Shown: positions 1-64,000 of the stretch, one piece after another | Numbering within the stretch: position 1 is the first letter of the stretch | Layout: every line of letters starts with the position of its first letter | Sequence record: NC_025447.1 | DNA: 64,000 bases | Direction: 5' to 3' (one strand) | Made by a program: the position numbers and the translations under genes | Notes under the pieces: generated by a model | Told to the model about the DNA's origin: nothing | The model's database searches: none | The model's input: only the letters and a program-made list of their open reading frames with translations

Positions 1-353
1 ATCCATGAAGTACAATCTGTCCACGTGTTATAATATGCACCTGAACCAGAAAACGCACTCGGACTTCCAGTTATAAACACTTTTCCAGTACCGTCTTCTT
101 CATATAATTGACAACCACTACTGTTATTTTCCAAAAGGACTCTTTTAACATTAGTCGCACTAAGAATAAATTTACTCGACGCTACACCAGTTCCAGTACC
201 CTGACTGACTGCCGCTGATGCATACAAATTTTTCGTGTATGTATCATGAAAATACATAGCACTACCGCCGGAATATATTTTAAAACGTGTACTAGGATCA
301 GGCGGGTTAGGTGCAATATTCCCGTACTTAATCATTCTAACAAAAGGTAACAT
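1..353 (-). CDS. RCC1/BLIP-II-like repeat protein, MLPF-leader family (runs off window edge)
   Basis: Manual translation MLPFVRMIKYGNIAPNPPDPSTRFKIYSGGSAMYFHDTY...; close paralog of 6107-7255; same upstream cassette. Confidence 0.8.
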   Translation of the reverse strand, partial: MLPFVRMIKYGNIAPNPPDPSTRFKIYSGGSAMYFHDTYTKNLYASAAVSQGTGTGVASSKFILSATNVKRVLLENNSSGCQLYEEDGTGKVFITGSPSAFSGSGAYYNTWTDCTSW

Positions 354-424
354 ATTTCCCTCCTTATTCATTATACTATATTTAATACAAATAAGAATGC
401 TAGTATCAAGTACTGGCCTATATT

Positions 425-1162
425 TTAGACTGAATTGTTAGGATAATATCTCCCACGTCCCCATATTATTCGCACAGCACCACCACCAGCAGCCGTATAA
501 GAAAAATTATCCCATATACTACCACCACCACCATACATCTTACCAGCACCACCACTACCAGCACCACCATTATATGAACCATCGTATCTACCGCCAATAC
601 CATTAGCACCTTGAACAATGATACCAGTACCACCACCCGTACCAATGAACGAGGTATTATAGAATGCACCACCACCACCGCCGCCGCCAGCACCATTTTC
701 ACCAGTGATTGCATCTCCGTTACCACCTTTACCAGTGTAGCCACCAGCACCACCACCAATGACTGCACCACCACTTACACCAGCGTTGCCCCCATTACCA
801 CCACCATCATTAATAGCGTTAGCAGCTTTCCCACCTAGTCCACCAACCCTATATTCACCAGTGAAGCTAACACATAGTTTTTCAGTTCCACGATATAAAC
901 CGTTTTCAACTGCTGTAGTAGTGTTGGGATGTGTAAGAGAAACACTTAAGTACTCACCACTAGTAACCGGAATATTATTACGCCACGATAAGCCGCCACC
1001 AGCACCACGTTGACCACCCGGCGAAATAACACATACTGATATTTCGGTAACGCCAGCAGGAACTGTAAATTGTGTTGTTCCTATTGTCGTGATTAATTGT
1101 TCACCATCTGGCTTATATTCAATTTTATTCCCGTACTTTACCATTCTTCCAAAAGGTAACAT
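425..1162 (-). CDS. Glycine-rich protein with MLPF leader, putative virion/tail-associated
   Basis: ATG after AGGAGG; MLPFGRMVKYGN start; many GGxG/GAGG runs; Gly-rich domains of this style are common in phage tail-associated proteins. Confidence 0.7.
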   Translation of the reverse strand: MLPFGRMVKYGNKIEYKPDGEQLITTIGTTQFTVPAGVTEISVCVISPGGQRGAGGGLSWRNNIPVTSGEYLSVSLTHPNTTTAVENGLYRGTEKLCVSFTGEYRVGGLGGKAANAINDGGGNGGNAGVSGGAVIGGGAGGYTGKGGNGDAITGENGAGGGGGGGAFYNTSFIGTGGGTGIIVQGANGIGGRYDGSYNGGAGSGGAGKMYGGGGSIWDNFSYTAAGGGAVRIIWGRGRYYPNNSV

Positions 1163-1233
1163 ACTTCCTCCTTTATTCATTATACTATATTTAATACAAA
1201 TAAGAAAGCCAGTACTTTGTACTGGCTAAATTA

Positions 1234-2424
1234 TTACAATTGTCTAGGTGTATCCAGTACATATCTATTTGTAGTAGGACCACCATCATCATATGTTCCG
1301 GTTGAATATATATTTTTCATATCAGCAGTTAGGAAAGTACGATACGAACCGCGATATATTTTTATTTTATCATACATAGAATATGTTATTCCTGACGGCA
1401 ATGGACATGCAGTAAATTTACCAATAGTAACATTAGAACCAACACCCAATGAACCAGCATAGGCACTCGCATTTAAACCAGTTGCATATACACCTGTACT
1501 CGTAATTAGTATACTAGATTGTGTTGGGTATCCAGTATGAATTGAATACAAAGTACCAGGTGGTAGAGTAGTACTGTTATTTCCTAAAACTCCATTAACA
1601 GTGCTAGATGTAGTGTTATTTCCCCATGCTCCATTATTAGCTAACCCACCCACTAGGAACTGACGTGCTCCTGTATTTGGATTTTCAACTAAAGCACTTA
1701 CTGCACCAGTTGAGCATCCTGTGTATTGTAACGTTTTTGTGTATGTTGTATTTGGTTGATATAAAGTATATTCATTATATGAAGTCCATGTAGTCGCGGA
1801 ACTTATACCGGATGTAACACCACCAATATATAAATTATTTTGTTTATCAAACAACAATACACAGTTATTTGTTGACTGTATTTGTGCAATATCAACATTA
1901 GGTGTGACCGCTTTTACAAATGAACCATCGGTTATTTCATAAGTAGTTCCCGTTCCATCGGCGAATTGTCTAGCACTGTTCCACCCTGTACTCCATATTG
2001 TATTATTGTCCATTAAGAAAGTAAACCACGTAGTACCTGCATACATCTGTTTAATTGAAGTACTTGAACTTTGTGTGTACAAATTTTGAATATATTGGTT
2101 ATAACTTAAAAACGTAGTAGTACTAGTTGATAAACCAATATGACTACCATATCCACAGTAATAATAATTTGAGTCATTGTCTTTTACTAATAAAGTTCCT
2201 TGTGTAAGCCAGCAATCGTTAACGTTTTCTCTAATTAATGTCCATGATTTTAATGCAGTGTTGTTTCCTCTACCGAATTTCCCAAAACTATTAGTCCCAC
2301 GTGCATATAGTTGACCATCCGTATACAGAACCACAACATCTAAATCAGTTGGGATTATTTTCTTAATTTTAAGTGGTACTGGGGCAATATTCCCATAATT
2401 CATCATTCTTGCAAAAGGTAACAT
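1234..2424 (-). CDS. RCC1/BLIP-II-like repeat protein, MLPF-leader family
   Basis: Motifs LYARGTNSFGKFGRG, IWSTGWNSARQFADG, VYATGLNAS..GSLGVG. Confidence 0.75.
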   Translation of the reverse strand: MLPFARMMNYGNIAPVPLKIKKIIPTDLDVVVLYTDGQLYARGTNSFGKFGRGNNTALKSWTLIRENVNDCWLTQGTLLVKDNDSNYYYCGYGSHIGLSTSTTTFLSYNQYIQNLYTQSSSTSIKQMYAGTTWFTFLMDNNTIWSTGWNSARQFADGTGTTYEITDGSFVKAVTPNVDIAQIQSTNNCVLLFDKQNNLYIGGVTSGISSATTWTSYNEYTLYQPNTTYTKTLQYTGCSTGAVSALVENPNTGARQFLVGGLANNGAWGNNTTSSTVNGVLGNNSTTLPPGTLYSIHTGYPTQSSILITSTGVYATGLNASAYAGSLGVGSNVTIGKFTACPLPSGITYSMYDKIKIYRGSYRTFLTADMKNIYSTGTYDDGGPTTNRYVLDTPRQL

Positions 2425-2495
2425 ATTTCCCTCCTTTATTCATTATACTATATTTAATACAAATAAGAAAGCCAGTACAGTGTACTGGCATTATA

Positions 2496-3635
2496 TTATT
2501 TCCACGGTAGAAGTGAATCAGGAACCCTTGTTGGTACAGTAGTTGAAGACATTCCAGTAAGATTGGGTACACCACATGTGTATAAATTATTATATTCGTC
2601 AACTAACATCGTATAAGAATAGCTCTTACAAAAACTACTAAGATTACTACCTTCTAATGCAGTAAGATCCATTTCAGCGAATGATGTTATATACATATCA
2701 GTTGTACCAATACCACATTGACCATTTGAATTAAGGCCACATGAAAATAACTTATTATTATTATTAATTATACAGGATGGTCCGGTAAGGTTTGTCCCAA
2801 GCTCACCCACCAACTCCACTTCTCCTTGGAATGATAAATTTGGAATTAATGTACTCATTGGGGCTACTGACCTATTTCCTGTACCTGCTTGTCCATAGTC
2901 GTTAATAGATGCAACTTTAACATTACCATCATTAAGAAATATATAAGAAGTTTCATTTGTATTGACTGCTTTAATTGCATTACTAATCGAAGTATCTTGT
3001 GTAAATGTGAGCAAGTTTTGTGTCGTCGTTCCTGATACAAACGTTCTACCTGCATACCAATATGAACCATCATTTAGTACTAATCCAGTACTATATATTG
3101 CACAACCAGCACTGATAACATTTTCTATTGTACTATAGGTGAATCGTGAAACGCTTGAAGTTGATCCATTCCCAAAAACACCACCAGTACCAGCACCACA
3201 GTAGAACCACTTTCCATTTTTTAAAAATACACGCATACACGAAGATATCACAACACTATCAATATCATCTGCACTGACACCGAAATCAGTAAAGTTCTGT
3301 GTTATATCAACCCAAACGCCGTTAGTGTTTGAAGATAGTATTGGAATAACAGTACGTCTACCAGTGTACCAAATAGTACCATCTTTCTTTATAGCAATTG
3401 TTCCTTGTACCCCACCCCAATATCGTGTAACATTTGAGTTGACAAGAGTCCATTCAGTTGAAGAGTCCAATGAACTATTACCACTTTGTCCATATGCTGA
3501 AGAACCAAACCAATATAGATTGCCATTTGTGTGTAAATAAAATTTGGCATCAGCAGAACATTGTAACCTGTTTTTAGGTAGAATCAGTTCAGGTGCGATA
3601 TTCCCGTACTTAACCATTCTTGCAAAAGGTAACAT
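2496..3635 (-). CDS. RCC1/BLIP-II-like repeat protein, MLPF-leader family
   Basis: Start corrected to MLPFARMVKYGN; motifs FGSSAYGQSGN, CGLNSNGQCGIG; paralog of 4890-6032. Confidence 0.8.
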   Translation of the reverse strand: MLPFARMVKYGNIAPELILPKNRLQCSADAKFYLHTNGNLYWFGSSAYGQSGNSSLDSSTEWTLVNSNVTRYWGGVQGTIAIKKDGTIWYTGRRTVIPILSSNTNGVWVDITQNFTDFGVSADDIDSVVISSCMRVFLKNGKWFYCGAGTGGVFGNGSTSSVSRFTYSTIENVISAGCAIYSTGLVLNDGSYWYAGRTFVSGTTTQNLLTFTQDTSISNAIKAVNTNETSYIFLNDGNVKVASINDYGQAGTGNRSVAPMSTLIPNLSFQGEVELVGELGTNLTGPSCIINNNNKLFSCGLNSNGQCGIGTTDMYITSFAEMDLTALEGSNLSSFCKSYSYTMLVDEYNNLYTCGVPNLTGMSSTTVPTRVPDSLLPWK

Positions 3636-3705
3636 ATTCCCTCCTTTATTTGTTATACTATATTTAATACAAATAAGAAAGCCAGTACAGTGTACTGGCA
3701 TTATG

Positions 3706-4815
3706 TTATTTTGGTAAATCAATTTTAGTAAAGACTGCAACATCCTCGATTGCACCTGGAATGGCGTAATACGATCCAGTACTATACACATCTCCATTTT
3801 TGGTTAATATCGATGTCAAACCATCACTAAAAAGAACATCCCTAATCTCACTAACTTCAACGGGTAATTGTAAATTGGTAGCACTATATATAGCACCAGT
3901 TTGAGAATTGTTTAATCCCAAACCACGGTTCGCCCCAACACCCTTCTGATATGTACTAGTAATTACCATTTGTGTAGCAGTATTTAAGGCAGGTGAATTC
4001 GTCATAAACAATGGAGAACTATTAGGCAAAGTACTTACAGGAACTGCACGGAATGTAGTCGTACCTGAACTAAGAAAGTTTGGAGTTTGACCACATACGA
4101 AATATGATGTACCATTATAGTAATTGAATGCATTACCACCAATGGCTGCATCGATTACACCAGAACTACGCAATCCCCAAGTGTTAATTTGTGTTTGGTT
4201 CCCCGTACCATGCTGTCCACTACTATTCCATCCAGAACTATATAGCTTATTATCTAATGTAAGATACATACTATCATTCGCATTGGTCATTACTTTACGA
4301 ACGTTCGTAGCACATTGAGTTAATGTGTAAATTGATGAGGAACCAATACCCAAAGAACCACGATATCCATTATCTCCTGCACCATAGAGTACTGAATTAG
4401 TGCTAAGTACAAATATTAAACCATTTGTACATACAATATTAGCAATTTCACTTACTGGTATAGCATTGGTAAACCAATTAGTCCTTTCAACTAATACAGT
4501 ACTGTAAGAAGTAGTTGTAGAAGATGAGAACCAGTACGTTTGACCTGATGTCCATATCGTATTATCATTTTTAATAATAACAAGTGTACGATCACCCACG
4601 AAAAAATTAGAAACATCTGCACTTACTAATATCCATGAAGATACCGTGTTGGTATTACCATTTCCAGATTCACCACCTTGATTTCTACCTATGTAATATA
4701 AATCATGTGAATCAGTCAATAAGAATTGACCTTGTGTAGAAGCACCAACTTTAATTATATTTTTAGGACCAGGTACAATATTTCCGTACTTAACCATTCT
4801 TGCAAAAGGTAACAT
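3706..4815 (-). CDS. RCC1/BLIP-II-like repeat protein, MLPF-leader family
   Basis: Motifs LYGAGDNGYRGSLGIG, LYSSGWNSSGQHGTG. Confidence 0.8.
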   Translation of the reverse strand: MLPFARMVKYGNIVPGPKNIIKVGASTQGQFLLTDSHDLYYIGRNQGGESGNGNTNTVSSWILVSADVSNFFVGDRTLVIIKNDNTIWTSGQTYWFSSSTTTSYSTVLVERTNWFTNAIPVSEIANIVCTNGLIFVLSTNSVLYGAGDNGYRGSLGIGSSSIYTLTQCATNVRKVMTNANDSMYLTLDNKLYSSGWNSSGQHGTGNQTQINTWGLRSSGVIDAAIGGNAFNYYNGTSYFVCGQTPNFLSSGTTTFRAVPVSTLPNSSPLFMTNSPALNTATQMVITSTYQKGVGANRGLGLNNSQTGAIYSATNLQLPVEVSEIRDVLFSDGLTSILTKNGDVYSTGSYYAIPGAIEDVAVFTKIDLPK

Positions 4816-4889
4816 AATTCCCTCCTTTATTCATTATACTATATTTAATACAAAAAAGAAAAGCCAGTATCAAGTACTGGCATATTACA

Positions 4890-6032
4890 TTATTTCCACG
4901 GTAGAAGGGAATCGGGGACTCTGGTTGGAACTCTCACGGCTGGAACATTTCCAAGTTCAGCCAAACCACTCATATACAAATTGTTATTTTCATCAATTAT
5001 CATTGAATAGAAATTATCAATTACGAAGCCTGAAATTCGTCTTCCTTCTAATGCATCAAGAACCATTTCGGTGAAAGTTAATATATTTTCGGATGTTTGA
5101 TTAACACCACATGCACCATAGGTATTTCGACCACAAGTATATAACTTATTATTATTTTTAACAACACATCCATTCCCTTCGTTGTTGGATAAACCACCCA
5201 CCAACTCTATTTCACCTTGGAATGATAAATTGGGAATTAATGTACTCATTGGTACTGCTGATACTCTACCTACACCAGCTTGACCATATGCATTTGGTGA
5301 AGCAACCTTCACTGAACCATCATTAAGAAATATATATGAAGTACGGTATGTATTTACAGCTTGTATAGCATTGGTGATCGTATTGTCTTTTGTAAAACTT
5401 AATATATTTGATGTTGTTGTACTACCAGGAGCAACAGTATTTCCTGCATACCAATAGGAACCATCATCAAGAACTAACCCAGTACTGAGCAAAGAACAGC
5501 CATAACTTTTAACATTTTCTATAGTGCTGTATCTGAACGATGTGACATTAGCTGTTGACGCGTTACCAAATACACCACCCTCGCCAGCACCACAGTAGAA
5601 CCATTTTCCATTTTTCAAAAATACACGCAAATTCTGTCCAACAGCAATACCATCAATATCATCAGCACTGACACCAAAATCAGTGAAGTACTGGGTTACA
5701 TCAATCCAAACCCCATTTGTATTTGTTCCGATTTGTGGCATTACTATACTAGCACCTGTGAACCAAATAGTTCCATCATTCTTAATGGCAATGGAACCAA
5801 GAACACCACCCCAGTAACGTTCAATATTATTATTCACACGGGTCCATACGGTGGATGATTGTAATGAACCATTACCACCTTGTCCAAATGAAGATGAACC
5901 ATACCAGTACAAGTCACCATTAACATGCAAATAAAAACGAGTATTATAATTTGCTTGTAATCTATTTTTAAATAGAGGTTTTGGTTCTGGTGCTTCATTT
6001 CCGTACTTAACCATTCTTGCAAAAGGTAACAT
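4890..6032 (-). CDS. RCC1/BLIP-II-like repeat protein, MLPF-leader family
   Basis: Motifs YGSSSFGQGGN, ASPNAYGQAGVG, CGRNTYGACGV; ends PTRVPDSLLPWK like 2496-3635. Confidence 0.8.
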   Translation of the reverse strand: MLPFARMVKYGNEAPEPKPLFKNRLQANYNTRFYLHVNGDLYWYGSSSFGQGGNGSLQSSTVWTRVNNNIERYWGGVLGSIAIKNDGTIWFTGASIVMPQIGTNTNGVWIDVTQYFTDFGVSADDIDGIAVGQNLRVFLKNGKWFYCGAGEGGVFGNASTANVTSFRYSTIENVKSYGCSLLSTGLVLDDGSYWYAGNTVAPGSTTTSNILSFTKDNTITNAIQAVNTYRTSYIFLNDGSVKVASPNAYGQAGVGRVSAVPMSTLIPNLSFQGEIELVGGLSNNEGNGCVVKNNNKLYTCGRNTYGACGVNQTSENILTFTEMVLDALEGRRISGFVIDNFYSMIIDENNNLYMSGLAELGNVPAVRVPTRVPDSLLPWK

Positions 6033-6106
6033 AATTCCCTCCTTTATTCATTATACTATATTTAATACAAAAAAGAAAAGCCAGTATCAAGTACTGGCAT
6101 ATCAAA

Positions 6107-7255
6107 TCACTGCAAAAATGACATATCGACTTCGGTATAATTAAGAACGTTCTGTCCAGCAATACCTCCCATTACTACAATTGAAGCCCCACAATAATAT
6201 AACTTCGAAGTGTCAGTAAGTATAAGTGAACCAGATGGGGTGCGTACCAAATTACACGAAGTATTAAACGAAGTATATGAAGGGGTATAAGAGTACTGAT
6301 TAATATTATTACCAACACCTAATTGACCAGACGAGTTGCTTCCAGATGCATAAAGTACTTCATCACCTTTAACTATATGTGACGCCATGTTACCAACACA
6401 AGTATATAAACTATAAACTCCTGAACTCAATAATGTTGGAGTTTTGTATTGTATATCTGTAGATGAAGAAGTACCACCTGTGCCAAATTCGTTCCCGTAT
6501 TGTGCACCGAACTGTTTACCACAAGCGTACAAATTATTATCCGATTTAATAAAAAATGTACTCTGATAACTGACATTACAATCTATAACATCCGAAGAAA
6601 TCATCGTCACCCCAGTAATAGAAGTTTGATTGCCTGTACCTAACTGATAGTAATAGTTAAAACCACAACCCCATAAAGTATTATCTTCTTTTAGGTATAT
6701 GTTACCAACTGCCTTTTTAACCGAAGTTATAGTATCTACCCTTTTGAATGTGTTAAAAGAATTAATGTTTGTACCATCACCAAATGATGATAGGTTAGAG
6801 TTATTGTTAGCTCCACAACAATACAATGTACCATCGTTTGTTATCAAATTTACCTTCATATCATTAAAACTACTCATGTATTTTATATCAGAAACATTAA
6901 TACCACCTGATGTTATCCATGTAGTACAGTCCGTCCACAAAGTTTTTCTATCAGTTACACCAGTGAATGCCTTCGTGTTGCCAGTGATAAAAACTTTTCC
7001 CGTACCTTTCTCTTCGTACAATTGACAATCACTACTGTTATCTTCCAATAGAACTCGTTTAACATTCTCCGCACAAAGAATAAATTTACTCGATGCTACA
7101 CCTGTTCCAGTACCCCAATTCGTCGCAGAAGATGCATACAACTTATCAGTATAAGTATCATGAAGATACATGGAATCACTGGAATATATTTTAAAACGTC
7201 CATCATCACCAGGGGCAATATTCCCGTACTTAACCATTCTTGCAAAAGGTAACAT
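6107..7255 (-). CDS. RCC1/BLIP-II-like repeat protein, MLPF-leader family
   Basis: Start corrected; motifs CGFNYYYQLGTG, SGSNSSGQLGVG. Confidence 0.8.
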   Translation of the reverse strand: MLPFARMVKYGNIAPGDDGRFKIYSSDSMYLHDTYTDKLYASSATNWGTGTGVASSKFILCAENVKRVLLEDNSSDCQLYEEKGTGKVFITGNTKAFTGVTDRKTLWTDCTTWITSGGINVSDIKYMSSFNDMKVNLITNDGTLYCCGANNNSNLSSFGDGTNINSFNTFKRVDTITSVKKAVGNIYLKEDNTLWGCGFNYYYQLGTGNQTSITGVTMISSDVIDCNVSYQSTFFIKSDNNLYACGKQFGAQYGNEFGTGGTSSSTDIQYKTPTLLSSGVYSLYTCVGNMASHIVKGDEVLYASGSNSSGQLGVGNNINQYSYTPSYTSFNTSCNLVRTPSGSLILTDTSKLYYCGASIVVMGGIAGQNVLNYTEVDMSFLQ

Positions 7256-7303
7256 AATTCCCTCCTTATTCATTATATCATATTTACCCAATAAAGAAAA
7301 CCC

Positions 7304-7332
7304 TTGACATCCTTTCAGTACTGTTGTACTAT
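7304..7332 (+). promoter_or_regulatory. sigma70-type promoter for family A array, divergent from the MLPF array
   Basis: TTGACA-17-TACTAT, AGTACT in spacer; AAGGAG RBS before ATG 7358. Confidence 0.8.
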
Positions 7333-7357
7333 AGAAGGAATATAAGGAGAACTACAC

Positions 7358-7585
7358 ATGACAAATACTCTTAAGTACTACCTCAATACTCTAAATGAAC
7401 TAGAGTACGGGGAGTTTCTCTCGGATAGTTCGTGGCTAATTGAGCTAAAAAATTATAATAGTCCAGGATGCACCCTTATGATGAACAATGCAATTGATAC
7501 CCTCATTGTGAGTATTTTACACAGCAACATCTGCGGGGATAGCAATAAACAATTATCAAAAATCTTAGTACTGCTATCTATATGA
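7358..7585 (+). CDS. Small hypothetical protein, family A (divergent)
   Basis: RBS; N-terminal KYYL, C-terminal hydrophobic ILVLLSI. Confidence 0.65.
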   Translation: MTNTLKYYLNTLNELEYGEFLSDSSWLIELKNYNSPGCTLMMNNAIDTLIVSILHSNICGDSNKQLSKILVLLSI

Positions 7586-7785
7586 ATATCGAACAGTACT
7601 ACATCGATGCACTACCAACAAAAGGTCTACGAGAAAGCCTACTGTATACACAAAATACTATTATACACTACAAACGTTGTCCTAAACTCCTGAACTCGTA
7701 CAGGAATAATATCATAAGAAATGCTTTACAAGGGGCAGAAAGTATGCAATACTATTATATCCTTGCCCTTTTAATCGAGTACTAA
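7582..7785 (+). CDS. Small hypothetical protein, family A
   Basis: EQYY...YYILALLIEY. Confidence 0.75.
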   Translation: MNIEQYYIDALPTKGLRESLLYTQNTIIHYKRCPKLLNSYRNNIIRNALQGAESMQYYYILALLIEY

Positions 7786-7786
7786 T

Positions 7787-7996
7787 ATGAATACTGAACA
7801 TAAAGAATTCTACACCAAATACCTTAGCAACGAAGAACAATTGTTTCTAAGGAGTGTATCACCTTTAAGTATAGATACACCACACGCCAGAGATTGCTTT
7901 AATAATTGTATACGTAGTACTCTAGAAGCAATCGAATGTAATAACAAAAATATTATGTACTCTGGTTTAATAGGACTAATATATTTCTATGAATAA
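7787..7996 (+). CDS. Small hypothetical protein, family A
   Basis: HKEFY...FNNCI...LIGLIYFY. Confidence 0.75.
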   Translation: MNTEHKEFYTKYLSNEEQLFLRSVSPLSIDTPHARDCFNNCIRSTLEAIECNNKNIMYSGLIGLIYFYE

Positions 7997-8183
7997 TCAT
8001 AAAGATTTCTATTGTAGTAAACTACCCAAACAAGAACAGCTATCATTCTCTTTAGCACCACCTATGAGAAAGGATAATCTGTATTATAATTACGATTTCA
8101 GGATGGTGACACGTTATGCAATAGAACATACGTTCCCTGCAACTAAGTACCGCTCTATCCTGAACCTCATCTTTAAGTTCTAA
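7989..8183 (+). CDS. Small hypothetical protein, family A
   Basis: HKDFY...ILNLIFKF. Confidence 0.75.
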   Translation: MNNHKDFYCSKLPKQEQLSFSLAPPMRKDNLYYNYDFRMVTRYAIEHTFPATKYRSILNLIFKF

Positions 8184-8235
8184 AAGGTACACCAGGGACC
8201 GAGTACTTTAATATAGTAAGGCTAATTACATTATA

Positions 8236-8421
8236 ATGAATCATATAAGCTACTACTACCAACAACTATCCGACAGAGACAAGTACAGTCACAACTCCCA
8301 TGTGTGGTACTACAAACGCGGCAGTATAAGAGACAAACAACATTACTTCTGTATTTCTATTAAAGAAGCACTAACAACTAAGTACACGTACCGAGCAGTA
8401 CTTAAACTTATTGAAATGTAA
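8236..8421 (+). CDS. Small hypothetical protein, family A
   Basis: HISYYY...YRAVLKLI. Confidence 0.7.
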   Translation: MNHISYYYQQLSDRDKYSHNSHVWYYKRGSIRDKQHYFCISIKEALTTKYTYRAVLKLIEM

Positions 8422-8429
8422 GGAAGAAA

Positions 8430-8612
8430 ATGAATATAGAATTCTATTTAACTAAACTACAACACGCCGAAAGATTCAACTTCAATAAGTTCAATATTTT
8501 CTACAATTGCGGGAACAAAAAAGATAAACACACCTTCCTATATGTCGTCACAAGAGATGCACAAAACGAAAAGTACACATACAGAGAAGTAATGAAACTA
8601 ATCGCTATTTAA
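8430..8612 (+). CDS. Small hypothetical protein, family A
   Basis: IEFYL...YREVMKLI; AAGGAAG RBS. Confidence 0.7.
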   Translation: MNIEFYLTKLQHAERFNFNKFNIFYNCGNKKDKHTFLYVVTRDAQNEKYTYREVMKLIAI

Positions 8613-8620
8613 GGAATACT

Positions 8621-8800
8621 ATGCAACAATTCTATATAGAACGTATAACCATAAAAGACCGTTTCATGTACGACACCTTCGTTGATTACTACAACCTAGG
8701 AACAAAAAGTACTAAAAATATTAATCTCAATAGCTGCATTTATGCTGTACTAACACAAGATAATCCCTACAGGGAAATCCTCGCACTGGCATCTATATAA
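8621..8800 (+). CDS. Small hypothetical protein, family A (59 aa, not in ORF track)
   Basis: AAGGA RBS; MQQFYIERI...NSCIYAVL...YREILALASI. Confidence 0.7.
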   Translation: MQQFYIERITIKDRFMYDTFVDYYNLGTKSTKNINLNSCIYAVLTQDNPYREILALASI

Positions 8801-8810
8801 AGGAAACCAA

Positions 8811-9482
8811 ATGAAACTTAATGCACACAGCAAACAATACCTTAAGCACTTTAAGTACCTCAATAGTATTCAGGCAGAATCCGTTACATCTGCATATACG
8901 TATCACCCGAATGTACTAAAGAAACGAAATAAAAAGGAAAAATCCAGTACAAATGGAGTTAACGTATCAAAGAACCTTGAATTGTACATGAAGAAAAATA
9001 ATATAGCTGTTCATTATATGAATATCTATAATACTGATTTAAAAGTATTGAGTACTAATACGAGCACGAAGGTACTAAAGAACGCATCCTTCATCATCAA
9101 TATGCAGTTGGATAATACCCCGTGCACTTTAATGCTATACTTCGGGAATACATACTTCTTCGGGAATTGTAACACCTCCCACGATGTCAATACAGCACAA
9201 TTCCAAATGGGTGGCATATACTCTACTGATGCAGAAAAAGTACACGAGAATATGCACTTCTGGCAAGCACAACGTACAGAAGAAACTAAATCAATTGTAG
9301 ATTTCCTCAAAGAACTAGAACACAAAGAACTACAGGAAGAAGAACTATTCATGTACAGTACTGTAATCGATAATCCAGTACTCTATAAAAACGCGTACAA
9401 TCTGACAAAACATGTACAGGAAATTATCAGTACTAATAAGAAAATGCATCACCTCATTACGTATATTACAAACTATGTATAA
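8811..9482 (+). CDS. Hypothetical protein carrying family C motif
   Basis: AAGGA RBS; EEELFMYSTVID near C-terminus. Confidence 0.7.
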   Translation: MKLNAHSKQYLKHFKYLNSIQAESVTSAYTYHPNVLKKRNKKEKSSTNGVNVSKNLELYMKKNNIAVHYMNIYNTDLKVLSTNTSTKVLKNASFIINMQLDNTPCTLMLYFGNTYFFGNCNTSHDVNTAQFQMGGIYSTDAEKVHENMHFWQAQRTEETKSIVDFLKELEHKELQEEELFMYSTVIDNPVLYKNAYNLTKHVQEIISTNKKMHHLITYITNYV

Positions 9483-9657
9483 AGAATACTATATCTCTAA
9501 ACTACCCGTGCAGCAAAAATACTTTGCTGCATACAAAGTTCTTCTCATAACTCGTGCCGCTCGATCTAACTACATGAATAGCGTAAAACGTGCTATAGAA
9601 AATGATGACGCAATGAACCAGTACTATAACATTTTACTACTAATATATAAGTACTAA
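9475..9657 (+). CDS. Small hypothetical protein, family A
   Basis: Start corrected; MYKEYY...YYNILLLIYKY. Confidence 0.8.
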   Translation: MYKEYYISKLPVQQKYFAAYKVLLITRAARSNYMNSVKRAIENDDAMNQYYNILLLIYKY

Positions 9658-9667
9658 AGAGAACAAC

Positions 9668-9850
9668 ATGCACAAAGAATACTACAGGGATAAAATACCT
9701 ATGCATCTCCAGCACCATATACCAACAGAACCAATAGGAATAAAAGATCACGCAAAGATAATGTTCCAACAATGTACTAAGTACACGCTCATATACGATG
9801 ATAATCCATATATGCTGTACTACGTAGTAATGCTAACATTCAGGTACTAA
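9668..9850 (+). CDS. Small hypothetical protein, family A
   Basis: MHKEYY...FQQCT...LTFRY. Confidence 0.8.
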   Translation: MHKEYYRDKIPMHLQHHIPTEPIGIKDHAKIMFQQCTKYTLIYDDNPYMLYYVVMLTFRY

Positions 9851-9851
9851 T

Positions 9852-10043
9852 ATGAATAACCACAAAGAATACTACATAGAGAAACTCCCAATGTATCTCC
9901 AACACCTTGTACCAACAGAACCATTGGGTATAGAAAAAAACTACGAAAAAGACTACTTCATTCAGTGCACTAAATCCTCGATATATATTGAAGACTATAA
10001 TCGAGTACTGTATCACATCCTTTTACTAATATATAAGTACTAA
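9852..10043 (+). CDS. Small hypothetical protein, family A
   Basis: HKEYY...FIQCT...LLLIYKY. Confidence 0.8.
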   Translation: MNNHKEYYIEKLPMYLQHLVPTEPLGIEKNYEKDYFIQCTKSSIYIEDYNRVLYHILLLIYKY

Positions 10044-10044
10044 T

Positions 10045-10227
10045 ATGCACAAAGAATACTACACACAATTTCTCCCCAGCATTTTTGAACACTACGCCAG
10101 ATATAAAGTCCCTCTGGATAACGATTTGGCAGTACTGGGATTCAATAACTGCATAGAACGAAGTATAGAAAATAGTAGTAGTTATGACCAGCTATATAAC
10201 ACTATCCTACTTATATTCAGGTACTAA
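10045..10227 (+). CDS. Small hypothetical protein, family A
   Basis: MHKEYY...FNNCI...LLIFRY. Confidence 0.8.
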   Translation: MHKEYYTQFLPSIFEHYARYKVPLDNDLAVLGFNNCIERSIENSSSYDQLYNTILLIFRY

Positions 10228-10228
10228 C

Positions 10229-10417
10229 ATGCATAAAGAATACTACACAAAATATTTCCCAATGTACCTCAGAACTAATCTATTAGATAAACCTCGCGGT
10301 ATCAATGCACAAAATGATAAAGTGTATTTTACTATGTGCACTAAAGCATGTATACTAGATTTTGACAGCTACCATCGAGTACTGTATCATACCCTGTACC
10401 TAGCTTTCGTATTCTAA
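10229..10417 (+). CDS. Small hypothetical protein, family A
   Basis: Start corrected; MHKEYY...FTMCT; close to 9852-10043. Confidence 0.8.
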   Translation: MHKEYYTKYFPMYLRTNLLDKPRGINAQNDKVYFTMCTKACILDFDSYHRVLYHTLYLAFVF

Positions 10418-10426
10418 GAGAACAAT

Positions 10427-10612
10427 ATGCATAAAGAATTCTACTTAAGCCATCTGGATCTAAACTCCCAAATGCTTATACCACTAATCCCAATAGATAT
10501 CAAGGATAAGAAAAATACCGAACAATTCATTTACCATACACAGTGTGCGATCACCCCAAATTACATTCCATATGAATTGTACTACATTCTCGCCCTAATA
10601 TATAGGTACTAA
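10427..10612 (+). CDS. Small hypothetical protein, family A
   Basis: MHKEFY...LALIYRY. Confidence 0.8.
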   Translation: MHKEFYLSHLDLNSQMLIPLIPIDIKDKKNTEQFIYHTQCAITPNYIPYELYYILALIYRY

Positions 10613-10613
10613 T

Positions 10614-10799
10614 ATGCATAGAGAATACTACACACAATTTGTTAAAGGGAACTACAAACATGCCGTACCCAGAACCCCTTTAAATTCTCATGACCCAAGT
10701 ACTATATTCTTGTTTAATGACGCAATACGTACAGTACTCAATACTAAAGATGAAGATGTGCAGTACGTATTCTTACTATTACTTATATACAGACACTAA
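10614..10799 (+). CDS. Small hypothetical protein, family A
   Basis: MHREYY...LLLIYRH. Confidence 0.8.
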   Translation: MHREYYTQFVKGNYKHAVPRTPLNSHDPSTIFLFNDAIRTVLNTKDEDVQYVFLLLLIYRH

Positions 10800-10804
10800 C
10801 TAAT

Positions 10805-10987
10805 ATGAATAAAGAACATAAAGAATTCTATATAAGAAAACTAACATTCGTCCCCGTAAGAATATATAAAGAATGCGACCCAAGATTATACCTATGGCAC
10901 TTCAATGAGTGCATAAAAGATTCTATATACCCTAAGAACTATAAAGAACAATTGTGCTCAGTACTAACACTAGTACTATCATATTAA
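10805..10987 (+). CDS. Small hypothetical protein, family A
   Basis: HKEFY...FNECI...LVLSY. Confidence 0.8.
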   Translation: MNKEHKEFYIRKLTFVPVRIYKECDPRLYLWHFNECIKDSIYPKNYKEQLCSVLTLVLSY

Positions 10988-11002
10988 TTAATAGAGAATA
11001 CT

Positions 11003-11194
11003 ATGTATAAAAACTTCTATATAAGTAAACTAAAAGAAAATGAACAAGTATGGATTAGATCTATAATTCCACTGGCATTTAATAGATATGCATTTAACAG
11101 ATGTACCGAGATTGCTATAGACCCTTATAATATTAAAGAGAATGTACAGTATAATCAGTACTACTATATCTTAATGCTTATATATAGGAAGTAA
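11003..11194 (+). CDS. Small hypothetical protein, family A
   Basis: MYKNFY...FNRCT...LMLIYRK. Confidence 0.8.
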   Translation: MYKNFYISKLKENEQVWIRSIIPLAFNRYAFNRCTEIAIDPYNIKENVQYNQYYYILMLIYRK

Positions 11195-11821
11195 TTAAAC
11201 ACAAGTAGACAGGGGAAGCTCCTAGTGAACAACCTTTATGTACAGGCGAATTGTTAAAATTCAGCCTGGACAAATGCGATCACTAGGATTCTCCCCAGGC
11301 TAAACCCCGTAATCATAGGTAGTCATAAGTAATCATATATAAACATTTAAGTAATCATTTATAATCACTGTAGTGATCAGTAGTGATCAGTAGTGAGTAC
11401 TAGAGTACAGGAATGTTCACGTTTAATCAAGAACGTAGCAGTACTGATATGCCACTAAGTAGGCAGAGGAAGTCTGCCGTACTTTGTAGTTTCCAAGCTC
11501 CTTTTCCATTTTGCAAATTACATCAAATGTAATCAAAAGTAATCACGCAATGATTAGTACTGAATTATTACTTTCACCTTAATTTCAATTACCCCTTTAC
11601 CCTTCGGGGTAAAATTCAATTACCCCTTGAGGCTCCAGCAAAAAGTTGGTTAGTACTCCATCCTAAATCTCGATCCTAAAAATTTTGGAGTACCTATGAA
11701 ATAAAAGTTGGATCTTCGAAAGTTGAAATTTACGTTGGGACATATAGGATTTGTGGGATATAATGAGTTTTGTAGCGATACAGATTATACGATTTCAGTA
11801 CTGAATAATGAAAGAAAGCTA

Positions 11822-11849
11822 TTGACATTATGATTCAGTACTGTATAAT
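11822..11849 (+). promoter_or_regulatory. sigma70-type promoter with no downstream gene
   Basis: TTGACA-16-TATAAT with AGTACTG just before the -10. Confidence 0.75.
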
Positions 11850-12221
11850 GTTCTACATAGAGAGATGAGTTGCTGCGAACAATTCATTTACTCTACCTCC
11901 TGTCGTGAGACAGTACAGAAAAGATAGTTCCTCCTGTGGTGGTACATCTTTTTGAACCTCATATGAAAATCGTAATAACAGTACTGATATTAACAGAATG
12001 GTGTCAGTACTGATTTTAATCTAAAGCATTATGCCACCAGCTTGTGCTGGTGGATTCCCTCTAACAGTATTCAGTACTACATGATAGTCTTCATCCTCCT
12101 ACAGTAACAGTGAGGGCTATTGTGGCAGTACTGAATACTCCCTTTCAAAAGATAGATCTATGGTATAGTACTGACGGATTTTGGGCGTAGTAACCCTAGG
12201 TTGAATTTAGACGTAGAGATG

Positions 12222-12360
12222 TCTAGACCTCCAGATGGCTGGAAGTAAAGATGGCTATCCCTCTAGGCGGCTGGATGGCTAGATTTCTAGATGGCTGTAC
12301 TGCTAGACGTTTGGACGGCTAAACGGCTAGATGGTTACACGTCTGGATGTATAGACGGCT
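12222..12360 (+). repeat. Cluster of about 8-9 degenerate (A/G)GA(T/C)GGCT repeats
   Basis: ccagatggct, aagatggct, taggcggct, ggatggct, ctagatggct, tggacggct, aaacggct, tagatggtt, tagacggct. Confidence 0.7.
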
Positions 12361-12544
12361 AAATCAAAATTTTTATTTTATTTTTTCCAATAGTTCCCCT
12401 ACCGCGTGGGGATGGTTTCCCCGCAGTATCTGGAGTTAGATTTTTCTGAATCTGGAATCATTATCCCCGTTTTCGCCTGGTATGTCAACCGTCTGGATGA
12501 ATAATTTTAAAAAATAATCTAGTACTGAATTTTGGGCGTAACTA

Positions 12545-12614
12545 TGCACCCGGTGGGCTAGAGTCTTTCTCGACTTGATAAAAATATTATAGCAGTACTG
12601 AATTATAAAAGCAA
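12545..12614 (-). ncRNA. Gene-less promoter unit with two-hairpin CCCACNGGGTGC motif (copy a)
   Basis: TTGCTT-17-TATAAT then GTC-GAGAAA-GAC and CTAGCCCACCGGGTGC. Confidence 0.5.
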
Positions 12615-12684
12615 TAGCCTGGATGTAAAAAGTTTTAATTAATTTGCTTGTCATCCTGGGGCGTACTATGGTACTATGATTCAG

Positions 12685-12727
12685 TACTGAGAAAGTGCTA
12701 TGACCTGCTAAGGTGCGGGAGTGTATC
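12685..12727 (+). ncRNA. Degenerate copy of the two-hairpin motif
   Basis: GAGAAA loop then ACCT-GCTA-AGGT-GC-GGGAGTGTATC; probable promoter TTGTCA at 12648. Confidence 0.35.
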
Positions 12728-12760
12728 CTTTTTAAATTTACTGAATTTTGGGCGTAATTC

Positions 12761-12829
12761 CGCACCCCCTGGGGTATCCGCTTTCTCGCGTCTATGTAGT
12801 AATTATACGCTTTTTTAGTACTGAGTCAA
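12761..12829 (-). ncRNA. Gene-less promoter unit with two-hairpin motif (copy b)
   Basis: TTGACT-16-TATAAT then CGC-GAGAAA-GCG and ACCC-CAGG-GGGT-GC. Confidence 0.5.
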
Positions 12830-13160
12830 TAGCTAAAAACAAAATAATTGAAAATAATTTAACGCGTTTAAACGGCCCGTAAAGCCCTGGTTAGCTGGTG
12901 GCGGTGCAAATGTATAGCTTAGGTGTATTAATGCGTTAGAATGCGATTGAGGACGTTTTACGGGGTATAGTACTGATTCAGTACTGAATAGTAGTACTGA
13001 AAGATTGTTCTCCCTGGATTGTTCCAGTACTCCTATATAGAAAGAAAACTATTTTAAAAGTATTTGTAGAAAGTACTTGCAAAGTATTGGGAAAGGTGTA
13101 GAATGTTTTACATCGAGACGGGGGAAACGCTCCCGTTGCACTTTAAAAGAGATTAAAACG

Positions 13161-13523
13161 ATGGCGACTCAAATCAATACTATCATGCTTAACCTGGTTT
13201 CTTTCCGTGAAGAGATGAAAGATCTTCCCGCTGAGACTGTACGGATTCACATTGCAGCTTATCGGGAATTGATTGCAATGCTGCCGCTTAAGCGTGAACA
13301 GTATGCCGCTACTGCTATGCTCGATGCAATGATCCATAAGATGATCCAGACTGATTTAACGATGGCTTATCAGTACATGGGCGAAATGTTTGCAGTGTAT
13401 AGCAAGCCAGTACCAGGAATGGAAAGTACAGAAGTATTGCACGGCTTAAACTTAAAACAAGATGCATGGGATAATATGCCTCGTTTCCTGGTATGGGCTG
13501 ACAGTGGCAAGATTTACGAATAA
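13161..13523 (+). CDS. Early hypothetical protein
   Basis: Start corrected to MATQIN; own promoter cassette. Confidence 0.75.
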   Translation: MATQINTIMLNLVSFREEMKDLPAETVRIHIAAYRELIAMLPLKREQYAATAMLDAMIHKMIQTDLTMAYQYMGEMFAVYSKPVPGMESTEVLHGLNLKQDAWDNMPRFLVWADSGKIYE

Positions 13524-13617
13524 GTTTAATAAAGTACTTGCAAACTAAGTTTAAAAGCGTATAATGTTTTATATCAGGTGGGGAATAGTTCCCCACTATA
13601 ATAAAGAGGATTTAAAA

Positions 13618-13857
13618 ATGGCTAAATCAAAAATGTTCTTAGGACACAAAAACAAAACTCATTGGAATGTTTCCTTATGGATTAATAATGACGAATCATT
13701 ATACCGGTTGGCCCAGGACTTTATTGCCGCTAACACTAATCGTAATGATGCGGCCCGTCATATGATGCTATTTTTAGAACAGACTGGACAAGATAAAACT
13801 CCAGACGGCTTTAAGTATAGCACTACTGCGATCCGTGCGGCGATGGTTGGAATGTAA
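13618..13857 (+). CDS. Early hypothetical protein
   Basis: Start corrected to MAKSK after GAGGA; own cassette. Confidence 0.75.
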   Translation: MAKSKMFLGHKNKTHWNVSLWINNDESLYRLAQDFIAANTNRNDAARHMMLFLEQTGQDKTPDGFKYSTTAIRAAMVGM

Positions 13858-13940
13858 GAGAATAGATTAAAAGTACTATTGCACGGTGATAGTACTTTAT
13901 AATAAAGTTCTTTTTGTACAACAACGATAGGGGTAACAGC

Positions 13941-14207
13941 ATGACTATTACATATTTTGCAACGCGTGAACTTGCTCGGATTGCCGCACGCCAGGACGGG
14001 GCGACGTTTAAAGATATGGGCGTACAATCTGAACGTGGTAAACGTTGGGCCGTAGTAAAGCAAAGTACAGCCCGATCAATTCAGTACTGGCGAGCGGCTT
14101 TAAAGCGTCCTGATAGTGTATCGCGTCGCGTGGTAGAAATAAAGCACGACCGCAAGGGCAATCGCGTTACCGTGTACCGTACTAAAAAGATTGCAGTACT
14201 TGAATAA
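13941..14207 (+). CDS. Early hypothetical basic protein, paralog of 25998-26393
   Basis: FATRE..R..AR..G.TFKDMG....G.RWAV and HDRKGNRVTVY shared. Confidence 0.8.
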   Translation: MTITYFATRELARIAARQDGATFKDMGVQSERGKRWAVVKQSTARSIQYWRAALKRPDSVSRRVVEIKHDRKGNRVTVYRTKKIAVLE

Positions 14208-14294
14208 AAAGTACTTGCAAACTATGTTTAATGGCGTATAATGTTTTACATCGAGAGCGGGAACACTTCCCGCCTATAACCTGGAGTAATAAAA

Positions 14295-14525
14295 ATGACT
14301 AATATGTATATGACTGAAGTTAAAACCGTAAAAGATACTACCACGAATAAAACTACTTACTTACAGCGGATCTGCGGTGTATGGCAACGTATCAGCAAAT
14401 CAAAGTACTTTAAATTAACATCATATGCCAATCGTTCGGATTCATTCAGTACTGAAATAAAAGGTAATAAAGTACACCAATACGGCACTTATTATTATTA
14501 TAGCCTGGACGCGATTGCAGTATAA
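14295..14525 (+). CDS. Early hypothetical protein
   Basis: GGAG RBS, own cassette. Confidence 0.7.
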   Translation: MTNMYMTEVKTVKDTTTNKTTYLQRICGVWQRISKSKYFKLTSYANRSDSFSTEIKGNKVHQYGTYYYYSLDAIAV

Positions 14526-14555
14526 GTAGTTTACAAATCTTTACAATTGCCAGTA

Positions 14556-14635
14556 TTGACTTATTTTGTCAGTACTGGCATAATGTATCTATTGAAACGA
14601 ACAATTTGGCCCACGGGGTGCGGGAGTGTATCTAT
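14556..14635 (+). ncRNA. Gene-less promoter unit with two-hairpin motif (copy c)
   Basis: TTGACT-17-CATAAT then ATTG-AAACGAA-CAAT and GGCCCACGGGGTGCGGGAGTGTATCTAT. Confidence 0.5.
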
Positions 14636-14665
14636 AGAAAAAGTAGTTTATTACAGTTACAATTG

Positions 14666-14728
14666 TGCACCCGGTGGGTTAGCTGTTGTCATGGGGTATA
14701 TTATGCCAGTACTTGATAATGCTGTCAA
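14666..14728 (-). ncRNA. Gene-less promoter unit with motif (copy d), convergent with copy c
   Basis: TTGACA-17-CATAAT then CTAACCCACCGGGTGC. Confidence 0.5.
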
Positions 14729-14810
14729 TACTTTTTTTTTACTATTCAGTACTGAAAACTATTTTTAAAAAGTACTTGCAAACTATGTTTAAAGGCGTAT
14801 AATGTTTTAC

Positions 14811-14885
14811 ATCAGGACGGGGAATGAAATAAGTAACTCCCTGTTAAGTAGTCCAGGAGTAAGACATACGAAAACCTCCCCTGAT
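14811..14885 (+). ncRNA. Candidate three-way-junction RNA between tandem promoters (copy 1)
   Basis: ATCAGG/CCTGAT, ACGGGGA/TCCCTGT and GGAG/CTCC stems; near-identical copy at 24783-24855. Confidence 0.5.
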
Positions 14886-14953
14886 AAAATAGTTTGACAA
14901 AGATTTATAAAAGCGTATAATACTTACATCAACTACTGAATGAGGGTTACAAA

Positions 14954-15565
14954 ATGAAAACTATCACTACTACTACTTTCGTTATGGCTTTTTCTGAACT
15001 GAACGCAGAACAACAAACGGCGGCTATCGAACTGGTTCGGGATCGGGAACGTGCAAGTGAGGATAATTTCTTTGCTGAGTCAGTACTGGAATACTATAAA
15101 GAAACAGTACTACCAGAATACGGCATAGATGAAGCTGAATTGCAATACAGTGGTTTTTGGTCGCAAGGTGACGGTGCATCAATCAGTACTGACCACGTTG
15201 ACGCTGAGAAGTTTTTACGCAAGGTTAAGGCGTTAACGAAATATCGTTCCATCCGTCACCTGTTGAACGAAGATGATTTGGAAATGAGTGTAGAACGTTC
15301 CCAATCGCGTTATGCACACGAAAACACGGTAGGCGGTTGCGTTGATACTCGCTACACTGATTTAACTGTAAAACAGGCGGCGTTAGCTGAGGAACTGGAA
15401 AATTTACTGACTGACACGATCCGAGAATTATCTTGTAAGCTGTACCGTGATTTAGAAAATGCTTATGAAGACCAGTTTACTACTGAAAACATTGTAGGAC
15501 TGATTGAGGGTAACGAATATCAATTTAATGTTATCGATGGTGTAGTAGAATCTATCGCATATTAA
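14954..15565 (+). CDS. Early hypothetical acidic protein (YSGFWSQGDGA motif)
   Basis: 203 aa ORF, GAGG RBS, own promoter. Confidence 0.8.
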   Translation: MKTITTTTFVMAFSELNAEQQTAAIELVRDRERASEDNFFAESVLEYYKETVLPEYGIDEAELQYSGFWSQGDGASISTDHVDAEKFLRKVKALTKYRSIRHLLNEDDLEMSVERSQSRYAHENTVGGCVDTRYTDLTVKQAALAEELENLLTDTIRELSCKLYRDLENAYEDQFTTENIVGLIEGNEYQFNVIDGVVESIAY

Positions 15566-15623
15566 TTCAGTACTGAATCACTGGCGGGGAATGGTTCCCG
15601 CCTATATCCCAGGAGTAAGAGAA

Positions 15624-15860
15624 ATGATCGAACAAATCAAAACTACAACGCCAAACGTAACGGGTACAGTATCACACTTCATTGGTGACGATTCGCGGGG
15701 CGTTCCTTATTGTGCAGTACATGTAAACAAAAATGGCGACTACTGGCTAACGGTTTACGGTTCTTATTCTTTCGGGCGTAGTGCACACCAAAAGATCCTG
15801 GATAAAGTACAACCAACGGGTAAAAATATCACCGCTGAGATGTTTTATAAAAAGCACTAA
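15624..15860 (+). CDS. Early hypothetical protein
   Basis: Start corrected to MIEQIK after AGGAG. Confidence 0.7.
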   Translation: MIEQIKTTTPNVTGTVSHFIGDDSRGVPYCAVHVNKNGDYWLTVYGSYSFGRSAHQKILDKVQPTGKNITAEMFYKKH

Positions 15861-15945
15861 AAAGTACTTGCAAAGTAATTAGATTAACGTATAATACTTT
15901 ATATCGAGAGCGGGAATAGTTCCCGCCTTTACTGAGGATTATCTA

Positions 15946-16230
15946 ATGGGTAAAGTAATTAACTATACAGTACTAAGCAAGTCATTATCTATTAGCCAGT
16001 GCACCGATGGTTTTTGGCTGTACGATGAAACGCGTGGCATGAATTTAGCTATGCAGGAGAAAACTACTGATGCGGCATATCTTAAAGCACTGGAATACTA
16101 CCAGAAGCGTTTAAAGGAAGTAGAAAACGATTATAATAACCTGAAAGCGAAAGTAGATCATTTCGTCGGTCAATTCATTGACGATGACGAGGACGGGCAC
16201 TACTGCGACCGTTGCGGATCTTACAATTGA
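15946..16230 (+). CDS. Early hypothetical protein with C-terminal CxxC
   Basis: GAGGA RBS; HYCDRCG end. Confidence 0.75.
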   Translation: MGKVINYTVLSKSLSISQCTDGFWLYDETRGMNLAMQEKTTDAAYLKALEYYQKRLKEVENDYNNLKAKVDHFVGQFIDDDEDGHYCDRCGSYN

Positions 16231-16247
16231 GTACTGAGGATTATCTA

Positions 16248-16451
16248 ATGAGTGATTTAATTAAACGTATCAAAGAGCTTGAAGAAAAAGAATTGCAGTT
16301 GATCGGGTTACGGAATAAAGTATTCCATGATTTAGGTGGCTTCATTAATGCCTGGGATAGTGGCGATCCTGATGCGTTACCTGCTAACCGCCAGGCGATG
16401 ATCAATGATGTGCGTGGTGTCTTTGATTATGTTTTAAAGCAATTAAATTAA
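16248..16451 (+). CDS. Early hypothetical protein
   Basis: Start corrected to MSDLIK; same ACTGAGGATTATCTAATG start context as 15946. Confidence 0.75.
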   Translation: MSDLIKRIKELEEKELQLIGLRNKVFHDLGGFINAWDSGDPDALPANRQAMINDVRGVFDYVLKQLN

Positions 16452-16537
16452 AAAAGTACTTGCAATTAGTTTTCAGTACTGTATAATAGTTTACATCAAG
16501 GGGGAAATGGTTCTCCCCACTAATAAGGAGTTTTACA

Positions 16538-16759
16538 ATGGCTAATATCACTACTCTTTCCCAGCTTGAAGCACTGGTTAAATCTATGCGGGAACATGCC
16601 GACAATATCGGCGTAGAAGATCCGGCTGTATGTTTTTGCGACGAAATAAATGATGATACGCTCGTCATTGCAGAAGTACAAGACGTTTCTAACTATTCAT
16701 CGCGTTACACTGGCGGCGTAGCAAAGAAAGGTGATTTTTGTTTATATCTTACTAAGTAA
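16538..16759 (+). CDS. Early hypothetical protein
   Basis: TAAGGAG RBS, own cassette. Confidence 0.75.
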   Translation: MANITTLSQLEALVKSMREHADNIGVEDPAVCFCDEINDDTLVIAEVQDVSNYSSRYTGGVAKKGDFCLYLTK

Positions 16760-16766
16760 TAACCAG

Positions 16767-16792
16767 GGGGATCAAACGATCCCCTTTATTTT
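16767..16792 (+). terminator. Intrinsic terminator
   Basis: GGGGATC-AAAC-GATCCCC-TTTATTTT. Confidence 0.75.
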
Positions 16793-16823
16793 GCAGTACT
16801 GAATCATTTAATAGACGGATCTA

Positions 16824-16893
16824 TGCACCCTGTGGGTTAGTGACTATCTCGTCTTTATGTAGGTATTATGCCAGTACTGGATGCAGTTGTCAA
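16824..16893 (-). ncRNA. Gene-less promoter unit with two-hairpin motif (copy e)
   Basis: TTGACA-17-CATAAT then GAC-GAGATA-GTC-ACTAACCCACAGGGTGC. Confidence 0.5.
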
Positions 16894-17005
16894 GACTTTT
16901 TTTTCAAATACTTTTATATTAAAGTACTTGATAATAGTTTTTAAACGCGTATAATGTTTTACATCTAATCGGGAATACTCCCTAGTACTAACAAAGGATA
17001 TACAA

Positions 17006-17305
17006 ATGAAAACTGCAATCATCGCCCTGGCTTTATCTGTTTCCTCTTTCGCTGTTAACGCTTCCGTTGATGTACAGAAAGAAAAATTCATTCAGTGCAC
17101 TGTTGCAATGACTAACGAGGAAACGGCTGAGATCGTTACCAAATCCCTGGAACTGGCCCCTGCAATGTTTGCTAATGGCCCGTACCATGAAGAAGATGAT
17201 CAGGGTAGCACGACCATCTATTACGATGCAAAAAGTAAACGCGGTTCTGTCACTGTAATGGATACAGAGAAAGTTACATTCACTGGCGTAATTAATTGTT
17301 TATAA
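17006..17305 (+). CDS. Early protein with Sec signal peptide
   Basis: MKTAIIALALSVSSFAVNA cleavage-like N-terminus; AAGGA RBS. Confidence 0.75.
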   Translation: MKTAIIALALSVSSFAVNASVDVQKEKFIQCTVAMTNEETAEIVTKSLELAPAMFANGPYHEEDDQGSTTIYYDAKSKRGSVTVMDTEKVTFTGVINCL

Positions 17306-17322
17306 TATAGTACTGAATCACT

Positions 17323-17350
17323 AGCCCACTATAAGGAGTGGGCTTTTTTT
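17323..17350 (+). terminator. Intrinsic terminator
   Basis: AGCCCAC-loop-GTGGGCT-TTTTTT. Confidence 0.85.
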
Positions 17351-17543
17351 ATTGTAGGATTGTAGTACTGGTATACTTTGAAAATAGTTTTAAAAAAGTA
17401 GTTGACATTACCAGGGAAAAGCGTAGAATGTATTACATCAAGACGGGGAACATTAAGTAGACCGCCAGTAAGTCGAATGAAAAACTGGACACGTCAAACA
17501 AACTTTGATAAACTAACTTAAACTTTAATTGAGGATTTATAAA

Positions 17544-18026
17544 ATGGCTAATGTAAAATCATTTCTGAAAGCACTGATTTCTAACGATACTGTCATTGCT
17601 GCTGAATTGCTGGCTGACCTGGATAATGATACCATGAAAGCAGTACGCAACAATTTTAACATTGCTTACAGTGAAGCGAAAGAACTACAAGCCAAAAAGG
17701 TAGCAGAACTGGAAGAACAGAAAAAAGCCCGTGAAGCAGAACTGCAAGCAACAATAGAAAGTATTCAGGCGGCGGTGTCTGGTTTAGATCTGGAAGTGGT
17801 TATTGAAATGGCACATAAAGCCCTGGCGGTTAAGTACGGTGAAGATAAGCCGGAATCTAAGCCTAAAAAATGGATTCAAGAACGTGTTACGGTTGTCCTT
17901 GATAACGGGGAAGAACATTTGATTCCTGTACGCGGTAACTGCATTGCGGTAGTACTGGATGCTATCAAAGAAAGCGGTATGACTCGCGAGGAATGGATCG
18001 AATCTCACCGCAAAATTGAAGCATAA
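17544..18026 (+). CDS. H-NS/StpA-like protein with divergent DNA-binding motif
   Basis: Start corrected to MANVKS. Charged coiled-coil N-half; C-terminus VVLDNGEEHLIPVRGNCIAVVLDAIKESGMTREEWI aligns by eye with H-NS [36 protein letters not shown]. Confidence 0.6.
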   Translation: MANVKSFLKALISNDTVIAAELLADLDNDTMKAVRNNFNIAYSEAKELQAKKVAELEEQKKAREAELQATIESIQAAVSGLDLEVVIEMAHKALAVKYGEDKPESKPKKWIQERVTVVLDNGEEHLIPVRGNCIAVVLDAIKESGMTREEWIESHRKIEA

Positions 18027-18047
18027 CATTTAAAGTACTGAATCACT

Positions 18048-18073
18048 AGCCCACTTATACAGTGGGCTTTTTT
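18048..18073 (+). terminator. Intrinsic terminator
   Basis: AGCCCACT-TATAC-AGTGGGCT-TTTTT. Confidence 0.85.
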
Positions 18074-18300
18074 GTGTCTATAGTATTCCATGCCGTCAGC
18101 ACCTCATAGAATCGATTCTAACGCATTAAACTGATTATCTGATGCATCGCCCTAGCTGGTGGAGTTAAGGCCGTTAGAATGCGATTGAGAGCGTTTAAAG
18201 TATTTTGCAAAAAGTAATAAAAAGTACTTGCACGATTCAGAGATTAGCGTATAATGTTTTACATCAAGGCGAAACACCTTAACTAACTGAGGATATAAAG

Positions 18301-18453
18301 ATGAATACTTATGAACTGGATTGTTTCACGTTACAAGTAATGTCAGTATGCAGCAAGAAAGATTGGTCATCAAAGGAATTTAAAGCAGTTATTGCGTGTG
18401 CAAAACACGGCAAGACTATCAATGAAACGGCATCAATCATTGATAAACTTTAA
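18301..18453 (+). CDS. Small early protein (50 aa, not in track)
   Basis: GAGGA RBS, own promoter; MNTYELDCF...; resembles 22156-22299. Confidence 0.65.
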   Translation: MNTYELDCFTLQVMSVCSKKDWSSKEFKAVIACAKHGKTINETASIIDKL

Positions 18454-18522
18454 AAAATAGTTTGACAATAGTTTTAAGTACTGTATAATATTTTACATCA
18501 ACTACTGAGAAGGATTTAAAAA

Positions 18523-18750
18523 ATGGCTATCATCATCACTTACGTATCTGGCACTACTGGCACTTCTAGCACTGTTGCAGTACTGACCAACAAGAAAGGT
18601 GCGGAACTTCATTCTGCAATGAATACCTGGGCGGTGAATGAGTTCGGTCAGTGGGCTAGTGTAGAATACATTGAAACCTATCAAGTGCCGTCTATTAGCT
18701 TAACTGATTTAGGTGTAGATCGTATCCTTTGCCTGGATGAATTAAACTAA
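18523..18750 (+). CDS. Early hypothetical protein
   Basis: AAGGA RBS, own promoter. Confidence 0.75.
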   Translation: MAIIITYVSGTTGTSSTVAVLTNKKGAELHSAMNTWAVNEFGQWASVEYIETYQVPSISLTDLGVDRILCLDELN

Positions 18751-18835
18751 AAAGTACTTGCAAAGTAAATCGGATAAAGTATAATACATTACATCAAGGG
18801 GAGAAATGATTCTCCCCACTAAGAGGAAACTAAAA

Positions 18836-18979
18836 ATGAAAACTTGTCAATGTGGTAAAAAATCTATCACTGGTTTGAAACGGGGCGTTGCTCTTTGTCA
18901 GTATCACTATAACGCTCAAGTATGGGGTAAAGAGTGGGCAGACCAGGTGGAAGCTGTAAAGAAAGCAAAAAGTAAGTAA
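18836..18979 (+). CDS. Small early Cys-containing protein (47 aa, not in track)
   Basis: GAGGA RBS, own cassette; MKTCQCGKK...LCQYH. Confidence 0.65.
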   Translation: MKTCQCGKKSITGLKRGVALCQYHYNAQVWGKEWADQVEAVKKAKSK

Positions 18980-19060
18980 AATTATTATCACAGTACTATT
19001 GACATAGTTTGATAGTACTGGCATAATAGATTTTATCAAGACAACTAAGAGGAAACAATA

Positions 19061-19273
19061 ATGGCTATCATTACTAAAATCAAAGTTAACAAATCACTGG
19101 TTAAACTTGAACAAGTGAAAGCAGGTTATAAAGTATCGTGGTGCGGTATGTATCGGATGTTCACCGATATAGACAATGCAATCAAGTACTACACTGACAC
19201 CGTTGCCTCATTCGTTCGTTCTGATGTAGTACTGGCAGTACATGCACATAAAGCAGCGAAAGAAAGTAAGTAA
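19061..19273 (+). CDS. Early hypothetical protein, similar to 21877-22056
   Basis: GAGGA RBS; MAII start and Y.VS.....(F/Y)...D.A...Y pattern shared. Confidence 0.75.
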   Translation: MAIITKIKVNKSLVKLEQVKAGYKVSWCGMYRMFTDIDNAIKYYTDTVASFVRSDVVLAVHAHKAAKESK

Positions 19274-19364
19274 AAATATTATCACAGTACTATTGATATA
19301 GTTTGATAGTACTGGCATAATAGATTTTATCAAGACAACACATATTAATTTAAGGAATACTAAA

Positions 19365-19688
19365 ATGGCTAAAACTATCATCAACACCGTTTCCCTGGCT
19401 GCAATCCGTGCAATCAATGTTGACGGTAAACGTTGGACTGATTCATATGGCAATACTTATCATTCTTGTCATGTAAGCGTCGAACTGGATAACGGTTTGA
19501 ATGATCTGGCGGTTGAATCATTTACTTATGGCTATGAAGATGCATATCAACAAACGGCGTTATCTCTCTTAAAGGAATCAGTAGACGGGCTTAATACTGA
19601 TGAAACCTCCCTTACTCGTTTGTGCAATGATCTTAATATCCCGTTGCATTGTACTGTACAGAATGTTAAACGCAAAAAAGATCTTTAA
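19365..19688 (+). CDS. Early hypothetical protein, paralog of 25575-25898
   Basis: RWTDS(Y/H)GNTYHSC, FTYGY and VKRKKD shared. Confidence 0.8.
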   Translation: MAKTIINTVSLAAIRAINVDGKRWTDSYGNTYHSCHVSVELDNGLNDLAVESFTYGYEDAYQQTALSLLKESVDGLNTDETSLTRLCNDLNIPLHCTVQNVKRKKDL

Positions 19689-19768
19689 TTAGCTTTACTT
19701 TATGCAGATACTTTTATATAGTGTCTGCATAGGGGAAAGAAATTAAATTAACTTAAGAGGATCGTATA

Positions 19769-20038
19769 ATGAAAAATATCAGTACTTTAATCGATGCAGG
19801 TACACATGTTCGTCGGTCAATGGTTGCAACCAGTACTACAAAACAAGTAGCAAGCGGTTATCTTGTATTTGTACACGAAGGAAAGCTATTGGAACGTTCA
19901 ATCAATTTTGATGTTAAAAACAATTGCCGTTTTATTATTTTTAAGCGTGAACAATATAAAATTGATTTGCCAGCAAAGCCCATAAGCGGGGCGTACAACG
20001 TGCAATCATTGTTTGAGCGTCAACCATACACCTATTAA
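19769..20038 (+). CDS. Early hypothetical protein
   Basis: GAGGA RBS. Confidence 0.7.
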   Translation: MKNISTLIDAGTHVRRSMVATSTTKQVASGYLVFVHEGKLLERSINFDVKNNCRFIIFKREQYKIDLPAKPISGAYNVQSLFERQPYTY

Positions 20039-20089
20039 TCAAAACATCGTTAGCGGTCGATTTAGGCCGCTTATATTGGGGATTATACC

Positions 20090-20260
20090 ATGAACGTTAA
20101 TCAAGTACTGAATGAAGTTGAAAGCATCATTAAACCAATGAAACGTATTGATGCTGTTCCTACACCGGAAGAATGCCGCCTTTATGAGCGTTACAGTGTG
20201 GAACAAGCCCAGGAAATGGCCCGTATCCGTCCGGTTGCCAGTACTGATAAGGCGGCGTAA
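20090..20260 (+). CDS. Small hypothetical protein (56 aa, not in track)
   Basis: GGGGA RBS; MNVNQVLNEV... Confidence 0.6.
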   Translation: MNVNQVLNEVESIIKPMKRIDAVPTPEECRLYERYSVEQAQEMARIRPVASTDKAA

Positions 20261-20261
20261 T

Positions 20262-20471
20262 ATGCTTACTGTACAGGATAAGATCGACATCTTAAAGGTT
20301 AATATGTATGTGATTGATGCAGATCCTGAAAAAGTATTTGCATACGATGATTCTAATCGTAGTCCTTTTTATTGTAGTCATGTAGTTGGATACGTGCCGT
20401 TAGGGTATGTTATCGAAAGAGTGGTTGATGAAGCATACAAACATTTTTTAGAAAATAATACTTGCAATTAG
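20262..20471 (+). CDS. Early hypothetical protein
   Basis: Start corrected to MLTVQD, directly after upstream stop. Confidence 0.6.
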   Translation: MLTVQDKIDILKVNMYVIDADPEKVFAYDDSNRSPFYCSHVVGYVPLGYVIERVVDEAYKHFLENNTCN

Positions 20472-20538
20472 TTTTCAGTACTGTATAATTGTTTACATAG
20501 AGGGGGGAATGGTTCTCCCCGATACTAGGAGAATCAAA

Positions 20539-20691
20539 ATGAAACAATACAACGCTCGGTTTGATGTTACTATCGGCAACGGCAAAGGTCAATTTTCTTT
20601 CAGTACTCGTAGGAGTTATACAGAAAACTTCCTGCGTAATTGTGCACTGACCGCCGCACAAATTAAACATTACTTTCAGGCTAAAAAATGA
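20539..20691 (+). CDS. Small early protein
   Basis: Start corrected to MKQYN after AGGAG. Confidence 0.7.
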   Translation: MKQYNARFDVTIGNGKGQFSFSTRRSYTENFLRNCALTAAQIKHYFQAKK

Positions 20692-20777
20692 AATCATTGG
20701 CTTATTACAGTTCGGCCCTGGTCGGTGCATTGATCGCGGCATTGTTAGTAACTTATCTATTCTTTATGGTGATTTAA
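20688..20777 (+). CDS. 29 aa single-TM peptide
   Basis: ATGA overlap; SALVGALIAALLVTYLFFMVI. Confidence 0.5.
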   Translation: MKSLAYYSSALVGALIAALLVTYLFFMVI

Positions 20778-20915
20778 ATGAATCCTAACGGTTTAATTTA
20801 CAGTACTCCTAAAACGAAAGCAGATAAAGCGAAAGCACGTAAAGCGAAAGTAAAGCAGTACATCAAGCAAGGCATGACACGCAAAGCGGCATTGCTTAAA
20901 GCTAAAAATAAATGA
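20778..20915 (+). CDS. 45 aa Lys/Ala-rich basic peptide
   Basis: GGTGA RBS; MNPNGLIYSTPKTKADKAKARKAKVKQYIKQGMTRKAALLKAKNK. Confidence 0.55.
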   Translation: MNPNGLIYSTPKTKADKAKARKAKVKQYIKQGMTRKAALLKAKNK

Positions 20916-21005
20916 AAAAAGTGGTTGACTTCGGTCAGCCATTTTGCTATTATATATTCATTGAGAGATAGCTCACTAGCCCACAGGGTGCAGGAGTGTA
21001 TCTAT
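20914..21005 (+). ncRNA. Terminator-overlapped promoter plus two-hairpin motif (copy f)
   Basis: GTGGTTGAC-TTCG-GTCAGCCAT-TTT; TTGACT-17-TATTAT; TGAG-AGATAG-CTCA; CTAGCCCACAGGGTGC. Confidence 0.5.
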
Positions 21006-21138
21006 TGTATAATGATTGAGTACTGAAAACTATTTTAAAGTATTTGATAAAAAGTACTTGCAAACTATCTCAATGAGCGTATAATGTTTTATATCGCAAG
21101 GGGAAACGGTTTCCTCTCCAAATAAAAGGAATACCAAA

Positions 21139-21477
21139 ATGATCTCTATCGCTCAATCTAACTTTGAAAACGAAATCATCGCTCAGGCACTGCGTTTAAA
21201 TGATGGTCGGGCCGAAATCAATTACGGTTTCAATAGTGGTGGATGTGAAAAATATCAGTACTTTGTAACGGCTGATGGCTGTGTCCTGGGTATCAATACA
21301 GTTATTGTAAACATTCAGAAAATTAATTTCAATGATCCAGACGATAGCCAGTTTTACATCACGGGCGTAGACGTGAACTATGAGGATGACTCACTAACTG
21401 ATGATCACACTGGCGAGAAGTTAGAAAGTGCATACGGTGAAGATGATTATCAGTCAGTACCAGAAGATTTTGAATAA
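21139..21477 (+). CDS. Early acidic hypothetical protein
   Basis: AAGGA RBS, own cassette. Confidence 0.75.
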   Translation: MISIAQSNFENEIIAQALRLNDGRAEINYGFNSGGCEKYQYFVTADGCVLGINTVIVNIQKINFNDPDDSQFYITGVDVNYEDDSLTDDHTGEKLESAYGEDDYQSVPEDFE

Positions 21478-21572
21478 TATTAAAAAATAGTTTGACAATA
21501 GTTTTTAGTACTGTATAATTAATTACATCAAGGGGAGAATAGTTCTCCCCACTAACAGAGAGAGAAAACAAA

Positions 21573-21785
21573 ATGGCTAATATCCGCACTGTACTGAAAA
21601 ATGCAAAACAAGTTTTATTTTCTGATCATGAAAATTTCAACAAGGATATCACTGGCGTTCGGAATATCAAAGATGTAAAAAATGTTATGGGTATCTATTG
21701 CAATATGAAACGTGTTGGCACGTTCGGCGATAAAGTACTATACCAGGCAGGGGATTACAATTTTACACTGACTATCATTAACTAA
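21573..21785 (+). CDS. Early hypothetical protein
   Basis: Own cassette. Confidence 0.7.
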   Translation: MANIRTVLKNAKQVLFSDHENFNKDITGVRNIKDVKNVMGIYCNMKRVGTFGDKVLYQAGDYNFTLTIIN

Positions 21786-21876
21786 AAATATTATCACAGT
21801 ACTATTGACAACGTTTGATAGTACTGGCATAATAACTTTTATCAAGACAACGCATATTAATTTAAGGAATACTAAA

Positions 21877-22056
21877 ATGGCTATTATCGCAAAAACTGAA
21901 ATCATCGGCCTGGATTCTATCATCATGACGTTTGAAGATCAAAAAGGGATGTATGTAGTTTCCTATGGTGATTATGTTCGGGAGTATGAAACAGTAGACG
22001 AAGCCTTTGAAAGTTACATTCGCCAGGTTAATAAAGCATACGACGATTACCGCTAA
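21877..22056 (+). CDS. Early hypothetical protein
   Basis: Start corrected to MAIIAK after TAAGGA. Confidence 0.7.
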   Translation: MAIIAKTEIIGLDSIIMTFEDQKGMYVVSYGDYVREYETVDEAFESYIRQVNKAYDDYR

Positions 22057-22155
22057 AATATATTACCAGTACTATTAAATCTATTGACAATGTTTGATAG
22101 TACTGTATAATAAGTTTTATAAACAGTAGTTAACTTAACCTAAGAGAGAAAAATC

Positions 22156-22299
22156 ATGACAGCATTAGATTCATTCATCGACGCAGTACTGGCAAAAACT
22201 GGCGAGGATCTGACCGCAGAACAATACGCGATGATCGAACAATGTCAGCAAGACGGTAAATCGGTGAAAGATACTGTTAAGATTATCCGCAAGATGTAA
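22156..22299 (+). CDS. Small early protein (47 aa, not in track)
   Basis: Own promoter; MTALDSFIDAVL...GKSVKDTVKIIRKM; followed by AGCCCAC..GTGGGCT hairpin. Confidence 0.65.
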   Translation: MTALDSFIDAVLAKTGEDLTAEQYAMIEQCQQDGKSVKDTVKIIRKM

Positions 22300-22404
22300 G
22301 ATTATAGCCCACTGGTTAACGCTGGTGGGCTTTAATCATTTACCCTATACAATGCCAGTACTAAACCGTTTAACTCGTTAGAATGCGTTACAGGACGTTT
22401 AACA

Positions 22405-22602
22405 ATGATTAGCATGAAATCAGTACAAAAACAAATAGAAACATTATCAAAAATTAAACGTAAACAGTACTCATTAGAATATACAATCAATGGTAACTAT
22501 CATCTAATGAAAGAAAATAATTTTATAGTCATTGATGAATCATTGCAGATCATTAGTATAGTACTGAAAGCATTAATCAATGACAGAAAAAAGTTAAAAT
22601 AA
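22405..22602 (+). CDS. Hypothetical protein
   Basis: 65 aa ORF, weak RBS. Confidence 0.5.
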   Translation: MISMKSVQKQIETLSKIKRKQYSLEYTINGNYHLMKENNFIVIDESLQIISIVLKALINDRKKLK

Positions 22603-22606
22603 TCTA

Positions 22607-22690
22607 TTGACAATATTATCCAGTACTGGCATAATACTTACATCAAGACGAGAACGTCACTAACCCATAGGGTGCACAAATGTAACTATA
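22607..22690 (+). ncRNA. Gene-less promoter unit with two-hairpin motif (copy g)
   Basis: TTGACA-17-CATAAT; GAC-GAGAAC-GTC-ACTAACCCATAGGGTGC. Confidence 0.5.
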
Positions 22691-22785
22691 TAATATCGAT
22701 CAATAAATGATCAAAAAAGTACTGGATCAATTTAGCATAAGGCGTATAATTCTGATCAAATCTTGATCAAAGGCAATAAACGTAG

Positions 22786-22932
22786 TTGAAATTATATAGA
22801 AAGTACAAAGGCGTTACCATTCGTGGTAATGCTGGGGAATATGTAGTATCATACGGTTTGAATAAAATCAGTACTAGTAGTATTATTGTAGCATTACAGT
22901 ACTATAGTATTTTTATAATGAGGTTAAAATAA
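22786..22932 (+). CDS. Possible 48 aa protein (TTG start)
   Basis: YVVSYG shared with 21877; stop overlaps next ATG (TAATG). Confidence 0.4.
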   Translation: MKLYRKYKGVTIRGNAGEYVVSYGLNKISTSSIIVALQYYSIFIMRLK

Positions 22933-23189
22933 TGGCTGTTGGATTCGCGAAGGACGGGGCCGAGCAAGACGAGATTAACGCAGTGATTCAGGCCGCTGTA
23001 AACCACGCTAGAACGCAAATTAACGCACAAATAGAATCACTGATACATTGCCTCGACTGCGGCGATAAAATCCCTGAGAATCGCCGCCTGGCCGTTAAGG
23101 GGTGTAAGTACTGCATCACTTGCCAGGCTGATCATGATAGCATATTCAAACGCAATCCCCGTAATTGTTGGCATAGATCTATGAGATAA
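22932..23189 (+). CDS. DksA/TraR C4 zinc-finger protein, YbiI-like
   Basis: CLDCGDKIPENRRLAVKGCKYCITCQ; N-terminus MAVGFAKDGA..DEIN resembles E. coli YbiI MASGWANDDA..EQIN. Confidence 0.85.
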   Translation: MAVGFAKDGAEQDEINAVIQAAVNHARTQINAQIESLIHCLDCGDKIPENRRLAVKGCKYCITCQADHDSIFKRNPRNCWHRSMR

Positions 23190-23252
23190 AAAGTATTGAC
23201 AGTACTGTTAGTTAGTGTATAATATTTTATATCTTAACTGAGGATTGAAATC

Positions 23253-23609
23253 ATGGGTATACAACATATCACGCGTACTACAGACAATGGTGAGATCACT
23301 GGCTATCAAGTACAAGGCAAAGTAGCACAATTGCAGTACTGGTTTGTTAAACGTGGCATTGTTGCACCGGATCTTGATTATGATCGTGTAGCGTTTATTG
23401 ATTCTCTTTATGTTGATCCCGATAATCGCGGTAACGGTGAAGGTACTGAGTTAATGAATGCCTTTATTGATGCCGCCGATGATTCAGATTGTATCATCTT
23501 AGAATGCGATACTGGAGAAGATAACGAGTTTAATCTTAAAGAATGGTATGAAGGTTTTGGATTTGAAGTACTGATTAACTGCGAATATCCTATAATGATT
23601 TTATCCTAG
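23253..23609 (+). CDS. GNAT-family N-acetyltransferase
   Basis: Motif A IDSLYVDPDNRGNGEGTELM; motif B LKEWYEGFGF. Confidence 0.8.
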   Translation: MGIQHITRTTDNGEITGYQVQGKVAQLQYWFVKRGIVAPDLDYDRVAFIDSLYVDPDNRGNGEGTELMNAFIDAADDSDCIILECDTGEDNEFNLKEWYEGFGFEVLINCEYPIMILS

Positions 23610-23688
23610 TACTTGCAATTAGTTTTAAGTACTGTATAATAGTTTACATGAAGGGGAGAATAGTTCTCCCCACTACAAGGAAAGACAA

Positions 23689-23877
23689 ATGCAAAACTTA
23701 TCAAGTATTTTAGTACAAGATGATTTCGGTAATCCTGGAAGTGCTATCATCGTTCGGGGCAATAAGGCAACGTTTGTTATTGCTGGTGGACCTGTACAGC
23801 GTAGCATTAAAAACAATGCAGTTACAATCAATAATGTTCGCTATCGCTTAGATAAAGAATTGATTCATAAACTTTAA
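23689..23877 (+). CDS. Early hypothetical protein
   Basis: Own cassette, AAGGA RBS. Confidence 0.7.
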   Translation: MQNLSSILVQDDFGNPGSAIIVRGNKATFVIAGGPVQRSIKNNAVTINNVRYRLDKELIHKL

Positions 23878-23962
23878 AAAAGTATTTGACAAAGCATTGT
23901 AGTACTGTATAATAGTTTACATGAAGGGGAGAAATGATTCTCCCCACTAAGAGGAAAGAAAC

Positions 23963-24175
23963 ATGCAAGGTCAACTAATCGTTCGTAAATGGTCTGATAC
24001 TAACGAAAAACCGTGGGATGTTCAATATATCGGACCGGACGGTGTTTCACGTTATCAACCTGGCGTAACGCATAGTACTGAGCAATATGCCGCCGCTCAC
24101 CGCGAACGCCTGTTAGAATCTATGAAACAGGGATTCTGTGAAAAATTCATTCAAGATCATTGGCTGAAAGATTAA
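23963..24175 (+). CDS. Early hypothetical protein
   Basis: Own cassette, GAGGA RBS. Confidence 0.75.
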   Translation: MQGQLIVRKWSDTNEKPWDVQYIGPDGVSRYQPGVTHSTEQYAAAHRERLLESMKQGFCEKFIQDHWLKD

Positions 24176-24194
24176 TATATAAGGAGTACAGCTT

Positions 24195-24287
24195 ATGCAA
24201 ATGAATCCGATGATTGTTGTGTTAGCTGTACTTATGATCATTCATGCCATCGTAGAAGTACTAACACAATCAGGAGTAATACAATGA
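24195..24287 (+). CDS. 30 aa hydrophobic peptide
   Basis: AAGGAG RBS; MIVVLAVLMIIHAIVEVL. Confidence 0.55.
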   Translation: MQMNPMIVVLAVLMIIHAIVEVLTQSGVIQ

Positions 24288-24454
24288 TCCAAGTAGAATT
24301 ATCAGTACTGAAAGATCTGTTTTATCGGTTAGGCACTACTGGCGAATACCCTAAAGGGGATACTGCTAAACTATACATTGCATTGGATGTATGGCAACGT
24401 AATGAACTGGCTAACGCCTGGCGTAAAGGTAAATCAGAGGGGATTGCAGCATGA
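24284..24454 (+). CDS. Small hypothetical protein (56 aa)
   Basis: AGGAG RBS, ATGA overlap. Confidence 0.6.
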   Translation: MIQVELSVLKDLFYRLGTTGEYPKGDTAKLYIALDVWQRNELANAWRKGKSEGIAA

Positions 24455-24600
24455 AAGAATTTTTATTCGAAGTAGTGTTCCAGGGCGTAGGAAGTAACCA
24501 ACTGATTCGATCAAGTGGTTACAATGTTAACCAGGCATGGAATAACATTAAACAAATGTACCCGAACGCTATCACATATCGCAACCCAAAACAAGTTTAA
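24451..24600 (+). CDS. Small hypothetical protein (49 aa)
   Basis: GAGG RBS, ATGA overlap. Confidence 0.55.
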   Translation: MKEFLFEVVFQGVGSNQLIRSSGYNVNQAWNNIKQMYPNAITYRNPKQV

Positions 24601-24609
24601 AAAGAATAA

Positions 24610-24700
24610 AAAAAGGGATTGACTCCGGTCAGTCCCTTTGCTATTATATACGCATAGACAAAAACTAGCCCACAGGGTGCATAAATGTATCTATTATATG
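24610..24700 (+). ncRNA. Terminator-overlapped promoter plus motif (copy h)
   Basis: AAAGGGATTGAC-TCCG-GTCAGTCCCTTT; TTGACT-17-TATTAT; CTAGCCCACAGGGTGC. Confidence 0.5.
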
Positions 24701-24782
24701 CTGGTGGCTAGTACTATCAAGTACTGAAAACTATTTTTAAAAAGTACTTGCATTGTACTTAGAATCAAGTATAATGTTTTAC

Positions 24783-24855
24783 ATCAGGACGGGGAACGAA
24801 ACAAGTAACCCCGTTAAGTAGTCCAGGAGTAAGACATACGAAAACCTCCCCTGAT
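24783..24855 (+). ncRNA. Candidate three-way-junction RNA (copy 2)
   Basis: Near-identical to 14811-14885; variable arm keeps ACGGGG/CCCCGT pairing. Confidence 0.5.
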
Positions 24856-24921
24856 AAAATAGTTTGACAATAGAAATTAAACAAGTATAATACTTACATC
24901 AACCACAAAGAGGAATACAAA

Positions 24922-25122
24922 ATGAAACATTTTACTTTCGGTGTAGTAGGCTTTACAGTATCCAGCGGCGTTTATAAATCAGAACGCGGTGCTAAAAATG
25001 CAGCAAGTCGGGCGTATGGTTCACAGCGTGACTTACAGGTCGGTTATATTAGTAACATTAATAACATGTTTATTCCTGTTTCACAGCGTAAAGCGGGTAA
25101 CATGAAATGGGAAACAATTTGA
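24922..25122 (+). CDS. Early hypothetical protein
   Basis: GAGGA RBS, own promoter. Confidence 0.75.
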   Translation: MKHFTFGVVGFTVSSGVYKSERGAKNAASRAYGSQRDLQVGYISNINNMFIPVSQRKAGNMKWETI

Positions 25123-25211
25123 TAAAATAGTTTGACAATAGTTTTTAGTACTGTATAATATTTTACATCAAGTGGGGAATAGTTCCCCACCTAACAAAGA
25201 GAGAAATTAAA

Positions 25212-25487
25212 ATGCGGATTCTACTGACAGCTAACGAAATCGAGCAAGTACTGACTACTAACCTGGAAGACTGGAAACGTGATGCAGATATCCAGGCGGT
25301 GCAATGGCTCAATGATAAGTTAACGCCGGATGATTTAAGTAAGATTGTAGATCCACAATTCTATGAAGATATTCACGACACGGCTTTAAGCGTCGAGGAT
25401 GTACTTGATAAGCACTACATTGATATTGATTTGCAGGTTTACGGTCGTAAAAACTTTATCACTATTCACGACATTTATAATAATTAA
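25212..25487 (+). CDS. Early hypothetical acidic protein
   Basis: Own cassette. Confidence 0.7.
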   Translation: MRILLTANEIEQVLTTNLEDWKRDADIQAVQWLNDKLTPDDLSKIVDPQFYEDIHDTALSVEDVLDKHYIDIDLQVYGRKNFITIHDIYNN

Positions 25488-25574
25488 GTATTGACAAAGT
25501 ATCTTAGTACTGTATAATAGTTTACATCAAGGCAGGGGAATGGTTCCCCTCCTAACTAAAAGAGAGAAATTAAA

Positions 25575-25898
25575 ATGACTATGATCCTTACCCAGAAAGT
25601 AGAAATGAAAATTGTAACTTCCTTTGACATTAAAGTCAATCGGTGGACTGATAGCCACGGCAATACTTACCACTCATGCTACGTGTCTGCATTGATTGGT
25701 GACCGCTGGGAAGACCTGGGACATGAAACCTTTACTTACGGTTACGGTACACAAGGCGAATACACGGGCTTGGAGATCATTAAAGAAACTGTAATAGGTT
25801 TCAACCCGAAAGAGAAAGTACTACACAGAATTGAGGATGAGATCAACAAAGAAATTACAGTTCGTTACTACGATGTAAAACGTAAGAAAGATATGTAA
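25575..25898 (+). CDS. Early hypothetical protein, paralog of 19365-19688
   Basis: WTDSHGNTYHSC motif. Confidence 0.8.
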   Translation: MTMILTQKVEMKIVTSFDIKVNRWTDSHGNTYHSCYVSALIGDRWEDLGHETFTYGYGTQGEYTGLEIIKETVIGFNPKEKVLHRIEDEINKEITVRYYDVKRKKDM

Positions 25899-25997
25899 TA
25901 GAATCCATTTAAAGTACTATTTGACATTGCCCAGATAGTACTTTATAATAGACTCTAACTTGTAGTACTAATTAACTTAACTAATAGGATGTACACC

Positions 25998-26393
25998 ATG
26001 ATTACTAAATTCTTCGCTACCCGTGAACAAGCTCGCATCGTTGCCCGTGAAGAAGGTGAAACATTTAAAGACATGGGCAAAGATGCACCGAAAGGACAAC
26101 GCTGGGCGGTACAGTTCAAAGAGATCTCTGATATTGTGAATTCACCTGAGCCTGTACTTACAGCAGCAGAACTAAAGCAAGCTCAAGAACTGGCTGAAGT
26201 ACTGAACGCTCAAGATGACTTTTTGAAAGGTTCTGATATTGAAGTTACAGTTAACGCAAATGCATGGACTCACGCGGATCACCTGGCAAACCTTAAGCGT
26301 CCAAGTGAACTGATTCGTAACCAGAAAGAGATCCGTCATGACCGTAAAGGAAACCGTGTAACAGTATACAGTAAACGCCGCCAGGTTATCTAA
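25998..26393 (+). CDS. Early protein, paralog of 13941-14207 with a longer middle segment
   Basis: Shared N- and C-terminal blocks; same palindromic AAAGTACTAT..ATAGTACTTT promoter type. Confidence 0.8.
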   Translation: MITKFFATREQARIVAREEGETFKDMGKDAPKGQRWAVQFKEISDIVNSPEPVLTAAELKQAQELAEVLNAQDDFLKGSDIEVTVNANAWTHADHLANLKRPSELIRNQKEIRHDRKGNRVTVYSKRRQVI

Positions 26394-26416
26394 TAACTTT
26401 GCAGTACTAACAACAC

Positions 26417-26441
26417 GGCGGGAATATTTCCCGCCTTTTTT
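26417..26441 (+). terminator. Intrinsic terminator built from the same hairpin as cassette leaders
   Basis: GGCGGGAA-TAT-TTCCCGCC-TTTTTT. Confidence 0.8.
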
Positions 26442-26455
26442 ATAGGATAAACAAA

Positions 26456-26710
26456 ATGATTAAGGTTCAACTATCAAACGATAATGTATTACGGGTACAC
26501 TATAAAGCTCCACAGAGAATCATCACAAAGGCCGTACAGCTTGCTAATGAGTTTATTAATGGTAGTCTATTGCCTAGGAAGTTAAGCAACGGGAAACTAC
26601 GTGTAATCGACGTAGACACTAACAATAGAATAGTGATCGAGAGTACTGGAAAAATTAATCTATATGAACACCAACAATACAATAAAAAAATAAAACTAAT
26701 ATCACGTTGA
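26456..26710 (+). CDS. Hypothetical protein
   Basis: AGGA RBS. Confidence 0.65.
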   Translation: MIKVQLSNDNVLRVHYKAPQRIITKAVQLANEFINGSLLPRKLSNGKLRVIDVDTNNRIVIESTGKINLYEHQQYNKKIKLISR

Positions 26711-26763
26711 CAGTACTCAAATGTTTTAGTATTATGTATCTATACCAACACAGGAGAAACAAA

Positions 26764-26982
26764 ATGAAATTATCTAAAATCGAAAAGAAAACTATTGATG
26801 AAGCAGTGAAGCACGGTTATACCTTTCGTAATGATTCACACTTCACCAGTTTTCAACAGGGAAACCGTACCATCAAAAAACTCATTGATAAAGGTTTACT
26901 CACTAAGGTTGATAACGGGAACGGTGTAGAATATCAACCGACAGAAGACGCATTATCACTAAAGAAATATTCTATTATCTAA
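26764..26982 (+). CDS. Early hypothetical protein
   Basis: Start corrected after AGGAG; promoter block 26707-26766 duplicated at 26983-27042. Confidence 0.7.
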   Translation: MKLSKIEKKTIDEAVKHGYTFRNDSHFTSFQQGNRTIKKLIDKGLLTKVDNGNGVEYQPTEDALSLKKYSII

Positions 26983-27039
26983 TTGACAGTACTCAAATGT
27001 TTTAGTACTATGTACGCATACCAACACGGGGAAAACAAA

Positions 27040-27282
27040 ATGATTACTTTAGAAAAACGTATCAAAGAGACTACAACGCTGGTGGAACTGTTAACCGTTC
27101 TTAAATGCCGGGTAACTCCATTCAGTACACCGGACTTTATCAACATGGTGGACGTTAACGGTCGCTATCGTATTGCGGTCGAACAAGGTACGGCAAAAGT
27201 ATTCAGTACTAAAAATACGCGTGAAGTATTCCACGCAGTTCAAGTAAAAAAAGTAGTTGCCATTGATAGTAAAGTACTGTAA
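27040..27282 (+). CDS. Early hypothetical protein
   Basis: Start corrected; duplicated promoter block upstream. Confidence 0.7.
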   Translation: MITLEKRIKETTTLVELLTVLKCRVTPFSTPDFINMVDVNGRYRIAVEQGTAKVFSTKNTREVFHAVQVKKVVAIDSKVL

Positions 27283-27313
27283 TATAGTTTCATTAACTCA
27301 AGGAGTCAACACA

Positions 27314-27898
27314 ATGCGTAACTATACTAAATTCATCCGTTCACTTCATGCAATGGAAACCAACAAAGAGATCCTTTCAGCTTGTCGGTTAGCTGGACTG
27401 GAGATCGTCGGTGCGGGTTCTTCCCGTATTGTATTCGCTTTAAATGATCGGTTAGTGATTAAGGTCGCGAATTGTGATGCGGGTGTAGAACAAAATGAAA
27501 CTGAATGTAAGGTATGGAATTTTTTAGATTATGACCGTCCGCACCTTAAACAGTTCTTTGCCAAGGTGCATATGCATTTATGCGATCCTGATAATCTGCT
27601 TATTGTTATGGATCGTTTGAGTACTGCAAGCAAAGGCAGTGTAAAGCACGTAACCGCATGTAATGAGTTAAAGTACAATATTAAACGTAACACTATTGAA
27701 CGCCATCACCATTTCGCTGATGCTCTCAATCACGTTGATGATACATTATCCACACTAACGATAAGAGATATCAGAAAACAGAATATCGGCCAGGATCGCA
27801 ACGGCTTGATTAAAGTACTTGATTACGGTTTAACCCGCAATATCTGGAATCAGTACTATAAAAAACGTGATGTTAACGCGATAACTATAACACGATAA
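27314..27898 (+). CDS. Protein-kinase-like (PKL/APH fold) enzyme
   Basis: Gly loop GAGSSRIV, VIK lysine, QNETE helix C, catalytic RDIRKQN, metal-binding DYG; AAGGAG RBS. Confidence 0.75.
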   Translation: MRNYTKFIRSLHAMETNKEILSACRLAGLEIVGAGSSRIVFALNDRLVIKVANCDAGVEQNETECKVWNFLDYDRPHLKQFFAKVHMHLCDPDNLLIVMDRLSTASKGSVKHVTACNELKYNIKRNTIERHHHFADALNHVDDTLSTLTIRDIRKQNIGQDRNGLIKVLDYGLTRNIWNQYYKKRDVNAITITR

Positions 27899-27907
27899 AA
27901 AAGATTA

Positions 27908-28000
27908 AAAAAGGGATTGACTCCAGTCAGTCCCTTTGCTATTATATATTCATTGAGAGATAACTCACTGACCCATAGGGTGCGGAAGTGTATCTATTAT
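27908..28000 (+). ncRNA. Terminator-overlapped promoter plus two-hairpin motif (copy i)
   Basis: AAAGGGATTGAC-TCCA-GTCAGTCCCTTT; TGAG-AGATAA-CTCA; CTGACCCATAGGGTGC. Confidence 0.5.
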
Positions 28001-28122
28001 ATAAGTATTCAGTACTGAAAACTATTTTATAAAAAGTACTTGCAAACTATCTCAATGAGCGTATAATGTTTTATATCGAGAGGGGGAAATGGTTCTCCCT
28101 GGTACTAAAAGGAATCAAGACG

Positions 28123-28344
28123 ATGGCTACTATGACCTGCGTTCACGCTTCAAATCTTCTGAATGATGCAGCATTTAAAGCAGGTGAAGAATATCAATGC
28201 TATCGGGATGAAAATAAAAAAGTTTTCGTCGTTGATGCTAACGGTTTCCATATTGAATTGCAATCCGGTTTCACTGGCATTGATGGTAAATCTGTATGGG
28301 GCGTCCAGGACGATAACGGCACATATCATTTTAAACGTAATTAA
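28123..28344 (+). CDS. Early hypothetical protein
   Basis: Start corrected to MATMTC after AAGGA. Confidence 0.7.
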   Translation: MATMTCVHASNLLNDAAFKAGEEYQCYRDENKKVFVVDANGFHIELQSGFTGIDGKSVWGVQDDNGTYHFKRN

Positions 28345-28428
28345 GTATTGACAAAGTATATCAGTACTGTATAATAGTTTACATCAAGGGGAGAATAGTT
28401 CTCCCCACCAATAAAAGGAAACAAAATT

Positions 28429-28701
28429 ATGTCCAGCTACTCCGCTACTATGATTATTAAAGATATGAACGGTAATCCTACTTCTGCTGGTGGATCATTT
28501 GGTAACATTAATTTAGATGGGCGGTTATCAATTGAATCAGCCATCAATGCAGCGAAAGAAGTTTTTAAGAATGAATGTACTGTAAGCAAGCTGGATTATA
28601 TGGGCTTCGCTATCGAGAAAACTAATCGTTTTGTGGACTACAAAAAACCACTGATGATTGATACTAACCTGAAAGCAAACGAAGTGGAATACTTATTATG
28701 A
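28429..28701 (+). CDS. Early hypothetical protein
   Basis: Own cassette, AAGGA RBS. Confidence 0.75.
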   Translation: MSSYSATMIIKDMNGNPTSAGGSFGNINLDGRLSIESAINAAKEVFKNECTVSKLDYMGFAIEKTNRFVDYKKPLMIDTNLKANEVEYLL

Positions 28702-28889
28702 CAGTAGAAGAAGTTAAAAAAGTACTGGCAGTACTACGCTATCATAATCATTGTAAGGTGAAGAATGATCCTGATTATCTTGATTCATCGCTGGAAGAGG
28801 ATACACTACAAGCAATAAGCCATATGCAAAAAATGCTTAAGCGTATGACCGAAAAGAACAGGCCGGACTATATCGGAAATAAAATTTAA
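28698..28889 (+). CDS. Hypothetical protein
   Basis: ATGA overlap. Confidence 0.65.
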   Translation: MTVEEVKKVLAVLRYHNHCKVKNDPDYLDSSLEEDTLQAISHMQKMLKRMTEKNRPDYIGNKI

Positions 28890-28972
28890 AAAGTACTTGC
28901 ATTGTAAGTAAAACAAAGTATAATGTTTTACATAGGGGGAGATATCCTCCCCCACTAATAAGGAGTACTAAA

Positions 28973-29197
28973 ATGGCTAACTTTGATGAACTGATGCGGG
29001 AAGTAGCTACCCTGGCAGAAGAGAAGAAATCATTTGATTCTATCTATAACACCGCTTACAGTGATTCAGTACTGGCATGTACTCAGGATCAAAAAGATGA
29101 ACTGATCGCCACCTATCATGAAGCATGGAAGTATTACCGCCAATGGGAGAAAGAAGAAAGCGAGTCTACCATCAACGGCATCAATAATCTAATCTAA
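28973..29197 (+). CDS. Early hypothetical protein
   Basis: TAAGGAG RBS, own cassette. Confidence 0.75.
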   Translation: MANFDELMREVATLAEEKKSFDSIYNTAYSDSVLACTQDQKDELIATYHEAWKYYRQWEKEESESTINGINNLI

Positions 29198-29271
29198 AGT
29201 TTTATTTCAGTACTATTGACAATGCGTGATAGTACTGATGTGATAACTTTACTAACTAAAGGGGAAACATA

Positions 29272-29529
29272 ATGGAACAGTTCACACAATATCGGGTAAA
29301 TCCTCAAGCTATGGCCTACGTAGAAGACCATAAAACGTTACCAGTACTAACACCAATTAAAGGCCATATCTATCGTGCTATGCAGTGGAATAACGCCTAT
29401 AATGGCTATAAAGCGGTATCCGCTGCAATGTACTTAGGGGATGGCGAATGGTTTGATCCAAATAATCCTGGTGCACTCGATAGTACTGAAAAAATGACAT
29501 GGGCCGACTATATCGAAGATATCTCATAA
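29272..29529 (+). CDS. Hypothetical protein
   Basis: GGGGA RBS. Confidence 0.7.
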   Translation: MEQFTQYRVNPQAMAYVEDHKTLPVLTPIKGHIYRAMQWNNAYNGYKAVSAAMYLGDGEWFDPNNPGALDSTEKMTWADYIEDIS

Positions 29530-29617
29530 AAACTATTTGACAGTACTACAAGATAATGTATAATGTTTTACATAGAGCGGGGGAATAGTTCTCCCGCACC
29601 TTTAGGAGTAAAACATT

Positions 29618-29818
29618 ATGTCAATCGCTAACGAATTGGTTGCAGTACTGAATGAAGCAAAAGCCAACTGCATCGATGTACAGATCAAAGAGCTTGGCAA
29701 TGGCTTGATCGGCTGTACTTGTACAGTGCAAACGGCTACCGATTATCGGGAAGTGGAATCACTCGAATCACTGGTACGGTATATTAAAATCCTGGTAGAA
29801 GATTGGAGAATCATCTAA
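29618..29818 (+). CDS. Early hypothetical protein
   Basis: AGGAG RBS, own cassette. Confidence 0.7.
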   Translation: MSIANELVAVLNEAKANCIDVQIKELGNGLIGCTCTVQTATDYREVESLESLVRYIKILVEDWRII

Positions 29819-29831
29819 CAAAAAAGAATAA

Positions 29832-29915
29832 AAAAAGGGATTGACTCCGGTCAGTCCCTTTGCTATTATATACGCATAGACAAAAACTAGCCCACTGGGT
29901 GCAGAGAAGTATCTG
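29832..29915 (+). ncRNA. Terminator-overlapped promoter plus motif (copy j)
   Basis: Near-identical to copy h; CTAGCCCACTGGGTGC. Confidence 0.5.
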
Positions 29916-30074
29916 TAAGATAGTTAATAACGGTGAGTAACTATCTGCTGGTGGATGTAATTCCAGTACTCAAAACTATTTCAAAAAAGTATTGACAAAG
30001 TATAGCAGTACTGAGATAATGTATCTCGTAGGGCGGCAATAGTGCAGCCCACCTCCAAAAGAGCGAGATATAAA

Positions 30075-30290
30075 ATGGCGTTAACCAAACAAGAAATTAT
30101 CGACCGTATCAAAGAGTCAACTGGCTGGTATGTTGGGGACCGTTTAATTGTTAAAGTTCTCGATTATTCAAATAATCCTCTTGCACCGGAACCAGTGGCA
30201 TACAAATTATCCTGGATATCTGCGTTTAGCGGTAAGCGTGAAAGATGTGTGTACTATCCGAACACCGTCGGGCTACAGTTCTGTAAATAA
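30075..30290 (+). CDS. Early hypothetical protein
   Basis: Start corrected; promoter block duplicated at 30309. Confidence 0.65.
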   Translation: MALTKQEIIDRIKESTGWYVGDRLIVKVLDYSNNPLAPEPVAYKLSWISAFSGKRERCVYYPNTVGLQFCK

Positions 30291-30390
30291 ATTTTAATAG
30301 AAAAAGTATTGACAAAGTATATCAGTACTGCAATAATGTATCTCGTAGGGCGGCAATGGTGCGACGGCCCACAAAGTTAGGAGATTCAAA

Positions 30391-30717
30391 ATGAGTACTT
30401 CAATCGCTATCGTTAAAGCTTTCATCCGTACCAATTTCGACCGCATTACTGTTGATGGTAATGATCGGGAAGTAGAATACTCTTTCATTGTTGCACAAAC
30501 CGCAAACGGTGCACGCTATATCTTAAATGACAGTGAAGCTAACCACTACTTCTATAATAAAGGATTACACTACATCCCTAGCGAAGTAGTCTACACTAAG
30601 ATGAATAAGCTGGTAGACAAGATTAACGCTAAAGGTACTATCGATTTACAGTACTGGAGCGAAACCGAACCAGAATACGGATCACATCGTTACCTGAATC
30701 CAGGAATTAAAATGTAA
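30391..30717 (+). CDS. Early hypothetical protein
   Basis: AGGAG RBS. Confidence 0.75.
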   Translation: MSTSIAIVKAFIRTNFDRITVDGNDREVEYSFIVAQTANGARYILNDSEANHYFYNKGLHYIPSEVVYTKMNKLVDKINAKGTIDLQYWSETEPEYGSHRYLNPGIKM

Positions 30718-30806
30718 AAAGTACTTGCATTGTACTTAGAATCAAGTATAATGTTTTACATAGAGAGGGGGAAATGGTTCTCCCTCCTAAATTAAGGAGT
30801 TTTATC

Positions 30807-31208
30807 ATGACCTTCTCAATCACTTCCTTCGCTGACGTTTTAGTACTGGCTCGGACTTTTGGTAAAGATGCACTGGAGTACGCTGTAAGTAATGGCACTC
30901 TCCAACCGGAACAATGCCGCATCATTGGAAACTGTAAACGTTGGGCGGTATCCAATACTATTGCACTAGAAAACTTCAACGATGGTAACAATGAGTATTC
31001 AGTTGATGCAGTATTCGAAGCCGTTGATCTTGGCGGTATCTATAACACTAACCTAAATGATGTGCGTATCGTTCGCACGGGGTTCGGTGCTTATGATGTA
31101 TCTATCCGTGAAGCTATGAACACCGGATACATTAGTAAGGACTTACTTGCTCACATCATGCAGCTATGGACGGAACGTAACGAAGCACGCACTATCTTAG
31201 GACTATAA
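30807..31208 (+). CDS. Early hypothetical protein
   Basis: Start corrected to MTFSITS after TAAGGAG. Confidence 0.75.
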   Translation: MTFSITSFADVLVLARTFGKDALEYAVSNGTLQPEQCRIIGNCKRWAVSNTIALENFNDGNNEYSVDAVFEAVDLGGIYNTNLNDVRIVRTGFGAYDVSIREAMNTGYISKDLLAHIMQLWTERNEARTILGL

Positions 31209-31276
31209 GCATTACACATCACCAAACATCATAGGCCGCTCTCTAGCGGCCTTAACTATATCAGGAGTACATACAT

Positions 31277-31486
31277 ATGTTCTATACAGTATACAGCGTT
31301 CTAGGTACTATTGCTGGCGTACATGATAACGTCGCTGATGCTATGCGTACAGTACTAACACAAGTCCCCCTCAAGCCTAAGACTGTTAAGCAGATGACAG
31401 CTAGACTTACCAGGGCTGGCGATGGCGTGGAAGTATGGCAGGACTACGGGGATACACAGATAATCGTTAGCGTAACGAAGGATTAA
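31277..31486 (+). CDS. Hypothetical protein
   Basis: AGGAG RBS. Confidence 0.7.
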   Translation: MFYTVYSVLGTIAGVHDNVADAMRTVLTQVPLKPKTVKQMTARLTRAGDGVEVWQDYGDTQIIVSVTKD

Positions 31487-31514
31487 TGCGTAAAGGGATC
31501 TAGTACTGATTCAG

Positions 31515-31580
31515 AAAAAAGTCAAGGCGTTTTTAAAATTATGCGTTAAAAAAATGCATAGGTAATCCCTTGACTTTTTT
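31515..31580. repeat. 13 bp perfect inverted repeat at the early/middle block boundary
   Basis: AAAAAAGTCAAGG (31515-31527) and CCTTGACTTTTTT (31568-31580). Confidence 0.7.
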
Positions 31581-31735
31581 GAAATAAAAGGGATTGGACT
31601 ATGGCAAAATGCGTGGGGGGCTAAAGTGCGGGTAACCTTAGCGACTTCGATAAAGGGGTATTACGAATAAAATGTTATTGACTTTTTATACAATTCATAT
31701 ATTATATGATTGATATTATTTTCAAGGGAGTCCCT

Positions 31736-31933
31736 ATGCGTATTTTAACTCAAGCAGAACACCACGAAAGACTTATCAATAACATGGCTATGATAATGTA
31801 TAAGTCACATGAACGTGGTATTGCCTATAAGCGTGAATTAATTATGGCACTATTCATTGGAACTAACTTTCAGGAAAGGTATGTCAAGGATTGGATTTGG
31901 TATTTAATTGAAGATGTAACGAGTAAACTATGA
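31736..31933 (+). CDS. Family B small protein
   Basis: GTNFQE; start corrected after GGGAG; TTGACT promoter at 31678. Confidence 0.8.
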   Translation: MRILTQAEHHERLINNMAMIMYKSHERGIAYKRELIMALFIGTNFQERYVKDWIWYLIEDVTSKL

Positions 31934-32130
31934 AAATGCGTAAATTAACCGAAAAAGAATATCAAGCACTGTTACGTAAAAACTTCACAAAGATTTATAA
32001 TACAGACTCACACGTAGAACGAATGGAGTTATACCTTTTGATTACATTGGGAACTAACTATCAGGATGCATGGGTAACGAAATATGTGGATACATTGAAA
32101 AATGAAATTTTGTCCACGAGGAAACAATGA
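31930..32130 (+). CDS. Family B small protein
   Basis: GTNYQD. Confidence 0.8.
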   Translation: MKMRKLTEKEYQALLRKNFTKIYNTDSHVERMELYLLITLGTNYQDAWVTKYVDTLKNEILSTRKQ

Positions 32131-32336
32131 AAACTATAACACGAACCCAATCATTCGGACTTATCTTGTAATACATGGACTTAATGGTGGATATCAGCAA
32201 AGACCTGCCTAAAACTGCAATTGAAGTTGCAAGAGCAGAGATCCGCATGTTGGCTGTACTGAACACAAACCATCAGGAAGAGTATGTTGACGATTGGATT
32301 CGATTTTTAATAGAAGATATTAAGAGTAAACTATGA
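32127..32336 (+). pseudogene. Family B member with in-frame TAA at codon 15
   Basis: MKTITRTQSFGLIL*YMDL...LNTNHQEEYVDDW...IKSKL; ATGA overlaps at both ends. Confidence 0.75.
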
Positions 32337-32545
32337 TTATATTAACACCTGAAGAATATAAGAAACGTTTTAAATCTGTCCAGGCTGAAATATTACTTAT
32401 ATACCTTTCAAATGCAGATCTTAACTTATCAAGGGTAATGGAGAAGGATTTACTTATGGGTGCATTTTTGGATACAGACTTTCAGGAGTATTATGTAGGG
32501 GAATACTTTATTGCACTTCAGAACCACATTAAGAGTAAACTATGA
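32333..32545 (+). CDS. Family B small protein
   Basis: DTDFQE. Confidence 0.8.
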   Translation: MIILTPEEYKKRFKSVQAEILLIYLSNADLNLSRVMEKDLLMGAFLDTDFQEYYVGEYFIALQNHIKSKL

Positions 32546-32757
32546 TTATTCTAGAAAAATCATATCAATATACTGAACGCATCGCTGCCAGACAACTTGA
32601 AATCCTCATAATATACGAAGATACTTCTGATTTAAACTTAGCTGAGGTATTGGAAAATGAAATACTTTTGGGTGCATTCTTGGGAACAGACTATCAGGAG
32701 TATTATGAGGAAAAGTATTTGTCATCTCTTGAGAAATACATCAGGAGCAAATTATGA
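32542..32757 (+). CDS. Family B small protein
   Basis: GTDYQE. Confidence 0.8.
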   Translation: MIILEKSYQYTERIAARQLEILIIYEDTSDLNLAEVLENEILLGAFLGTDYQEYYEEKYLSSLEKYIRSKL

Positions 32758-32990
32758 AAGTCATTACTGACTTTGAATATAAGGCTCGCTCAGTGAGTGC
32801 AGCGAAGAAAGAGAACACCATCTACCTCACGATGCAAGACATAGAATGGGATAAAATTGAAGAGATGGTTGCTGAAGTATGGCTTGACGCGTTCATGGAT
32901 ACACAGTATCAAAATACGTTCATAGGTAAGTATCTAAATGTTATTATGAAGCACATAGAAAGGAAATCAGCAAATGCGTCACTTAAATGA
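32754..32990 (+). CDS. Family B small protein
   Basis: DTQYQN. Confidence 0.8.
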   Translation: MKVITDFEYKARSVSAAKKENTIYLTMQDIEWDKIEEMVAEVWLDAFMDTQYQNTFIGKYLNVIMKHIERKSANASLK

Positions 32991-33231
32991 TGATGAATAT
33001 TCAAAAAGAGTCAAAAAACTTACTCCGAATGCAAGACTAATCTACGATGACGGTGAACTTTCATGGAACGAGATGAAAGTGAAAGTTCATGAGCTATGGT
33101 TGCTGTACTTTATTGGGACTCAATATCAAGAGAAATATTGCACAGACTTCATAGAACAACTAATGGAACTTATACAGGAAAAAGTAAATGAAAGCATCAT
33201 CGCAAAATATAAAAACTTTATCAAGCACTGA
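32974..33231 (+). CDS. Family B small protein
   Basis: GTQYQE. Confidence 0.8.
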   Translation: MRHLNDDEYSKRVKKLTPNARLIYDDGELSWNEMKVKVHELWLLYFIGTQYQEKYCTDFIEQLMELIQEKVNESIIAKYKNFIKH

Positions 33232-33460
33232 GTATCAAACTGCCCTCTTCTCCCTTCTAAACACTCTCCGCACGAACAATAAACTTTATAATTCCCGTGA
33301 AGCTGATATCGTCAACGGTGATGTGTTTCTTATGAAATTTATAGGAACGAACTATCAAGAAATGTTTGTTCTACGATACATCTCTGCACTGAGAAATCAA
33401 GTTCAAGAAAAAACCCGCCAAGCCCAAAGAGAATGGAAGAGACAATGCAACAAAGACTAA
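33188..33460 (+). CDS. Family B small protein
   Basis: GTNYQE. Confidence 0.8.
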   Translation: MKASSQNIKTLSSTEYQTALFSLLNTLRTNNKLYNSREADIVNGDVFLMKFIGTNYQEMFVLRYISALRNQVQEKTRQAQREWKRQCNKD

Positions 33461-33696
33461 ATCACAAAATGTATTTTAAACTATTACAGAATCTGGGACA
33501 AAAACACTATGATACAGTATCTGAAATATTACCCTATGATATCATGCGTTTAATTCATAGTGAGGCAGAGATGCTTGTACTGATGACAGGCACTGATAAA
33601 ACAGCAATTACCAAATCTATAGATATGTTCATCGATGCACACTGCCAACACATTAGAACCGAGATATGGAGACGTGAGAATGAAAATCCTGACTGA
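33445..33696 (+). CDS. Family B small protein (divergent)
   Basis: EMLVLMTGTDK. Confidence 0.65.
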   Translation: MQQRLNHKMYFKLLQNLGQKHYDTVSEILPYDIMRLIHSEAEMLVLMTGTDKTAITKSIDMFIDAHCQHIRTEIWRRENENPD

Positions 33697-33895
33697 GCAT
33701 GAGTATTACAATAGGTTAAGAACTATACAAGGAAAAGTCTCGTGGACTTTTTTAGATAATTCTATTGCAGAAGCGGACCGATGTGTTATAATAGCTGAAA
33801 TGAAGCTATTACTCTTCATTGGGACAAACTATCAAAGTATCTACATAGACGCATGGTTAAGCAGCTTACGTCTGAAGTCGGTGAGTTTAAAATGA
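33680..33895 (+). CDS. Family B small protein
   Basis: GTNYQS; start corrected. Confidence 0.8.
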   Translation: MKILTEHEYYNRLRTIQGKVSWTFLDNSIAEADRCVIIAEMKLLLFIGTNYQSIYIDAWLSSLRLKSVSLK

Positions 33896-34110
33896 GAAAA
33901 TTAATAGGTTTCGAATATGTTAAGCTTCTACAAACCTGTGGAATCAGAAGGAGAATGATTCAAAAGGATAAAAGAATTGCCGAAGAACGAAAGTATATAA
34001 TGATAACTGAACTTTATGTCTTAACACTCTTAGGCACAAACTATCAACACACTTATGTAGACCTATGGATCGATGCACTACAGAAAGAGGTTAAAAGTAA
34101 ATGCAAATGA
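33892..34110 (+). CDS. Family B small protein
   Basis: GTNYQH; start corrected. Confidence 0.8.
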   Translation: MRKLIGFEYVKLLQTCGIRRRMIQKDKRIAEERKYIMITELYVLTLLGTNYQHTYVDLWIDALQKEVKSKCK

Positions 34111-34331
34111 TTATTTTAACTTACATTGAATATCAAAAACGTTTAAATGCATCCAGAGACATAAGGATTCAAATATTCAATAACAAAAGATTGAAGCCTG
34201 ATATCAGGAAAATCAAAATCATAGAAGCAGAGTTGTGCAACTTTCTAGGGACGAACTATCAGGCAGGTAAGGTAGAAAACTATCTTATAGAACTCATGAA
34301 TAGTATTGAAAATAAATGTAAGGGTAATTAA
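34107..34331 (+). CDS. Family B small protein
   Basis: GTNYQA. Confidence 0.8.
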   Translation: MIILTYIEYQKRLNASRDIRIQIFNNKRLKPDIRKIKIIEAELCNFLGTNYQAGKVENYLIELMNSIENKCKGN

Positions 34332-34332
34332 C

Positions 34333-34599
34333 ATGAAAATGATCAATTTAAGTAAAGATGAATATAACGAGCGACGTGCAAAAATCTCAACTAAACGCAC
34401 CGAAATCTATTACAGCGAAGAAATCAAACACGACAAGAAGATGATTATGATACGTGAGTTGATAATGGGTGCTATGCTAGGAACTAACTATCAAGAACAA
34501 GAGGTACAACTCGTATTAAATGAATTACTAATGGAAATCAGAGGTAAGCTGTACTTTCATCAAATGACCCGCCCACTAAGGTGTACTAGGAATGATTAA
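34333..34599 (+). CDS. Family B small protein
   Basis: GTNYQE; start corrected. Confidence 0.8.
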   Translation: MKMINLSKDEYNERRAKISTKRTEIYYSEEIKHDKKMIMIRELIMGAMLGTNYQEQEVQLVLNELLMEIRGKLYFHQMTRPLRCTRND

Positions 34600-34807
34600 C
34601 ATCACATTACAAGAAAGGTTCATACGCATCAACTATGCAATTTCCAAATTAGATGCTACAATAGGATTTCAAAGTCTACCATTCAAAACAAGAATGATAT
34701 TAGAGTGTGAAGCCAAGTTAGGTGTACTGTTAGGGACGCAACACCAACAACGATATGTGGAAATCTGGATTGACCTTTTAACCCAAAATATATATGAGAG
34801 AATGTAA
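34592..34807 (+). CDS. Family B small protein
   Basis: GTQHQQ. Confidence 0.8.
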   Translation: MINITLQERFIRINYAISKLDATIGFQSLPFKTRMILECEAKLGVLLGTQHQQRYVEIWIDLLTQNIYERM

Positions 34808-35044
34808 ATGCAAAATGAAATGATATACTTAACACCTGCTGAGTTAACAGAAAGACTAGTTAAATCCAGAAGATATACAAATCAACTTCCTCACAACCCA
34901 AACCAGACCCCAGCCGAAAGGAGTGCAGAAGTTTTATTCCAATCACTACCATACCTTCTTGGAACTAATAGACAAGAGTATCATATCGAACGTATAATTA
35001 AATATCTTAAAATTACTATTAAGGAAAAAGTAAATGCAAAATGA
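34808..35044 (+). CDS. Family B small protein
   Basis: GTNRQE; recent duplicate of next gene. Confidence 0.8.
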   Translation: MQNEMIYLTPAELTERLVKSRRYTNQLPHNPNQTPAERSAEVLFQSLPYLLGTNRQEYHIERIIKYLKITIKEKVNAK

Positions 35045-35279
35045 AATGATATACTTAACATATAATGAATACGTCGAGAGATTAGTTAGTGCCAAGAGAT
35101 ATGCCAATCAACTTCCTAATGATCCAAACCAAACCCCAGAGGAAAAGAATGCGGAAGCTCTATTCCAAGCACTACCATACCTTCTTGGAACTGATAGGCA
35201 GGAGTATCACGTTGAACGTATAATTAAATCTCTTAAAATCACTATTAAGGAAAAGATACATGAAACACTTGACAGATGA
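35034..35279 (+). CDS. Family B small protein
   Basis: GTDRQE. Confidence 0.8.
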   Translation: MQNEMIYLTYNEYVERLVSAKRYANQLPNDPNQTPEEKNAEALFQALPYLLGTDRQEYHVERIIKSLKITIKEKIHETLDR

Positions 35280-35490
35280 TGAACATGGGCTTATAGTAAT
35301 GGATGTAATCAACATCGAATACAAAAAGTTGATACGCTACCGTTGTTATGAAGATAAGCAACTAGTTCTAGCAGAACAGAAGTTGTTTCGACTCTTAAAC
35401 ACAAACTACCAAGCACAATACGAAGAATCGTATATGTACCTTTTGGCGAGGAAAGCAAAAAGAGATTATGAAAATTTTAAGCAAAGGTGA
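35260..35490 (+). CDS. Family B small protein
   Basis: NTNYQA. Confidence 0.8.
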   Translation: MKHLTDDEHGLIVMDVINIEYKKLIRYRCYEDKQLVLAEQKLFRLLNTNYQAQYEESYMYLLARKAKRDYENFKQR

Positions 35491-35689
35491 TTCAGTAATA
35501 TTACTTATAGAGAGTTCAAGTAAATTCTTAAACATAACACTGTCTGATATAGATGAAGATGATAAAGAAGTACTGAGAGCAGATTTAAGAGTACTGTTAC
35601 ATCTCGGAACAAACCTACAAGAAGAATATGTAGAGTGCTACATCAATGAACTTAAAGAATCAGTACTGAGAAGATGCAAATGCAAATGA
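35468..35689 (+). CDS. Family B small protein
   Basis: GTNLQE. Confidence 0.8.
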   Translation: MKILSKGDSVILLIESSSKFLNITLSDIDEDDKEVLRADLRVLLHLGTNLQEEYVECYINELKESVLRRCKCK

Positions 35690-35907
35690 AAATGATTACC
35701 GACGAAGAATACCTAACAATTATAAATGGATTGTTTTTGAAGTTGTTTGTTATTAACACATCAGATATACCAGATATGGATAAAATTATTAAGAGAAATG
35801 AAATCTATGTTCTAGCTACCCTGGGAACTAACTATCAAGAATACGATATTAATGATTATATTAATACACTTAAACGAGCGATTGAACTAAAATGCCAAAA
35901 CCACTAG
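35686..35907 (+). CDS. Family B small protein
   Basis: GTNYQE. Confidence 0.8.
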   Translation: MKMITDEEYLTIINGLFLKLFVINTSDIPDMDKIIKRNEIYVLATLGTNYQEYDINDYINTLKRAIELKCQNH

Positions 35908-36107
35908 GAACAGCAGAATACATTGAACTCATGGGATTACACTTCTCATCCTTTCAGAAACTTATGCGAGAATCAAAGAATGATTTAGAATATACCATCA
36001 GAGGTTCAGATTTAAGAATGCTTCTCACCCTAGACACAGATTCCCAAGAGCGTTTTGTCAATGAGCACATTAGAGCACTTTTAATGGAAATTCAAAGTAA
36101 ACTATGA
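35892..36107 (+). CDS. Family B small protein
   Basis: DTDSQE. Confidence 0.8.
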   Translation: MPKPLGTAEYIELMGLHFSSFQKLMRESKNDLEYTIRGSDLRMLLTLDTDSQERFVNEHIRALLMEIQSKL

Positions 36108-36319
36108 AGGTAATATCAAACCAAGAGTACTTGGCACTATTCAGGAAGAATAATCACAAATATATGGCACTTGATTCAAGAACTGATATAAGTGAACTTG
36201 AAAAAAATCTTTTGCGTTCAGAGATGATAGTACTGACACTCTTAGGAACACAGCATCAAGAAAGAACTGTTAATTCACACATAGAAATACTTAAGAAGCT
36301 TATACAGGAAAAGTTATGA
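36104..36319 (+). CDS. Family B small protein
   Basis: GTQHQE. Confidence 0.8.
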   Translation: MKVISNQEYLALFRKNNHKYMALDSRTDISELEKNLLRSEMIVLTLLGTQHQERTVNSHIEILKKLIQEKL

Positions 36320-36537
36320 GAATCATAACACAACAAGATATTCTTAAGTTCACAAGGGTTCATGCATCTGAATTTGATGCTATATTATCAAAAAGTTACA
36401 ACAACCCTTATACAGAAGATGTACACTACAATGAATTATGGGTGTATATACTTTTAGGTACAGATCATCAAGAGCAAGCCGTACAGAGGTATTTGAGTGC
36501 TTTAAGTACTGCTACTGCTAATGGAGTATGTGTTTAA
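36316..36537 (+). CDS. Family B small protein
   Basis: GTDHQE. Confidence 0.8.
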   Translation: MRIITQQDILKFTRVHASEFDAILSKSYNNPYTEDVHYNELWVYILLGTDHQEQAVQRYLSALSTATANGVCV

Positions 36538-36538
36538 T

Positions 36539-36781
36539 ATGAAAGTACTATCTGAATTAGAAATGCATAATAGATTATACAAGTACTACCATTTACTTAA
36601 ACCTATACAGAGGATTAAGTGTCCCTTTGAAGTGAAACAGGTTTTAATTTATGAGCATAAGTTCTTTGTATCATTAGGTACGAACCATCAAGAGTACTTT
36701 TTGAAGTTGTACTTGATTACATTAATAGATTTAATTCACTATAAAACCAAACAAGCTAATAAAGAGAAATATGAAAACTAA
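36539..36781 (+). CDS. Family B small protein
   Basis: GTNHQE; start corrected. Confidence 0.8.
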   Translation: MKVLSELEMHNRLYKYYHLLKPIQRIKCPFEVKQVLIYEHKFFVSLGTNHQEYFLKLYLITLIDLIHYKTKQANKEKYEN

Positions 36782-37112
36782 AATTCAACTCAGGGTATAC
36801 ATATCGTATGAAAATATATACGTTAAAAGTAGTCTATGTAAAGATGTAATGGACTACAAAGGTAAACCATTCACAGTTACTTACAGTTTAACAGGAGGTT
36901 TATATATCTCTTTTGCTAATTACGAAAATAATATGTACGAACACATTGACATTGAAGATTTAAGTACTTTATCACCAGAGGAATACTTTCAGGAATCATT
37001 AGTATGGGATTTAGAGTTTCCTATGCCATTAGTACATAAGATGATAGTACTAATGAAAGAATCTAAACAGGAGCCTAATGGTGATTATGAAGAACACATT
37101 ATTGAGTATTAA
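36771..37112 (+). CDS. Family C protein
   Basis: EEYFQESLVWD. Confidence 0.75.
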   Translation: MKTKIQLRVYISYENIYVKSSLCKDVMDYKGKPFTVTYSLTGGLYISFANYENNMYEHIDIEDLSTLSPEEYFQESLVWDLEFPMPLVHKMIVLMKESKQEPNGDYEEHIIEY

Positions 37113-37144
37113 GAGTTCTGATAGTACTGATAGTACAAATGTTC

Positions 37145-37173
37145 TTGACAGTACTTTTCATTACTGATATAGT
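37145..37173 (+). promoter_or_regulatory. sigma70-type promoter
   Basis: TTGACA-17-TATAGT with TGn extension. Confidence 0.7.
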
Positions 37174-37202
37174 GCACCAACGTTAATCATAGGGTACAGA
37201 TT

Positions 37203-37448
37203 ATGTTAAAATTTTTAAATTTCCTTATCGTCTTGTGTATTGTTCTTGGAATTGCACCGTTTGTATTAGCGTATCTGGATTCAGATGAAATGCAGAAGAT
37301 GAATTGCACAAAGACAGGACAGAGTAGAGAAGAGACGGTTATGATGCCTGTAACGGTTATTGTGAATAACATACCAATTACGAACATGATTCCTACCCTA
37401 ACGACAACGTACCAGTACTCTTGTACAGATGGAGAGAGGTGGAGATGA
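37203..37448 (+). CDS. Small membrane-anchored protein
   Basis: N-terminal TM FLNFLIVLCIVLGIAPFVLA; two further Cys in the C-domain. Confidence 0.7.
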   Translation: MLKFLNFLIVLCIVLGIAPFVLAYLDSDEMQKMNCTKTGQSREETVMMPVTVIVNNIPITNMIPTLTTTYQYSCTDGERWR

Positions 37449-37765
37449 AATTTAATATAGCAAAAACATCGAATGTATGTATATTTGGTTATGCAGATGA
37501 GTTAGGTGATATTGACATTCTTTTGTACAAAAAGGATGGTGTTATGCATTTCAAGTACCAGGATGAAGAGGCAGACAATTATCCTTTACCTAATTTAGTA
37601 CAAATGCAGGAAGAGGAATTATTCCAGTACAGCTTAGTATATGACATTGATATTTGCACGATGCCAGTACTAATTAATATTCAAAAAGTGATGCTCGATG
37701 TGTTTGATAGGCTAATACAAGGCACACAAGGAAGAACCATATATGTCAATGTACAAGACAATTAA
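37445..37765 (+). CDS. Family C protein
   Basis: EEELFQYSLVYD; start corrected. Confidence 0.75.
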   Translation: MKFNIAKTSNVCIFGYADELGDIDILLYKKDGVMHFKYQDEEADNYPLPNLVQMQEEELFQYSLVYDIDICTMPVLINIQKVMLDVFDRLIQGTQGRTIYVNVQDN

Positions 37766-37958
37766 TCAAGAATGGAAGACCCAAAAGTACAGGGAATTCA
37801 GTACTAGTTTAACAAAAGATGCATTGAATTTAAAAAGAACAGAGTTTGATATGTTTATTTTTCTTGGAACACGTTCACAGGAACAATACATTCATTATTA
37901 TATAAGTTCATTGCGAACGGAGATCGTATGCAAAACACAGGGTATTATAAAAAAGTAA
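37743..37958 (+). CDS. Family B small protein
   Basis: GTRSQE. Confidence 0.75.
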   Translation: MSMYKTINQEWKTQKYREFSTSLTKDALNLKRTEFDMFIFLGTRSQEQYIHYYISSLRTEIVCKTQGIIKK

Positions 37959-38194
37959 ACCAATATTTGTACGCTACAAAGTACAGGGATTTTTGTTTAA
38001 AGGGTGGTGATGAAGATTTTTCTTTGCGATTATCAGAATTTAATCTGTTATTTTATCTTGGTACATCGGAACAAGAAGAAATGGCACAGAAATTTATCAA
38101 GCACCTTGAACAAAAAATTCATATGCAAATTTTGATGCTTAAGGTACATAATGAGATAAACAAATATGAACCCAACAATAGTACAGGATCTTAA
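37928..38194 (+). CDS. Family B small protein
   Basis: GTSEQE. Confidence 0.75.
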   Translation: MQNTGYYKKVNQYLYATKYRDFCLKGGDEDFSLRLSEFNLLFYLGTSEQEEMAQKFIKHLEQKIHMQILMLKVHNEINKYEPNNSTGS

Positions 38195-38552
38195 ACAAGT
38201 AATATTCCTTTTGAATACAAGAAGTGAATTGTATACAGAGTTAGAAGAGATTAATGCATTTTATCAGAATTTTGTAATTCAAGAGTTCAGTGATTTAATT
38301 ACAGATGCATTATTTGAATTCTCGGAGAAATACAAAGGAACAGAGTTCAGTGTTAAGAATGTTATTCGTCCAATTACAAGGAAAATTATATTATCACATT
38401 TTACATTTGACAATAAAGATTTATTCAGTCATAATCCAAGTACAGCTTTATATTTTATTCCTGATTCAGACAAAAATCATCCTATTCATTACGGATGGAT
38501 TTTGTCGTACATAGTACAAGGAAAGGAGTATCCTATTAAATGGAACGATTAG
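38166..38552 (+). CDS. Hypothetical protein
   Basis: 128 aa ORF in operon. Confidence 0.65.
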   Translation: MNPTIVQDLKQVIFLLNTRSELYTELEEINAFYQNFVIQEFSDLITDALFEFSEKYKGTEFSVKNVIRPITRKIILSHFTFDNKDLFSHNPSTALYFIPDSDKNHPIHYGWILSYIVQGKEYPIKWND

Positions 38553-38701
38553 GGCGATTAGATTATTACACAATTAATACAAATTATTTGTTGCGTAATA
38601 TAAAATCCGATTACAAAATATGGATAAAGAACAGAGATAGTATGTGTTATGAATTTTATTTAGATTATGCCATCAAACGCTTTTTAAGAGAAGAACATTA
38701 A
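38540..38701 (+). CDS. Small hypothetical protein (53 aa, not in track)
   Basis: AGGAG RBS; MERLGRLDYY... Confidence 0.55.
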   Translation: MERLGRLDYYTINTNYLLRNIKSDYKIWIKNRDSMCYEFYLDYAIKRFLREEH

Positions 38702-38892
38702 TGCACACCACGCACACAGAGCACAAAAATACAAAAACGATAAATGTTTTAAATGATTCTTTATTGGTGAGTATAAATTTATATTATAAAATTCATTTAA
38801 ATGGTGGTATTGAAAATTTTAGTTATTATTTGAGTACAATATCGCAAGAGCATTTAATATACCAAGATCATTTATTGCACCCGAATCCATAA
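38701..38892 (+). CDS. Hypothetical protein
   Basis: TAATG coupling only. Confidence 0.45.
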   Translation: MHTTHTEHKNTKTINVLNDSLLVSINLYYKIHLNGGIENFSYYLSTISQEHLIYQDHLLHPNP

Positions 38893-38900
38893 GGCAAATT

Positions 38901-39446
38901 ATGAATGATATAGAATTATTAGCACACAAGATTAGTACAATAATGCTTATCCTCAATAACAACCATCCTATATCGAAGATAGATGGAATCCTGAGTCAGA
39001 GGACAGGTGGTAGTTTATATTTGACATTAACAGAGGTTATCGCAAGGAATTACATTGATATTGAAATCGAGAACAGTGATGCATCAGGAAAGGTTGATGT
39101 AGGTGCATTAATCAGTTCAAATCCAGTATCAGCATCCCCATTGACCAAAGGTGTTAGTACAGGATTCGAAGGGTATTTGTGGTACAATACCAATGATGAT
39201 TATTTTATATATCAGCATTCCAATACAAATTATGATGAAGACAAATTTCAGTTCATAGACCCTTATGATGAAGCTGAAGTATTTCAAAAATCATTAATCA
39301 CAAAACCGCATGAGATGATGTATCTAATGTTATTCAGTACAATGCATTTGAATCCATTAATTAAAGGTTTAAAATTTTATATTCAATTGAATTTAGTCCA
39401 TGTAGTTTATGATTTATTAATGCAAGGATATAGTTATGAAGTATAA
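38901..39446 (+). CDS. Family C protein
   Basis: EAEVFQKSLI. Confidence 0.75.
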   Translation: MNDIELLAHKISTIMLILNNNHPISKIDGILSQRTGGSLYLTLTEVIARNYIDIEIENSDASGKVDVGALISSNPVSASPLTKGVSTGFEGYLWYNTNDDYFIYQHSNTNYDEDKFQFIDPYDEAEVFQKSLITKPHEMMYLMLFSTMHLNPLIKGLKFYIQLNLVHVVYDLLMQGYSYEV

Positions 39447-39753
39447 AATGCTTAATACAGTATCAGGGGTATATGTAGAATTAGAATCCGATTATTCAGA
39501 TGGATGGAATTTTATTAAACGACACGATAGAAATACATGGTACATGGCACATTTGGATAATGACGTAATAATAGATAATTTTGTCGATTTTAATACATTA
39601 TCAGAAGAAGAATTTTTCCAAATGCAATTTGTGCTTGATACAAATGGATTTGATTTGCTATTATTAAGGAATATTCAGAAAGCGGTTAATGAATTCATAA
39701 TCCAAAATAATTCAGGTAAAATGGGGATGTTCCATGATCTGGAAGTACAATGA
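39436..39753 (+). CDS. Family C protein
   Basis: EEEFFQMQFVLD. Confidence 0.75.
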   Translation: MKYKMLNTVSGVYVELESDYSDGWNFIKRHDRNTWYMAHLDNDVIIDNFVDFNTLSEEEFFQMQFVLDTNGFDLLLLRNIQKAVNEFIIQNNSGKMGMFHDLEVQ

Positions 39754-40291
39754 AATTCAGTACACCTACGCTAATGCAATCCTTATGGGACAAAAGTTAG
39801 CTTGTATTGTTGCAGCCTTATATAATGCCCAGAAATATCACAAGCGTCATTTCCACAAATGTATTGGTATTATTCCATCGAAGTACAATACATATATTGC
39901 GTGCACGAGTCATTTTGATAAACGATTCAATACACCTGATACCCCAAATGCCAGTAGTGTTATTGGTCTTTTGGATTTCGCACCTGGTGCTGTTATTGGA
40001 AAGAATGATTTAGAGTACACATGGTATAATAAAAATGCCCCGTTAGTAATGGTAAAATATGATACAGAAACGAATAAAACAATAGAGTACAATACATATA
40101 AATCAGAGGAAGAATTTTTCCAAGGTTCATTGCTTGTGCCAGTGCGTTTGTTGTTTTATAATGTCCTTATTAGTACAGTACACAATAGTCCATTACACAA
40201 GAATCACAAAATTAATTTCAATTTTTGTGCTTATGCGATTGATGGTGTGTATGAGTGTTTAATGGAGGTATTGAGTTATGAAGCTGAATAA
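39734..40291 (+). CDS. Family C protein
   Basis: EEEFFQGSLL; similar to 38901. Confidence 0.75.
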   Translation: MIWKYNEIQYTYANAILMGQKLACIVAALYNAQKYHKRHFHKCIGIIPSKYNTYIACTSHFDKRFNTPDTPNASSVIGLLDFAPGAVIGKNDLEYTWYNKNAPLVMVKYDTETNKTIEYNTYKSEEEFFQGSLLVPVRLLFYNVLISTVHNSPLHKNHKINFNFCAYAIDGVYECLMEVLSYEAE

Positions 40292-40619
40292 TACATTTGA
40301 TATTAATAAGTTAAGAGAATGGTTTTATAGTATTGAAATTGAAGCCATCCCGTATCATAGATATGAACAATATAATTTAACCAGTATTGATATCAGTGAG
40401 TTGTACGCGTATTATCAAAGTGCATTAGAGATGCATAAGTTATTTTTGAGTACAGATTTTGTTCTAAATTACAATTTTGAGGAATTTAATAATTATAATT
40501 TAGTACAGAAATATGTAGTAGCAAAGTATATGTACCTTCAAGGAATTACAAGTAATTTGGAATTCAATACAGTCCTTGCTTTAGTTGAGGTAATTTTATG
40601 CAGTACATGTATGATTTAG
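40278..40619 (+). CDS. Hypothetical protein
   Basis: GGAGG RBS. Confidence 0.65.
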   Translation: MKLNNTFDINKLREWFYSIEIEAIPYHRYEQYNLTSIDISELYAYYQSALEMHKLFLSTDFVLNYNFEEFNNYNLVQKYVVAKYMYLQGITSNLEFNTVLALVEVILCSTCMI

Positions 40620-41104
40620 AGTTCAGCTTAGATGCTGCATTTAAATATGTTCACAAGATAGAAACAATATACAGTACATTATGTGCAATACAATCAGTAT
40701 CATCTGAGTTTGATGTTGGTGAAAAATATCAGGTATGGAATAATACATTTCTAAACAAAGAACGTTGCTCTACGGGGTTTAATATTTTAACATTTAATCC
40801 CAGCAATTGTTACCCAGAGAAGCATGAACGTTATCCGAATGACGACATGTGGTTTGATTACACAAAAGATGGTGATATGTCATCCCTTGTAGTTCCTGAT
40901 GATTTTAATGCCGAAGATTTAACGGAAGAGTGGTGGTTTCAACAGAATTTAGTACACGATGATATTGATTTATTTTTTTATGTAGTATTTAAAATGCTTT
41001 ACCACAACAATATATTAAAAGATAGTGTGTTTTTTTCATGTCTATATATTGATGATTTGTACAATGAAATCCAAATCAACATTCCCAGCACGCCTGTATC
41101 GTAA
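40598..41104 (+). CDS. Family C protein
   Basis: EEWWFQQNLVHD. Confidence 0.75.
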   Translation: MQYMYDLEFSLDAAFKYVHKIETIYSTLCAIQSVSSEFDVGEKYQVWNNTFLNKERCSTGFNILTFNPSNCYPEKHERYPNDDMWFDYTKDGDMSSLVVPDDFNAEDLTEEWWFQQNLVHDDIDLFFYVVFKMLYHNNILKDSVFFSCLYIDDLYNEIQINIPSTPVS

Positions 41105-41129
41105 GATATGGGCTTTTTTCGTTTTGGTA

Positions 41130-41158
41130 TTGACAAAGAAGTGCAAAGCTGTTATCAT
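41130..41158 (+). promoter_or_regulatory. sigma70-type promoter
   Basis: TTGACA-17-TATCAT with TGn. Confidence 0.7.
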
Positions 41159-41186
41159 GTGTAATCATTTTAAAGGAGAACATATA

Positions 41187-41687
41187 GTGAGTTTCATAAT
41201 CCCAAGTACATACGAAGATGCATCAAGTGCAGTTCATAAGATTCATTATATTTTTAATTTAATTATTAGATCTGCAAAAATTAAAATGTATGCACCTCTT
41301 GTGACAAATAATCGAAATGAAGAAATTTTTATTAGCACAGACAAAATTATTTTTCCATATTTCAATGAAGATAGATTGTGGTTCATACATTTAGCTGCAT
41401 TACAAAAATATAAGATGTCAATTCGTAATAATTTGGTTATACCGTTATATCATCCCGATATTGGAGAGGATGAGTATTTTCAGTACAGCACAGTACACCA
41501 CCATGAAGATATCTTTGCTGCTATGCTTATTGCTAAATTGAACACCGTTGATTTGGAGCAGTACAAATACAATAATAAATCATGTAAGATCATAATCCCT
41601 GCATTCATAGCTCTTTATGATTATGTGGTGCATAACAAAAAAGATGATACATATGCTTTCAATGAAGAGTATTTGAATTTTTTTTAA
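41187..41687 (+). CDS. Family C protein
   Basis: GTG start after AAGGAG; EDEYFQYSTVH. Confidence 0.75.
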   Translation: MSFIIPSTYEDASSAVHKIHYIFNLIIRSAKIKMYAPLVTNNRNEEIFISTDKIIFPYFNEDRLWFIHLAALQKYKMSIRNNLVIPLYHPDIGEDEYFQYSTVHHHEDIFAAMLIAKLNTVDLEQYKYNNKSCKIIIPAFIALYDYVVHNKKDDTYAFNEEYLNFF

Positions 41688-41696
41688 GGAGAACAT

Positions 41697-42224
41697 ATGA
41701 GCAGTGACGTGCAGAAATCAATGACATTCAATGAAATTGGTGCATTTAAAGATAAGATCATTGATTGTCTTGAATACATGATTTGTAGTAATATCGAAAG
41801 TATCGAGATATTTAACAAGACAAATCGCTCTTACCATATGATGTACATTGCAAACAATAATGGTATCATTCCATTTATTTCGGATAGTACAATATGGTAC
41901 GCATGTGATACGAAAAAAACCACAATAGGTTTACATTTATTTGAGACACATTATGATCTAATTATTCCTGAACATTGTATGCAAGAAGAAGAATATTTTC
42001 AAATGCAATGTATACATTCACCATTAGTGTTGTTTAGTTTATATATTATACCTTATATCACCAAATGTGTTCATGAGAATAAAGCTCCGTGGAATCATGA
42101 ATTTGTATCGTTGAAGTTATTGTATAATGTATTAGTAGAATATTATGATTACAGGCACAATGGTACAATCAGTGATGTATGGGATTTTGAATCGCTAAGG
42201 GTGAAAACATACACAGGTGAATGA
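41697..42224 (+). CDS. Family C protein
   Basis: EEEYFQMQCIH. Confidence 0.75.
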   Translation: MSSDVQKSMTFNEIGAFKDKIIDCLEYMICSNIESIEIFNKTNRSYHMMYIANNNGIIPFISDSTIWYACDTKKTTIGLHLFETHYDLIIPEHCMQEEEYFQMQCIHSPLVLFSLYIIPYITKCVHENKAPWNHEFVSLKLLYNVLVEYYDYRHNGTISDVWDFESLRVKTYTGE

Positions 42225-42840
42225 TATGACCAGAATTAAAATGTATGATTTGATGCAGTACAGTAAAATTGCCATTCCAGTGCTTAATAAAGTGCTGGAT
42301 GCATTCATTGCCAAATACCCTGAGAATTCAGTGTTATGTATTCCATTTAGTGTTCCAGATAAAGATGATATATTCCAAGTGAATGTCAGTACACGTGGTA
42401 TTACATTGCAGCAGAAATACATGGATACGGAATATTATGGAATAAAGTTGGATTCAGTACAGGGTTCAAAATCAGCCTATGATTTTTTTGTTCCTAATAA
42501 TATAGAGTCATGGGAAACAAACATTTCAAAGAAAGATGAAAATGATGTTCCTATTAGTGGTGTGTTCAACAATAAAGTTTTTTATTATTACGAAACCGAC
42601 AAATTCCCTGAAGAGTTATATTACAATTCAGAAATGAGTGAGGATATAGATGCATTCATGTTTCAATTATCTTTAGTACATGATATCATTGATGTTCAAG
42701 AGTTAAGAGCAGAAATCAATTTAGCTAAAGAGTTATCGGACATGCTGCCACCGTTTAGTATGCTTTTTTGTGAAGGAGGTTATTTTTCAAAAGAAGTGTT
42801 TGAACATTTCGTAGATGTTGTAAAAGGGTTGGATATATAG
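42217..42840 (+). CDS. Family C protein
   Basis: DAFMFQLSLVHD. Confidence 0.75.
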   Translation: MNDMTRIKMYDLMQYSKIAIPVLNKVLDAFIAKYPENSVLCIPFSVPDKDDIFQVNVSTRGITLQQKYMDTEYYGIKLDSVQGSKSAYDFFVPNNIESWETNISKKDENDVPISGVFNNKVFYYYETDKFPEELYYNSEMSEDIDAFMFQLSLVHDIIDVQELRAEINLAKELSDMLPPFSMLFCEGGYFSKEVFEHFVDVVKGLDI

Positions 42841-42841
42841 T

Positions 42842-43036
42842 ATGCTTATAATTGATATTAAACAAAAATACCGTAAGTTTGATTGGTTCACCGATAGTTT
42901 CCAGCTTGAATTATTACATATGAATATCAGTGAAACATTATGTGCAGAAACACAAGATGAATTTGATGATAGAGTGATGAACATAGTAATGCTTTCTTGC
43001 TTTAAACATTTTGGTTATTTTTTCGGACAGAATTGA
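42842..43036 (+). CDS. Small hypothetical protein
   Basis: Fills operon gap. Confidence 0.55.
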   Translation: MLIIDIKQKYRKFDWFTDSFQLELLHMNISETLCAETQDEFDDRVMNIVMLSCFKHFGYFFGQN

Positions 43037-43045
43037 GGTAAAAAA

Positions 43046-43561
43046 ATGCATCAACACAAGCATCATTCATATGATTTTGCAATTAACATTATGAAGTTCA
43101 TTCGAGCGTTGGAGGATGGGAAGCTTAGTCATAAGTACAGGAAAGAGGGTAACAATTGGTTCAGAAATGATTCCGAGTTCAGTTGTCATAAAATCGTGTA
43201 TAGTAATCAGTACAGTGCCAATTACCTACAAGATGTAGTGATGTGTTTTGAATACGTGTTGCAGTTCAGGGGTTCAATCCAAGATGAGTTGATGGAGAAC
43301 ATGTACATCCGATACCTTCCAATGCTCAAAGATGAAAATGTATTATTAAATTCAATATACCAACGAGTTCGTGAAATTGAGTGCAGGGATATATTAGATA
43401 CAGAAGAATCGTATTTCCAGCATTCCCTGATTTATTCACCTGATTTATTACAGGTACATAATTTGTTTAATACATTACGTCAGAACATCAGTACAGACAT
43501 ATTTTTGTCATTATCGGATTATGATACATTTGTCAAAGATTTAGAGGAAATAGGTTTATGA
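43046..43561 (+). CDS. Family C protein
   Basis: EESYFQHSLIY. Confidence 0.75.
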   Translation: MHQHKHHSYDFAINIMKFIRALEDGKLSHKYRKEGNNWFRNDSEFSCHKIVYSNQYSANYLQDVVMCFEYVLQFRGSIQDELMENMYIRYLPMLKDENVLLNSIYQRVREIECRDILDTEESYFQHSLIYSPDLLQVHNLFNTLRQNISTDIFLSLSDYDTFVKDLEEIGL

Positions 43562-43899
43562 GTCGATTTTCGGTTTGTGTGGTAAACATAAAAAGTGATG
43601 GTAGTTTAATTGAATTAGATGTATATGATGATGATAATGCATATGGTATTAAAGTACAGGACAATGATGTGCAGTTCAGTTCAAGAACAAATTTTGAAAA
43701 TCCAGTCCAAGTTCCTAATTTCATAGAAGATGAAGCAGCACGTTTCCAATACGAAACGGCATATGACAATGTACATATGCATATTATTATGCAACAAAGT
43801 TTAGTTCAATTAGTTCCTTTGTTCAGACAAAATATATATGTACATGAATTGTCGATCAATGACGTTCGCAGTTCCGTATTGTTCGATACAAATATGTAA
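43558..43899 (+). CDS. Family C protein
   Basis: EAARFQYETAYD. Confidence 0.7.
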   Translation: MSRFSVCVVNIKSDGSLIELDVYDDDNAYGIKVQDNDVQFSSRTNFENPVQVPNFIEDEAARFQYETAYDNVHMHIIMQQSLVQLVPLFRQNIYVHELSINDVRSSVLFDTNM

Positions 43900-43909
43900 G
43901 GAAAGTACA

Positions 43910-44461
43910 ATGAGTTCAATGAGTTTATTAGATACATTAGAAAAAGACAGAAGTGCAATTAAGCGTTTAAAAGAGCAAGTACAAAAGATTGTATACAACG
44001 TTGATAAGTTTGAAGTCCCAGGAAGATTTGGTGATATTTCCCATACGGAGATCAAATCCCTTAAGTCAGATTTGTTGATTAAAAATAAAAATGGGTTGAT
44101 TTTAGTTTTGAGTTCAGATATGATGGGGGCAACACATAGTTATAATGCAGTATCGGTGCGTTCCGAGTGTGAAGGTATATATCTATCACAGGGTTTCAAT
44201 AGCGAGACACAGGTTTGTTTTTGTGATGCAGTACATGATCCTATGAAGTTCACGAGAAGTGAAGCCCAAGCGTTATTAGAGCTATCAGACGAGAGTTTGT
44301 TTCAGTACAGTACAATGTATGACAATGATAAGCTTCGTTGTATGTACGCTGTAAAGCATTATACACAGGAGTTTTCTGGATTTGCATACCTTTTAGTTAG
44401 AACCAATACCAGATATATTGATATGTTAGAAGATTACATCGATAAAGTTGTTAATGTATGA
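43910..44461 (+). CDS. Family C protein
   Basis: DESLFQYSTMYD; start corrected. Confidence 0.75.
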   Translation: MSSMSLLDTLEKDRSAIKRLKEQVQKIVYNVDKFEVPGRFGDISHTEIKSLKSDLLIKNKNGLILVLSSDMMGATHSYNAVSVRSECEGIYLSQGFNSETQVCFCDAVHDPMKFTRSEAQALLELSDESLFQYSTMYDNDKLRCMYAVKHYTQEFSGFAYLLVRTNTRYIDMLEDYIDKVVNV

Positions 44462-44476
44462 TTTTGTGATGGGATG

Positions 44477-44653
44477 ATGCTAATGAAAGAGTTATTTGAA
44501 GATCAGTTCAATACATATGTGGATAATATTCTTTATTCCAGTCGTGCCAGTCAACGAGGAAATCGTGCTTACAATATTGATTACCTATTGGTGGTGCTGA
44601 GTTCACAGTACACCAATGCGGTACAAAGGGTTTATTATGAAAAGTGCAAGTAA
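44477..44653 (+). CDS. Small hypothetical protein (58 aa, not in track)
   Basis: MLMKELFEDQFNTYVDNIL... Confidence 0.5.
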   Translation: MLMKELFEDQFNTYVDNILYSSRASQRGNRAYNIDYLLVVLSSQYTNAVQRVYYEKCK

Positions 44654-44846
44654 TAGTGATATTGCAAAGGAGAAGTTTAAGTGCAGTTTAGATTACGGTT
44701 TAAATGATTTTCTTACATGCACAATGTACAGGAATGATGATTATGAGCAATCCGTAATTTCGTTGCACAGATATTTCGAAATAATTTACGCAAGATATCT
44801 TAGAAGGTTAGAGGGAATAGGGGATTGGAATTATGATTACGTTTGA
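44616..44846 (+). CDS. Small hypothetical protein
   Basis: ORF in operon; start uncertain. Confidence 0.55.
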   Translation: MRYKGFIMKSASNSDIAKEKFKCSLDYGLNDFLTCTMYRNDDYEQSVISLHRYFEIIYARYLRRLEGIGDWNYDYV

Positions 44847-45069
44847 AGAACCAGAAACAATGAGTCCATATACGATGAAAGGTTTTGAATTCATGATGGA
44901 TTCGATTTTGAAGAATTCGTGTTTAGTACACAATCCTGAGCGTGCAACAGTGAGGGAATATCAGGACAATGCATTACAGCGTGTAATGAATATGTACAGG
45001 AATACGAGTCGCAAGCTTTGTGCGTTGAAAAGGATTGAAGAAATCAAGGTTTCTAGGCTGAATAAATAG
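44833..45069 (+). CDS. Small hypothetical protein
   Basis: ORF in operon. Confidence 0.6.
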   Translation: MITFEEPETMSPYTMKGFEFMMDSILKNSCLVHNPERATVREYQDNALQRVMNMYRNTSRKLCALKRIEEIKVSRLNK

Positions 45070-45268
45070 AGACGTTTCATTTTGACAGGCCGCAGGGGGG
45101 GTCAAAAAAATTTCCGCTGAAAAACATGCTAAGGTATATGTTTAATATAAAGTTTTATATTGTGTTTTTCAGAGTACAGTTCATGTTTCCTGAAACAAAA
45201 AAAATACCCCGCCACCGAACGTGCTCTTTATATTGGAGTTTACCTTATTAATTATAGTAGAGATTAAG
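45070..45268. other. Structured intergenic island
   Basis: TTTTGAC..GTCAAAA, CTGAAAAACA/TGTTTTTCAG, AATATAAA/TTTATATT and TGTTTC/GAAACA inverted repeats; G7 run. Confidence 0.5.
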
Positions 45269-45646
45269 ATGGAAATAAAATATAATGAATTTTGTGCAAG
45301 GACATGGATGTACACTGGTGAGTTAGTTACGCACTCTAACTTATACAAGGGTGATTTAAACTACGCCAGGGACAAGATTTTAAAGTACTGGAATGCTGAC
45401 TTTTATTTGATGGATTTTAGTACTGGGTTTAGGGGTAAAGCAACCGAGATGTTGGACTATACAGTACTTGATGATGCTGCACTGTTTCAGGAGGCATTAG
45501 TATTTGATAAGAAGTACATCTGTACATTAGAAGAGATGATTGAATTACAGCGTAGAATTAAATGTATTCACAGGGAATGTATAGATATCTGGTGCAGTAC
45601 TGGTGAAGATAATTTTTGTAATCATTTCAATCTAGGGGAAGTGTGA
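45269..45646 (+). CDS. Family C protein (LFQEALVFD subgroup)
   Basis: DAALFQEALVFDKKY. Confidence 0.75.
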   Translation: MEIKYNEFCARTWMYTGELVTHSNLYKGDLNYARDKILKYWNADFYLMDFSTGFRGKATEMLDYTVLDDAALFQEALVFDKKYICTLEEMIELQRRIKCIHRECIDIWCSTGEDNFCNHFNLGEV

Positions 45647-45870
45647 TGGAATTTGATTTTTTAATATCAGTACATACGGTCAAGGGTGCACCTCAGTACC
45701 TTTGTAATTTAAACAAAGGTGATTTGATTATGGATACAGATACAGAGGTTGTATACAGTTCTAATGTTCTGTGCAAGGAATTTCAGAATTCGAAAATGCT
45801 TGAGTTATTGTGCATTGCTGATTGTAATATTCTGTACAAATTCAGTACTAATCTGAAGGAGATTTTATGA
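45643..45870 (+). CDS. Short paralog of 46235-46591
   Basis: Shares MEFDFLISVH..QY.CNLNKGDL, then diverges. Confidence 0.65.
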   Translation: MMEFDFLISVHTVKGAPQYLCNLNKGDLIMDTDTEVVYSSNVLCKEFQNSKMLELLCIADCNILYKFSTNLKEIL

Positions 45871-46235
45871 AAAAAGAAATTAGAATCCAATTCGGTATGA
45901 GGAAAAAAGAGGTCATCTGTACACTGAATCATGCGGACGTGGAAATGGGTGGTGCATTACAAAAATTCTCACATTTTGTTCTTGTACTATATGAAAATGG
46001 GTCTTTTAAAATCTTCACATATGATGATTCAAAAAATTACCGTAATGATTTTGTAAATCTTACAGTACTGTCAGAAGAGGAATTCTTTCAGGAAAGTACT
46101 GTCTGGAATTTACAAGGAGCACCAATTGAATACGTCCGTGCTACACAGGTAGAGATGATCAAAACAATGCAGAACTATCCAGAAGATTATATGACTAAGT
46201 TTCATGAATCTTTTAATGTAGAGGTTGAGTACTGA
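45867..46235 (+). CDS. Family C protein
   Basis: EEEFFQESTVWN. Confidence 0.75.
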   Translation: MKKEIRIQFGMRKKEVICTLNHADVEMGGALQKFSHFVLVLYENGSFKIFTYDDSKNYRNDFVNLTVLSEEEFFQESTVWNLQGAPIEYVRATQVEMIKTMQNYPEDYMTKFHESFNVEVEY

Positions 46236-46591
46236 TGGAATTTGATTTTTTAATATCAGTACATTCTTTTAAGCACAGTTTTCAGTACTTTTGTAATTTA
46301 AACAAAGGTGATTTAATGCACAGTGCGAATGAGTATATTCATTTTACTGATGGTAAATTCTCATTTATTGATTACAGTTCATTAGATTTTCCATACACTG
46401 ATATGCCGGACTATACATTGATGGATGCTGGTGAACTATTTCAAGCTGCATTAGTATTTGACAAGAAGTACATCTGTACATTTGAAGAAGTAATTACTAT
46501 ACAAAATGAAATGAAGGTGTATGCATCGTTGAATAAACCTAATGAATGTATTAATCAAGAATACAAATTCAATATAGGAATTCCAAAATGA
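46235..46591 (+). CDS. Family C protein
   Basis: AGELFQAALVFDKKY. Confidence 0.75.
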   Translation: MEFDFLISVHSFKHSFQYFCNLNKGDLMHSANEYIHFTDGKFSFIDYSSLDFPYTDMPDYTLMDAGELFQAALVFDKKYICTFEEVITIQNEMKVYASLNKPNECINQEYKFNIGIPK

Positions 46592-46947
46592 CATATGATT
46601 ATTCTATGTACTATTATAAGTTACCTAAAGGATGGGACTTGTGCTGTAATCTTATTAAGGGAGACTCGGAACATGAGTTGAGTTTATATATGCACTACAA
46701 AGATTCTTGTTTTAAATTTATTCATGTATTACATGATGGCTATGACTATGAATCTGAGAGTCTTATAGATTATACAGTACTGGACGATGGTGAACTATTT
46801 CAGGAAGCATTAGTGTTTGATAAGAATAAGTACTCCTGTACATTTGAAGAAATGGTTTCTTTGCAAAATGAAATGAAGAGATTTGAAAAAGAAAACGTAT
46901 TTAATCCATCCCCATCAAGAACGAATAATTATTATTTCAATATATGA
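46588..46947 (+). CDS. Family C protein
   Basis: DGELFQEALVFDK. Confidence 0.75.
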   Translation: MTYDYSMYYYKLPKGWDLCCNLIKGDSEHELSLYMHYKDSCFKFIHVLHDGYDYESESLIDYTVLDDGELFQEALVFDKNKYSCTFEEMVSLQNEMKRFEKENVFNPSPSRTNNYYFNI

Positions 46948-46956
46948 GATTATAAA

Positions 46957-47451
46957 ATGACATTACAGAGTTCATTGGAAAAAGCAAAGAAGATTCATGA
47001 GTACATGAATATGGTAAAAGAAGGTTCAGTTTACGGTGTTTTCAAAGACACAAGTACTCAATATTATGTGCCAGATAACCTCCTTTATAATGACTGCTCA
47101 GATACAGAAACGTGCGTACTGGATACAGAAACGTGTGTACTGGATACCGACCCTAATGATTATGAATGTTTCATTGATATGCATAATGAGTACATGGTCT
47201 ATATTAATGATGCAGATATTACCATATACAGTACTGACTGCGATTCCGATGACATTATAATTCCGAGTGAAGTACTAGAAGGTCAGTGGGATAGTGAAGA
47301 GTATTACTTCCAACAAAGTACTGTTTACGATGATGAAGTACTTGATGTTATTATAATTATGTGGTACTTTAAAAGTATTGGTTCTGGGAACTTCTATTTC
47401 GATTACAAATACGTAAAGAAAACTGTAGATAACGGTATTAACAGGTGTTGA
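46957..47451 (+). CDS. Family C protein (MSLxSAL..WxSEEYYFQ subgroup)
   Basis: WDSEEYYFQQSTVYD; internal 21 bp tandem duplication. Confidence 0.8.
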   Translation: MTLQSSLEKAKKIHEYMNMVKEGSVYGVFKDTSTQYYVPDNLLYNDCSDTETCVLDTETCVLDTDPNDYECFIDMHNEYMVYINDADITIYSTDCDSDDIIIPSEVLEGQWDSEEYYFQQSTVYDDEVLDVIIIMWYFKSIGSGNFYFDYKYVKKTVDNGINRC

Positions 47452-47452
47452 A

Positions 47453-47923
47453 ATGAGTTTAGAAAGAGCATTAGAGATTGCGAAGTTAATTGATTTATGC
47501 AGCAAAGAAATTGTATCAAATTGTCTCAATGGATATCTATTCAAGGAAGGTAAATCATATTGTCGAATGATATACGATGACAGTAGTGAATATATCCATA
47601 TGTATGAAGAAAACTTAGATTCTTCTGAAACAACACTCAATGGGTGTGATGTTAATTTGGAAGATAATTACATGTACTTCTGTCGTGATGCTGATATTTT
47701 AATACAAGATTCTGACATTCTAACTGGTGGTGAAGAGAAACATCTTCCGTATTCAGTACTGGATAATAACTGGGGTAGTGAAGATTACTATTTCCAGCAG
47801 AGTACTATATATAATGAAGATATACTTGACAAACTTGTTATTTCTTGGTACTTTCATAACACGGATTATAGTAGCTTCTACATAGACTTGGATCTACTAA
47901 GAGTACTTAAAGAGGATATATGA
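47453..47923 (+). CDS. Family C protein
   Basis: WGSEDYYFQQSTIYN. Confidence 0.8.
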   Translation: MSLERALEIAKLIDLCSKEIVSNCLNGYLFKEGKSYCRMIYDDSSEYIHMYEENLDSSETTLNGCDVNLEDNYMYFCRDADILIQDSDILTGGEEKHLPYSVLDNNWGSEDYYFQQSTIYNEDILDKLVISWYFHNTDYSSFYIDLDLLRVLKEDI

Positions 47924-48360
47924 GTTTAGAAAAAGCACTAGAACTAGCCAACAAAATACATCAGTACCATGATAAAATAAAAAGTGGGTTCTATGCTGAT
48001 AAAGTACATGCATATGGGAATGAATATTACCTCACTGGAGTAAAGAGATACTCTAATGATATTTTACTTATGGGTCATGATAAAGACAATAATATACAGT
48101 ACTCTTCATGTAGTCAATATACTAGTTTTATGGTATATATTCCTGGTACTAAGATTACTTTTGACACATCAAATACACCTGTTGACTTCGAGGTACTTGA
48201 TGGCCCGTGGGGTACTGAAGAGTATTACTTCCAACAGAGTCTCATTTTTAACCAAGAAATGCTTGATTCCTTGGTTGTGTTGTGGTACTTTAAGGAATTG
48301 AATTTTGAACCATTCTTTCTTGACTGGGGATCATGTGAGTATTTAATTTCAGGGGAATAA
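47920..48360 (+). CDS. Family C protein
   Basis: WGTEEYYFQQSLIFN. Confidence 0.8.
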   Translation: MSLEKALELANKIHQYHDKIKSGFYADKVHAYGNEYYLTGVKRYSNDILLMGHDKDNNIQYSSCSQYTSFMVYIPGTKITFDTSNTPVDFEVLDGPWGTEEYYFQQSLIFNQEMLDSLVVLWYFKELNFEPFFLDWGSCEYLISGE

Positions 48361-48362
48361 TA

Positions 48363-48851
48363 ATGTCATTACAAAGTGCGTTGAAAGAAGCAAAGAAGAT
48401 TCATGAGTACATGATTATGGTACAGGAAGGTTCAGTACCAGGTGTATACAAAACATCAGATACGGAATTCTTCGTTAAGGATAGAGATGATTATGACGAT
48501 TCAGAGGTATGTGCAGAAACATTAGTACTGCACACTGATACTGGTGACAGTGATAACTGTGAATATCATATGTACAATCAGTACATTAGTTATTGCCGTA
48601 ATGAAGATATTACCATCTACAACACAGATAGTGATGCTGATGACACTATCATTCCTTATTCAGTTCTGGAAGGTCAGTGGGATAGTGAAGAATATTACTT
48701 CCAGAATAGTACTATCTACAATGAAGAAGAACTGGATGTTATTGTGATTATGTGGTATTTCAAAAGTATTGACTCCAGTAGTTTCTATTTTGATTATGAA
48801 TATGTAGAGAATACAGTAGGAGAAGGTAATGTCATTACAAAGTGCTCTTGA
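48363..48851 (+). CDS. Family C protein
   Basis: WDSEEYYFQNSTIYN. Confidence 0.8.
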   Translation: MSLQSALKEAKKIHEYMIMVQEGSVPGVYKTSDTEFFVKDRDDYDDSEVCAETLVLHTDTGDSDNCEYHMYNQYISYCRNEDITIYNTDSDADDTIIPYSVLEGQWDSEEYYFQNSTIYNEEELDVIVIMWYFKSIDSSSFYFDYEYVENTVGEGNVITKCS

Positions 48852-49281
48852 AAAAGCAAAAGAACTACATGGATACTTTGAAGATATAAAGGCCGGAAAG
48901 TTCAAAGAAGTGTACAAAGCCGAGAACGGTAACTACTACAAAGATGAAATGTATAATAACTCCGTTGGTGTAAGGGTTATTCTTGGGTTGAATTCCAATA
49001 GCCCAGTGTCGTATTCGGAATACAATAGAGATGCAGAATTCATTAGTTATGTTGAAAATGGTAGCATTCGTTTTATTAATAGACAAAAACCATTAACATT
49101 GAATTGTGAAGTACTGAATGGTCCGTGGAATAGTGAAGAGTATTACTTCCAAAACAGTACTGTATATGATGATGAAGTACTTGAAGCATTAGTTATTATG
49201 TGGTACTTCAAGAGTGTTAGCTGTCCTCGATTTTATTTGGATTTCGAAGATCTTCGTAAAGTACCAGAAGGTATAGAATGA
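48829..49281 (+). CDS. Family C protein
   Basis: WNSEEYYFQNSTVYD. Confidence 0.8.
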   Translation: MSLQSALEKAKELHGYFEDIKAGKFKEVYKAENGNYYKDEMYNNSVGVRVILGLNSNSPVSYSEYNRDAEFISYVENGSIRFINRQKPLTLNCEVLNGPWNSEEYYFQNSTVYDDEVLEALVIMWYFKSVSCPRFYLDFEDLRKVPEGIE

Positions 49282-49592
49282 AAAACTTATTCAGTGTTCA
49301 GTACGTTCCTGGTGAAATTGGTTTATTGTATCTATTTGACCATGATAATTCATTATTACTAGTAGTGAAGAAATGCCAAGCTAGTTCGTTTGTTGAATAC
49401 ATTCACGATAGTGAATACATTCCTGATTTCCTAGAGTGTGATTATCACGATGAACATGAATCATTTATTTTTCAGGAATCACTCGTATGGGATAAATCGA
49501 TCAACTTCTTTACGTTAATTGAATTACAAAAGCAGGTGAAGTATTATTGGGATTACTTAATTACACAGGATTACATTGAGATTGAAACATAA
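49278..49592 (+). CDS. Family C protein
   Basis: ESFIFQESLVWD. Confidence 0.75.
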   Translation: MKNLFSVQYVPGEIGLLYLFDHDNSLLLVVKKCQASSFVEYIHDSEYIPDFLECDYHDEHESFIFQESLVWDKSINFFTLIELQKQVKYYWDYLITQDYIEIET

Positions 49593-49900
49593 TGACAAAA
49601 AATGAATTTGATTCACTTTGTACGGTTTATAATTCATTGACAGAAATACCTGACTTTATTAATTACATTTCAGCTTTAAATCAAATTATGAATAGTTTTG
49701 AACAATCGTTTGAAGAGAAATATGCAGGTAGAAAAGTTCTATGTCATATGTCAATGTACTTGGGAGATGGTGAGCCTTACACTACCAGTACTACATGTGA
49801 AATAAAAAAATATAATATATTATTGGGCACAATAGAATTCACAGTATCCAATGGTGGTAGTTATATGTACTTTAGAGATGGAGTGGTTGAATTATTATGA
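49592..49900 (+). CDS. Hypothetical protein
   Basis: TAATG coupling. Confidence 0.65.
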   Translation: MTKNEFDSLCTVYNSLTEIPDFINYISALNQIMNSFEQSFEEKYAGRKVLCHMSMYLGDGEPYTTSTTCEIKKYNILLGTIEFTVSNGGSYMYFRDGVVELL

Positions 49901-50346
49901 GTTACGAAAGTGCAATCAAGAAAGCAAATGATATTCTAAAAGTTGTTCAGTTCTTCAAAGAAAATCCTGAATACTTAGCTGATGAAAACCATGATCACGA
50001 TGAGAGATTGAGACGAAAAATTGTCGCTTTATTTGACACTAATGCGGATAATTATAGTCTAATTGAGTTAGCATACGATTATATTTCATTGAACCGAAAC
50101 GGACATTTAGTTAATATAGAAAGACATGCGAGTGAAGAATCTTTTAAAATTTCAGACATTTTATCCCTGAGTACTGAAGAAGGGTACTTCCAGGGTAGTA
50201 CTGTTTATGAACAAGGAACACTTGACAATCTATGCACATTCAGTGTAATATATCAGAAATCAGTACTGGATGTATTTTATCTTGACACTGCTGAACTGGA
50301 TACACTAATCAATTTTGTTACTACTGAAGAGGCCACATTTGAGTGA
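49897..50346 (+). CDS. Family C protein
   Basis: EEGYFQGSTVYE. Confidence 0.75.
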   Translation: MSYESAIKKANDILKVVQFFKENPEYLADENHDHDERLRRKIVALFDTNADNYSLIELAYDYISLNRNGHLVNIERHASEESFKISDILSLSTEEGYFQGSTVYEQGTLDNLCTFSVIYQKSVLDVFYLDTAELDTLINFVTTEEATFE

Positions 50347-50879
50347 TGAAAGTTAACATCAATGACTTTGATGCATTACAAGATTTATCAAAAAAGATTC
50401 GCATAATCGTACCAGTACTCAAAAAATGCAGTACTGGTTTAATTGATCCTAGTACTGTTGTTAATGAGAAGTACAATTTTCATCGTGTATTACAGGGTAC
50501 AGGTGCATTTCAGAAGTGTGATGTACGTGAGAAACACGTAATTGATACATCATTGTTTTCTATTGGTGCACCTGTGTCGAATAATTCTATTTTCCTGGAT
50601 AACGCAGGAAATATTCAACAATTAACATTTAAGAAAAGGAAAAAGAACAATAACATTGGTGTGTACGCGATGAAGTGGGGTCAACCTGATTTGAAGCGTG
50701 AAATTCACATCCCTAAGTACAATTACAATGCATTTGACGAACAGTGTTTTCAACTATCGTGTACTGACCCTGACTATGCAATCATTCAGTTCTATATGGA
50801 ATTGCAGATAGCATTTAACAGTAATTTATATATTAACTTGTTGGCAATGAACATCGATGAAGTATTCAAAAACATTTAA
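50343..50879 (+). CDS. Family C protein
   Basis: DEQCFQLSCTD. Confidence 0.7.
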   Translation: MMKVNINDFDALQDLSKKIRIIVPVLKKCSTGLIDPSTVVNEKYNFHRVLQGTGAFQKCDVREKHVIDTSLFSIGAPVSNNSIFLDNAGNIQQLTFKKRKKNNNIGVYAMKWGQPDLKREIHIPKYNYNAFDEQCFQLSCTDPDYAIIQFYMELQIAFNSNLYINLLAMNIDEVFKNI

Positions 50880-51075
50880 TCGAATTGAATACATGAGAAC
50901 TGTGAGTGCAGTGTGGGACATATGGTTCACTACTAAACCAAAAATGGATTACCATGACTTTAAGCTCTTGTTCTTCGTTGGCTCTAACAAACAGGATGTT
51001 GCAATGAAGGGTTATATTCAGCACTTACAGGAACTAATACAGAAGAGGGTTAATGAAAATAATAGACCAAGATGA
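50857..51075 (+). CDS. Family B small protein
   Basis: FFVGSNKQD. Confidence 0.7.
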   Translation: MKYSKTFNRIEYMRTVSAVWDIWFTTKPKMDYHDFKLLFFVGSNKQDVAMKGYIQHLQELIQKRVNENNRPR

Positions 51076-51244
51076 TATTGCTAAACTATTCAATATATAT
51101 TCTACTAGAATGATGCAAACAGACTCATATAGTACTGAATTCAAAGAGTTGAAAGTACTGATGTACTTGGGAACCCAATATCAGGAACAAGTTATTTTGG
51201 AATATATTAATTCGTTGAAGAAGGATATCCGTTATGTACGATGA
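51053..51244 (+). CDS. Family B small protein
   Basis: YLGTQYQE. Confidence 0.75.
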   Translation: MKIIDQDDIAKLFNIYSTRMMQTDSYSTEFKELKVLMYLGTQYQEQVILEYINSLKKDIRYVR

Positions 51245-51794
51245 TTTAGATCTTGCGTTTGAACGTATGGTAATTTTAATGCAATGTGCAGAAATGCATG
51301 AAACAATCCGTCGCACCAAAGGGATTGAATATACAAGTAAACTATTCTCATACGAAAGTCGTCGAGGGATGGATCATTTTTACTGCACTGATTGTTCAAA
51401 GTTTTCAGTACTGAAATATTATCATCCTACTGTTTCCAATAATAGTTTAATATCCACATATGACGGTGATCTGTTTAGTGTAATGTATGACACATTACAT
51501 CCATCAATTTCAATCTATAAAGATTGCGATAGTAGTTTATCGTATATAATTGAAGATTACTTATCTCCTAATACTGAAGAGAATATTTTTCAGAACAGTG
51601 TGTTGCATGATGAATTAAGTATAAAATGCATCTATATGTTCAATAAGTTAAAAGAGTACGCCGATAATAATTACTTCATTGATGATTTAGCGGTATTGTC
51701 TGTTTCCGTTTTTAATACAAATGATATTGATATGAAATACTATAATGAGATTTGTAAAGTACATCATATGTATAAGGAACTATTATGTCAATAA
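51234..51794 (+). CDS. Family C protein
   Basis: EENIFQNSVLHD. Confidence 0.75.
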   Translation: MYDDLDLAFERMVILMQCAEMHETIRRTKGIEYTSKLFSYESRRGMDHFYCTDCSKFSVLKYYHPTVSNNSLISTYDGDLFSVMYDTLHPSISIYKDCDSSLSYIIEDYLSPNTEENIFQNSVLHDELSIKCIYMFNKLKEYADNNYFIDDLAVLSVSVFNTNDIDMKYYNEICKVHHMYKELLCQ

Positions 51795-52387
51795 ATGCAA
51801 ATAAATGTTGTAGTGCAGATGTGCATTTGTTTTTTAAGAAATTAGCAAATGATATTATATATATGCAGGAAATGATTTATCACAAACGAGCGGATTTAGA
51901 AAAAGCATTAGTACAGTTCTCATTTATGCTTGATGGTGATATATTTCTAGAGAGTGATGCATTGCAAATAGTATTAGACAAAAATGCTAAAAGATTTTTA
52001 TTTCATATAGATAATAAATTATGTTCCTCCGTATGTCGTACTTTTTATAATCGTGATTCGGACTTATATCAATTCCTTTATTCTAAAGGTGCAGTAGAAG
52101 CATCATATGGTGATGGTTATGCCCTAGGAAAGAGTATTCCATTTATGAAATCATTTAAAATAGAACACATCAGTACTGATGAAGATGCAATGTTCACAAA
52201 TGATATAACTATGGGACGTGAAGATGCAATGCGATATATTACAAATTCTATGCATACATTCTTTCAACGAACAGAATTTGATAATGTATATATATCAAAT
52301 GTAAATATTTTCAATGACCTGTGTCAGTACTTGAGAAGTGTTTGTAATTTCGATGAAAGCTATTGTAAGCTATATACTGAGGTATAA
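51785..52387 (+). CDS. Hypothetical protein, possible divergent family C
   Basis: DEDAMFTND. Confidence 0.65.
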   Translation: MSINANKCCSADVHLFFKKLANDIIYMQEMIYHKRADLEKALVQFSFMLDGDIFLESDALQIVLDKNAKRFLFHIDNKLCSSVCRTFYNRDSDLYQFLYSKGAVEASYGDGYALGKSIPFMKSFKIEHISTDEDAMFTNDITMGREDAMRYITNSMHTFFQRTEFDNVYISNVNIFNDLCQYLRSVCNFDESYCKLYTEV

Positions 52388-52392
52388 AACAA

Positions 52393-52755
52393 ATGAACAC
52401 ATTAAGTATTACATACTATACAACTAAAAAATTAGTTACTTGTTTAATATCTTTGAAGACAAACCATGATGATATGTTTGATATGGCTGCATATGAATTA
52501 GAATTATCAGAAGATGGCTTCAAGAGCTATGAAGTATATAGCTATGTCCGTGAAGATGTAATTGACACTACACTAATGCAAGAGGATGAGTTATTCCAAG
52601 AAAGTTTAGTATGGGATAATAAGTACGATTGTAACTTTGATTTCTTATGTTTAATCCAGAAAGAAATGAAAAGAATCTTTGATAATTATCCAATCAAACG
52701 TTTCAGTACTGCACCTGAGCAATATAAAAGGATTATATTCACCTATGAAGATTGA
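52393..52755 (+). CDS. Family C protein
   Basis: EDELFQESLVWD. Confidence 0.75.
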   Translation: MNTLSITYYTTKKLVTCLISLKTNHDDMFDMAAYELELSEDGFKSYEVYSYVREDVIDTTLMQEDELFQESLVWDNKYDCNFDFLCLIQKEMKRIFDNYPIKRFSTAPEQYKRIIFTYED

Positions 52756-53122
52756 ATTTGAAGTTATTACATATAGTATAGGTGATGGTATCCGTTGCTA
52801 TGTACAAGCAAGGCATATGGTTCCTGATGATAAACTGTCACCCAAAAGCTTCTGTATCACACAAGATCTCTTAGATATCAACGGAGAGTACAAGTACATA
52901 TATTATCTTACTAAGGGTTATTGTAGTACACGTGGTTTTAATATTGTAGCTGTTTCTAGAGATGAAATTGATGATTTAACTGAGTACGGGGAAGAAGAGA
53001 TGTTCCAGTACAGTACTGTTTTTAATGAACTGGATGTGTTTCTGTTACGAAAAATACAACACATTATGCAAGAATGTTTGCATCATAAGAGAGGTATGGT
53101 ATGCGACGTGAATCTGAATTAG
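52745..53122 (+). CDS. Family C protein
   Basis: EEEMFQYSTVFN; start corrected. Confidence 0.75.
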   Translation: MKIEFEVITYSIGDGIRCYVQARHMVPDDKLSPKSFCITQDLLDINGEYKYIYYLTKGYCSTRGFNIVAVSRDEIDDLTEYGEEEMFQYSTVFNELDVFLLRKIQHIMQECLHHKRGMVCDVNLN

Positions 53123-53442
53123 TTAAAGTAATGTACGCTACTCATATTAAACTACTACTTGTTAAATTTGATTATAATAAAAAACATAATGATTTCTATA
53201 CTTTAATTCGTGATGAAAATACATTCTCCTTGCGATGCAACAATATACCCTTGAAGATAAATGATTTTACTTCACTTGACGAGGGGGAATTATTTCAAGA
53301 ATCATTAGTTTTTAATAGTAATATAAAAATTGATATAGAAGTTATTAAAAAATACCAGATTCTATTGAACAAAATTATGAATTGTTATCCATGTGAAATA
53401 GGTGGTCATATGCAGTTCAAATCAAAAATGTATGAATTATGA
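53101..53442 (+). CDS. Family C protein
   Basis: EGELFQESLVFN. Confidence 0.75.
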   Translation: MRRESELVKVMYATHIKLLLVKFDYNKKHNDFYTLIRDENTFSLRCNNIPLKINDFTSLDEGELFQESLVFNSNIKIDIEVIKKYQILLNKIMNCYPCEIGGHMQFKSKMYEL

Positions 53443-53449
53443 GGTTTAT

Positions 53450-53986
53450 ATGTTAGATAAAAAAATGAACTCTGGAACCCAATATAATCATCTTAAGTTG
53501 GATACATTCGAATCAGCTATCAGTACAGCACAAGATATAATTGATATTATCAAGTTCATTAAAGAAGATAAGTTCAAATGTTTGAAAATACTAAATCGTT
53601 CAATGTACCGTGATAAAAATATTCATGTATCAGTACGTAGACCGAAAGATCAAGAAAGTGGGAGAGATTTCTATAACAACAGTGAGCAGTTCGAATGTGA
53701 ATATGATCCAGAATTTAGAGGTGGTTTCATGTGTTACTGTATGAAGGATACCTCACACATTGAGATACGTTCATCGAAAGGTGGCATACGTACATTAGAG
53801 TTTATTGATATAGTTTTAAATCAGGAATACTACTTTCAACTATCATTATTGTTTCCTGCATACGATTTAGGAGTTCTATTCATGTATAAGTACTTTCATG
53901 AGCACTGGAATGAAGACTTCTATCTGGACTTAGAAGATTACCAATTAGTTTGGAAAGAAATGGTAGAACTTCGCAACCCATCTTGA
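53450..53986 (+). CDS. Family C protein
   Basis: QEYYFQLSLLF; start corrected after GAGGT. Confidence 0.75.
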   Translation: MLDKKMNSGTQYNHLKLDTFESAISTAQDIIDIIKFIKEDKFKCLKILNRSMYRDKNIHVSVRRPKDQESGRDFYNNSEQFECEYDPEFRGGFMCYCMKDTSHIEIRSSKGGIRTLEFIDIVLNQEYYFQLSLLFPAYDLGVLFMYKYFHEHWNEDFYLDLEDYQLVWKEMVELRNPS

Positions 53987-54012
53987 CACCCTCCGATTCT
54001 TTGTGATATAAT
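53983..54012 (+). promoter_or_regulatory. sigma70-type promoter
   Basis: TTGACA-18-TATAAT with TGn. Confidence 0.65.
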
Positions 54013-54045
54013 CTCTTTATATTAATTGTAAAGGGTTATATCACA

Positions 54046-54522
54046 ATGTCCAAAGACCTATCATTTAGCAATGCACAAAAAATAGCAAAAGACATTATCA
54101 GGGTTTATAAATTCCTTACAAATGTTACTGAAGATTTTTCCGTGGGCAAACATACAGTCAAAAAACGAAATGGATACCTTTCCTTTATGGATGGGTTACT
54201 CTATAGTTCAGATGAATCAACTTGTAGTATTAGAGTGCTTGATGAAGTACCAAGTGGTGATTTTATTTCATACCATTTCCCAAGTTCAGATAATTTCAAA
54301 TACTACAATCATCATCTTATAAATGAAGGATTTGATACGGCTGAAATTAACACTGAAGAAGAGTTCTTCCAGTACAGTACTGTGTATCCAGAGAGGATTG
54401 TTTTCAGTTCAGTGATTTACACTGCCCTTAAAAATGAACTAAATTCAGATAGTGATCATTTCTACTTGGACCTGAACAATCTCGATTGTATTATTGAGTA
54501 CCTGGAGAAAAATGGTTTATGA
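54046..54522 (+). CDS. Family C protein
   Basis: EEEFFQYSTVY. Confidence 0.75.
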   Translation: MSKDLSFSNAQKIAKDIIRVYKFLTNVTEDFSVGKHTVKKRNGYLSFMDGLLYSSDESTCSIRVLDEVPSGDFISYHFPSSDNFKYYNHHLINEGFDTAEINTEEEFFQYSTVYPERIVFSSVIYTALKNELNSDSDHFYLDLNNLDCIIEYLEKNGL

Positions 54523-55013
54523 TTACTACAGAATATGATTACGATGGTGTTTTAGAATTTGCAGACAATATCTATCGCATTGCAAAGGAGTTCAGAAGTC
54601 CTGACCCATTTGGTGGTATGTTCGAATACGATGAGTTTAGTTCATCCAAAGGAAGACTTGCGTTTACTAATGAAAGAGGTAATCAAATCTATGCCGAGTA
54701 CTTTGATGACAATGACTTTCATTACAAAGCCGGATACATTTCATATTGCCCTGGGTCTGATTTGAAGATTAATATTGACAATTATAGAGAAGCAGTATTT
54801 GTTAAGTATGATGATTTAGTGTTCATGTCAGAGGAAATGTACTTTCAGGGTTCTTGTATTCATGATGTAAAAGTACTTAATGCTATGTTATTTTATGGTG
54901 CACTACTTCATCATTACAAATACAAACAACGATTCTTTTTAGATTTAGTAGTATACTATAAATGCGTGGATTATTTGAATGCAAAATACGACAACAATTC
55001 AGTACATGACTGA
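54519..55013 (+). CDS. Family C protein
   Basis: EEMYFQGSCIHD. Confidence 0.75.
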   Translation: MITTEYDYDGVLEFADNIYRIAKEFRSPDPFGGMFEYDEFSSSKGRLAFTNERGNQIYAEYFDDNDFHYKAGYISYCPGSDLKINIDNYREAVFVKYDDLVFMSEEMYFQGSCIHDVKVLNAMLFYGALLHHYKYKQRFFLDLVVYYKCVDYLNAKYDNNSVHD

Positions 55014-55341
55014 TGGTACTGAATACTTTGTTTCAAGATATGTAATCAGACACAATCATTATGTAACCTATATTCCAGAATACAATCAATTTTATATCCA
55101 GATTTATCAAGACAATGGAAAGATAAATGATATATATTCAGAAATAAAAATCCCTGATTATAGTACTTTATCAGAAGAGGAATTGTTTCAGCAGAGCACT
55201 ATCAGTACTGAAGATGTGTACAAAATAATGGAATACCAGAAGGTACTTAAATATTTTCATGAAGTACAGGATATACAAATAGATATTCTTACTGCGTGGA
55301 GTTATATCACACACGAGGTAAATTATGTTCGAAATGATTAA
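55006..55341 (+). CDS. Family C protein
   Basis: EEELFQQSTI; start corrected. Confidence 0.75.
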   Translation: MTDGTEYFVSRYVIRHNHYVTYIPEYNQFYIQIYQDNGKINDIYSEIKIPDYSTLSEEELFQQSTISTEDVYKIMEYQKVLKYFHEVQDIQIDILTAWSYITHEVNYVRND

Positions 55342-55738
55342 AATTATGCAACGATGTGTTGTTGACCAACACGGGATATATGGATATCGTTTAAGTGCTC
55401 CTATTGACAAAAATAAAACAACCTATGTAAGCTATAATGCTGTACAAGGATTTGATATATTCATTAGTACTAATTATCAAATCAATCAAGCTAAAGATGT
55501 GTCTATAATGACCCCTGATGAGTTATTTCAGTACAGCTTAGTCTTTCCTTCATGTATCGATTTACAACGTCTAGGAGCGATACAGAAGGTTTTACGCGAA
55601 CATAAAGTACAACCCAATAAAGTCACACACATTCCAGAAACAATCTTCAAAACCATAGAAGTAGAAACTCCTGATTATATGTTAAGTGATGATGAGTACT
55701 ACGAGAAACACTTCCCTGGTAAAGTTTGGAGAGATTGA
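55325..55738 (+). CDS. Family C protein
   Basis: DELFQYSLVF. Confidence 0.75.
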   Translation: MFEMIKIMQRCVVDQHGIYGYRLSAPIDKNKTTYVSYNAVQGFDIFISTNYQINQAKDVSIMTPDELFQYSLVFPSCIDLQRLGAIQKVLREHKVQPNKVTHIPETIFKTIEVETPDYMLSDDEYYEKHFPGKVWRD

Positions 55739-56229
55739 TGAACCGAAAGTACAGAGAAACTATGAAGTTCGCTAGGGAGTGTTTAGAAGTGTTTGAGTTC
55801 ATCAATGCTCATAAAGATTTACTCCATAGATACATTGCAATCAGTGAGACAGATGACCATAGGTACATATGTTCTCGAATTCAAGATAAGATATATAAGA
55901 TTGTGTTCTCGGAAACATACACAGATACATCTAATTCACTATATGATTTTGCACGTACTGATTACGTTTCATACAAATCTTGGTCTGATAGTATTAAAAT
56001 TGTGCACAAGCAAAATACATTTTATTCTTTTCTTACGGACATTTCCGAAGAAAGTTACTTTCAAAACAGTTTAATTTATACAGAAAAAGAACTCAAAATG
56101 TTATATATTATGTCGTACTTTAAAAAGTACTGCAAATTTAATACATTATCTTTTGAGATTTCTGCAATGAAAGTATTCATTAAAAATGTAAAAGAACTAA
56201 AGAGGGCTTTTAATGTACATAGAAAATGA
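55738..56229 (+). CDS. Family C protein
   Basis: EESYFQNSLIY. Confidence 0.75.
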   Translation: MNRKYRETMKFARECLEVFEFINAHKDLLHRYIAISETDDHRYICSRIQDKIYKIVFSETYTDTSNSLYDFARTDYVSYKSWSDSIKIVHKQNTFYSFLTDISEESYFQNSLIYTEKELKMLYIMSYFKKYCKFNTLSFEISAMKVFIKNVKELKRAFNVHRK

Positions 56230-56755
56230 GAATGTAAAATGCATTACTGAAATTTGTATAAAATTAATGAAAATTTTCATTAACCCAAAATACAAAAAAC
56301 GTTCATTACATCATAATATTGATGAGCATTGTACCATTAATATACTAGGTAGTATTCTTGATGTAAAATATGATGGTAGAATGTTATTTGGCATAAGAGA
56401 AGAGAAAATAGATGATGCATTCTTTTCCTGTAAAGATAAATTTGAACCTTCTGATTATAAAGTAATTATTCGTGATGATAGCATCTACATTAGTAGTGAT
56501 TATTCAAATTACTTCGATAAAATATACAATGAAAACGTTGACTACCATTATGAAATGATAGATTTACCAGTAACAGACATTGATATGGAGAGAATCAAAT
56601 TTTCATTATCAGATAATGAGTACTTAGGTATACAAACATATTATTCACTACAAGGAAAGATTCCACCTGCTATGTATATAAGGATTGAGATTGGTAATGT
56701 ATTCAATGATAAGGTTATATCTATTGCTGATAAAATATTGAGGGTTGAATTATGA
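56213..56755 (+). CDS. Hypothetical protein
   Basis: 180 aa ORF in operon. Confidence 0.7.
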   Translation: MYIENENVKCITEICIKLMKIFINPKYKKRSLHHNIDEHCTINILGSILDVKYDGRMLFGIREEKIDDAFFSCKDKFEPSDYKVIIRDDSIYISSDYSNYFDKIYNENVDYHYEMIDLPVTDIDMERIKFSLSDNEYLGIQTYYSLQGKIPPAMYIRIEIGNVFNDKVISIADKILRVEL

Positions 56756-57315
56756 ATATCAATGATTACCAATTTCATAGGCTTGAATTTCGTCATTGTG
56801 TTGCATTTGCAAAAACATTGATGTGCATCATTGACACTCTTTCATCCAAACAATTTCGTAAGGATAATGATTTATTTCTGAAAAAAGGTCGTGTAACATC
56901 AACCGATATCGGTATTGAACTATTTGTTGATATCAGTGTTGATACCGGAGACAGTACAAGGGTTGGTTGTATAGGTCATATTGGTACACATTGCTTCACA
57001 TGGAATCCAAATACAAGTCAAGTACGAGTTGATTATAGAAATTCACGTTGGGTTGATCTTAGTACTGAATCAGATTTAGAATCAGCTATGTTCCAGCTAA
57101 GTTTAATTCACAATCCTAATGAACTTCTTTACATTATTACTTTCAGTTATCTGTTACAAAACTACGATAATCCATCAGGATTTTTCATAGAATCAGATAT
57201 AGATGAAATTATGGAAGAGATTCCCAGTTTAAAGAATATTCTCGAAGAAAAAGATTTCTATGAAGACTTCAGAGATTTATACGACATGCACTTGGAGTTA
57301 TTTAAGAATGGATAA
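56752..57315 (+). CDS. Family C protein
   Basis: ESAMFQLSLIH. Confidence 0.75.
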   Translation: MNINDYQFHRLEFRHCVAFAKTLMCIIDTLSSKQFRKDNDLFLKKGRVTSTDIGIELFVDISVDTGDSTRVGCIGHIGTHCFTWNPNTSQVRVDYRNSRWVDLSTESDLESAMFQLSLIHNPNELLYIITFSYLLQNYDNPSGFFIESDIDEIMEEIPSLKNILEEKDFYEDFRDLYDMHLELFKNG

Positions 57316-57826
57316 AGATGATATTCTAATTAGACTAATTAATAGTTTAATAAAGTTCTCAAATAATGATGTCGATACATACAAAGTGGGGGATATTGAA
57401 TTTAAATCATTTGGTATGTACGGTGAGGATAAAACATATTATGCGTCAATGAAATTTCAAGATTTTCACGAGATGTTAATATCGTTATCATATGAAGATG
57501 TTGATCCAAGATGGAGTTCCAGTATTTCACTATCGAGAATGGTAATTCGTAGTAAGCATCGTTATATTTCGTCAAAGAATACTCCTAACTTGATTAATAT
57601 TGTGTTGAATGAAAATACAAATCCCCTATCTAAACATGATATCGTACCGTTAACCGATGAAGTTCTTTTTCAATTGAGTACCATTTGTGATGAAGATGTG
57701 ATATCATGTATGAAAATTTATGAGAAGGTTGGGAGTGATATTCCCATGAACTATTACCTAACTATAGATGGAACGTACCTTCGAGATGAGGTTCTAGCGT
57801 ACATTGACAGTGTTTTACCAAAATAA
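57308..57826 (+). CDS. Family C protein
   Basis: DEVLFQLSTICD; start corrected. Confidence 0.75.
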   Translation: MDKDDILIRLINSLIKFSNNDVDTYKVGDIEFKSFGMYGEDKTYYASMKFQDFHEMLISLSYEDVDPRWSSSISLSRMVIRSKHRYISSKNTPNLINIVLNENTNPLSKHDIVPLTDEVLFQLSTICDEDVISCMKIYEKVGSDIPMNYYLTIDGTYLRDEVLAYIDSVLPK

Positions 57827-57886
57827 AGACCCGTATGGGTCTTTTTGTGTTTATGGCTTTACAAGAGCATTCAGGTGTGTTATACT
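57825..57886 (+). terminator. Intrinsic terminator followed by sigma70-type promoter
   Basis: AAAGACCC-GTAT-GGGTCTTT-TT; then TTTACA-17-TATACT at 57858-57886. Confidence 0.75.
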
Positions 57887-57913
57887 TGATTTTAACTAGA
57901 GTTGGAGGAATCT

Positions 57914-58480
57914 ATGAGTACTGAATTAATTAAAGAAGTCACATTACTTCTGAAGCATTGTTTTAAGTTCATTCCTGATACTGGCTCACGCCAGTACATT
58001 AAAGTTAATGAGAAATATAACATCAATATCCTTGTATCTGAAACTGCGAGCAGTTATGCTAACATTGAGTTGGATTCTGAAGAAAAATATACAGTATTAC
58101 AAATCATAGCAGATGTACAACGTAAACAAGATTATCGTTCTTCATTTTACAACGATTATCTGTGCGTTTGCTCAAACTTCAGTGAGAATAAAATTGTGTA
58201 TAAGAATTTATACACACATGAAGTGATTGATACATATAATTATAAAATTTCATCTGATGAATACAATGTTCTAATGTTCAACGCAAACCTTTTGTATGAT
58301 GCCAGTACTGTACGCTGTTTAGAGTTAGCATATAAAATTCCAAAGATCATGGAAAGAAAAGATTTGATTCACTTTAAAACAATTTTAAAATACAGTACAA
58401 AAGAATTAGAGGATTTAGTACAGGCTCTTAAGAATTTCATTAATGAACATGTACCTGTTAAATTCGAGGATGCACAATGA
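57914..58480 (+). CDS. Hypothetical protein, possible divergent family C
   Basis: GGAGG RBS; VLMFNANLLYD. Confidence 0.7.
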   Translation: MSTELIKEVTLLLKHCFKFIPDTGSRQYIKVNEKYNINILVSETASSYANIELDSEEKYTVLQIIADVQRKQDYRSSFYNDYLCVCSNFSENKIVYKNLYTHEVIDTYNYKISSDEYNVLMFNANLLYDASTVRCLELAYKIPKIMERKDLIHFKTILKYSTKELEDLVQALKNFINEHVPVKFEDAQ

Positions 58481-59061
58481 ACCATATCAGAACTAAAATT
58501 TTGAGACTCATGCATGACATTGCAGAACTTTCAGAGATTCATGACATTACGGAAATTGTTGAATTTGATAATTATCGACTGAAAATTGAAAACAAATCCA
58601 AACATCGTTTTGGTTCAGTTCAGTTGGATGTATATAAAACTTATGAATTTTCTAAAAAAATTAAAAGTTCATGGGATACGATTACTATGTACATTCGCAC
58701 ATCCAGAAATCGTGAACGTATTGGTTCTATTTCTTCTAATATGGTATTTGCGAATGCATTACATGAAAAAATGAATAAAATTGTAGAATCTGATTTCAGT
58801 GAAGATGATGGTTTTATTGGGTTGGATGTTCCACCAGAATTAGACCAAAGTGAAGATATTCGAGATGCATTCATTTTCCAGAAATCATTGTTGGACAATT
58901 ACAAAGAATTCGAGTACTTAATGCTTTGTTACGATACTGCAAAAATTCTTGATTGTGGTGAACTAGTTATGTACAATGATTTTATCAATTGCAAGACTGA
59001 TGTTCTGAATACACTACTTCAAAATATAGAATCTGTTAAGGAAAAATATGAACGCTTATAG
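58477..59061 (+). CDS. Family C protein
   Basis: DAFIFQKSLLD. Confidence 0.75.
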   Translation: MNHIRTKILRLMHDIAELSEIHDITEIVEFDNYRLKIENKSKHRFGSVQLDVYKTYEFSKKIKSSWDTITMYIRTSRNRERIGSISSNMVFANALHEKMNKIVESDFSEDDGFIGLDVPPELDQSEDIRDAFIFQKSLLDNYKEFEYLMLCYDTAKILDCGELVMYNDFINCKTDVLNTLLQNIESVKEKYERL

Positions 59062-59629
59062 TTATATGACAGAACGCCATCAGTTATTATATGATATCAG
59101 TAAAAAAATGCTATCAATTGTTGGTAGTGCGAAAGAAATTGAAAAACAATATCTCATCCGTGATGTAGCAATTTCATCTAAATGTTGGTCAAATGAATAT
59201 TACGACCACGGTATTCTTACTATTTCTGGGGCTAGAAATATTTGTATTGTAAAAAATAAAAGTAAAAGTAATGAAGAGTGTGAGATTAGAACCGATATAC
59301 AAATTAAGGATGATGGAAGTTTTTCACACCACCCATTCCATATTAGTACTATTGGTGTTTTATATAATATTAAAGTACTATTCGGTGATGAAGAGTATGT
59401 GTTAAAAGCTATCAATCCAGATTCAAGTACAGTTGAAGAAGAACTGTTCCAGATGAGCACTGTTATACCTGAAGAGGTTCTTAGTACTGTTGTTTTTTGT
59501 AGTTTAATTTATCATACATACAAAAAGAACCAATTCGATTTCCACATTTTAGGAACGTACATCTTCAATACTTTGAATGTTGATCGTTTAAAAGCATTAA
59601 ATGCAGCAATGGATAAGGTGCTACAATGA
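59048..59629 (+). CDS. Family C protein
   Basis: EEELFQMSTVI. Confidence 0.75.
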   Translation: MNAYSYMTERHQLLYDISKKMLSIVGSAKEIEKQYLIRDVAISSKCWSNEYYDHGILTISGARNICIVKNKSKSNEECEIRTDIQIKDDGSFSHHPFHISTIGVLYNIKVLFGDEEYVLKAINPDSSTVEEELFQMSTVIPEEVLSTVVFCSLIYHTYKKNQFDFHILGTYIFNTLNVDRLKALNAAMDKVLQ

Positions 59630-60054
59630 CAAGAGATGATTGTTTGTACATATGGGATATAATTGAAACTACACTTTCAAATCCAGAAAATTATAAAACA
59701 AAAAAAAGACAACGACACAAAATATGGATAGATTTGTTCGTTGAGGGCATACACGCAGTGACTATTTGGGATTCACCGAGGGCATCAGCATCTACTCTAT
59801 TGGACAATGAATGCATTGATTGCATTAATTCCACTTTTCATCTCTACGGTACTACATTTTTCGGTACATTTCTGGATATTGAAAGTAAAGATGATATTGA
59901 TTCACTTGCGTTACAATACCAAGTACTGTATAATACTAAATTAATTTACGATTTAGTACTAGCTTCTTATGTGTATAAATTAATGATGAAATATAATCAT
60001 ATTTCTGTTTCAGTTTATACTAAGGATATTCTTTCATTAAGAGACAAAACATGA
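59626..60054 (+). CDS. Hypothetical protein, possible divergent family C
   Basis: DSLALQYQVLYN. Confidence 0.65.
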   Translation: MTRDDCLYIWDIIETTLSNPENYKTKKRQRHKIWIDLFVEGIHAVTIWDSPRASASTLLDNECIDCINSTFHLYGTTFFGTFLDIESKDDIDSLALQYQVLYNTKLIYDLVLASYVYKLMMKYNHISVSVYTKDILSLRDKT

Positions 60055-60560
60055 GTTTATTAAATGCACGCGAATTAGTTGAGATGTATGAGATTTTGTC
60101 TTCATATAAAAATTCTCATGGAGATGTGATTCTCGACAAAAAGTTCCATGTCAGTGTTGAACATATATCAAATATAGATATGATTTCTTTGGTGGAAAGT
60201 AATAAGTCAGGTCTTGAACGCGATATCATGCGTTTGATTTATATTCCCAAACCATCATATACTAATGATAGTTCAATTAGTAATGAGACATTCATGTATA
60301 GTCCTGGTACGGATTCTACTATAGTATCGCTGTCCAATAAATCAATGGGTACTTTCCAATTCATCTATACCAGTACTGATAACATTGAAGAAATTGAATT
60401 TCAAAACAATACATTAAGTCCATGTAGTAGTGTTATAACCTTTATGTCATATCTATGGTCAACTAAAACAAGTGCTGTTGTATATAGTTCAAATTATACA
60501 CAAGATAGTATTGTTGAATCATATAAAGTTCTAAAGGAATACTATGAAAATAACAAATGA
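60051..60560 (+). CDS. Family C protein
   Basis: EEIEFQNNTL. Confidence 0.7.
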   Translation: MSLLNARELVEMYEILSSYKNSHGDVILDKKFHVSVEHISNIDMISLVESNKSGLERDIMRLIYIPKPSYTNDSSISNETFMYSPGTDSTIVSLSNKSMGTFQFIYTSTDNIEEIEFQNNTLSPCSSVITFMSYLWSTKTSAVVYSSNYTQDSIVESYKVLKEYYENNK

Positions 60561-61125
60561 TTTTATTAAAAGTGTAGTACACCCTATGCTTAGTATTATG
60601 AAAAAAATACAGAATCTACCGGAAGATAACGATTACAAGTTTAATCGTTTTGATTCAGATGTGTTTTGTATTGAAATTGAAATTAATAACAATCGCAATT
60701 TACATTTAAAATTCAAAGAATCGTCAAGTCCGTACTACAACTTTGATATGAATTTTAAAATAGATACTGACATTGAAGAAAACGTAATATCAAATCATAC
60801 TAGCAAAAATGGTTTTATGCATAGAACTACTATGTACAATAATAAAAATAGTATTATATCTAAATGGAATCATCAATTCACTAAAATTTGTGAAATTGAA
60901 TATAGTGATTTTGGTGAAGAGAATTACTTTCAGTTAAGTACAATTCATGAACTTCCACCGTATGATTATGTTAAAACATGGTTTGATATTCATAATATAA
61001 TTGATGATGCAATCAAACTTCCTTTTGGTGTGTCAATATCATATACTGCTCCTAAAACATTTGTTTTTACTGAAGATATGATTATGAAAAAGATATGGGC
61101 AATTATCCCACTTATGATGGATTAA
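60544..61125 (+). CDS. Family C protein
   Basis: EENYFQLSTIHE. Confidence 0.75.
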   Translation: MKITNDFIKSVVHPMLSIMKKIQNLPEDNDYKFNRFDSDVFCIEIEINNNRNLHLKFKESSSPYYNFDMNFKIDTDIEENVISNHTSKNGFMHRTTMYNNKNSIISKWNHQFTKICEIEYSDFGEENYFQLSTIHELPPYDYVKTWFDIHNIIDDAIKLPFGVSISYTAPKTFVFTEDMIMKKIWAIIPLMMD

Positions 61126-61130
61126 ATTCG

Positions 61131-61168
61131 TACCAGGGGTTGACTCTGGTATTTTTGTATGATACATT
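61131..61168 (+). terminator. Terminator overlapping the -35 of the next promoter
   Basis: TACCAGGG-GTTGA-CTCTGGTA-TTTTT; TTGACT-17-TACATT. Confidence 0.7.
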
Positions 61169-61186
61169 GTCCTAAAGGAGAATTTT

Positions 61187-61738
61187 ATGAACTACAATCA
61201 TGATCTTTTTACATTATGTGCATCCAAATGTGTTGATGGATGGACAGATAAAATCAATACCATAATTCATCGATATCTGGTCTTTAGTTCTCGTGCACGA
61301 AGTGAGGGGGCTATGGATTTCAAATATACACTATCTATTGATGGTGTAACTATCCATGCAGACGAAGAACGTCTGAGCATTAATTTGTATGATTCATGTG
61401 TATTTGCTATTCACCAAAAGATGGGGAAAGGATGGGGTTGTAATAACATTAACTCAAAAGCTATCTTTTGGGTTGGTCACCACCAGACAGTACTTGATCC
61501 TTCAATCAAATCTAATCTTTTATCCGATAATATGGTTTATGATTTATTGTACTCCGAAGAACAACATTTTCAGTTAAGTACATTACATGATCTGGCACAG
61601 TACGAGGATTGTTACAAAACATTAGAACTATGCCATTCCCTTGAACTTAAAGATAAATTGATACAAGTTTACCCTTCATTCTTTCATGAAGAAGTACAAA
61701 GTACACTAGATCATATTTTATATGGATACGATAAATGA
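61187..61738 (+). CDS. Family C protein
   Basis: EEQHFQLSTLHD; AAGGAG RBS. Confidence 0.75.
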   Translation: MNYNHDLFTLCASKCVDGWTDKINTIIHRYLVFSSRARSEGAMDFKYTLSIDGVTIHADEERLSINLYDSCVFAIHQKMGKGWGCNNINSKAIFWVGHHQTVLDPSIKSNLLSDNMVYDLLYSEEQHFQLSTLHDLAQYEDCYKTLELCHSLELKDKLIQVYPSFFHEEVQSTLDHILYGYDK

Positions 61739-62337
61739 GAAAAAGTTATCAAGAAGCTATTGACTTAATTCGTGAAGTTATCAAGGTGGCTCCTGCTGCT
61801 ATTGAGTTCAAGAAGTCCATATACAAGAAGTATGGTTCAATGTCGAGTATGTGCTTTCAAAAGAAACGTAGAGCATTCACTACCCAGTACTGGAATGATT
61901 CTATCATCCTGAGCAATGAGACTCAGCGTATTTTAACACTAGAATCTGAACCTAATGAGTACGGGGAAGGGAACATTTGTGTACCTGATTATGATGAAAT
62001 TAACTTCAACTGCGGTGATTTTGAAACAACATTATTACTTCATGAGGGTTATCCAGAAGGTGATGTATTAGCTGAGTACAATCCAAAAACTAAAATTCTC
62101 AAAAGAGGAATCCAGTTCACTATTAATAACAAAGATGATGTTCAAGCAGCACTGATGCAACTGAGTACAAGTGAACCTATCACTATTAGTGTAGAAGAGT
62201 TATGGGGAATTATTTCAGTACTCAATGAGTGCTACAAAGTAAAATCATTGCGTAAACACAGCATTATATTACATACCAATATGGCAAATATAAAATGTAA
62301 GCACATTCAAGAAATGGTGGTTCCAGATGGACTTTAA
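61735..62337 (+). CDS. Hypothetical protein, possible divergent family C
   Basis: QAALMQLSTS. Confidence 0.7.
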   Translation: MRKSYQEAIDLIREVIKVAPAAIEFKKSIYKKYGSMSSMCFQKKRRAFTTQYWNDSIILSNETQRILTLESEPNEYGEGNICVPDYDEINFNCGDFETTLLLHEGYPEGDVLAEYNPKTKILKRGIQFTINNKDDVQAALMQLSTSEPITISVEELWGIISVLNECYKVKSLRKHSIILHTNMANIKCKHIQEMVVPDGL

Positions 62338-62911
62338 AGAAATTGAAAGTAAATTAAAGTACTTCAAAGATATCAAACTTCTTTGGAAAAAGTATAAAGT
62401 TGATTACAATTTCAGTGATGATGAGACAATAAAATACATTGAGATTAATATCAAAATCAAGTTCAAGAATAATAATTATGGTGAAGTAACCTTAAATCAT
62501 ACTGGTATATCACTCAAGGACTATGATGGTACAACACTCGCATATTTTGACTTCACACCAGAACCAGGTGAAACACTACTTAGTGAGATAAATTCCTATG
62601 ACATGGAAGTGTTCGGCGGGAATCCGTTACTGTTCCGACTTTCTGAAGAGTGGAGTGAAGAGTACTACACTTACAAAGATGGTGTAGTACTTGACATTCA
62701 TGGAGAAGTTGTGAATGACTTGGAAGAACGTTTGTTCCAAGAATTGTGTGTTTCAAATACTTCATATGCATACAATCATATCCTTGACATGTTTGATTTA
62801 TATAGTAAAATAGATGCTGAAATGAAGGCACATGGTATTCATTACCTTACAATTAACGACTATGCTCAACTCGAAACCGCTGTGAAAGCATTGACTAAAG
62901 TACTGAAATAG
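62327..62911 (+). CDS. Family C protein
   Basis: EERLFQELCV. Confidence 0.7.
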   Translation: MDFKEIESKLKYFKDIKLLWKKYKVDYNFSDDETIKYIEINIKIKFKNNNYGEVTLNHTGISLKDYDGTTLAYFDFTPEPGETLLSEINSYDMEVFGGNPLLFRLSEEWSEEYYTYKDGVVLDIHGEVVNDLEERLFQELCVSNTSYAYNHILDMFDLYSKIDAEMKAHGIHYLTINDYAQLETAVKALTKVLK

Positions 62912-62920
62912 GAATGAAAT

Positions 62921-63334
62921 ATGAAACTGTATCATGCGAGTACTGTAAAAATTGATAACTTTTATATCCCGTATGGTGGTCTTCATATGGGAGGTAAACA
63001 CAGTGCTTTGGAAGCTGCATTACGCAAGCTGAGAAGCCCACTGAACGTAGTAGACGCATGTACAGTATACTTGCATACCTTAGAAGTTGATGTTGATAAC
63101 GTGCTTCTGTGTGAAGATTTAGGCAGTGATGATGAGTGGCGTTCACTTATTGAGAATTGCACTGCTCAAGGTTATGATGCTGTTCAGTACAAAAATGATT
63201 ACGAGCCAGACAATGTTCCTAGCTTTATGATTTGGGATGCATCTAAAGTTCGCATCATTGAAGTTGATGCTATGCATATGGATGAAGCTGAAATGATTAT
63301 CGAAGATTTTCTTGATGAATATGAAGGTGTATAA
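62921..63334 (+). CDS. Putative ADP-ribosyltransferase-fold protein (ART-PolyVal-like)
   Basis: N-terminal KLYHAS, GGLHMG..A, and C-terminal GYDAVQYKND.E...SFMIWDASKVRI; this pattern resembles small phage ART-like domains. Confidence 0.5.
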   Translation: MKLYHASTVKIDNFYIPYGGLHMGGKHSALEAALRKLRSPLNVVDACTVYLHTLEVDVDNVLLCEDLGSDDEWRSLIENCTAQGYDAVQYKNDYEPDNVPSFMIWDASKVRIIEVDAMHMDEAEMIIEDFLDEYEGV

Positions 63335-63870
63335 TGTCTGACCCGATGGTAGCACTGGCACGTACAAAATTACTATTAAAGATTGGTGAGATTTTTACGG
63401 TTCTTCTGTCCAATAATATTGATATCACTGAGCTAGATATTAAGCAACCGTGGGAAGTGACTATGTTCTCGGCGTTCCACCGATTGTCATATAAAGGTGA
63501 AAGTGTTCTTGATTTTAACCCTAAAGCAAAATTCATAGATTATGCTGCGTTGTACAGAGAGTTGCACCGAAATATTTATTCCGGTTGTATAACCAATAAC
63601 TTCAAAGAAATTAAAGTTCAAACTGCATCACATGAGTTCAATGATTTACTTTATCCAGAATTTAATCTAACGGAAGAATTACTCTTTCAGTACTCGTTAA
63701 TTCTCACAAATCTCGAAACGCTAGAGTACTACAAAGAGTTAGTAGATATTTTTATGAATACACGACTTTCAAAAGATATTGTGATATTCTGGTATACAGA
63801 GCATGTTACGGAGGAATTGCTTACTGAATTTCTTCTAAATATGACAGCTATAAAGGAGAAGTTATGTTAG
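63334..63870 (+). CDS. Family C protein
   Basis: EELLFQYSLI. Confidence 0.75.
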   Translation: MSDPMVALARTKLLLKIGEIFTVLLSNNIDITELDIKQPWEVTMFSAFHRLSYKGESVLDFNPKAKFIDYAALYRELHRNIYSGCITNNFKEIKVQTASHEFNDLLYPEFNLTEELLFQYSLILTNLETLEYYKELVDIFMNTRLSKDIVIFWYTEHVTEELLTEFLLNMTAIKEKLC

Positions 63871-64000
63871 ATATTTTAGGAAACATCGATACTGCAAATT
63901 ATTTTATCCAGGACGCACTGTTCAATACAGTTCAACAAGGATTAGAAGTTCGTCATAACGTTTACCAAGGTGATGGTTATTTCGTTGATATTGTTGAGGC
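63864..64000 (+). CDS. Partial hypothetical protein (runs off window)
   Basis: AAGGAG RBS; MLDILGNIDTANY... open to end. Confidence 0.6.
   Translation, partial: MLDILGNIDTANYFIQDALFNTVQQGLEVRHNVYQGDGYFVDIVE

What the first reader, a model, noticed from the sequence alone, without database searches (positions are those of the whole stretch)
1..7290. Self-contained gene-cassette array: repeated terminator-promoter-RBS unit fused to a conserved 12-residue leader (MLPFARMVKYGN)
Seen: seven tandem minus-strand genes share ~110 bp of near-identical DNA spanning the upstream gene's terminator (GCCAGTAC..TACTGGC + T-run), a TATTAAATA/TATAAT box, AGGAGG and 12 codons. Identity collapses right after KYGN(I/E)AP. 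Established: TATAAATA is the T4-type late promoter; G.N..GQLG.G repeats define RCC1/BLIP-II propellers. Inference: each gene is an independently expressed cassette, and the conserved junction acts as a homologous-recombination handle for swapping, gaining or losing variable propeller genes. The peptide may also be an assembly or targeting tag that docks different heads onto one virion site.
Basis: partly seen in the sequence, partly recalled or inferred. Interest (0 to 1): 0.75.

Follow-up and report, generated by a model that had tools for sequence, protein, structure and literature searches.

The report
Shuffled virion-protein cassettes with shared tag
A giant E. coli phage carries a row of genes for different binding proteins that all start with the same 12-residue peptide and are separated by the same terminator-promoter unit, and related phages have gained, lost and reordered these genes by recombining exactly at that shared unit.

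Summary
The window is indistinguishable from Escherichia phage 121Q (Asteriusvirus, a Rak2-like jumbo phage) over the array. It holds the promoter-proximal seven of about twelve minus-strand cassettes.

Six junctions carry a hairpin plus T-run, a 20-nt box, AGGAGG and an identical 12-codon leader. The protein bodies are only 25-31% identical.

Five complete genes (and by similarity the cut seventh) are RCC1-like seven-bladed propellers. The sixth gene is a glycine-rich domain protein, not a propeller.

Comparison of seven related phages shows 8-15 cassettes in different orders. 203 of 205 homology break-ends lie inside the unit. One clean single-cassette indel has its crossover within 43 nt that are almost entirely leader codons.

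The leader is conserved as a peptide in at least five genera, on unrelated folds (RCC1, Kelch, laminin-G, glycine-rich), even where the DNA unit is absent. AlphaFold2 predicts it as a free tail on two folds. Published proteomics finds such proteins in virions of phAPEC6, CBB and GAP32.

Best reading: PeSL-like cassette shuffling of virion proteins that share a virion-incorporation tag. Where the tag docks, outside or inside the virion, is unresolved. This is a new variant of known kinds.

The parts
6107..7255 (-). G1, cassette type C: leader plus RCC1-like propeller, 382 aa
   Evidence: Pfam RCC1 and RCC1_2 above cut-off. 100% identical to 121Q gene 248. The phAPEC6 orthologue gp549 was detected in virions.
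7256..7320 (-). Upstream region of the first cassette: variant box and AGGAGG, no terminator hairpin
   Evidence: Alignment A1; fold. The box matches 13 of 14 positions of the CBB neck-gene late motif listed in that paper's Table S7.
7304..7332 (+). Sigma-70-like promoter match facing the divergent plus-strand small genes
   Evidence: Scan, 10 of 12 matches. Consensus match only.
6033..6106 (-). Junction unit G1>G2: hairpin 6080-6098, T-run, box 6049-6068, AGGAGG
4890..6032 (-). G2, type F: leader plus RCC1-like propeller, 380 aa
   Evidence: 64% identical to G4 in the body.
4816..4889 (-). Junction unit G2>G3: hairpin 4863-4881, box 4832-4851
3706..4815 (-). G3, type A: leader plus seven-bladed RCC1-like propeller, 369 aa
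   Evidence: AlphaFold2 pLDDT 85.7, pTM 0.87, residues 1-16 below 50. Foldseek TM 0.79 to UVR8.
3636..3705 (-). Junction unit G3>G4: hairpin 3681-3699, box 3651-3670 (2 mismatches)
2496..3635 (-). G4, type D: leader plus RCC1-like propeller, 379 aa
2425..2495 (-). Junction unit G4>G5: hairpin 2471-2489, box 2441-2460
1234..2424 (-). G5, type B: leader plus RCC1-like propeller, 396 aa
1163..1233 (-). Junction unit G5>G6: hairpin 1207-1227, box 1178-1197
425..1162 (-). G6, type E: leader plus glycine-rich domain protein, 245 aa, not a propeller
   Evidence: No Pfam hit; phrog_4474; homologues carry PF21722. AlphaFold2 pLDDT 92.5, residues 1-10 below 50. Foldseek top hit is the cyanophage Pam3 fiber, probability 0.97 but TM 0.30.
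354..424 (-). Junction unit G6>G7: degenerate hairpin 399-417, box 369-388
1..353 (-). G7, type J: leader plus the first 117 residues of an RCC1-like gene cut by the window edge (121Q gene 242)
   Evidence: 69% aa identity to G1 over the part present; 100% identical to the 121Q cassette.

Best explanation
The region is the promoter-proximal half of a cassette array in a 121Q-type jumbo phage.

Each cassette encodes a virion-associated protein built from two parts. The first is a conserved 12-residue N-terminal peptide that sticks out as a free tail. The second is a variable ligand-binding head: an RCC1-like propeller here, once a glycine-rich domain, and in other genera Kelch or laminin-G folds.

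Shown:
- the anatomy of the repeat;
- the folds of two heads;
- conservation of the peptide across genera and folds;
- cassette number and order differ among close relatives, and the homology break-ends lie in the conserved unit, one crossover mapped almost wholly within the leader codons.

Inferred:
- In this genus each cassette is a separate late transcription unit: an intrinsic terminator for the gene before it, then a late-type box and a strong ribosome-binding site.
- The roughly 150 nt of shared DNA (junction plus leader codons) serves the phage's homologous recombination as a crossover site. Whole cassettes are deleted, duplicated, moved or imported from other lineages without breaking a head domain, as PeSL elements do in T4-like phages.
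- The peptide is the tag by which any head is incorporated into the virion at a common partner.
- I favour display on the outside (fibres, whiskers or capsid) as exchangeable adhesin-like heads, about 55:25 over packaging inside the head. That split is the least certain step.
For: Anatomy.

Bodies against junction: bodies are 25-31% identical while the junction is near-identical.

Folds:
- RCC1-like;
- glycine-rich, with Foldseek likeness to the Pam3 tail-fibre receptor-binding protein;
- RCC1 propellers form the distal part of tail-fibre proteins in other phages;
- Kelch and laminin-G heads carry the same leader in CBB and in IMG/VR contigs.

Leader as a peptide:
- 21 of 21 array genes read in CBB and EJP2 begin with it, and 5 of 5 in Yersinia phage fHe-Yen9-04; 3 of 3 in Xanthomonas phage XaC1 carry a variant;
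- synonymous codon differences separate the lineages;
- in CBB and the Yersinia phage it is present without the repeated DNA unit;
- glycine-rich homologues outside this phage group lack it;
- it is disordered in both models.

Virion association:
- phAPEC6 Table 1 lists eight array proteins (mapped);
- CBB_536, 537, 548, 549, 551, 552 and 553 and GAP32 gp001 were detected.

Late box: the CBB late motif found upstream of structural genes includes the leader-bearing genes.

Recombination:
- cassette orders in seven phages;
- 203 of 205 ends of segments with at least 88% identity lie within -115 to +50 of a leader start, against 14% expected;
- PBECO4 and CRJP21 differ by one 1220-nt cassette and otherwise by 4 mismatches in 10.2 kb, with the crossover interval at -2 to +40;
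- the UE-S1 block shared with EJP2 ends at +37 of a leader;
- a two-cassette block is duplicated at 100% identity in phAPEC6;
- leader variants track both neighbours.
Against: - There is no transcript, 5'-end or termination data for this phage group at this locus. The box is known only as an in-silico motif.
- Mosaic boundaries at cassette edges would also be seen if recombinants inside heads arise but are lost by selection. The enrichment therefore shows where surviving junctions lie, not the crossover rate.
- The break-end counts are not independent, because the phages are related and pairs were counted both ways.
- Virion detection in phAPEC6 rests on 1-5 peptides per protein, in a list that also holds some enzymes.
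- No study locates these proteins in the particle, and no partner for the peptide is known.
- The likeness of G6 to a tail-fibre tip is weak (TM 0.30; no sequence hit in PDB).
Confidence: 0.62

Rival explanations
1. The leader is a T4-type capsid targeting sequence. The heads are packaged inside the capsid with the DNA and are perhaps ejected into the host as binders or inhibitors of host proteins, like the diverse T-even internal proteins that share only their targeting sequence.
For: - Rak2-like phages share the T4-type head assembly genes, including a prohead protease and scaffold (phAPEC6 Table 1; CBB paper).
- T-even internal proteins are described as highly diverse, with only a conserved targeting sequence (PMC3012670).
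- Targeting sequences are 10-20 residue N-terminal peptides, and diverged paralogues of phage SPN3US keep identical N-termini (PMC5694885).
- The array proteins are found in virions, and an inner body is seen in phAPEC6.
- Fast turnover between near-identical phages fits an arms race.
Against: - Those proteases cut after glutamate. None of the seven window genes has a glutamate in residues 1-12, and 41 of 77 Asteriusvirus cassettes have none in the first 20.
- The heads are lectin-like or adhesin-like folds of 24-43 kDa that are not basic, pI 5.1-8.8.
- The same folds sit at the distal ends of tail fibres in other phages.
Confidence: 0.2
2. The conservation is regulatory only. The unit is kept because it is a good terminator, promoter and translation start region. 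The first 12 codons are conserved for efficient initiation, and the peptide itself does nothing.
For: - Within the genus the leader is nearly invariant at synonymous sites too: for example, one Leu codon and one Pro codon in 39 of 39 genes.
- The start region is no more structured than shuffled sequence, as expected for an open initiation region.
Against: - In other genera the same residues are kept with different codons.
- They are kept in tightly packed or translationally coupled genes that lack the DNA unit.
- The most conserved columns of the whole protein family lie in the leader.
- Positions 5 and 9 vary freely while their neighbours do not.
Confidence: 0.08
3. The repeats are just the residue of recent tandem duplication, or of assembly error, with no role in rearrangement.
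For: One block in phAPEC6 is duplicated at 100% identity. That could be very recent duplication or an assembly artefact.
Against: - Bodies have diverged to 25-31% identity while junctions stay near-identical.
- The same architecture occurs in 37 independent genome records, with 5-16 junction copies each.
- Orders differ between phages whose flanks are collinear.
Confidence: 0.02

Closest known systems
PeSL elements (promoter-early stem-loops) of T4-like phages (PMC2839356, PMC4122927)
   Same: A conserved intergenic unit of about 100 bp made of a stem-loop terminator, a promoter and a Shine-Dalgarno sequence directly before the start codon. The units flank variable genes. Insertions, deletions and replacements between close relatives have their crossovers inside the unit.
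   Different: - Here the promoter part has no -35 element and resembles the putative late motif of Rak2-like phages, not an early sigma-70 promoter.
- The homology runs about 40 nt into the coding sequence and encodes a peptide that is itself conserved.
- The cassettes encode one class of virion proteins rather than assorted ORFans.
- The host phage is a Rak2-like jumbo phage.
- Promoter activity, terminator activity and circular intermediates have not been examined here.
T-even internal proteins and Alt with their capsid targeting sequence (PMC3012670, PMC5694885)
   Same: A short conserved N-terminal peptide is shared by otherwise unrelated proteins that end up in the particle. The protein set is highly variable between related phages.
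   Different: There is no conserved glutamate cleavage site after the peptide. The heads are large lectin-like folds rather than small basic proteins. An internal location is not shown. No tool returned a T4 internal protein as a relative, so sequence likeness was not tested.
SPN3US gp53/gp54 paralogues (PMC5694885)
   Same: Diverged paralogues (34% identity) in a giant phage keep identical N-terminal 15 residues, which the authors read as a targeting signal.
   Different: That is two genes, with long propeptides that are cleaved. Here there are 8-15 genes per genome, a 12-residue tag, several folds, and a DNA-level repeat around the tag.
Glycine-rich receptor-binding tips: Pam3 gp24 and S16 gp38 (PMC9608196)
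   Same: G6 pairs a beta-sandwich with a glycine-rich domain, and its best structural match is the Pam3 fiber. In those proteins an N-terminal part docks the protein and the glycine-rich part recognises the host.
   Different: The match is weak (TM 0.30). G6 has no helical docking domain; the 12-residue leader stands in its place. Trimer formation has not been examined.
Tail fibre proteins with a conserved N-terminal anchor and an RCC1-like distal domain (Pseudomonas phages Littlefix and PollyC in BFVD)
   Same: The same propeller fold serves as the distal part of a fibre whose N-terminus is a known tail-attachment domain.
   Different: Those are single long proteins of 867-1365 aa. Here the head is a separate protein of about 40 kDa with only a peptide as a possible anchor.

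Membership tests
PeSL-type regulatory cassette | Conserved composite intergenic unit: stem-loop plus promoter plus Shine-Dalgarno sequence before the start codon | tested here: met
   Six units of 70-74 nt, each with a hairpin, box and AGGAGG.
PeSL-type regulatory cassette | The promoter part is a strong early sigma-70-like promoter with -35 and -10 boxes and an AT-rich upstream region | tested here: not met
   The sigma-70 scan lists none of the six boxes, and total sites are below shuffle expectation. A TATAAT is present, but the hairpin and T-run occupy the -35 position. The box resembles the CBB late motif.
PeSL-type regulatory cassette | Indels and replacements between close relatives with the crossover inside the unit | tested here: met
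   One crossover is mapped to a 43-nt interval.
PeSL-type regulatory cassette | Measured promoter and terminator activity; circular recombination products | not testable with these tools
   Needs transcript and DNA data from infected cells.
T4-type capsid targeting sequence | N-terminal peptide of 10-20 residues shared by otherwise unrelated particle proteins | tested here: met
   The same 12 residues sit on RCC1, glycine-rich, Kelch and laminin-G proteins. Virion detection in relatives comes from the literature.
T4-type capsid targeting sequence | The peptide is removed by the prohead protease, which cuts after glutamate | tested here: not met
   No glutamate in residues 1-12 of any window gene. 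None in the first 20 residues of 41 of 77 cassettes. Actual processing is not testable here.
T4-type capsid targeting sequence | The proteins lie inside the head | not testable with these tools
   No localisation data were found.
RCC1-like beta-propeller (PF00415, PF13540, PF25390) | RCC1 repeats above Pfam's cut-off | tested here: met
   RCC1_2 scores 24.2-40.2 bits against a cut-off of 22 for G1-G5. There is no hit for G6.
RCC1-like beta-propeller (PF00415, PF13540, PF25390) | Seven-bladed propeller fold | tested here: met
   G3 model pLDDT 85.7; TM 0.79 to UVR8, then the HERC, RPGR and RCC1 domains.
RCC1-like beta-propeller (PF00415, PF13540, PF25390) | Chromatin or DNA condensation function, as the database names suggest | not tested
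   Nothing supports it. The pI values are 5.1-8.8, and the name is inherited from the eukaryotic family.
Glycine-rich domain proteins (PF21722; Pam3 gp24-like) | Glycine-rich domain recognisable by profile | tested here: inconclusive
   A direct Pfam scan of G6 finds nothing, yet many homologues carry PF21722, and G6 matches phrog_4474 at E 2e-69.
Glycine-rich domain proteins (PF21722; Pam3 gp24-like) | Fold of a tail-fibre receptor-binding tip | tested here: inconclusive
   Foldseek probability 0.97 and E 9.5e-4 to the Pam3 fiber, but TM 0.30. No PDB sequence hit.

The most novel reading that the evidence does not exclude
A 12-residue peptide works as a universal plug. It is conserved for a long time across at least five genera of Rak2-like jumbo phages (hosts Escherichia, Salmonella, Pectobacterium, Cronobacter and Yersinia, with a variant in a Xanthomonas phage). 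Through it, heads of unrelated folds compete for one docking site on the particle.

In Asteriusvirus the plug's own codons, together with a late promoter and a terminator, have become the recombination site that reshuffles the head repertoire. One genome would then give particles with a mixed and rapidly evolvable set of binding heads.
Probability: 0.3. Interest if true: 0.8.

Novelty: new variant of a known kind. Interest (0 to 1): 0.62.

Why it matters
Many copies of RCC1-like genes in 121Q-type phages, and their presence in virions, are already in the literature. There they are read as DNA condensation proteins.

Three things I did not find described in the papers I could search:
- all of these proteins, and unrelated folds in sister genera, share one N-terminal peptide;
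- in Asteriusvirus each gene sits in a repeated terminator-promoter-leader unit;
- natural isolates differ by whole cassettes, with crossovers in that unit.

If the peptide is a docking tag, it names a concrete partner to look for in the still unassigned fibres, whiskers or inner body of these particles. It would also explain why otherwise near-identical jumbo phages differ mainly at this locus.

It also extends the PeSL idea from early ORFan regions of T4-like phages to late virion genes, with the homology reaching into the coding sequence.

Tried and rejected
- An RNA switch in which the leader codons pair with the ribosome-binding site: the pairing is only about -4 kcal/mol, and three of the four start regions folded are no more structured than shuffles (z +0.3 to +1.0); the G6 copy forms a different small hairpin (z -2.4). 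Rejected.
- Known RNA families: none in 1-12000.
- Defence-system families: no PADLOC hit for the six complete proteins.
- A DNA condensation role: no support beyond the inherited name; the proteins are not basic.
- Copies of the unit or leader elsewhere in the window: none.
- Copies elsewhere in 121Q: all IMG/VR matches for that genome fall in the array.
- Peptide-level evidence for or against removal of the leader: the CBB supplements held as text list no peptides.
- Transcription data: the Sharanji and UE-S1 papers say nothing on this locus.
- A sequence match of G6 to solved structures: none.
- The first overall identity of 96.2% to 121Q was an artefact of paralogous pieces being joined. 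Cassette by cassette the window is 100% identical to 121Q.

- I used neither in any tool call nor in this report. The comparison with T4 rests only on the papers cited.
- To search for the leader I wrote it as a degenerate pattern derived from the window's own copies (and a notebook entry). That is a search pattern, not a reconstructed sequence. In this report conservation is given as counts.


Full report
**Identity of the window**

The first 7.5 kb match Escherichia phage 121Q (Asteriusvirus, 348.5 kb) along their whole length. Cassette by cassette the seven genes are 100% identical to 121Q genes 248 to 242.

In 121Q the array continues through gene 234. It holds eleven cassettes with the standard leader, plus a twelfth with a divergent leader. 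The window therefore holds only the promoter-proximal part.

Three 121Q cassettes, all outside the window, are annotated in two pieces each (genes 239/240, 237/238 and 234/235). I did not analyse the kind of break. No gene inside the window is broken; G7 is merely cut by the window edge.

**The observation**

Minus-strand genes start at 7255, 6032, 4815, 3635, 2424, 1162 and 353. For G6 the mechanical ORF start at 1180 lies inside the box; the start after AGGAGG at 1162 matches 121Q gene 243.

The six intergenic spaces are 70-74 nt and all have the same layout:
- a hairpin of 7-9 pairs;
- an interrupted T-run;
- the 20-nt box;
- AGGAGG;
- ATG 5-7 nt after the AGGAGG.

Chance expectation for the box, the hairpin and the leader is 0.05, 0.04 and 0.00 matches against 6, 6 and 7 found.

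Five hairpins are stable (the three folded: -10.9 to -13.3 kcal/mol, z about -4.3 to -5.3; two more have identical stem-loops). The G6>G7 hairpin has decayed.

Upstream of G1 there is a variant box and no hairpin. A sigma-70-like site there faces the divergent plus-strand genes.

Identity is complete over the first 10 nt of coding sequence and still 0.78 at nt 30-39. It drops to background by nt 50.

**The proteins**

G1-G5 carry RCC1 repeats. Their bodies are 25-31% identical to one another, except G2/G4 at 64%. G7 is 69% identical to G1 over the part present.

G3 was modelled with an alignment of 16 sequences. It is a confident seven-bladed propeller (pLDDT 85.7, pTM 0.87). Its best PDB matches are UVR8 (TM 0.79) and the RCC1-like domains of HERC1/2, RPGR and RCC1.

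G6 is different. It is 29% glycine, has no Pfam hit, matches phrog_4474, and has homologues that carry PF21722. Its model is confident (pLDDT 92.5). Its only PDB match below E 0.001 is the tail fibre of cyanophage Pam3 (probability 0.97, but TM 0.30). In that fibre the glycine-rich domain is the receptor-binding tip, akin to S16 gp38. The match is a lead, not proof, and there is no sequence-level hit.

In both models the leader is the only long low-confidence stretch (residues 1-16 and 1-10). It is therefore not part of either fold.

**The leader as a peptide**

In the alignment of G3 with relatives and window paralogues, six of the thirteen invariant columns are leader positions.

The same peptide begins every array gene I read in:
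- the divergent Asteriusvirus EJP2 (13 of 13);
- Pectobacterium phage CBB, genus Mimasvirus (8 of 8: Kelch, laminin-G and unassigned proteins);
- GAP32 gp001;
- several IMG/VR jumbo-phage contigs.

Five tandem RCC1 genes of Yersinia phage fHe-Yen9-04 (Eneladusvirus) carry it as well. Three genes of Xanthomonas phage XaC1 carry a variant with Phe at position 2 and Ile at position 4.

Counts over 68 genes found with a relaxed pattern: positions 1-4, 10 and 12 are the same residue in all 68. This pattern fixed four of those six positions outright, and it required Arg or Gln at position 6, where all 68 have Arg. Position 11 is Gly in 59. Positions 5 and 9 take six and eight different residues.

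The pattern-free sample confirms positions 1-4, 10 and 12. It shows that position 6 can be Ile in two Kelch proteins.

Codons differ between lineages: the Pro codon is CCT in 52 of 52 Asteriusvirus genes but CCA in 15 of 16 genes of other genera, and the Tyr, Gly and Arg codons are mixed.

In CBB and the Yersinia phage the genes are packed or translationally coupled, without the repeated terminator-box unit. Homologues of G6 outside this phage group lack the leader and begin differently.

The peptide is therefore selected as a peptide. It has been joined to heads of independent origin.

**Virion association (literature)**

- The phAPEC6 proteome lists gp003, 005, 006, 007, 009, 010, 549 and 551. 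All are array members. gp549 and gp551 are orthologues of the window's G1 and G2. Peptide counts are low (1-5).
- In CBB, the proteins CBB_536, 537, 548, 549, 551, 552 and 553 were detected, with coverage up to 51%. Their coordinates match the leader-bearing genes.
- GAP32 gp001 was also detected. The CBB authors noted its many homologues in 121Q and PBECO4.
- None of these papers, nor those on fEgEco12, BF17, Sharanji or UE-S1, mentions the shared peptide or the repeated unit.
- The fEgEco12 paper does note that two of the few strongly divergent proteins between two isolates of one species are of this family.

**Expression**

The CBB authors derived a motif from the upstream regions of structural genes and proposed it as a late promoter, together with a gp55-like sigma factor. 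Their list includes the promoters of four leader-bearing genes.

The box before the window's first cassette matches the CBB neck-gene entry at 13 of 14 positions. The repeated box matches another entry at 12 of 14.

The first genes of the arrays in GAP32, the Yersinia phage and IMG/VR contigs have the same core upstream. Late expression is thus a reasonable inference, but no transcript data exist.

In relatives several junctions (H>A, K>R, R>L, L>O, L>S) have no hairpin or box, and the stop codon abuts the ribosome-binding site. Independent expression is therefore a feature of most cassettes, not of all.

**Recombination**

The orders are:

| Phage | Cassette order |
|---|---|
| 121Q / window | C F A D B E J G K L O |
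| PBECO4 | H A D C B M G I N |
| G17 | P H A Q C F B E K R L S |
| CRJP21 | H A D B M G I N |
| UE-S1 | C T U A V E B I W |
| phAPEC6 | C X F X F A Y Z B E G K L O S |
| EJP2 | A a b T U c d e f g h i j |

In the five arrays fetched with both flanks, the flanking genes are collinear.

Further evidence:
- Of 205 ends of inter-phage segments (at least 88% identity, at least 400 nt), 203 lie between -115 and +50 of a leader start. A uniform spread would put 14% there.
- PBECO4 and CRJP21 are identical apart from 4 mismatches in 10.2 kb and one 1220-nt cassette. The CRJP21 junction equals the left PBECO4 junction up to +40 and the right one from -2 onward. The exchange therefore lies in those 43 nt, almost all leader codons.
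- The UE-S1 block shared with EJP2 (88.9% over 3.8 kb, with EJP2-type junctions inside it) ends at +37 of the next leader. The array then continues with cassette A, which sits elsewhere in EJP2.
- phAPEC6 has a two-cassette block repeated at 100% identity.
- The same head carries different leader variants in different phages, and the variant depends on the upstream neighbour. Mismatches per 39 nt are 1.46 (same head, same neighbour), 3.57 (same head, different neighbour), 4.70 (different head, same neighbour) and 6.36 (both different).
- The junction unit occurs 5-16 times in each of the 37 Asteriusvirus-type records.

Limits: the events are not phylogenetically independent, and selection against chimeric heads would sharpen the pattern.

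**Comparison with known systems**

The DNA side works like PeSL elements of T4-like phages. It fails the early sigma-70 promoter criterion and differs in reaching into the coding sequence.

The protein side works like a capsid targeting sequence. It lacks the conserved glutamate cleavage site, and its heads have folds typical of external binders.

I therefore file the region under neither family. I describe it as a new variant that combines both principles.

**What remains open**

- the location of the proteins in the particle;
- the partner of the peptide;
- the ligands of the heads;
- the real transcription pattern.

The leader was written as a degenerate search pattern built from the window's own copies.

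Noticed in passing
window 9412-11194 (+): A second tandem array: nine or so genes of 60-81 aa, spaced about 185-195 nt apart. They have conserved N-termini (most begin MHKEYY or close to it) and conserved hydrophobic C-termini, with repeated DNA across each gene boundary (repeat families D7-D10).
   Followed up: partly
window 36771-56229 (+): Two further paralogue families among the densely packed plus-strand genes. One has 8 members of about 110-140 aa; the other has 7 members of about 145-165 aa, mostly in tandem at 46957-50346.
   Followed up: partly
L008 (phage CBB), L017 (GAP32), L021 (XaC1), L022 (fHe-Yen9-04), L002/L003 (phAPEC6): In several relatives the leader-bearing genes lie at or next to the end of the genome record. 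In CBB they lie directly beside the annotated 22-kb terminal repeat. Only for CBB is the physical end documented in what I read, so this may partly reflect how records were opened.
   Followed up: no
proteins P0021-P0058 (homologues of G6 from other phages and metagenomes): Glycine-rich homologues outside the Rak2-like group lack the leader. Many share a different short N-terminal start (Met, Leu or Ile, Glu, then hydrophobic residues), which hints at other group-specific N-terminal tags on the same head.
   Followed up: no
L003 1-3500 and 6000-8100 (phAPEC6): Several leader-bearing cassettes of phAPEC6 have no annotated CDS in the record, or a misplaced start. The published count of eleven RCC1-like genes is therefore lower than the 15 or more cassettes present.
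   Followed up: partly
L005 (G17) terminator features; CBB Table S8: The hairpin stem built around CCAGTAC/GTACTGG recurs in terminators outside the array in these phages. The terminator part of the unit may therefore be a genome-wide type rather than array-specific.
   Followed up: no
proteins P0003, P0009, P0013, P0051: Array proteins appear under Escherichia coli names on contigs of 93-358 kb in public assemblies. These are probably phage genomes carried along in bacterial assemblies.
   Followed up: no

Follow-up and report, generated by a model that had tools for sequence, protein, structure and literature searches.

Between positions 11194 and 13161 of a 64,000-nt window from the giant E. 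coli phage 121Q (Escherichia phage 121Q, Asteriusvirus) no gene is annotated, which raises the question of what this stretch of DNA does. The window is the whole stretch that we analysed, and its coordinates are record coordinates minus 124,000. The initial annotation described the gap as a non-coding hub where the G/C skew reverses around a hairpin, and proposed a replication origin and/or a physical genome end. Its non-coding character is borne out. The open reading frames present (a minus-strand frame of 109 aa, others of 41 and 56 aa, and a micro-ORF of 18 aa) were rejected as genes, as relatives show breakage or non-synonymous drift and the micro-ORF is not conserved among them, and no tRNA genes were found. 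Across the 10 genomes compared, the region is conserved at least as well as the flanking genes. The whole is very probably best explained as the junction of unique DNA with a long direct terminal repeat, followed by a control leader.

A genome end is supported by the relatives. The left end in seven of them maps to the 11457/11458 junction, 139 nt left of the TTCG hairpin that had been flagged. The base matching 11458 is the first base of the G17, CRJP21, ELP-22, E9.1, vB_Ec-M-J and BF17 records, and in fEgEco12 it is the PhageTerm start of the right-hand repeat (record position 353741). These ends were determined by PhageTerm and restriction digests for fEgEco12 (PMC13070987), from read depth for G17 (PMC6563267) and by PhageTerm for Sharanji (PMC11895373). 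A second boundary is kept about 20 kb away, where the G17 end and fEgEco12 position 20993 both map to the 31638/31639 junction. The two boundaries define a predicted direct terminal repeat of 20,181 bp; repeats in other Asteriusvirus genomes measure 20,993 bp (fEgEco12), 20,668 bp (G17 and Sharanji) and 21,525 bp (vB_Ec-M-J). 121Q carries the two boundary sequences of those phages in near-identical form across tens of bases, and in the same gene context. Unlike its relatives, the 121Q record does not show the repeat; it is permuted and was deposited without it, which is why the end has gone unannotated. In contigs of relatives, depth roughly doubles rightward of about 13.0-13.5 kb in two runs, a coarse step that may reflect the repeat. 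A search for a motif shared by the two repeat boundaries gave nothing beyond chance.

The cut between 11457 and 11458 is thus shown in relatives and predicted by homology for 121Q. Terminase would cut there during packaging, and the packaged DNA would begin at 11458 and carry 11458-31638 at both ends, giving a predicted virion DNA of 368,713 bp versus the 348,532 bp of the permuted record. Correct placement of the ends matters for annotating and engineering this reference jumbo-phage genome and for models of early infection.

The skew reversal is real. Left of about 11 kb, skew in 2-kb windows lies between -0.10 and -0.24; to the right it lies between +0.02 and +0.28. Cumulative G-C has a local minimum at 11676, near the 11.65 kb first given and 218 nt from the end. 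The C-richness of plus-strand genes on the left side is confirmed: at third codon positions, GC skew is -0.31 in genes 249-265 versus 0.00 in genes 266-289. The proposal that the switch marks a bidirectional origin is not supported by the whole-genome plot, where the cumulative curve has no V shape but a steady rise. G exceeds C on the plus strand nearly genome-wide, the only two cumulative dips, both local, being at 117-135.7 kb and 280-320 kb; when the genome is rotated to the end, the curve climbs for 330 kb and then drops for 18.5 kb. The local dip arises from a block of minus-strand genes and from a paralog family, unusual in composition, with 17 copies. Gene orientation and this one family account for the skew switch, which is not evidence for an origin.

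Table 1. Features at the predicted left end of 121Q virion DNA, in window coordinates (a dot marks features without assigned strand)
Position	Strand	Feature	Basis
11195-11457	.	Last unique DNA, outside the terminal repeat, 263 nt	Sequence and relatives' alignment
11206-11228/11280-11302		Inverted repeat in last unique DNA	
11309-11367		Four RTAATCA boxes outside the cut	
11446-11457		Conserved 12 nt abutting the cut	
11457/11458	.	Predicted left end of virion DNA, start of direct terminal repeat	Homology to relatives
11462-11478	+	Terminal hairpin, 6-bp stem, 5-nt loop, from 5 nt inside the end	Invariant in 9/10 genomes
11529-11555	+	Two RTAATCA boxes 10 nt apart and an inverted copy	Sequence
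11584-11628	+	14-nt direct repeats and 7-bp TTCG-loop hairpin	Sequence
11633-11740	+	Best-conserved leader block (0.96-0.99)	Alignment
11822-11849	+	Predicted sigma-70 consensus promoter, 12/12, 16-nt spacer, inward-facing	Conserved in 10/10 genomes
11856-12062	+	Structured element of ~200 nt, downstream of the 11822-11849 promoter	Folding and covariation
12034-12053	.	Two inverted Chi octamers, 8-bp hairpin, ending the ~200-nt element	
12209-12360	.	19 tandem 8-bp boxes, perfect register, consensus AGAYGGCT, resembling the MetJ 'met box'	
12361-12395	.	AT-rich tract directly after the array	Same order in CBB
12402-12429	.	Hairpin between invariant CCGCG and GCAGWAT	Covariation
12460-12488	-	Predicted sigma-70-like promoter, 11/12, leftward toward hairpin, AT tract and array	
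12523-12591, 12739-12807		Two 69-nt repeat units amid the 12602-12829 promoters	
12602-12829	.	Predicted promoters in divergent and convergent arrangement: 12629>12602 and 12829>12802 leftward, 12648-12677 rightward	
13077-13104	+	Predicted first early promoter, AGTACT directly upstream of the -35 hexamer	
13161-13523	+	First gene of the repeat, PBI_121Q_266	
31638/31639	.	Predicted right boundary of terminal repeat	G17 end and fEgEco12 record position 20993

The coordinates of the features are given in Table 1. Outside the cut, positions 11340-11440 are hypervariable with indels, and about 100% conservation is regained abruptly 12 nt before it. The RTAATCA repeats noted initially (copies at 11309, 11329, 11351, 11361, 11529 and 11539) flank the cut, four outside and two inside; six in 300 nt form the densest such cluster of the 348-kb genome (mean, 0.26; 99th percentile, 2). 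The TAGTGATCAG repeats reported with them are present at 11369-11398 but are unique to 121Q and fall within the most variable stretch. The terminal hairpin is invariant in nine of the 10 genomes, and the fENko-Kae01 genome likewise opens with an inverted repeat. The helically phased RTAATCA boxes and the terminal hairpin may be the recognition and processing signals for cutting. Further in, the UUCG hairpin with its direct repeats is as first described: 14-mers at 11584-11597 and 11615-11628 accompany a stem (11596-11602/11607-11613) that lies 139-156 nt from the end. The best-conserved block contains a 9-bp stem (11652-11694) enclosing two ATCCTAAA repeats, and has 93% identity in fENko-Kae01, a phage of a different genus, at 86-128 nt from its PhageTerm end.

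Everything from 11458 to 13160 is a conserved non-coding leader of about 1.7 kb. Its layout is common to Asteriusvirus, the fENko-Kae01 group and Mimasvirus, and its content is undescribed in the papers on the Asteriusvirus group (PMC13070987, PMC6563267, PMC11895373, PMC5259590). The leader may be a compact set of cis elements through which very large phages with long repeats cut their ends, protect them and start expression.

Predicted promoters in the region are no more numerous than in shuffled sequences (15 versus 15.0), so we relied on individual conserved sites only. The inward consensus promoter has counterparts at 331-359 in fENko-Kae01 and 294-322 in CBB, and the leftward promoter at 921>893 and 927>900, respectively. 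Among the divergent promoters, the block 12758-12809 has 92% identity in fENko-Kae01, and the 69-nt units belong to the phage's family of gene-less small-RNA units, which these promoters would serve. Genome-wide, the flanks of AGTACT show no consensus beyond C-AGTACT-G that would mark it as a promoter element. The structured element has a folding energy of -65.9 kcal/mol (z, -5.45) and nine pairs with compensatory changes among eight sequences; Rfam 15 gave no match at the gathering threshold in the window, and none in the region when the limit was relaxed to E = 1. Folding and covariation point to a putative early non-coding RNA of about 200 nt that the consensus host-type promoter would make.

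The element ends in a Chi pair whose counterpart was annotated as a terminator by the G17 authors. The pair arrangement recurs in fENko-Kae01 at 484/496, with its loop inverted in some relatives. By the orientation rule established in RecBCD biochemistry, the bottom-strand copy (12034-12041), which faces the left end 577 nt away, is in the right orientation to stop RecBCD. Chi would stop the enzyme at this distance inside the end and feed recombination between the repeats. The genome has 29 Chi sites where about two are expected (~16-fold enrichment), and the terminal repeat holds nine on the top strand, facing the right end, besides the inverted pair at 12034/12046.

E. coli MetJ operators have at least two tandem, in-register 8-bp boxes resembling AGACGTCT, and such boxes make up the array. 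They average 5.8 of 8 matches, compared with 5.2-6.0 for the E. coli metJ/metB and metF operators under the same scoring; the next best 16-box stretch in the 121Q genome averages 3.25. The array shares the 8-bp register, the CTAG-type junctions, the match level per box and the per-position preferences of these operators: its frequency matrix correlates with that of 10 natural met boxes at r = 0.86, other registers giving -0.30 to 0.11. Unlike them, it has 19 boxes rather than 2-5, overlaps no predicted promoter (the leftward one at 12488>12460 fires toward it from 100-280 nt upstream) and has MetJ as a candidate binder. Position 6, which we take to be a MetJ contact position, also differs, with G in half of the boxes and as frequent as T, the base of natural met boxes. 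In 15 genomes the array holds 16-25 boxes and changes by whole boxes. Three unrelated phage families have the same 8-bp boxes, and the final two units are often identical as well; arrays of these boxes lie in the repeats of T5-like phages that infect Vibrio, Aeromonas and Providencia. In Klebsiella jumbo-phage relatives, Fur-box clusters occupy the array's slot.

On this likeness the array would be bound by a repressor of the host. MetJ with S-adenosylmethionine (SAM) is the most likely one, and binding would couple early leader transcription or the start of replication to host metabolism, or titrate the repressor. We put forward, tentatively and from sequence, that it is a genuine MetJ-SAM platform, one of several interchangeable host-repressor cassettes at a fixed leader slot. 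Equally tentative is the wider pattern, in which phages of E. coli, Pectobacterium, Erwinia, Yersinia and Vibrio have met boxes; Klebsiella jumbo phages and T5 have Fur boxes instead. If this is true, the phage reads or manipulates the host's methionine/SAM or iron status, or holds its entering DNA end, via DNA sites alone. Cassettes that bind host repressors would be a new phage route to sense or rewire host metabolism, and would bring the long-unexplained T5 injection-stop region under a general principle. A literature search returned no paper linking MetJ or met boxes to phage ends.

The array could instead be bound by a phage protein (the small terminase subunit, a ribbon-helix-helix partition-type protein or an initiator), its met-box likeness being due to chance. 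We give this a similar, limited chance. Terminal-repeat phages usually have short tandem repeats next to their fixed ends, such as the CCTAAAG arrays of T7, and the departure at position 6 fits such a binder, as does XbC2, an array-bearing phage recorded on Xanthomonas, a genus not known to have MetJ. All other hosts of array-bearing phages, however, presumably belong to orders that have MetJ. The recurrence of the boxes across three unrelated phage families also argues against a phage binder, as does an alternative cassette that matches a second host repressor. Searches of the 121Q genes gave no match to the MetJ family and a single sub-threshold ribbon-helix-helix match, inside a 756-aa frame.

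The array and the AT tract adjoin each other, and this part of the leader could be read as an origin on grounds other than skew. The boxes would then be initiator iterons and the tract at 12361-12395 an unwinding element, with an R-loop from the leftward promoter 12488>12460 serving for priming. The model is T4 oriF/oriG, where a promoter is followed by a downstream AT-rich unwinding element. Such an origin may coexist with a genome end, and we consider it unlikely. The predicted promoter of 121Q likewise lies upstream of an AT tract, at 60-130 nt, but is host-type rather than middle-mode, and 121Q adds a box array and a hairpin to the T4 layout. The tandem boxes, the AT tract, the promoter firing into them and the covarying hairpin cluster about 750-970 nt inside the end, and their order (array, AT tract, hairpin, promoter) is kept in at least three genera. 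The hairpin's stem differs in sequence between genera with pairing retained, 6 of 10 pairs showing compensatory changes among six phages of at least four genera. The replication proteins of the phage group are T4-like (PMC5259590), and the skew minimum is close to the end. Against an origin, the skew has no V shape and its dip is explained by gene direction and the paralog family, no DnaA boxes with one mismatch or fewer occur in the region, and the supposed iterons are swapped for Fur-like boxes in the Klebsiella relatives, a swap more in keeping with host factors than with an initiator from the phage.

Almost all genes point away from the left end, from which we infer that the leader enters the cell first. 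The leader has analogues in the T7 left-end leader and in the untranslated region of the T5 terminal repeat. The T5 region, 1.2-1.7 kb long, extends across the repeat boundary and has 270 bp beyond it (10.1101/866236). Like this untranslated repeat region 3, or injection stop signal, the 121Q region is conserved, non-coding over more than 1 kb, rich in repeats and palindromes, and straddles a terminal-repeat boundary with 263 bp outside; both contain host-factor-like boxes, those of T5 being Fur-like (9653-9712). The two differ in that the 121Q leader is at the other boundary relative to the entering end of T5. The paired DnaA boxes of the T5 stop signal, set in inverted repeats, were not found in 121Q, and a met-box array was not found in T5 itself (best, 4.75/8 over four boxes).

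A T5-type stop signal in 121Q would have the right end enter first and about 18-20 kb of small early genes expressed, with entry pausing at the right-hand-repeat copy of the region until early proteins release it. The similar extent outside the boundary and the Fur-like boxes in T5 speak for this, together with the 8-bp arrays in repeats of T5-like phages and the nine repeat Chi sites that face the right end. We nevertheless find it improbable: the genes of the repeat all point rightward, as does about 95% of the genome, which fits left-end-first entry as in T7 and the main T5 pre-early operon, the paired DnaA boxes are absent, and two-step transfer has never been reported for the phage group of 121Q.

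The T7 left-end leader (nt 1-924) comprises the terminal repeat, hairpins, CCTAAAG arrays, the leftward promoter A0 and the strong host promoters A1-A3. Both leaders are gene-free from the end to the first gene and have hairpins near the end, one of them TTCG-looped (at 66-82 nt from the left end in T7), short repeat arrays, and one leftward and several inward host-type promoters. Unlike 121Q, T7 has a repeat of 160 bp, not 20 kb, and has neither an 8-bp met-box-like array nor Chi. An 11-nt identity between T7 (208-218) and 121Q (203-213 nt from the end) is within chance and was discounted. The T7-like phage PGT2 has eight met-box-like boxes at 38-101 nt.

The stretch is identical (100%) to Escherichia phage 121Q (NC_025447.1, 348,532 bp, Asteriusvirus), and the gap at 11195-13076 lies without annotation between PBI_121Q_265 and PBI_121Q_266, each on the plus strand. 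Subtracting 124,000 from a record position gives the window position. The gap is common to 42 related records at 86-92% identity. Across 10 genomes, conservation over most of it is 0.85-1.0, equal to or above that of the flanking genes, and its hypervariable part is 11340-11440. As the initial annotation proposed, the gap is non-coding, its ORFs being broken or non-synonymously changed in relatives; ORFs of 109 aa (minus strand), 41 aa and 56 aa, together with a micro-ORF of 18 aa, were rejected as genes on these grounds. Several automated annotations call these ORFs genes.

The gap had also been suspected of holding a physical genome end, and the determined ends of relatives do coincide with window 11458. 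The G17 (reverse strand), CRJP21, ELP-22, E9.1, vB_Ec-M-J and BF17 records each open with the base that matches this position, and the right-hand repeat of fEgEco12 starts with it too (record 353,741). Since the region is present twice in some relatives, it lies within a terminal repeat: two copies offset by 350,149 in G17 give a 20,668-bp repeat with its boundary inside the gap, and the vB_Ec-M-J record annotates a repeat at 1-21,525. The G17 repeat was detected through doubled read depth (PMC6563267), that of Sharanji was located by PhageTerm (PMC11895373), and for fEgEco12, with a 20,993-bp repeat, PhageTerm called the ends and restriction digests bore them out (PMC13070987). The second boundary, in G17 as in fEgEco12, falls at window 31638|31639; the site is in a 250-nt gap, with a consensus-like promoter just downstream. 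As deposited, the 121Q sequence is permuted and has no second repeat copy; by homology with the relatives' boundaries, each end of its virion DNA should carry 11458-31638 (20,181 bp), making that DNA 368,713 bp long. The end position determined in relatives is conserved in the sequence of 121Q. Relatives already have published terminal repeats of some 20 kb, so the end adds a new annotation but not a new kind of feature.

Left of the cut (11457|11458) indels are many; invariance begins 12 nt before it and continues rightward, as a recognition site spanning the cut beside a homogenised repeat would look. The direct repeats, TTCG-loop hairpin, RTAATCA boxes and TAGTGATCAG repeats of the initial annotation are all present. 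Six RTAATCA boxes in the same orientation, spaced 10-22 nt, stand at -149 to -97 and +72 to +82 from the cut, while the mean over 300-nt windows is 0.26 and none elsewhere in the genome holds more than a fraction of six. In arrangement they recall the boxes that flank cleavage sites and serve recognition in other phages, and the small terminase subunit may play a part. The RTAAT-N5-RTAAT spacing (11309-11367, 11529-11545) also resembles direct-repeat sites of OmpR-family response regulators such as CpxR. T7 has a TTCG-loop hairpin of its own, 66-82 nt from its left end.

The G/C skew switch is real (2-kb windows pass from about -0.2 to about +0.1, with a local cumulative G-C minimum at 11676), but its reading as a bidirectional origin does not hold, for the whole-genome cumulative curve climbs steadily with only local dips (record 116.9-135.7 kb and 280-320 kb), the plus strand being G-rich almost throughout. 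The dip ending at the gap consists of minus-strand RCC1-like genes and genes 249-265 (window 7358-11194), so that the switch is a boundary between gene blocks. Genes 249-265 are 17 tandem small paralogs (one has 223 aa, the others about 60) with N- and C-terminal motifs in common and very scarce G-starting codons; their codon composition explains the 'wrong' skew of plus-strand genes (third-position GC skew -0.31, C-rich, versus 0.00 in genes rightward). A T4-type origin in the region is rather unlikely.

Rightward of the cut, a conserved leader layout (Table) recurs in phage groups that are otherwise hardly alike in nucleotide sequence: Asteriusvirus, Mimasvirus CBB and the fENko-Kae01 group, whose ends were located by PhageTerm. 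Segment 11856-12062 is far more stably folded than its shuffles (z -5.45), has nine covarying pairs and matches no Rfam family. The 12-mer ATTTTGGGCGTA has three exact copies (window 12178, 12529, 12745), each just after a AGTACTGA box; the first copy stands immediately before the box array, an order that CBB shares.

Table. Features of the leader and predicted terminal repeat of 121Q, and counterparts in other phages (layout items numbered from the end inward)
Feature	Phage	Position	Remark
6-bp hairpin	121Q		begins 5 nt inside left end
TTCG-loop hairpin	121Q	139-156 nt inside end	invariant among close relatives, hence uninformative for covariation
Layout 1: 9-bp stem block	121Q	11652-11694	93% identity between genera
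Layout 2: inward consensus sigma-70 promoter	121Q	11822-11849	12/12 matches; ~300-390 nt from end
Layout 3: structured segment			strong hairpin at its end
Layout 4: tandem box array		~650-900 nt from end
Layout 5: AT tract
Layout 6: hairpin between invariant CCGCG and GCAGWAT			compensatory changes in 6/10 pairs, six phages
Layout 7: leftward promoter			aimed at array, AT tract and CCGCG/GCAGWAT hairpin
Layout 8: rightward promoter and more leftward ones			around two 69-nt repeat units
Hairpin of two inverted Chi octamers	121Q	12034-12053
Eight further top-strand Chi in repeat	121Q	12894, 18155, 22321, 23782, 24700, 27078, 28486, 29947	toward right end
Met-box-like array	CBB		15 boxes
Met-box-like array	XbC2		15 boxes
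Met-box-like array	fHe-Yen9-04		12 boxes
Met-box-like array	PGT2 (T7-like)	38-101 nt from its end	8 boxes
Met-box-like arrays	T5-like phages of Vibrio, Aeromonas, Providencia		Pontus 17 boxes
Fur-like cluster	RaK2	1140-1680	up to 16/19
Fur-like clusters	fENko-Kae01	711-800, 1034-1060	up to 16/19

The box array of 121Q (12209-12360) is made up of 19 8-bp units, all in register, and is statistically like MetJ operators. Its mean is 5.8/8 matches to the met-box consensus (5.2-6.0 for the E. coli K-12 metJ/metB and metF operators under the same scoring); the runner-up 16-unit stretch in the phage has 3.25, and shuffles never came near the array score. Position frequencies correlate with those of ten natural boxes at r = 0.86; the seven other registers give -0.30 to 0.11. 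The two sets differ chiefly at position 6, where G is as frequent as T in the array. Among fifteen Asteriusvirus genomes the array varies in length by whole boxes, from 16 to 25. A search of 50,697 phage records gave 84 matches, with hosts in Enterobacterales, Vibrio and Aeromonas plus one Xanthomonas record. In Pontus, a T5-like Vibrio phage, three DnaA-box-type sequences lie directly beside the array (520-600 and 700-835).

The Klebsiella phages fENko-Kae01 and RaK2 have no met-box array and carry clusters of Fur-box look-alikes in the same slot. Sites of at least 13/19 number 10 and 19, respectively (shuffles, 1.0 and 1.7); the top sites reach 16/19, as did 2/500 shuffles, and the fepA-fes control site scores 13. 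That two different host-repressor-type cassettes occupy one conserved slot argues for host factors as the putative binders. The array may bind MetJ-SAM. 121Q encodes no MetJ-like protein; binding of the array by a phage protein instead is doubtful given the shared slot. Fur-like sites also occur in the T5 injection-stop region (9653-9712). The region as a T5-type injection stop, with the right end entering first, is quite improbable: about 95% of genes are oriented away from the left end, which suggests that this end enters the cell first, as in T7. In the T5 record, look-alikes of 15-16/19 lie inside the annotated injection stop signal, near the classical shear point (9549-9712), and 4500-11000 holds 25 Fur-like matches versus 4.1 in shuffles.

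Chi is enriched, with 29 sites in the genome versus about 2 expected, and the repeat (5.8% of genome length) holds half of the top-strand sites. These nine face the right end, and on the bottom strand the copy at 12034 is directed toward the left end, 577 nt off; by the established RecBCD orientation rule both ends would be guarded. RecA loading would favour repeat-to-repeat recombination, giving circles or concatemers. A Chi pair at 484/496 in fENko-Kae01 has the same arrangement. The 4-nt loop of the Chi-Chi hairpin (12042-12045), TTGT versus ACAA, is inverted in UB, PBECO4 and SD-15, as a cruciform or hairpin loop flip would produce.

In the proposed mechanism, terminase would recognise the RTAATCA-flanked site, the left end would enter first, host polymerase would fire from the predicted leader promoters, Chi would tame RecBCD and the array would bind MetJ-SAM. 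Our literature search found no paper that describes how the leader is built, its Chi pair or its met-box array.

No other palindromic hexamer in the genome comes near AGTACT in over-representation (903 copies versus about 120 expected from base composition, 7.6-fold), and its density rises 3-6-fold in the terminal repeat. Of the 20 copies in the gap, 11 do not vary among 10 genomes; most have the form AGTACTGA, in one orientation. At early promoters AGTACT adjoins the -35 hexamer, directly upstream.

Follow-up and report, generated by a model that had tools for sequence, protein, structure and literature searches.

Our results suggest, as a tentative best reading, that the direct terminal repeat (DTR) of Escherichia phage 121Q carries a family of self-contained early sigma70 transcription units, whose product would be an undescribed, abundant non-coding RNA made at high dosage and most likely acting in trans on a protein partner. 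The window, which is the whole 64,000-nt stretch of 121Q DNA analysed here, contains 11 of these units, all of them inside the DTR. This early region is inferred to be ~20.2 kb long (window 11459-31638), its ends having been placed by alignment to phage fEgEco12, whose position 1 corresponds to window 11459 and whose DTR end, 20993, corresponds to window ~31638. The termini of fEgEco12 have been confirmed with PhageTerm and restriction digests (PMC13070987). The DTR of Sharanji, a close relative, measures 20,668 bp. The 121Q DTR contains 13 perfect sigma70 promoters, compared to none in the next 20 kb. Moreover, the units occur strictly within this repeat. A covariance model of the family gave no match in the 64-kb window outside the DTR, nor past the DTR boundary in phages CBB and fENko-Kae01, and a strict pattern run over the entire 348.5-kb 121Q contig matched seven times, always at window 12545-32593.

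The core of the units, CTAGCCCACAGGGTGC, occurs nine times in the window at three or fewer mismatches (12546, 14667 and 16825 on the minus strand; 14606, 20976, 22660, 24665, 27968 and 29887 on the plus strand), compared to 0.06 occurrences expected by chance. The covariance model added the minus-strand copy at 12761 (32.6 bits), giving ten, and, with its filters off, the degenerate plus-strand copy at 12701 (13.7 bits, E 0.02). Thus, all 11 motif copies listed in the preliminary description were recovered. That description had also linked the motif to two terminators, at 17319 and at 18044. The link consists of the 11-mer CACTAGCCCAC, which they do share with the motif and which is also present in antisense inside gene 279 at 18651.

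Each window copy has a sigma70 -10 hexamer 20-27 nt upstream, in the same orientation and with a -35 spacing of 16-18 bp, so the proposed position downstream of a promoter, always in the promoter's orientation, was borne out for all 11 copies. The same arrangement was found across six phages: in 61 of 61 units a sigma70 promoter lies at a constant distance, and in 42 of 61 the -10 is extended. The promoters of the units can be told apart as a class from the gene promoters, which have a 16-bp spacer, by their spacer of 17 bp and the extended -10. In 121Q, CBB and fHe-Yen9-03, the plus-strand member of a convergent pair has instead an 18-bp spacer and a TACTAT -10. The RNA is predicted to start at the A of a conserved CAT, ~7 nt past the -10 hexamer, with hairpin 1 beginning ~3-6 nt from this predicted 5' end. 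Units that have hairpin 1 and units that lack it differ by 5 nt in how far the core lies from the start site, an observation that speaks against a phased DNA site.

Several observations indicate that the sense strand is what folds. Hairpin 1 has 17 distinct stems, containing 48 G-U pairs but no A-C pairs, as is expected if the RNA folds. Its three inner pairs are unpaired in 0-4 of ~61 sequences and use 3-5 pair types each; overall, 95% of the cells pair, compared to 44-54% when the partners are slid. In a position-specific, model-free test the hairpin was found in 49 of 58 units, compared to 21.1 +/- 3.3 in shuffles. Hairpin 1 is missing in the other nine, and the window copies at 14667 (minus), 24665 and 29887 (both plus) have an A-rich unpaired leader in its place. 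Hairpin 2 is nearly invariant, with two changes from C-G to U-A and two from C-G to U-G. The individual stems reported previously were all present: GTC/GAC, CGC/GCG, GAC/GTC (twice) and TGAG/CTCA (twice) for hairpin 1, and GCCC/GGGT, ACCC/GGGT and ACCT/AGGT for hairpin 2; the GC that follows does not vary within the window, and the GTATCT block was confirmed. The description as a two-hairpin RNA was correct for both hairpins but incomplete, since the 3' arm of hairpin 2 can alternatively pair with the conserved GTATCT block, forming a mutually exclusive second helix. In this helix 96.9% of the cells pair in one register, all five pairs are present in 44 of 52 sequences (0-3 in any other register), and the predicted energies are comparable to those of hairpin 2; no U tract follows it. 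Note that single-unit folds are no more stable than those of shuffled sequences (z from +0.4 to -1.9). The orientation lock and the covariation, which is far stronger than one genome could show, support a function at the RNA level.

The units occur in three settings. Two convergent pairs lie at the left of the DTR, each with a spacer of exactly 45 nt, as is usual for these pairs; in several genera they are located ~1 and 3 kb from the left end. The first is made of units 2 and 3, next to unit 1. Unit 1 (12522-12614, minus strand; 60.3 bits) has a -35 TTGCTT at 12614-12609, a -10 TATAAT at 12591-12586, hairpin 1 GTC-GAGAAA-GAC (12574-12563), hairpin 2 GCCC-ACC-GGGT (12558-12548) and GC at 12547-12546. 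Its alternative helix GGGUG:CGCCC is strong, with a predicted -7.6 kcal/mol compared to -3.9 for hairpin 2. The degenerate unit 2 (12648-12740, plus strand) has a -35 TTGTCA, a -10 TACTAT at 12672-12677, hairpin 1 ACT-GAGAA-AGT, hairpin 2 ACCT-GCTA-AGGT (12703-12714) and GC at 12715-12716; in its fEgEco12 ortholog hairpin 2 is ACCT/GGGT, a U-G intermediate. Unit 3 (12738-12829, minus strand) has a -35 TTGACT at 12829-12824, a -10 TATAAT at 12807-12802, hairpin 1 CGC-GAGAAA-GCG, hairpin 2 ACCC(C)-AG-(G)GGGT (12775-12764) and GC at 12763-12762. Units 4 and 5 form the second pair. Unit 4 (14556-14645, plus strand) has a -35 TTGACT at 14556-14561, a -10 CATAAT at 14579-14584, hairpin 1 ATTG-AAACGAA-CAAT, hairpin 2 at 14609-14619 and GC at 14620-14621, and unit 5 (14643-14728, minus strand) has a -35 TTGACA at 14728-14723, a -10 CATAAT at 14705-14700, the leader AUGACAACAG in place of hairpin 1, hairpin 2 ACCC-ACC-GGGT (14679-14669) and GC at 14668-14667. 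Read-through RNA spanning this second pair would form a long stem (z = -3.55), and the annotated ORF 270 that overlies it (14583-14768) is probably spurious. In some relatives, Fur-box-like palindromes are present between the two units of a pair.

The lone minus-strand units are genuinely gene-less, consisting of a promoter, ~100 nt of predicted RNA and a terminator. In the six phages all eight are followed, 10-25 nt on and on their own strand, by a terminator hairpin with a U-rich tail; these terminators are bidirectional, clear in most cases, and would give RNAs of ~92-106 nt, with no gene on the strand of any of the eight. In the window this class is represented by unit 6 (16757-16893, minus strand; 69.9 bits), which has a -35 TTGACA at 16893-16888, a -10 CATAAT at 16870-16865, a predicted start at ~16859, hairpin 1 GAC-GAGATA-GTC, hairpin 2 at 16837-16827 and GC at 16826-16825. 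No gene is present on its strand at this locus, and its bidirectional terminator hairpin (16784-16767), which is weak, would end an RNA of ~100 nt.

Plus-strand units 7 to 11 follow a terminator-promoter hairpin and precede the promoter of the next gene. Unit 7 (20918-21015; 68.8 bits) has its -35 TTGACT (20925-20930) inside the terminator hairpin at 20918-20945, a -10 TATTAT at 20948-20953, hairpin 1 TGAG-AGATAG-CTCA, hairpin 2 at 20979-20989 and GC at 20990-20991. In unit 8 (22607-22699) the -35 TTGACA (22607-22612) and the -10 CATAAT (22630-22635) are separated by a spacer containing CCAGTACTGG, and hairpin 1 GAC(G)-AGAA-(C)GTC precedes hairpin 2 ACCC-ATA-GGGT (22663-22673) and GC at 22674-22675. 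Unit 9 (24612-24704) has its hairpin at 24612-24639, -35 at 24619-24624, -10 at 24642-24647, the leader AUAGACAAAAA in place of hairpin 1, hairpin 2 at 24668-24678 and GC at 24679-24680. In unit 10 (27910-28007; 73.9 bits) the corresponding positions are 27910-27937, 27917-27922 and 27940-27945, followed by hairpin 1 TGAG-AGATAA-CTCA, hairpin 2 ACCC-ATA-GGGT (27971-27981) and GC at 27982-27983, and in unit 11 (29834-29926), which has no hairpin 1, they are 29834-29861, 29841-29846 and 29864-29869, with hairpin 2 GCCC-ACT-GGGT at 29890-29900 and GC at 29901-29902. Co-oriented Chi sites are abundant in the DTR, and two directly follow units (24700, unit 9; 29947, unit 11); the association between Chi sites and units is not significant. 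A promoter-like element of the next gene is found 60-130 bp past these units, with consensus sequence at four of them (21058-21085 after unit 7 and 28040-28067 after unit 10, for example); unit 8 is followed by no more than a TATAAT (22745-22750) whose -35 is poor, ahead of genes 293 and 294 (DksA-like). As reported previously, no RBS-ATG follows the units. This needs one qualification: no terminator was seen after the plus-strand units (5 of the 11 here), so transcription from them may continue into the next gene. Four of the 11 window units point away from all genes.

The family is also present in relatives, with its pairing conserved. The covariance model gave 86 matches in them. There are ~8-12 copies per repeat in five sampled relatives infecting E. 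coli, Klebsiella, Pectobacterium and Yersinia, and BLAST extended the family to Salmonella and Erwinia phages of the same group. The core is nearly invariant across genera that share only ~23-30% genome nucleotide identity with that of 121Q, and the subtypes and positions of the units are also conserved between genera. A blastn search of 50,697 phage records with the RNA part returned Rak2-like jumbo phages only. Neither Rfam nor 5,426 E. coli genomes contained a match or similar sequence, the searchable literature held no description of this RNA family, and the piece of the PA5oct DTR carrying both of that phage's ncRNAs gave no covariance-model match. Together with the copy number, the absence of family and literature matches supports the proposal of a multi-copy, apparently undescribed element.

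In the mechanism that we favour, host sigma70 RNA polymerase would read each unit from the first-entering terminal repeat, and the RNA would open directly with a conserved domain of ~55 nt. This domain would comprise a purine-rich motif (GAGAAA, GCGAAA or AGAACAA), usually in the loop of a 3-5 bp hairpin of variable stem; CUA; the nearly invariant RCCC-AYN-GGGU hairpin, followed by GC; and a YRYYY block able to pair with GGGUG in place of CCC, a competition that would give the domain two near-isoenergetic states. The RNA itself would be the functional product, made at high dosage since each genome has two repeats of ~10 units, and would most likely act in trans by binding a conserved protein, for which it could serve as decoy, cofactor or sponge. 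Lone minus-strand units would produce RNAs of ~100 nt ending at the bidirectional terminators, convergent pairs would be two units packed tail to tail, and plus-strand units would place the same domain at the 5' end of longer transcripts; since these have no terminator, a discrete short RNA would here require processing or a roadblock. Trans action leaves unexplained both the exact 45-nt spacing of the convergent pairs and the fusion of plus-strand units to an upstream terminator. This fusion has the appearance of a deliberate restart, and would be in keeping with a 5' element acting in cis.

Such an element could be a put- or nut-like polymerase modifier, as had been proposed, in which the 5' domain of the nascent RNA, by itself or carrying a phage protein on the purine loop, would stay on its polymerase and suppress pausing or termination; unit-initiated transcription would then get past the numerous terminators in the repeat and reach delayed-early genes. 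The start of the domain at +3 to +6 when transcribed from strong early promoters (putL also starts at +3), the distinct promoter class, the boxB-like purine-rich loop and a stop-and-restart layout, in which the -35 sits within the hairpin of the preceding terminator and the element is put on every new transcript, are all consistent with this. However, the hairpins are of 3-5 bp and 4 bp, compared to the ~70 nt and long bulged stems of put RNA; a boxA-like sequence is present in 0 of 61 units; and blastn reached Rak2-like phages only, with no lambdoid homology and nothing in Rfam. Moreover, four of the 11 units face away from all genes, convergent pairs would have no role, and lone minus-strand units retain a working-looking terminator that a termination-resistant polymerase would ignore. 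We therefore consider this role rather unlikely. An mRNA 5' leader, in which the terminal hairpin guards early transcripts from 5'-end-dependent decay or acts as a processing signal, or a two-state switch gates the downstream gene by attenuation, would account for hairpin 1 lying so close to the predicted 5' end, for the two mutually exclusive helices and for the genes that follow plus-strand units with no intervening terminator. It is nevertheless improbable, given that there is nothing for the four minus-strand window units or any convergent pair to stabilise or regulate, that most downstream genes are served by a consensus promoter of their own, that hairpin 1 is missing in 9 of 58 units and that no U tract follows the alternative helix.

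There is also a small chance that transcription of the DNA is what matters, with no diffusible RNA, the units serving as R-loop primers or origins (resembling the promoter-plus-unwinding-element origins of T4), recombination starters, or collision barriers and insulators. Their restriction to the terminal repeat, the purine- and G-rich early RNA followed by AT-rich DNA, and the convergent pairs near the left end in several genera point in this direction, as do the Chi sites just past two units and the Fur-box-like palindromes, which could be roadblocks. Yet selection on intramolecular RNA pairing, tolerating G-U but never A-C, is unexpected if the RNA stays hybridised to DNA, the Chi association is not significant, and we know of no origin for these phages. 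Finally, if the units were promoter cassettes without a function of their own, selfish or in decay and multiplied by duplication or gene conversion, this would explain the many copies and also the different hairpin 1 sequences at orthologous positions of 121Q and fEgEco12, which suggest exchange between copies. The comparative data already disfavour this and make it very improbable: the core has stayed nearly invariant between distant genera, covariation preserves the pairing in relatives, and even the pair's plus-strand subtype (18-bp spacer, TACTAT) is conserved between genera.

The units have partial parallels in known systems. Phage HK022 carries two copies of put RNA upstream of genes; each is ~70 nt long, contains a triplex and two long stems with bulges, and makes the polymerase ignore terminators, putL starting at +3 of the PL transcript (PMC9378689). 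As occurs with putL and putR, the units give a nascent, orientation-dependent, two-stem host-sigma70 RNA right past an early promoter, at about +3; they differ in their shorter hairpins (3-5 and 4 bp), their ~10-12 copies, several facing away from genes, the terminators retained behind lone units and the absence of detected sequence similarity. Lambda-type nut sites (boxA plus boxB, bound by N) also have a small purine-loop hairpin near early promoters, with a varying stem and a conserved loop, but in our units boxA is absent (0 of 61), the loop is of 6-7 nt and not a GNRA-like pentaloop, a conserved partner sequence lies 3' of the hairpin, and no N-like protein was identified. Phage RNA decoys, such as ToxI-like antitoxin repeats and CRISPR-repeat-like anti-CRISPR RNAs, likewise provide many early copies of a short structured RNA that could titrate a protein; those decoys are tandem repeats under one promoter and mimic a known host RNA, whereas our units are scattered, have a promoter each and resemble nothing in the 5,426 E. 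coli genomes. T4 oriF and oriG (a promoter with an unwinding element) and T7 phiOL and phiOR, near the genome ends, are gene-less replication promoters. The units resemble them in being promoters with no gene, near genome ends and followed by AT-rich DNA, but the T4 and T7 promoters have no conserved covarying RNA fold and occur in 1-2 copies, compared to 10-12 here. Lambda oop is a small phage RNA with its own promoter and terminator. PA5oct encodes in its DTR two highly transcribed, unexplained RNAs, ncRNA001 and ncRNA002 (PMC7318152). Like oop and the PA5oct ncRNAs, our units are short, non-coding and equipped with a promoter and an intrinsic terminator; those RNAs are single-copy and unrelated in sequence, whereas here one RNA domain is repeated about ten times, including in convergent pairs.

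Our results show that the repeated units of phage 121Q, each consisting of a sigma70 promoter and a small structured RNA, form a dedicated module on which selection acts at the level of the RNA. 121Q belongs to the genus Asteriusvirus, and window positions are the NC_025447 record positions minus 124000. In the close relative fEgEco12, a direct terminal repeat (DTR) of ~21 kb has experimental support (PMC13070987). Another close relative, Sharanji, has a DTR of 20,668 bp. When fEgEco12 was aligned to the window, its position 1 fell at 11459 and its DTR end at ~31638, so all the units lie wholly inside the inferred 121Q DTR.

The preliminary description had listed 11 motif copies in this region, and these were recovered. 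The conserved 16-mer core occurs 9 times at ≤3 mismatches, versus 0.06 expected, and a covariance model (R1), built from 16 units, found 10 copies in the window, with the degenerate copy at 12701(+) added when filters were off. Beyond the DTR, the same search of the 64-kb window gave no copies. A strict pattern, applied to the whole 348.5-kb 121Q genome as deposited in IMG/VR, matched seven times, each time within window 12545-32593; small IMG/VR contigs that matched this pattern had no covariance-model match and were dismissed as chance. Each window copy is oriented like its promoter, as had been claimed, and lies 20-27 nt past a -10 hexamer. Among 61 units from six phages, all have a sigma70 promoter (score 8-12 of 12, ≥10 in 52), the distance from the -10 end to the model start is 2-4 nt in 59, and a TGn extended -10 is present in 42. 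The 121Q DTR carries 13 perfect TTGACA-N16/17-TATAAT promoters and 106 promoter-like sites, versus 69.5 ± 8.4 in shuffles; the 20 kb after the DTR contain no perfect promoter and no enrichment of promoter-like sites. Every annotated DTR gene is small and lies on the plus strand, and most are hypothetical.

Searching other phages with a covariance model, as the preliminary description had proposed, revealed 8-12 units in the fetched DTR region of each of five relatives. No units were found by the model in 15 kb past the CBB DTR, in 4.4 kb past the fENko-Kae01 DTR or in the PA5oct DTR piece bearing its ncRNAs. By blastn, full-length unit matches of 76-83% identity are present in K64-1, RaK2, CBB, fENko-Kae01, 7t3 and fHe-Yen9-03, among others, phages whose genome identity to Asteriusvirus is just ~23-30%, and these matches sit in the DTR wherever termini are annotated. 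The RNA part alone, compared by blastn with 50,697 phage records, matched 49, all of them Rak2-like jumbo phages. Since unit blastn against 5,426 E. coli genomes gave zero matches, the unit is not a copied host RNA. Rfam 15, searched at E ≤ 10 with the whole region and with single units, returned nothing overlapping the core and nothing at the gathering threshold; a tRNA scan found none, and the literature, searched by phage name, method and motif letters, returned no description of the element. In all, nothing in Rfam, in the E. coli genomes or in the literature searched corresponds to the units.

A search for the 16-mer in 185,579 species genomes gave, among the matches listed, mostly scattered occurrences and no conserved enterobacterial locus. 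MAGs of Chloroflexota (Anaerolineae and others) carry a multi-copy element built around the identical 16-mer CTAACCCACAGGGTGC with TYCGCRAAG after it (positions 1601-1690 of one fetched locus, L108, and at least about 40 other loci among the matches listed). There the 16-mer lies within the apical loop of variable-stem hairpins, in one setting inside an RNA-like locus of ~250 nt with long terminal pairing. This element has no Rfam match, and the shared 16-mer could be a coincidence or an RNA module in common.

The conserved domain spans ~55 nt and contains hairpin 1, with a stem of 3-5 bp, and hairpin 2, with a stem of 4 bp. The stems, hairpin variants, GC dinucleotide, GTATCT block and terminator-shared 11-mer that had been described are all present. 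The claim of compensatory changes also held, as hairpin 1 has 17 different inner stems across units. Its inner three pairs show 3-5 pair types each, with at most 4 unpaired cells of ~61, and overall pairing is 95%, compared to 44-54% when the partners are slid. In support of this, a model-free position-specific test detected hairpin 1 in 49/58 units, versus 21.1 ± 3.3 in shuffled sequences (maximum 31). The two helices together include 48 G-U pairs and not one A-C pair; thus, the folding strand is that of the RNA made from the attached promoter. The hairpin 1 loops are purine-rich and 6-8 nt long (GAGAAA, GCGAAA, AGAUAA, AGAACAA). The nine units that lack the stem still have an A-rich tract of this kind (such as AUAGACAAAAA), so it appears that the loop motif is what matters and that the stem presents it. 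Hairpin 2 (RCCC-AYN-GGGU) is nearly invariant, its innermost pair changing to U-A twice and to U-G twice; a further series is ACCT/AGGT in 121Q 12701(+) versus ACCT/GGGT in the fEgEco12 ortholog.

The conserved GTATCT block, 3' of both hairpins, can pair with GGGUG in an alternative helix that is mutually exclusive with hairpin 2. At each of its five positions the two commonest bases are both able to pair with the invariant partner. In this register 96.9% of cells are paired and all five pairs form in 44/52 sequences, versus 0-3 in other registers. To judge from the sequences, the conservation of the GTATCT block is explained by this pairing. The two helices have similar predicted energies, -3.6 to -3.9 kcal/mol for hairpin 2 and 0.6 to -7.6 for the alternative helix. 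Note that single units fold no better than shuffles, their stems being too short for statistical power, and the case for structure therefore rests on the comparison between units and not on energy. Two further candidates were rejected. In a third hairpin inside the GTATCT block (columns 88-92 with 97-101 of the alignment), most cells are G-A or A-C, and a pseudoknot joining the hairpin 1 loop to this block is compatible with AGAUA-type loops only.

The 11-mer CACTAGCCCAC of the units is also the 5' arm of two gene terminators (window 17319-17344 and 18044-18068), both with AGTACTGAAT ahead. It occurs antisense within gene 279 as well (18651-18659, minus strand), so that the gene 279 mRNA is perfectly complementary to the unit core over 11 nt.

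The units occur in three settings. Lone minus-strand units, represented by 16825(-) in the window and by seven in relatives, are followed on the same strand, 10-25 nt after the domain, by a terminator hairpin with a U-rich tail (8 units, six phages; 16784-16767 in 121Q, a weak example). Their predicted RNAs are ~92-106 nt long and contain no ORF, and no conserved ORF or RBS follows the units. Convergent pairs are found at window 12701(+)/12761(-) and 14606(+)/14667(-). In nine such pairs (four named phages and one IMG/VR contig) the spacer, counted between the GC dinucleotides, is exactly 45 nt, and in five others it is 56, 63 or 67 nt; in several relatives the extra bases are a Fur-box-like palindrome. 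RNA across a convergent pair is predicted to form a 13-19 bp stem (z -2.5 to -6.5). Annotated 121Q gene 270 (14583-14768) and CBB_7 (3793-3966 of L003, the CBB sequence) overlie convergent pairs and are probably not genes.

Strong Fur-box-like palindromes (16-17/19 matches to GATAATGATAATCATTATC) are concentrated in the left part of the repeat in the Klebsiella phages, with weaker ones in the Yersinia phage. In the fetched relatives' repeats they lie at 775, 2342 and 7309 of L004, 1599, 2117 and 2951 of L007, and 344 of L005, and several fall exactly between both units of a convergent pair. None in 121Q rises above background. Being confined to the Klebsiella and Yersinia relatives, the Fur box was rejected as a component of the unit.

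The plus-strand units lie at 20976, 22660, 24665, 27968 and 29887. In four of the five, the -35 is within the 12-bp terminator hairpin of the upstream gene, and the next gene's own consensus promoter follows four of the five by 60-130 bp; downstream of 22660 there is just a -10, its -35 being poor. No terminator was found between a plus-strand unit and the promoter of the next gene. The terminator-promoter fusions (20918-20945, 24612-24639, 27910-27937 and 29834-29861) have a 12-bp stem and a tetraloop, with the -35 TTGACT in the 5' arm and the -10 TATTAT in the T-rich tail. The same design, with the GACTTCGGTC hairpin, is conserved in CBB, RaK2, fENko-Kae01 and fHe-Yen9-03.

Other features of the repeat were also observed. 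Its leftmost 1.7 kb (11459-13160) is non-coding and holds three units, several promoters in both directions, repeats of CTAGAYGG plus CTGGATGG at ~12220-12360 and two copies of AATTTTGGGCGTAA (12528 and 12744); packaging or end-recognition signals may lie here. Nine Chi sites (GCTGGTGG; 12046, 12894, 18155, 22321, 23782, 24700, 27078, 28486 and 29947) are all on the plus strand within the repeat, with none in the remaining 44 kb of the window, and the five relatives (loci among L002-L007) have 6-12 per repeat and almost none elsewhere. An inverted pair, CCACCAGC...GCTGGTGG, lies at 12034-12053, ~575 bp from the left end. This distribution suggests a repeat built for stopping RecBCD and promoting recombination. 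The palindrome AGTACT occurs 264 times in the window versus 21.6 expected (for example at 11797, 11837, 12594 and 22622), at 6.7 per kb within the repeat versus 2.9 outside, and the excess persists within coding sequence. Many -35 hexamers have it immediately upstream (AGTACTTGACA); it also lies in promoter spacers (CCAGTACTGGCATAAT) and ~24-35 nt downstream of most units, and it could be the site of a DNA-binding factor. Genes 268 (13941-14207) and 304 (25998-26393) are paralogs, since they have the N-terminal motif FATRE.ARI.AR..G.TFKDMG...G.RWAV in common. Gene 287 (20778-20915), immediately upstream of the unit at 20976, encodes a very basic, lysine-rich peptide of 45 aa.

As to the particular function of the module, we infer that an abundant early RNA would act in trans by binding a conserved partner. 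This is favoured because the units are indifferent to gene orientation and because each lone unit makes up a complete small gene, terminator included. The preliminary description had offered a put-like antiterminator, and a put-like or nut-like element acting in cis remains a real rival, since it best accounts for the terminator-then-restart layout at the plus-strand units. However, the hairpins are too small for it, boxA and homology were not found, and the lone units keep an own-strand terminator with a U tract, which points indirectly the opposite way from read-through. A scan of the small basic DTR proteins for an arginine-rich N-like protein brought up no clear candidate. A role as leader, stabiliser or attenuator cannot explain the minus-strand units. 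A role at the DNA level, through R-loops, recombination or collision barriers, fits in part: it is consistent with the restriction to the DTR and with the convergent pairs, but at odds with the selection for RNA pairing.

We place the unit RNA among phage non-coding RNAs or leaders, and there is a fair chance that its mechanism is new. In a bolder version, which we advance tentatively and think rather unlikely, the units would define a phage RNA class of a new type. This RNA, a two-state module of ~55 nt made from ~20 dedicated promoters per genome on the first-entering DNA, would capture or reprogram a conserved part of the cell, for instance RNA polymerase, Hfq, the degradosome or a defence sensor. 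The convergent pairs would carry a built-in complementary 'anti-core' by which the active state is set.

Giant phages of the Rak2, 121Q and CBB group are under development against E. coli, Klebsiella and plant pathogens. To our knowledge, their early programme is almost wholly "hypothetical". The unit RNA gives this programme a concrete, testable component: a structured RNA that is more conserved than the early proteins, is present in ~10 copies per terminal repeat and has strong covariation support. Should the RNA titrate or rewire a host factor, it would represent a new type of RNA-based tool for takeover or for countering defence. Should it work in cis, virulent phages would possess a much smaller relative of the put/nut systems. 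Either way, the covariance model is ready for annotating Rak2-like genomes, and it also flags probably spurious ORFs such as gene 270.

ToxI-type and anti-CRISPR RNA decoys are head-to-tail arrays behind one promoter that mimic a host RNA, whereas the units are dispersed, have their own promoters and resemble no sequence in the E. coli genomes searched. Compared to lambda-type nut sites, the boxA YGCUCUU(U)A is beside the hairpin in 0/61 units, and the loops are purine-rich as in boxB but 6-8 nt long, unlike the GNRA-like pentaloop bound by the arginine-rich N. The put RNA of HK022 is ~70 nt long, with two long bulged stem-loops (PMC9378689), a size and shape different from the 3-5 bp and 4 bp hairpins of the ~55-nt unit domain, and neither blastn against the phage records, which found Rak2-like jumbo phages only, nor Rfam revealed homology to putL or putR. 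In put, the read-through of terminators further downstream depends on the beta' zinc-binding domain. As in put, the unit RNA comes directly after an early sigma70 promoter, in cis, in 61/61 units. Like a stand-alone small RNA gene, the units have their own promoter and no coding potential, and the intrinsic terminator of such a gene, absent at the plus-strand units, is present at the 8 lone minus-strand units.
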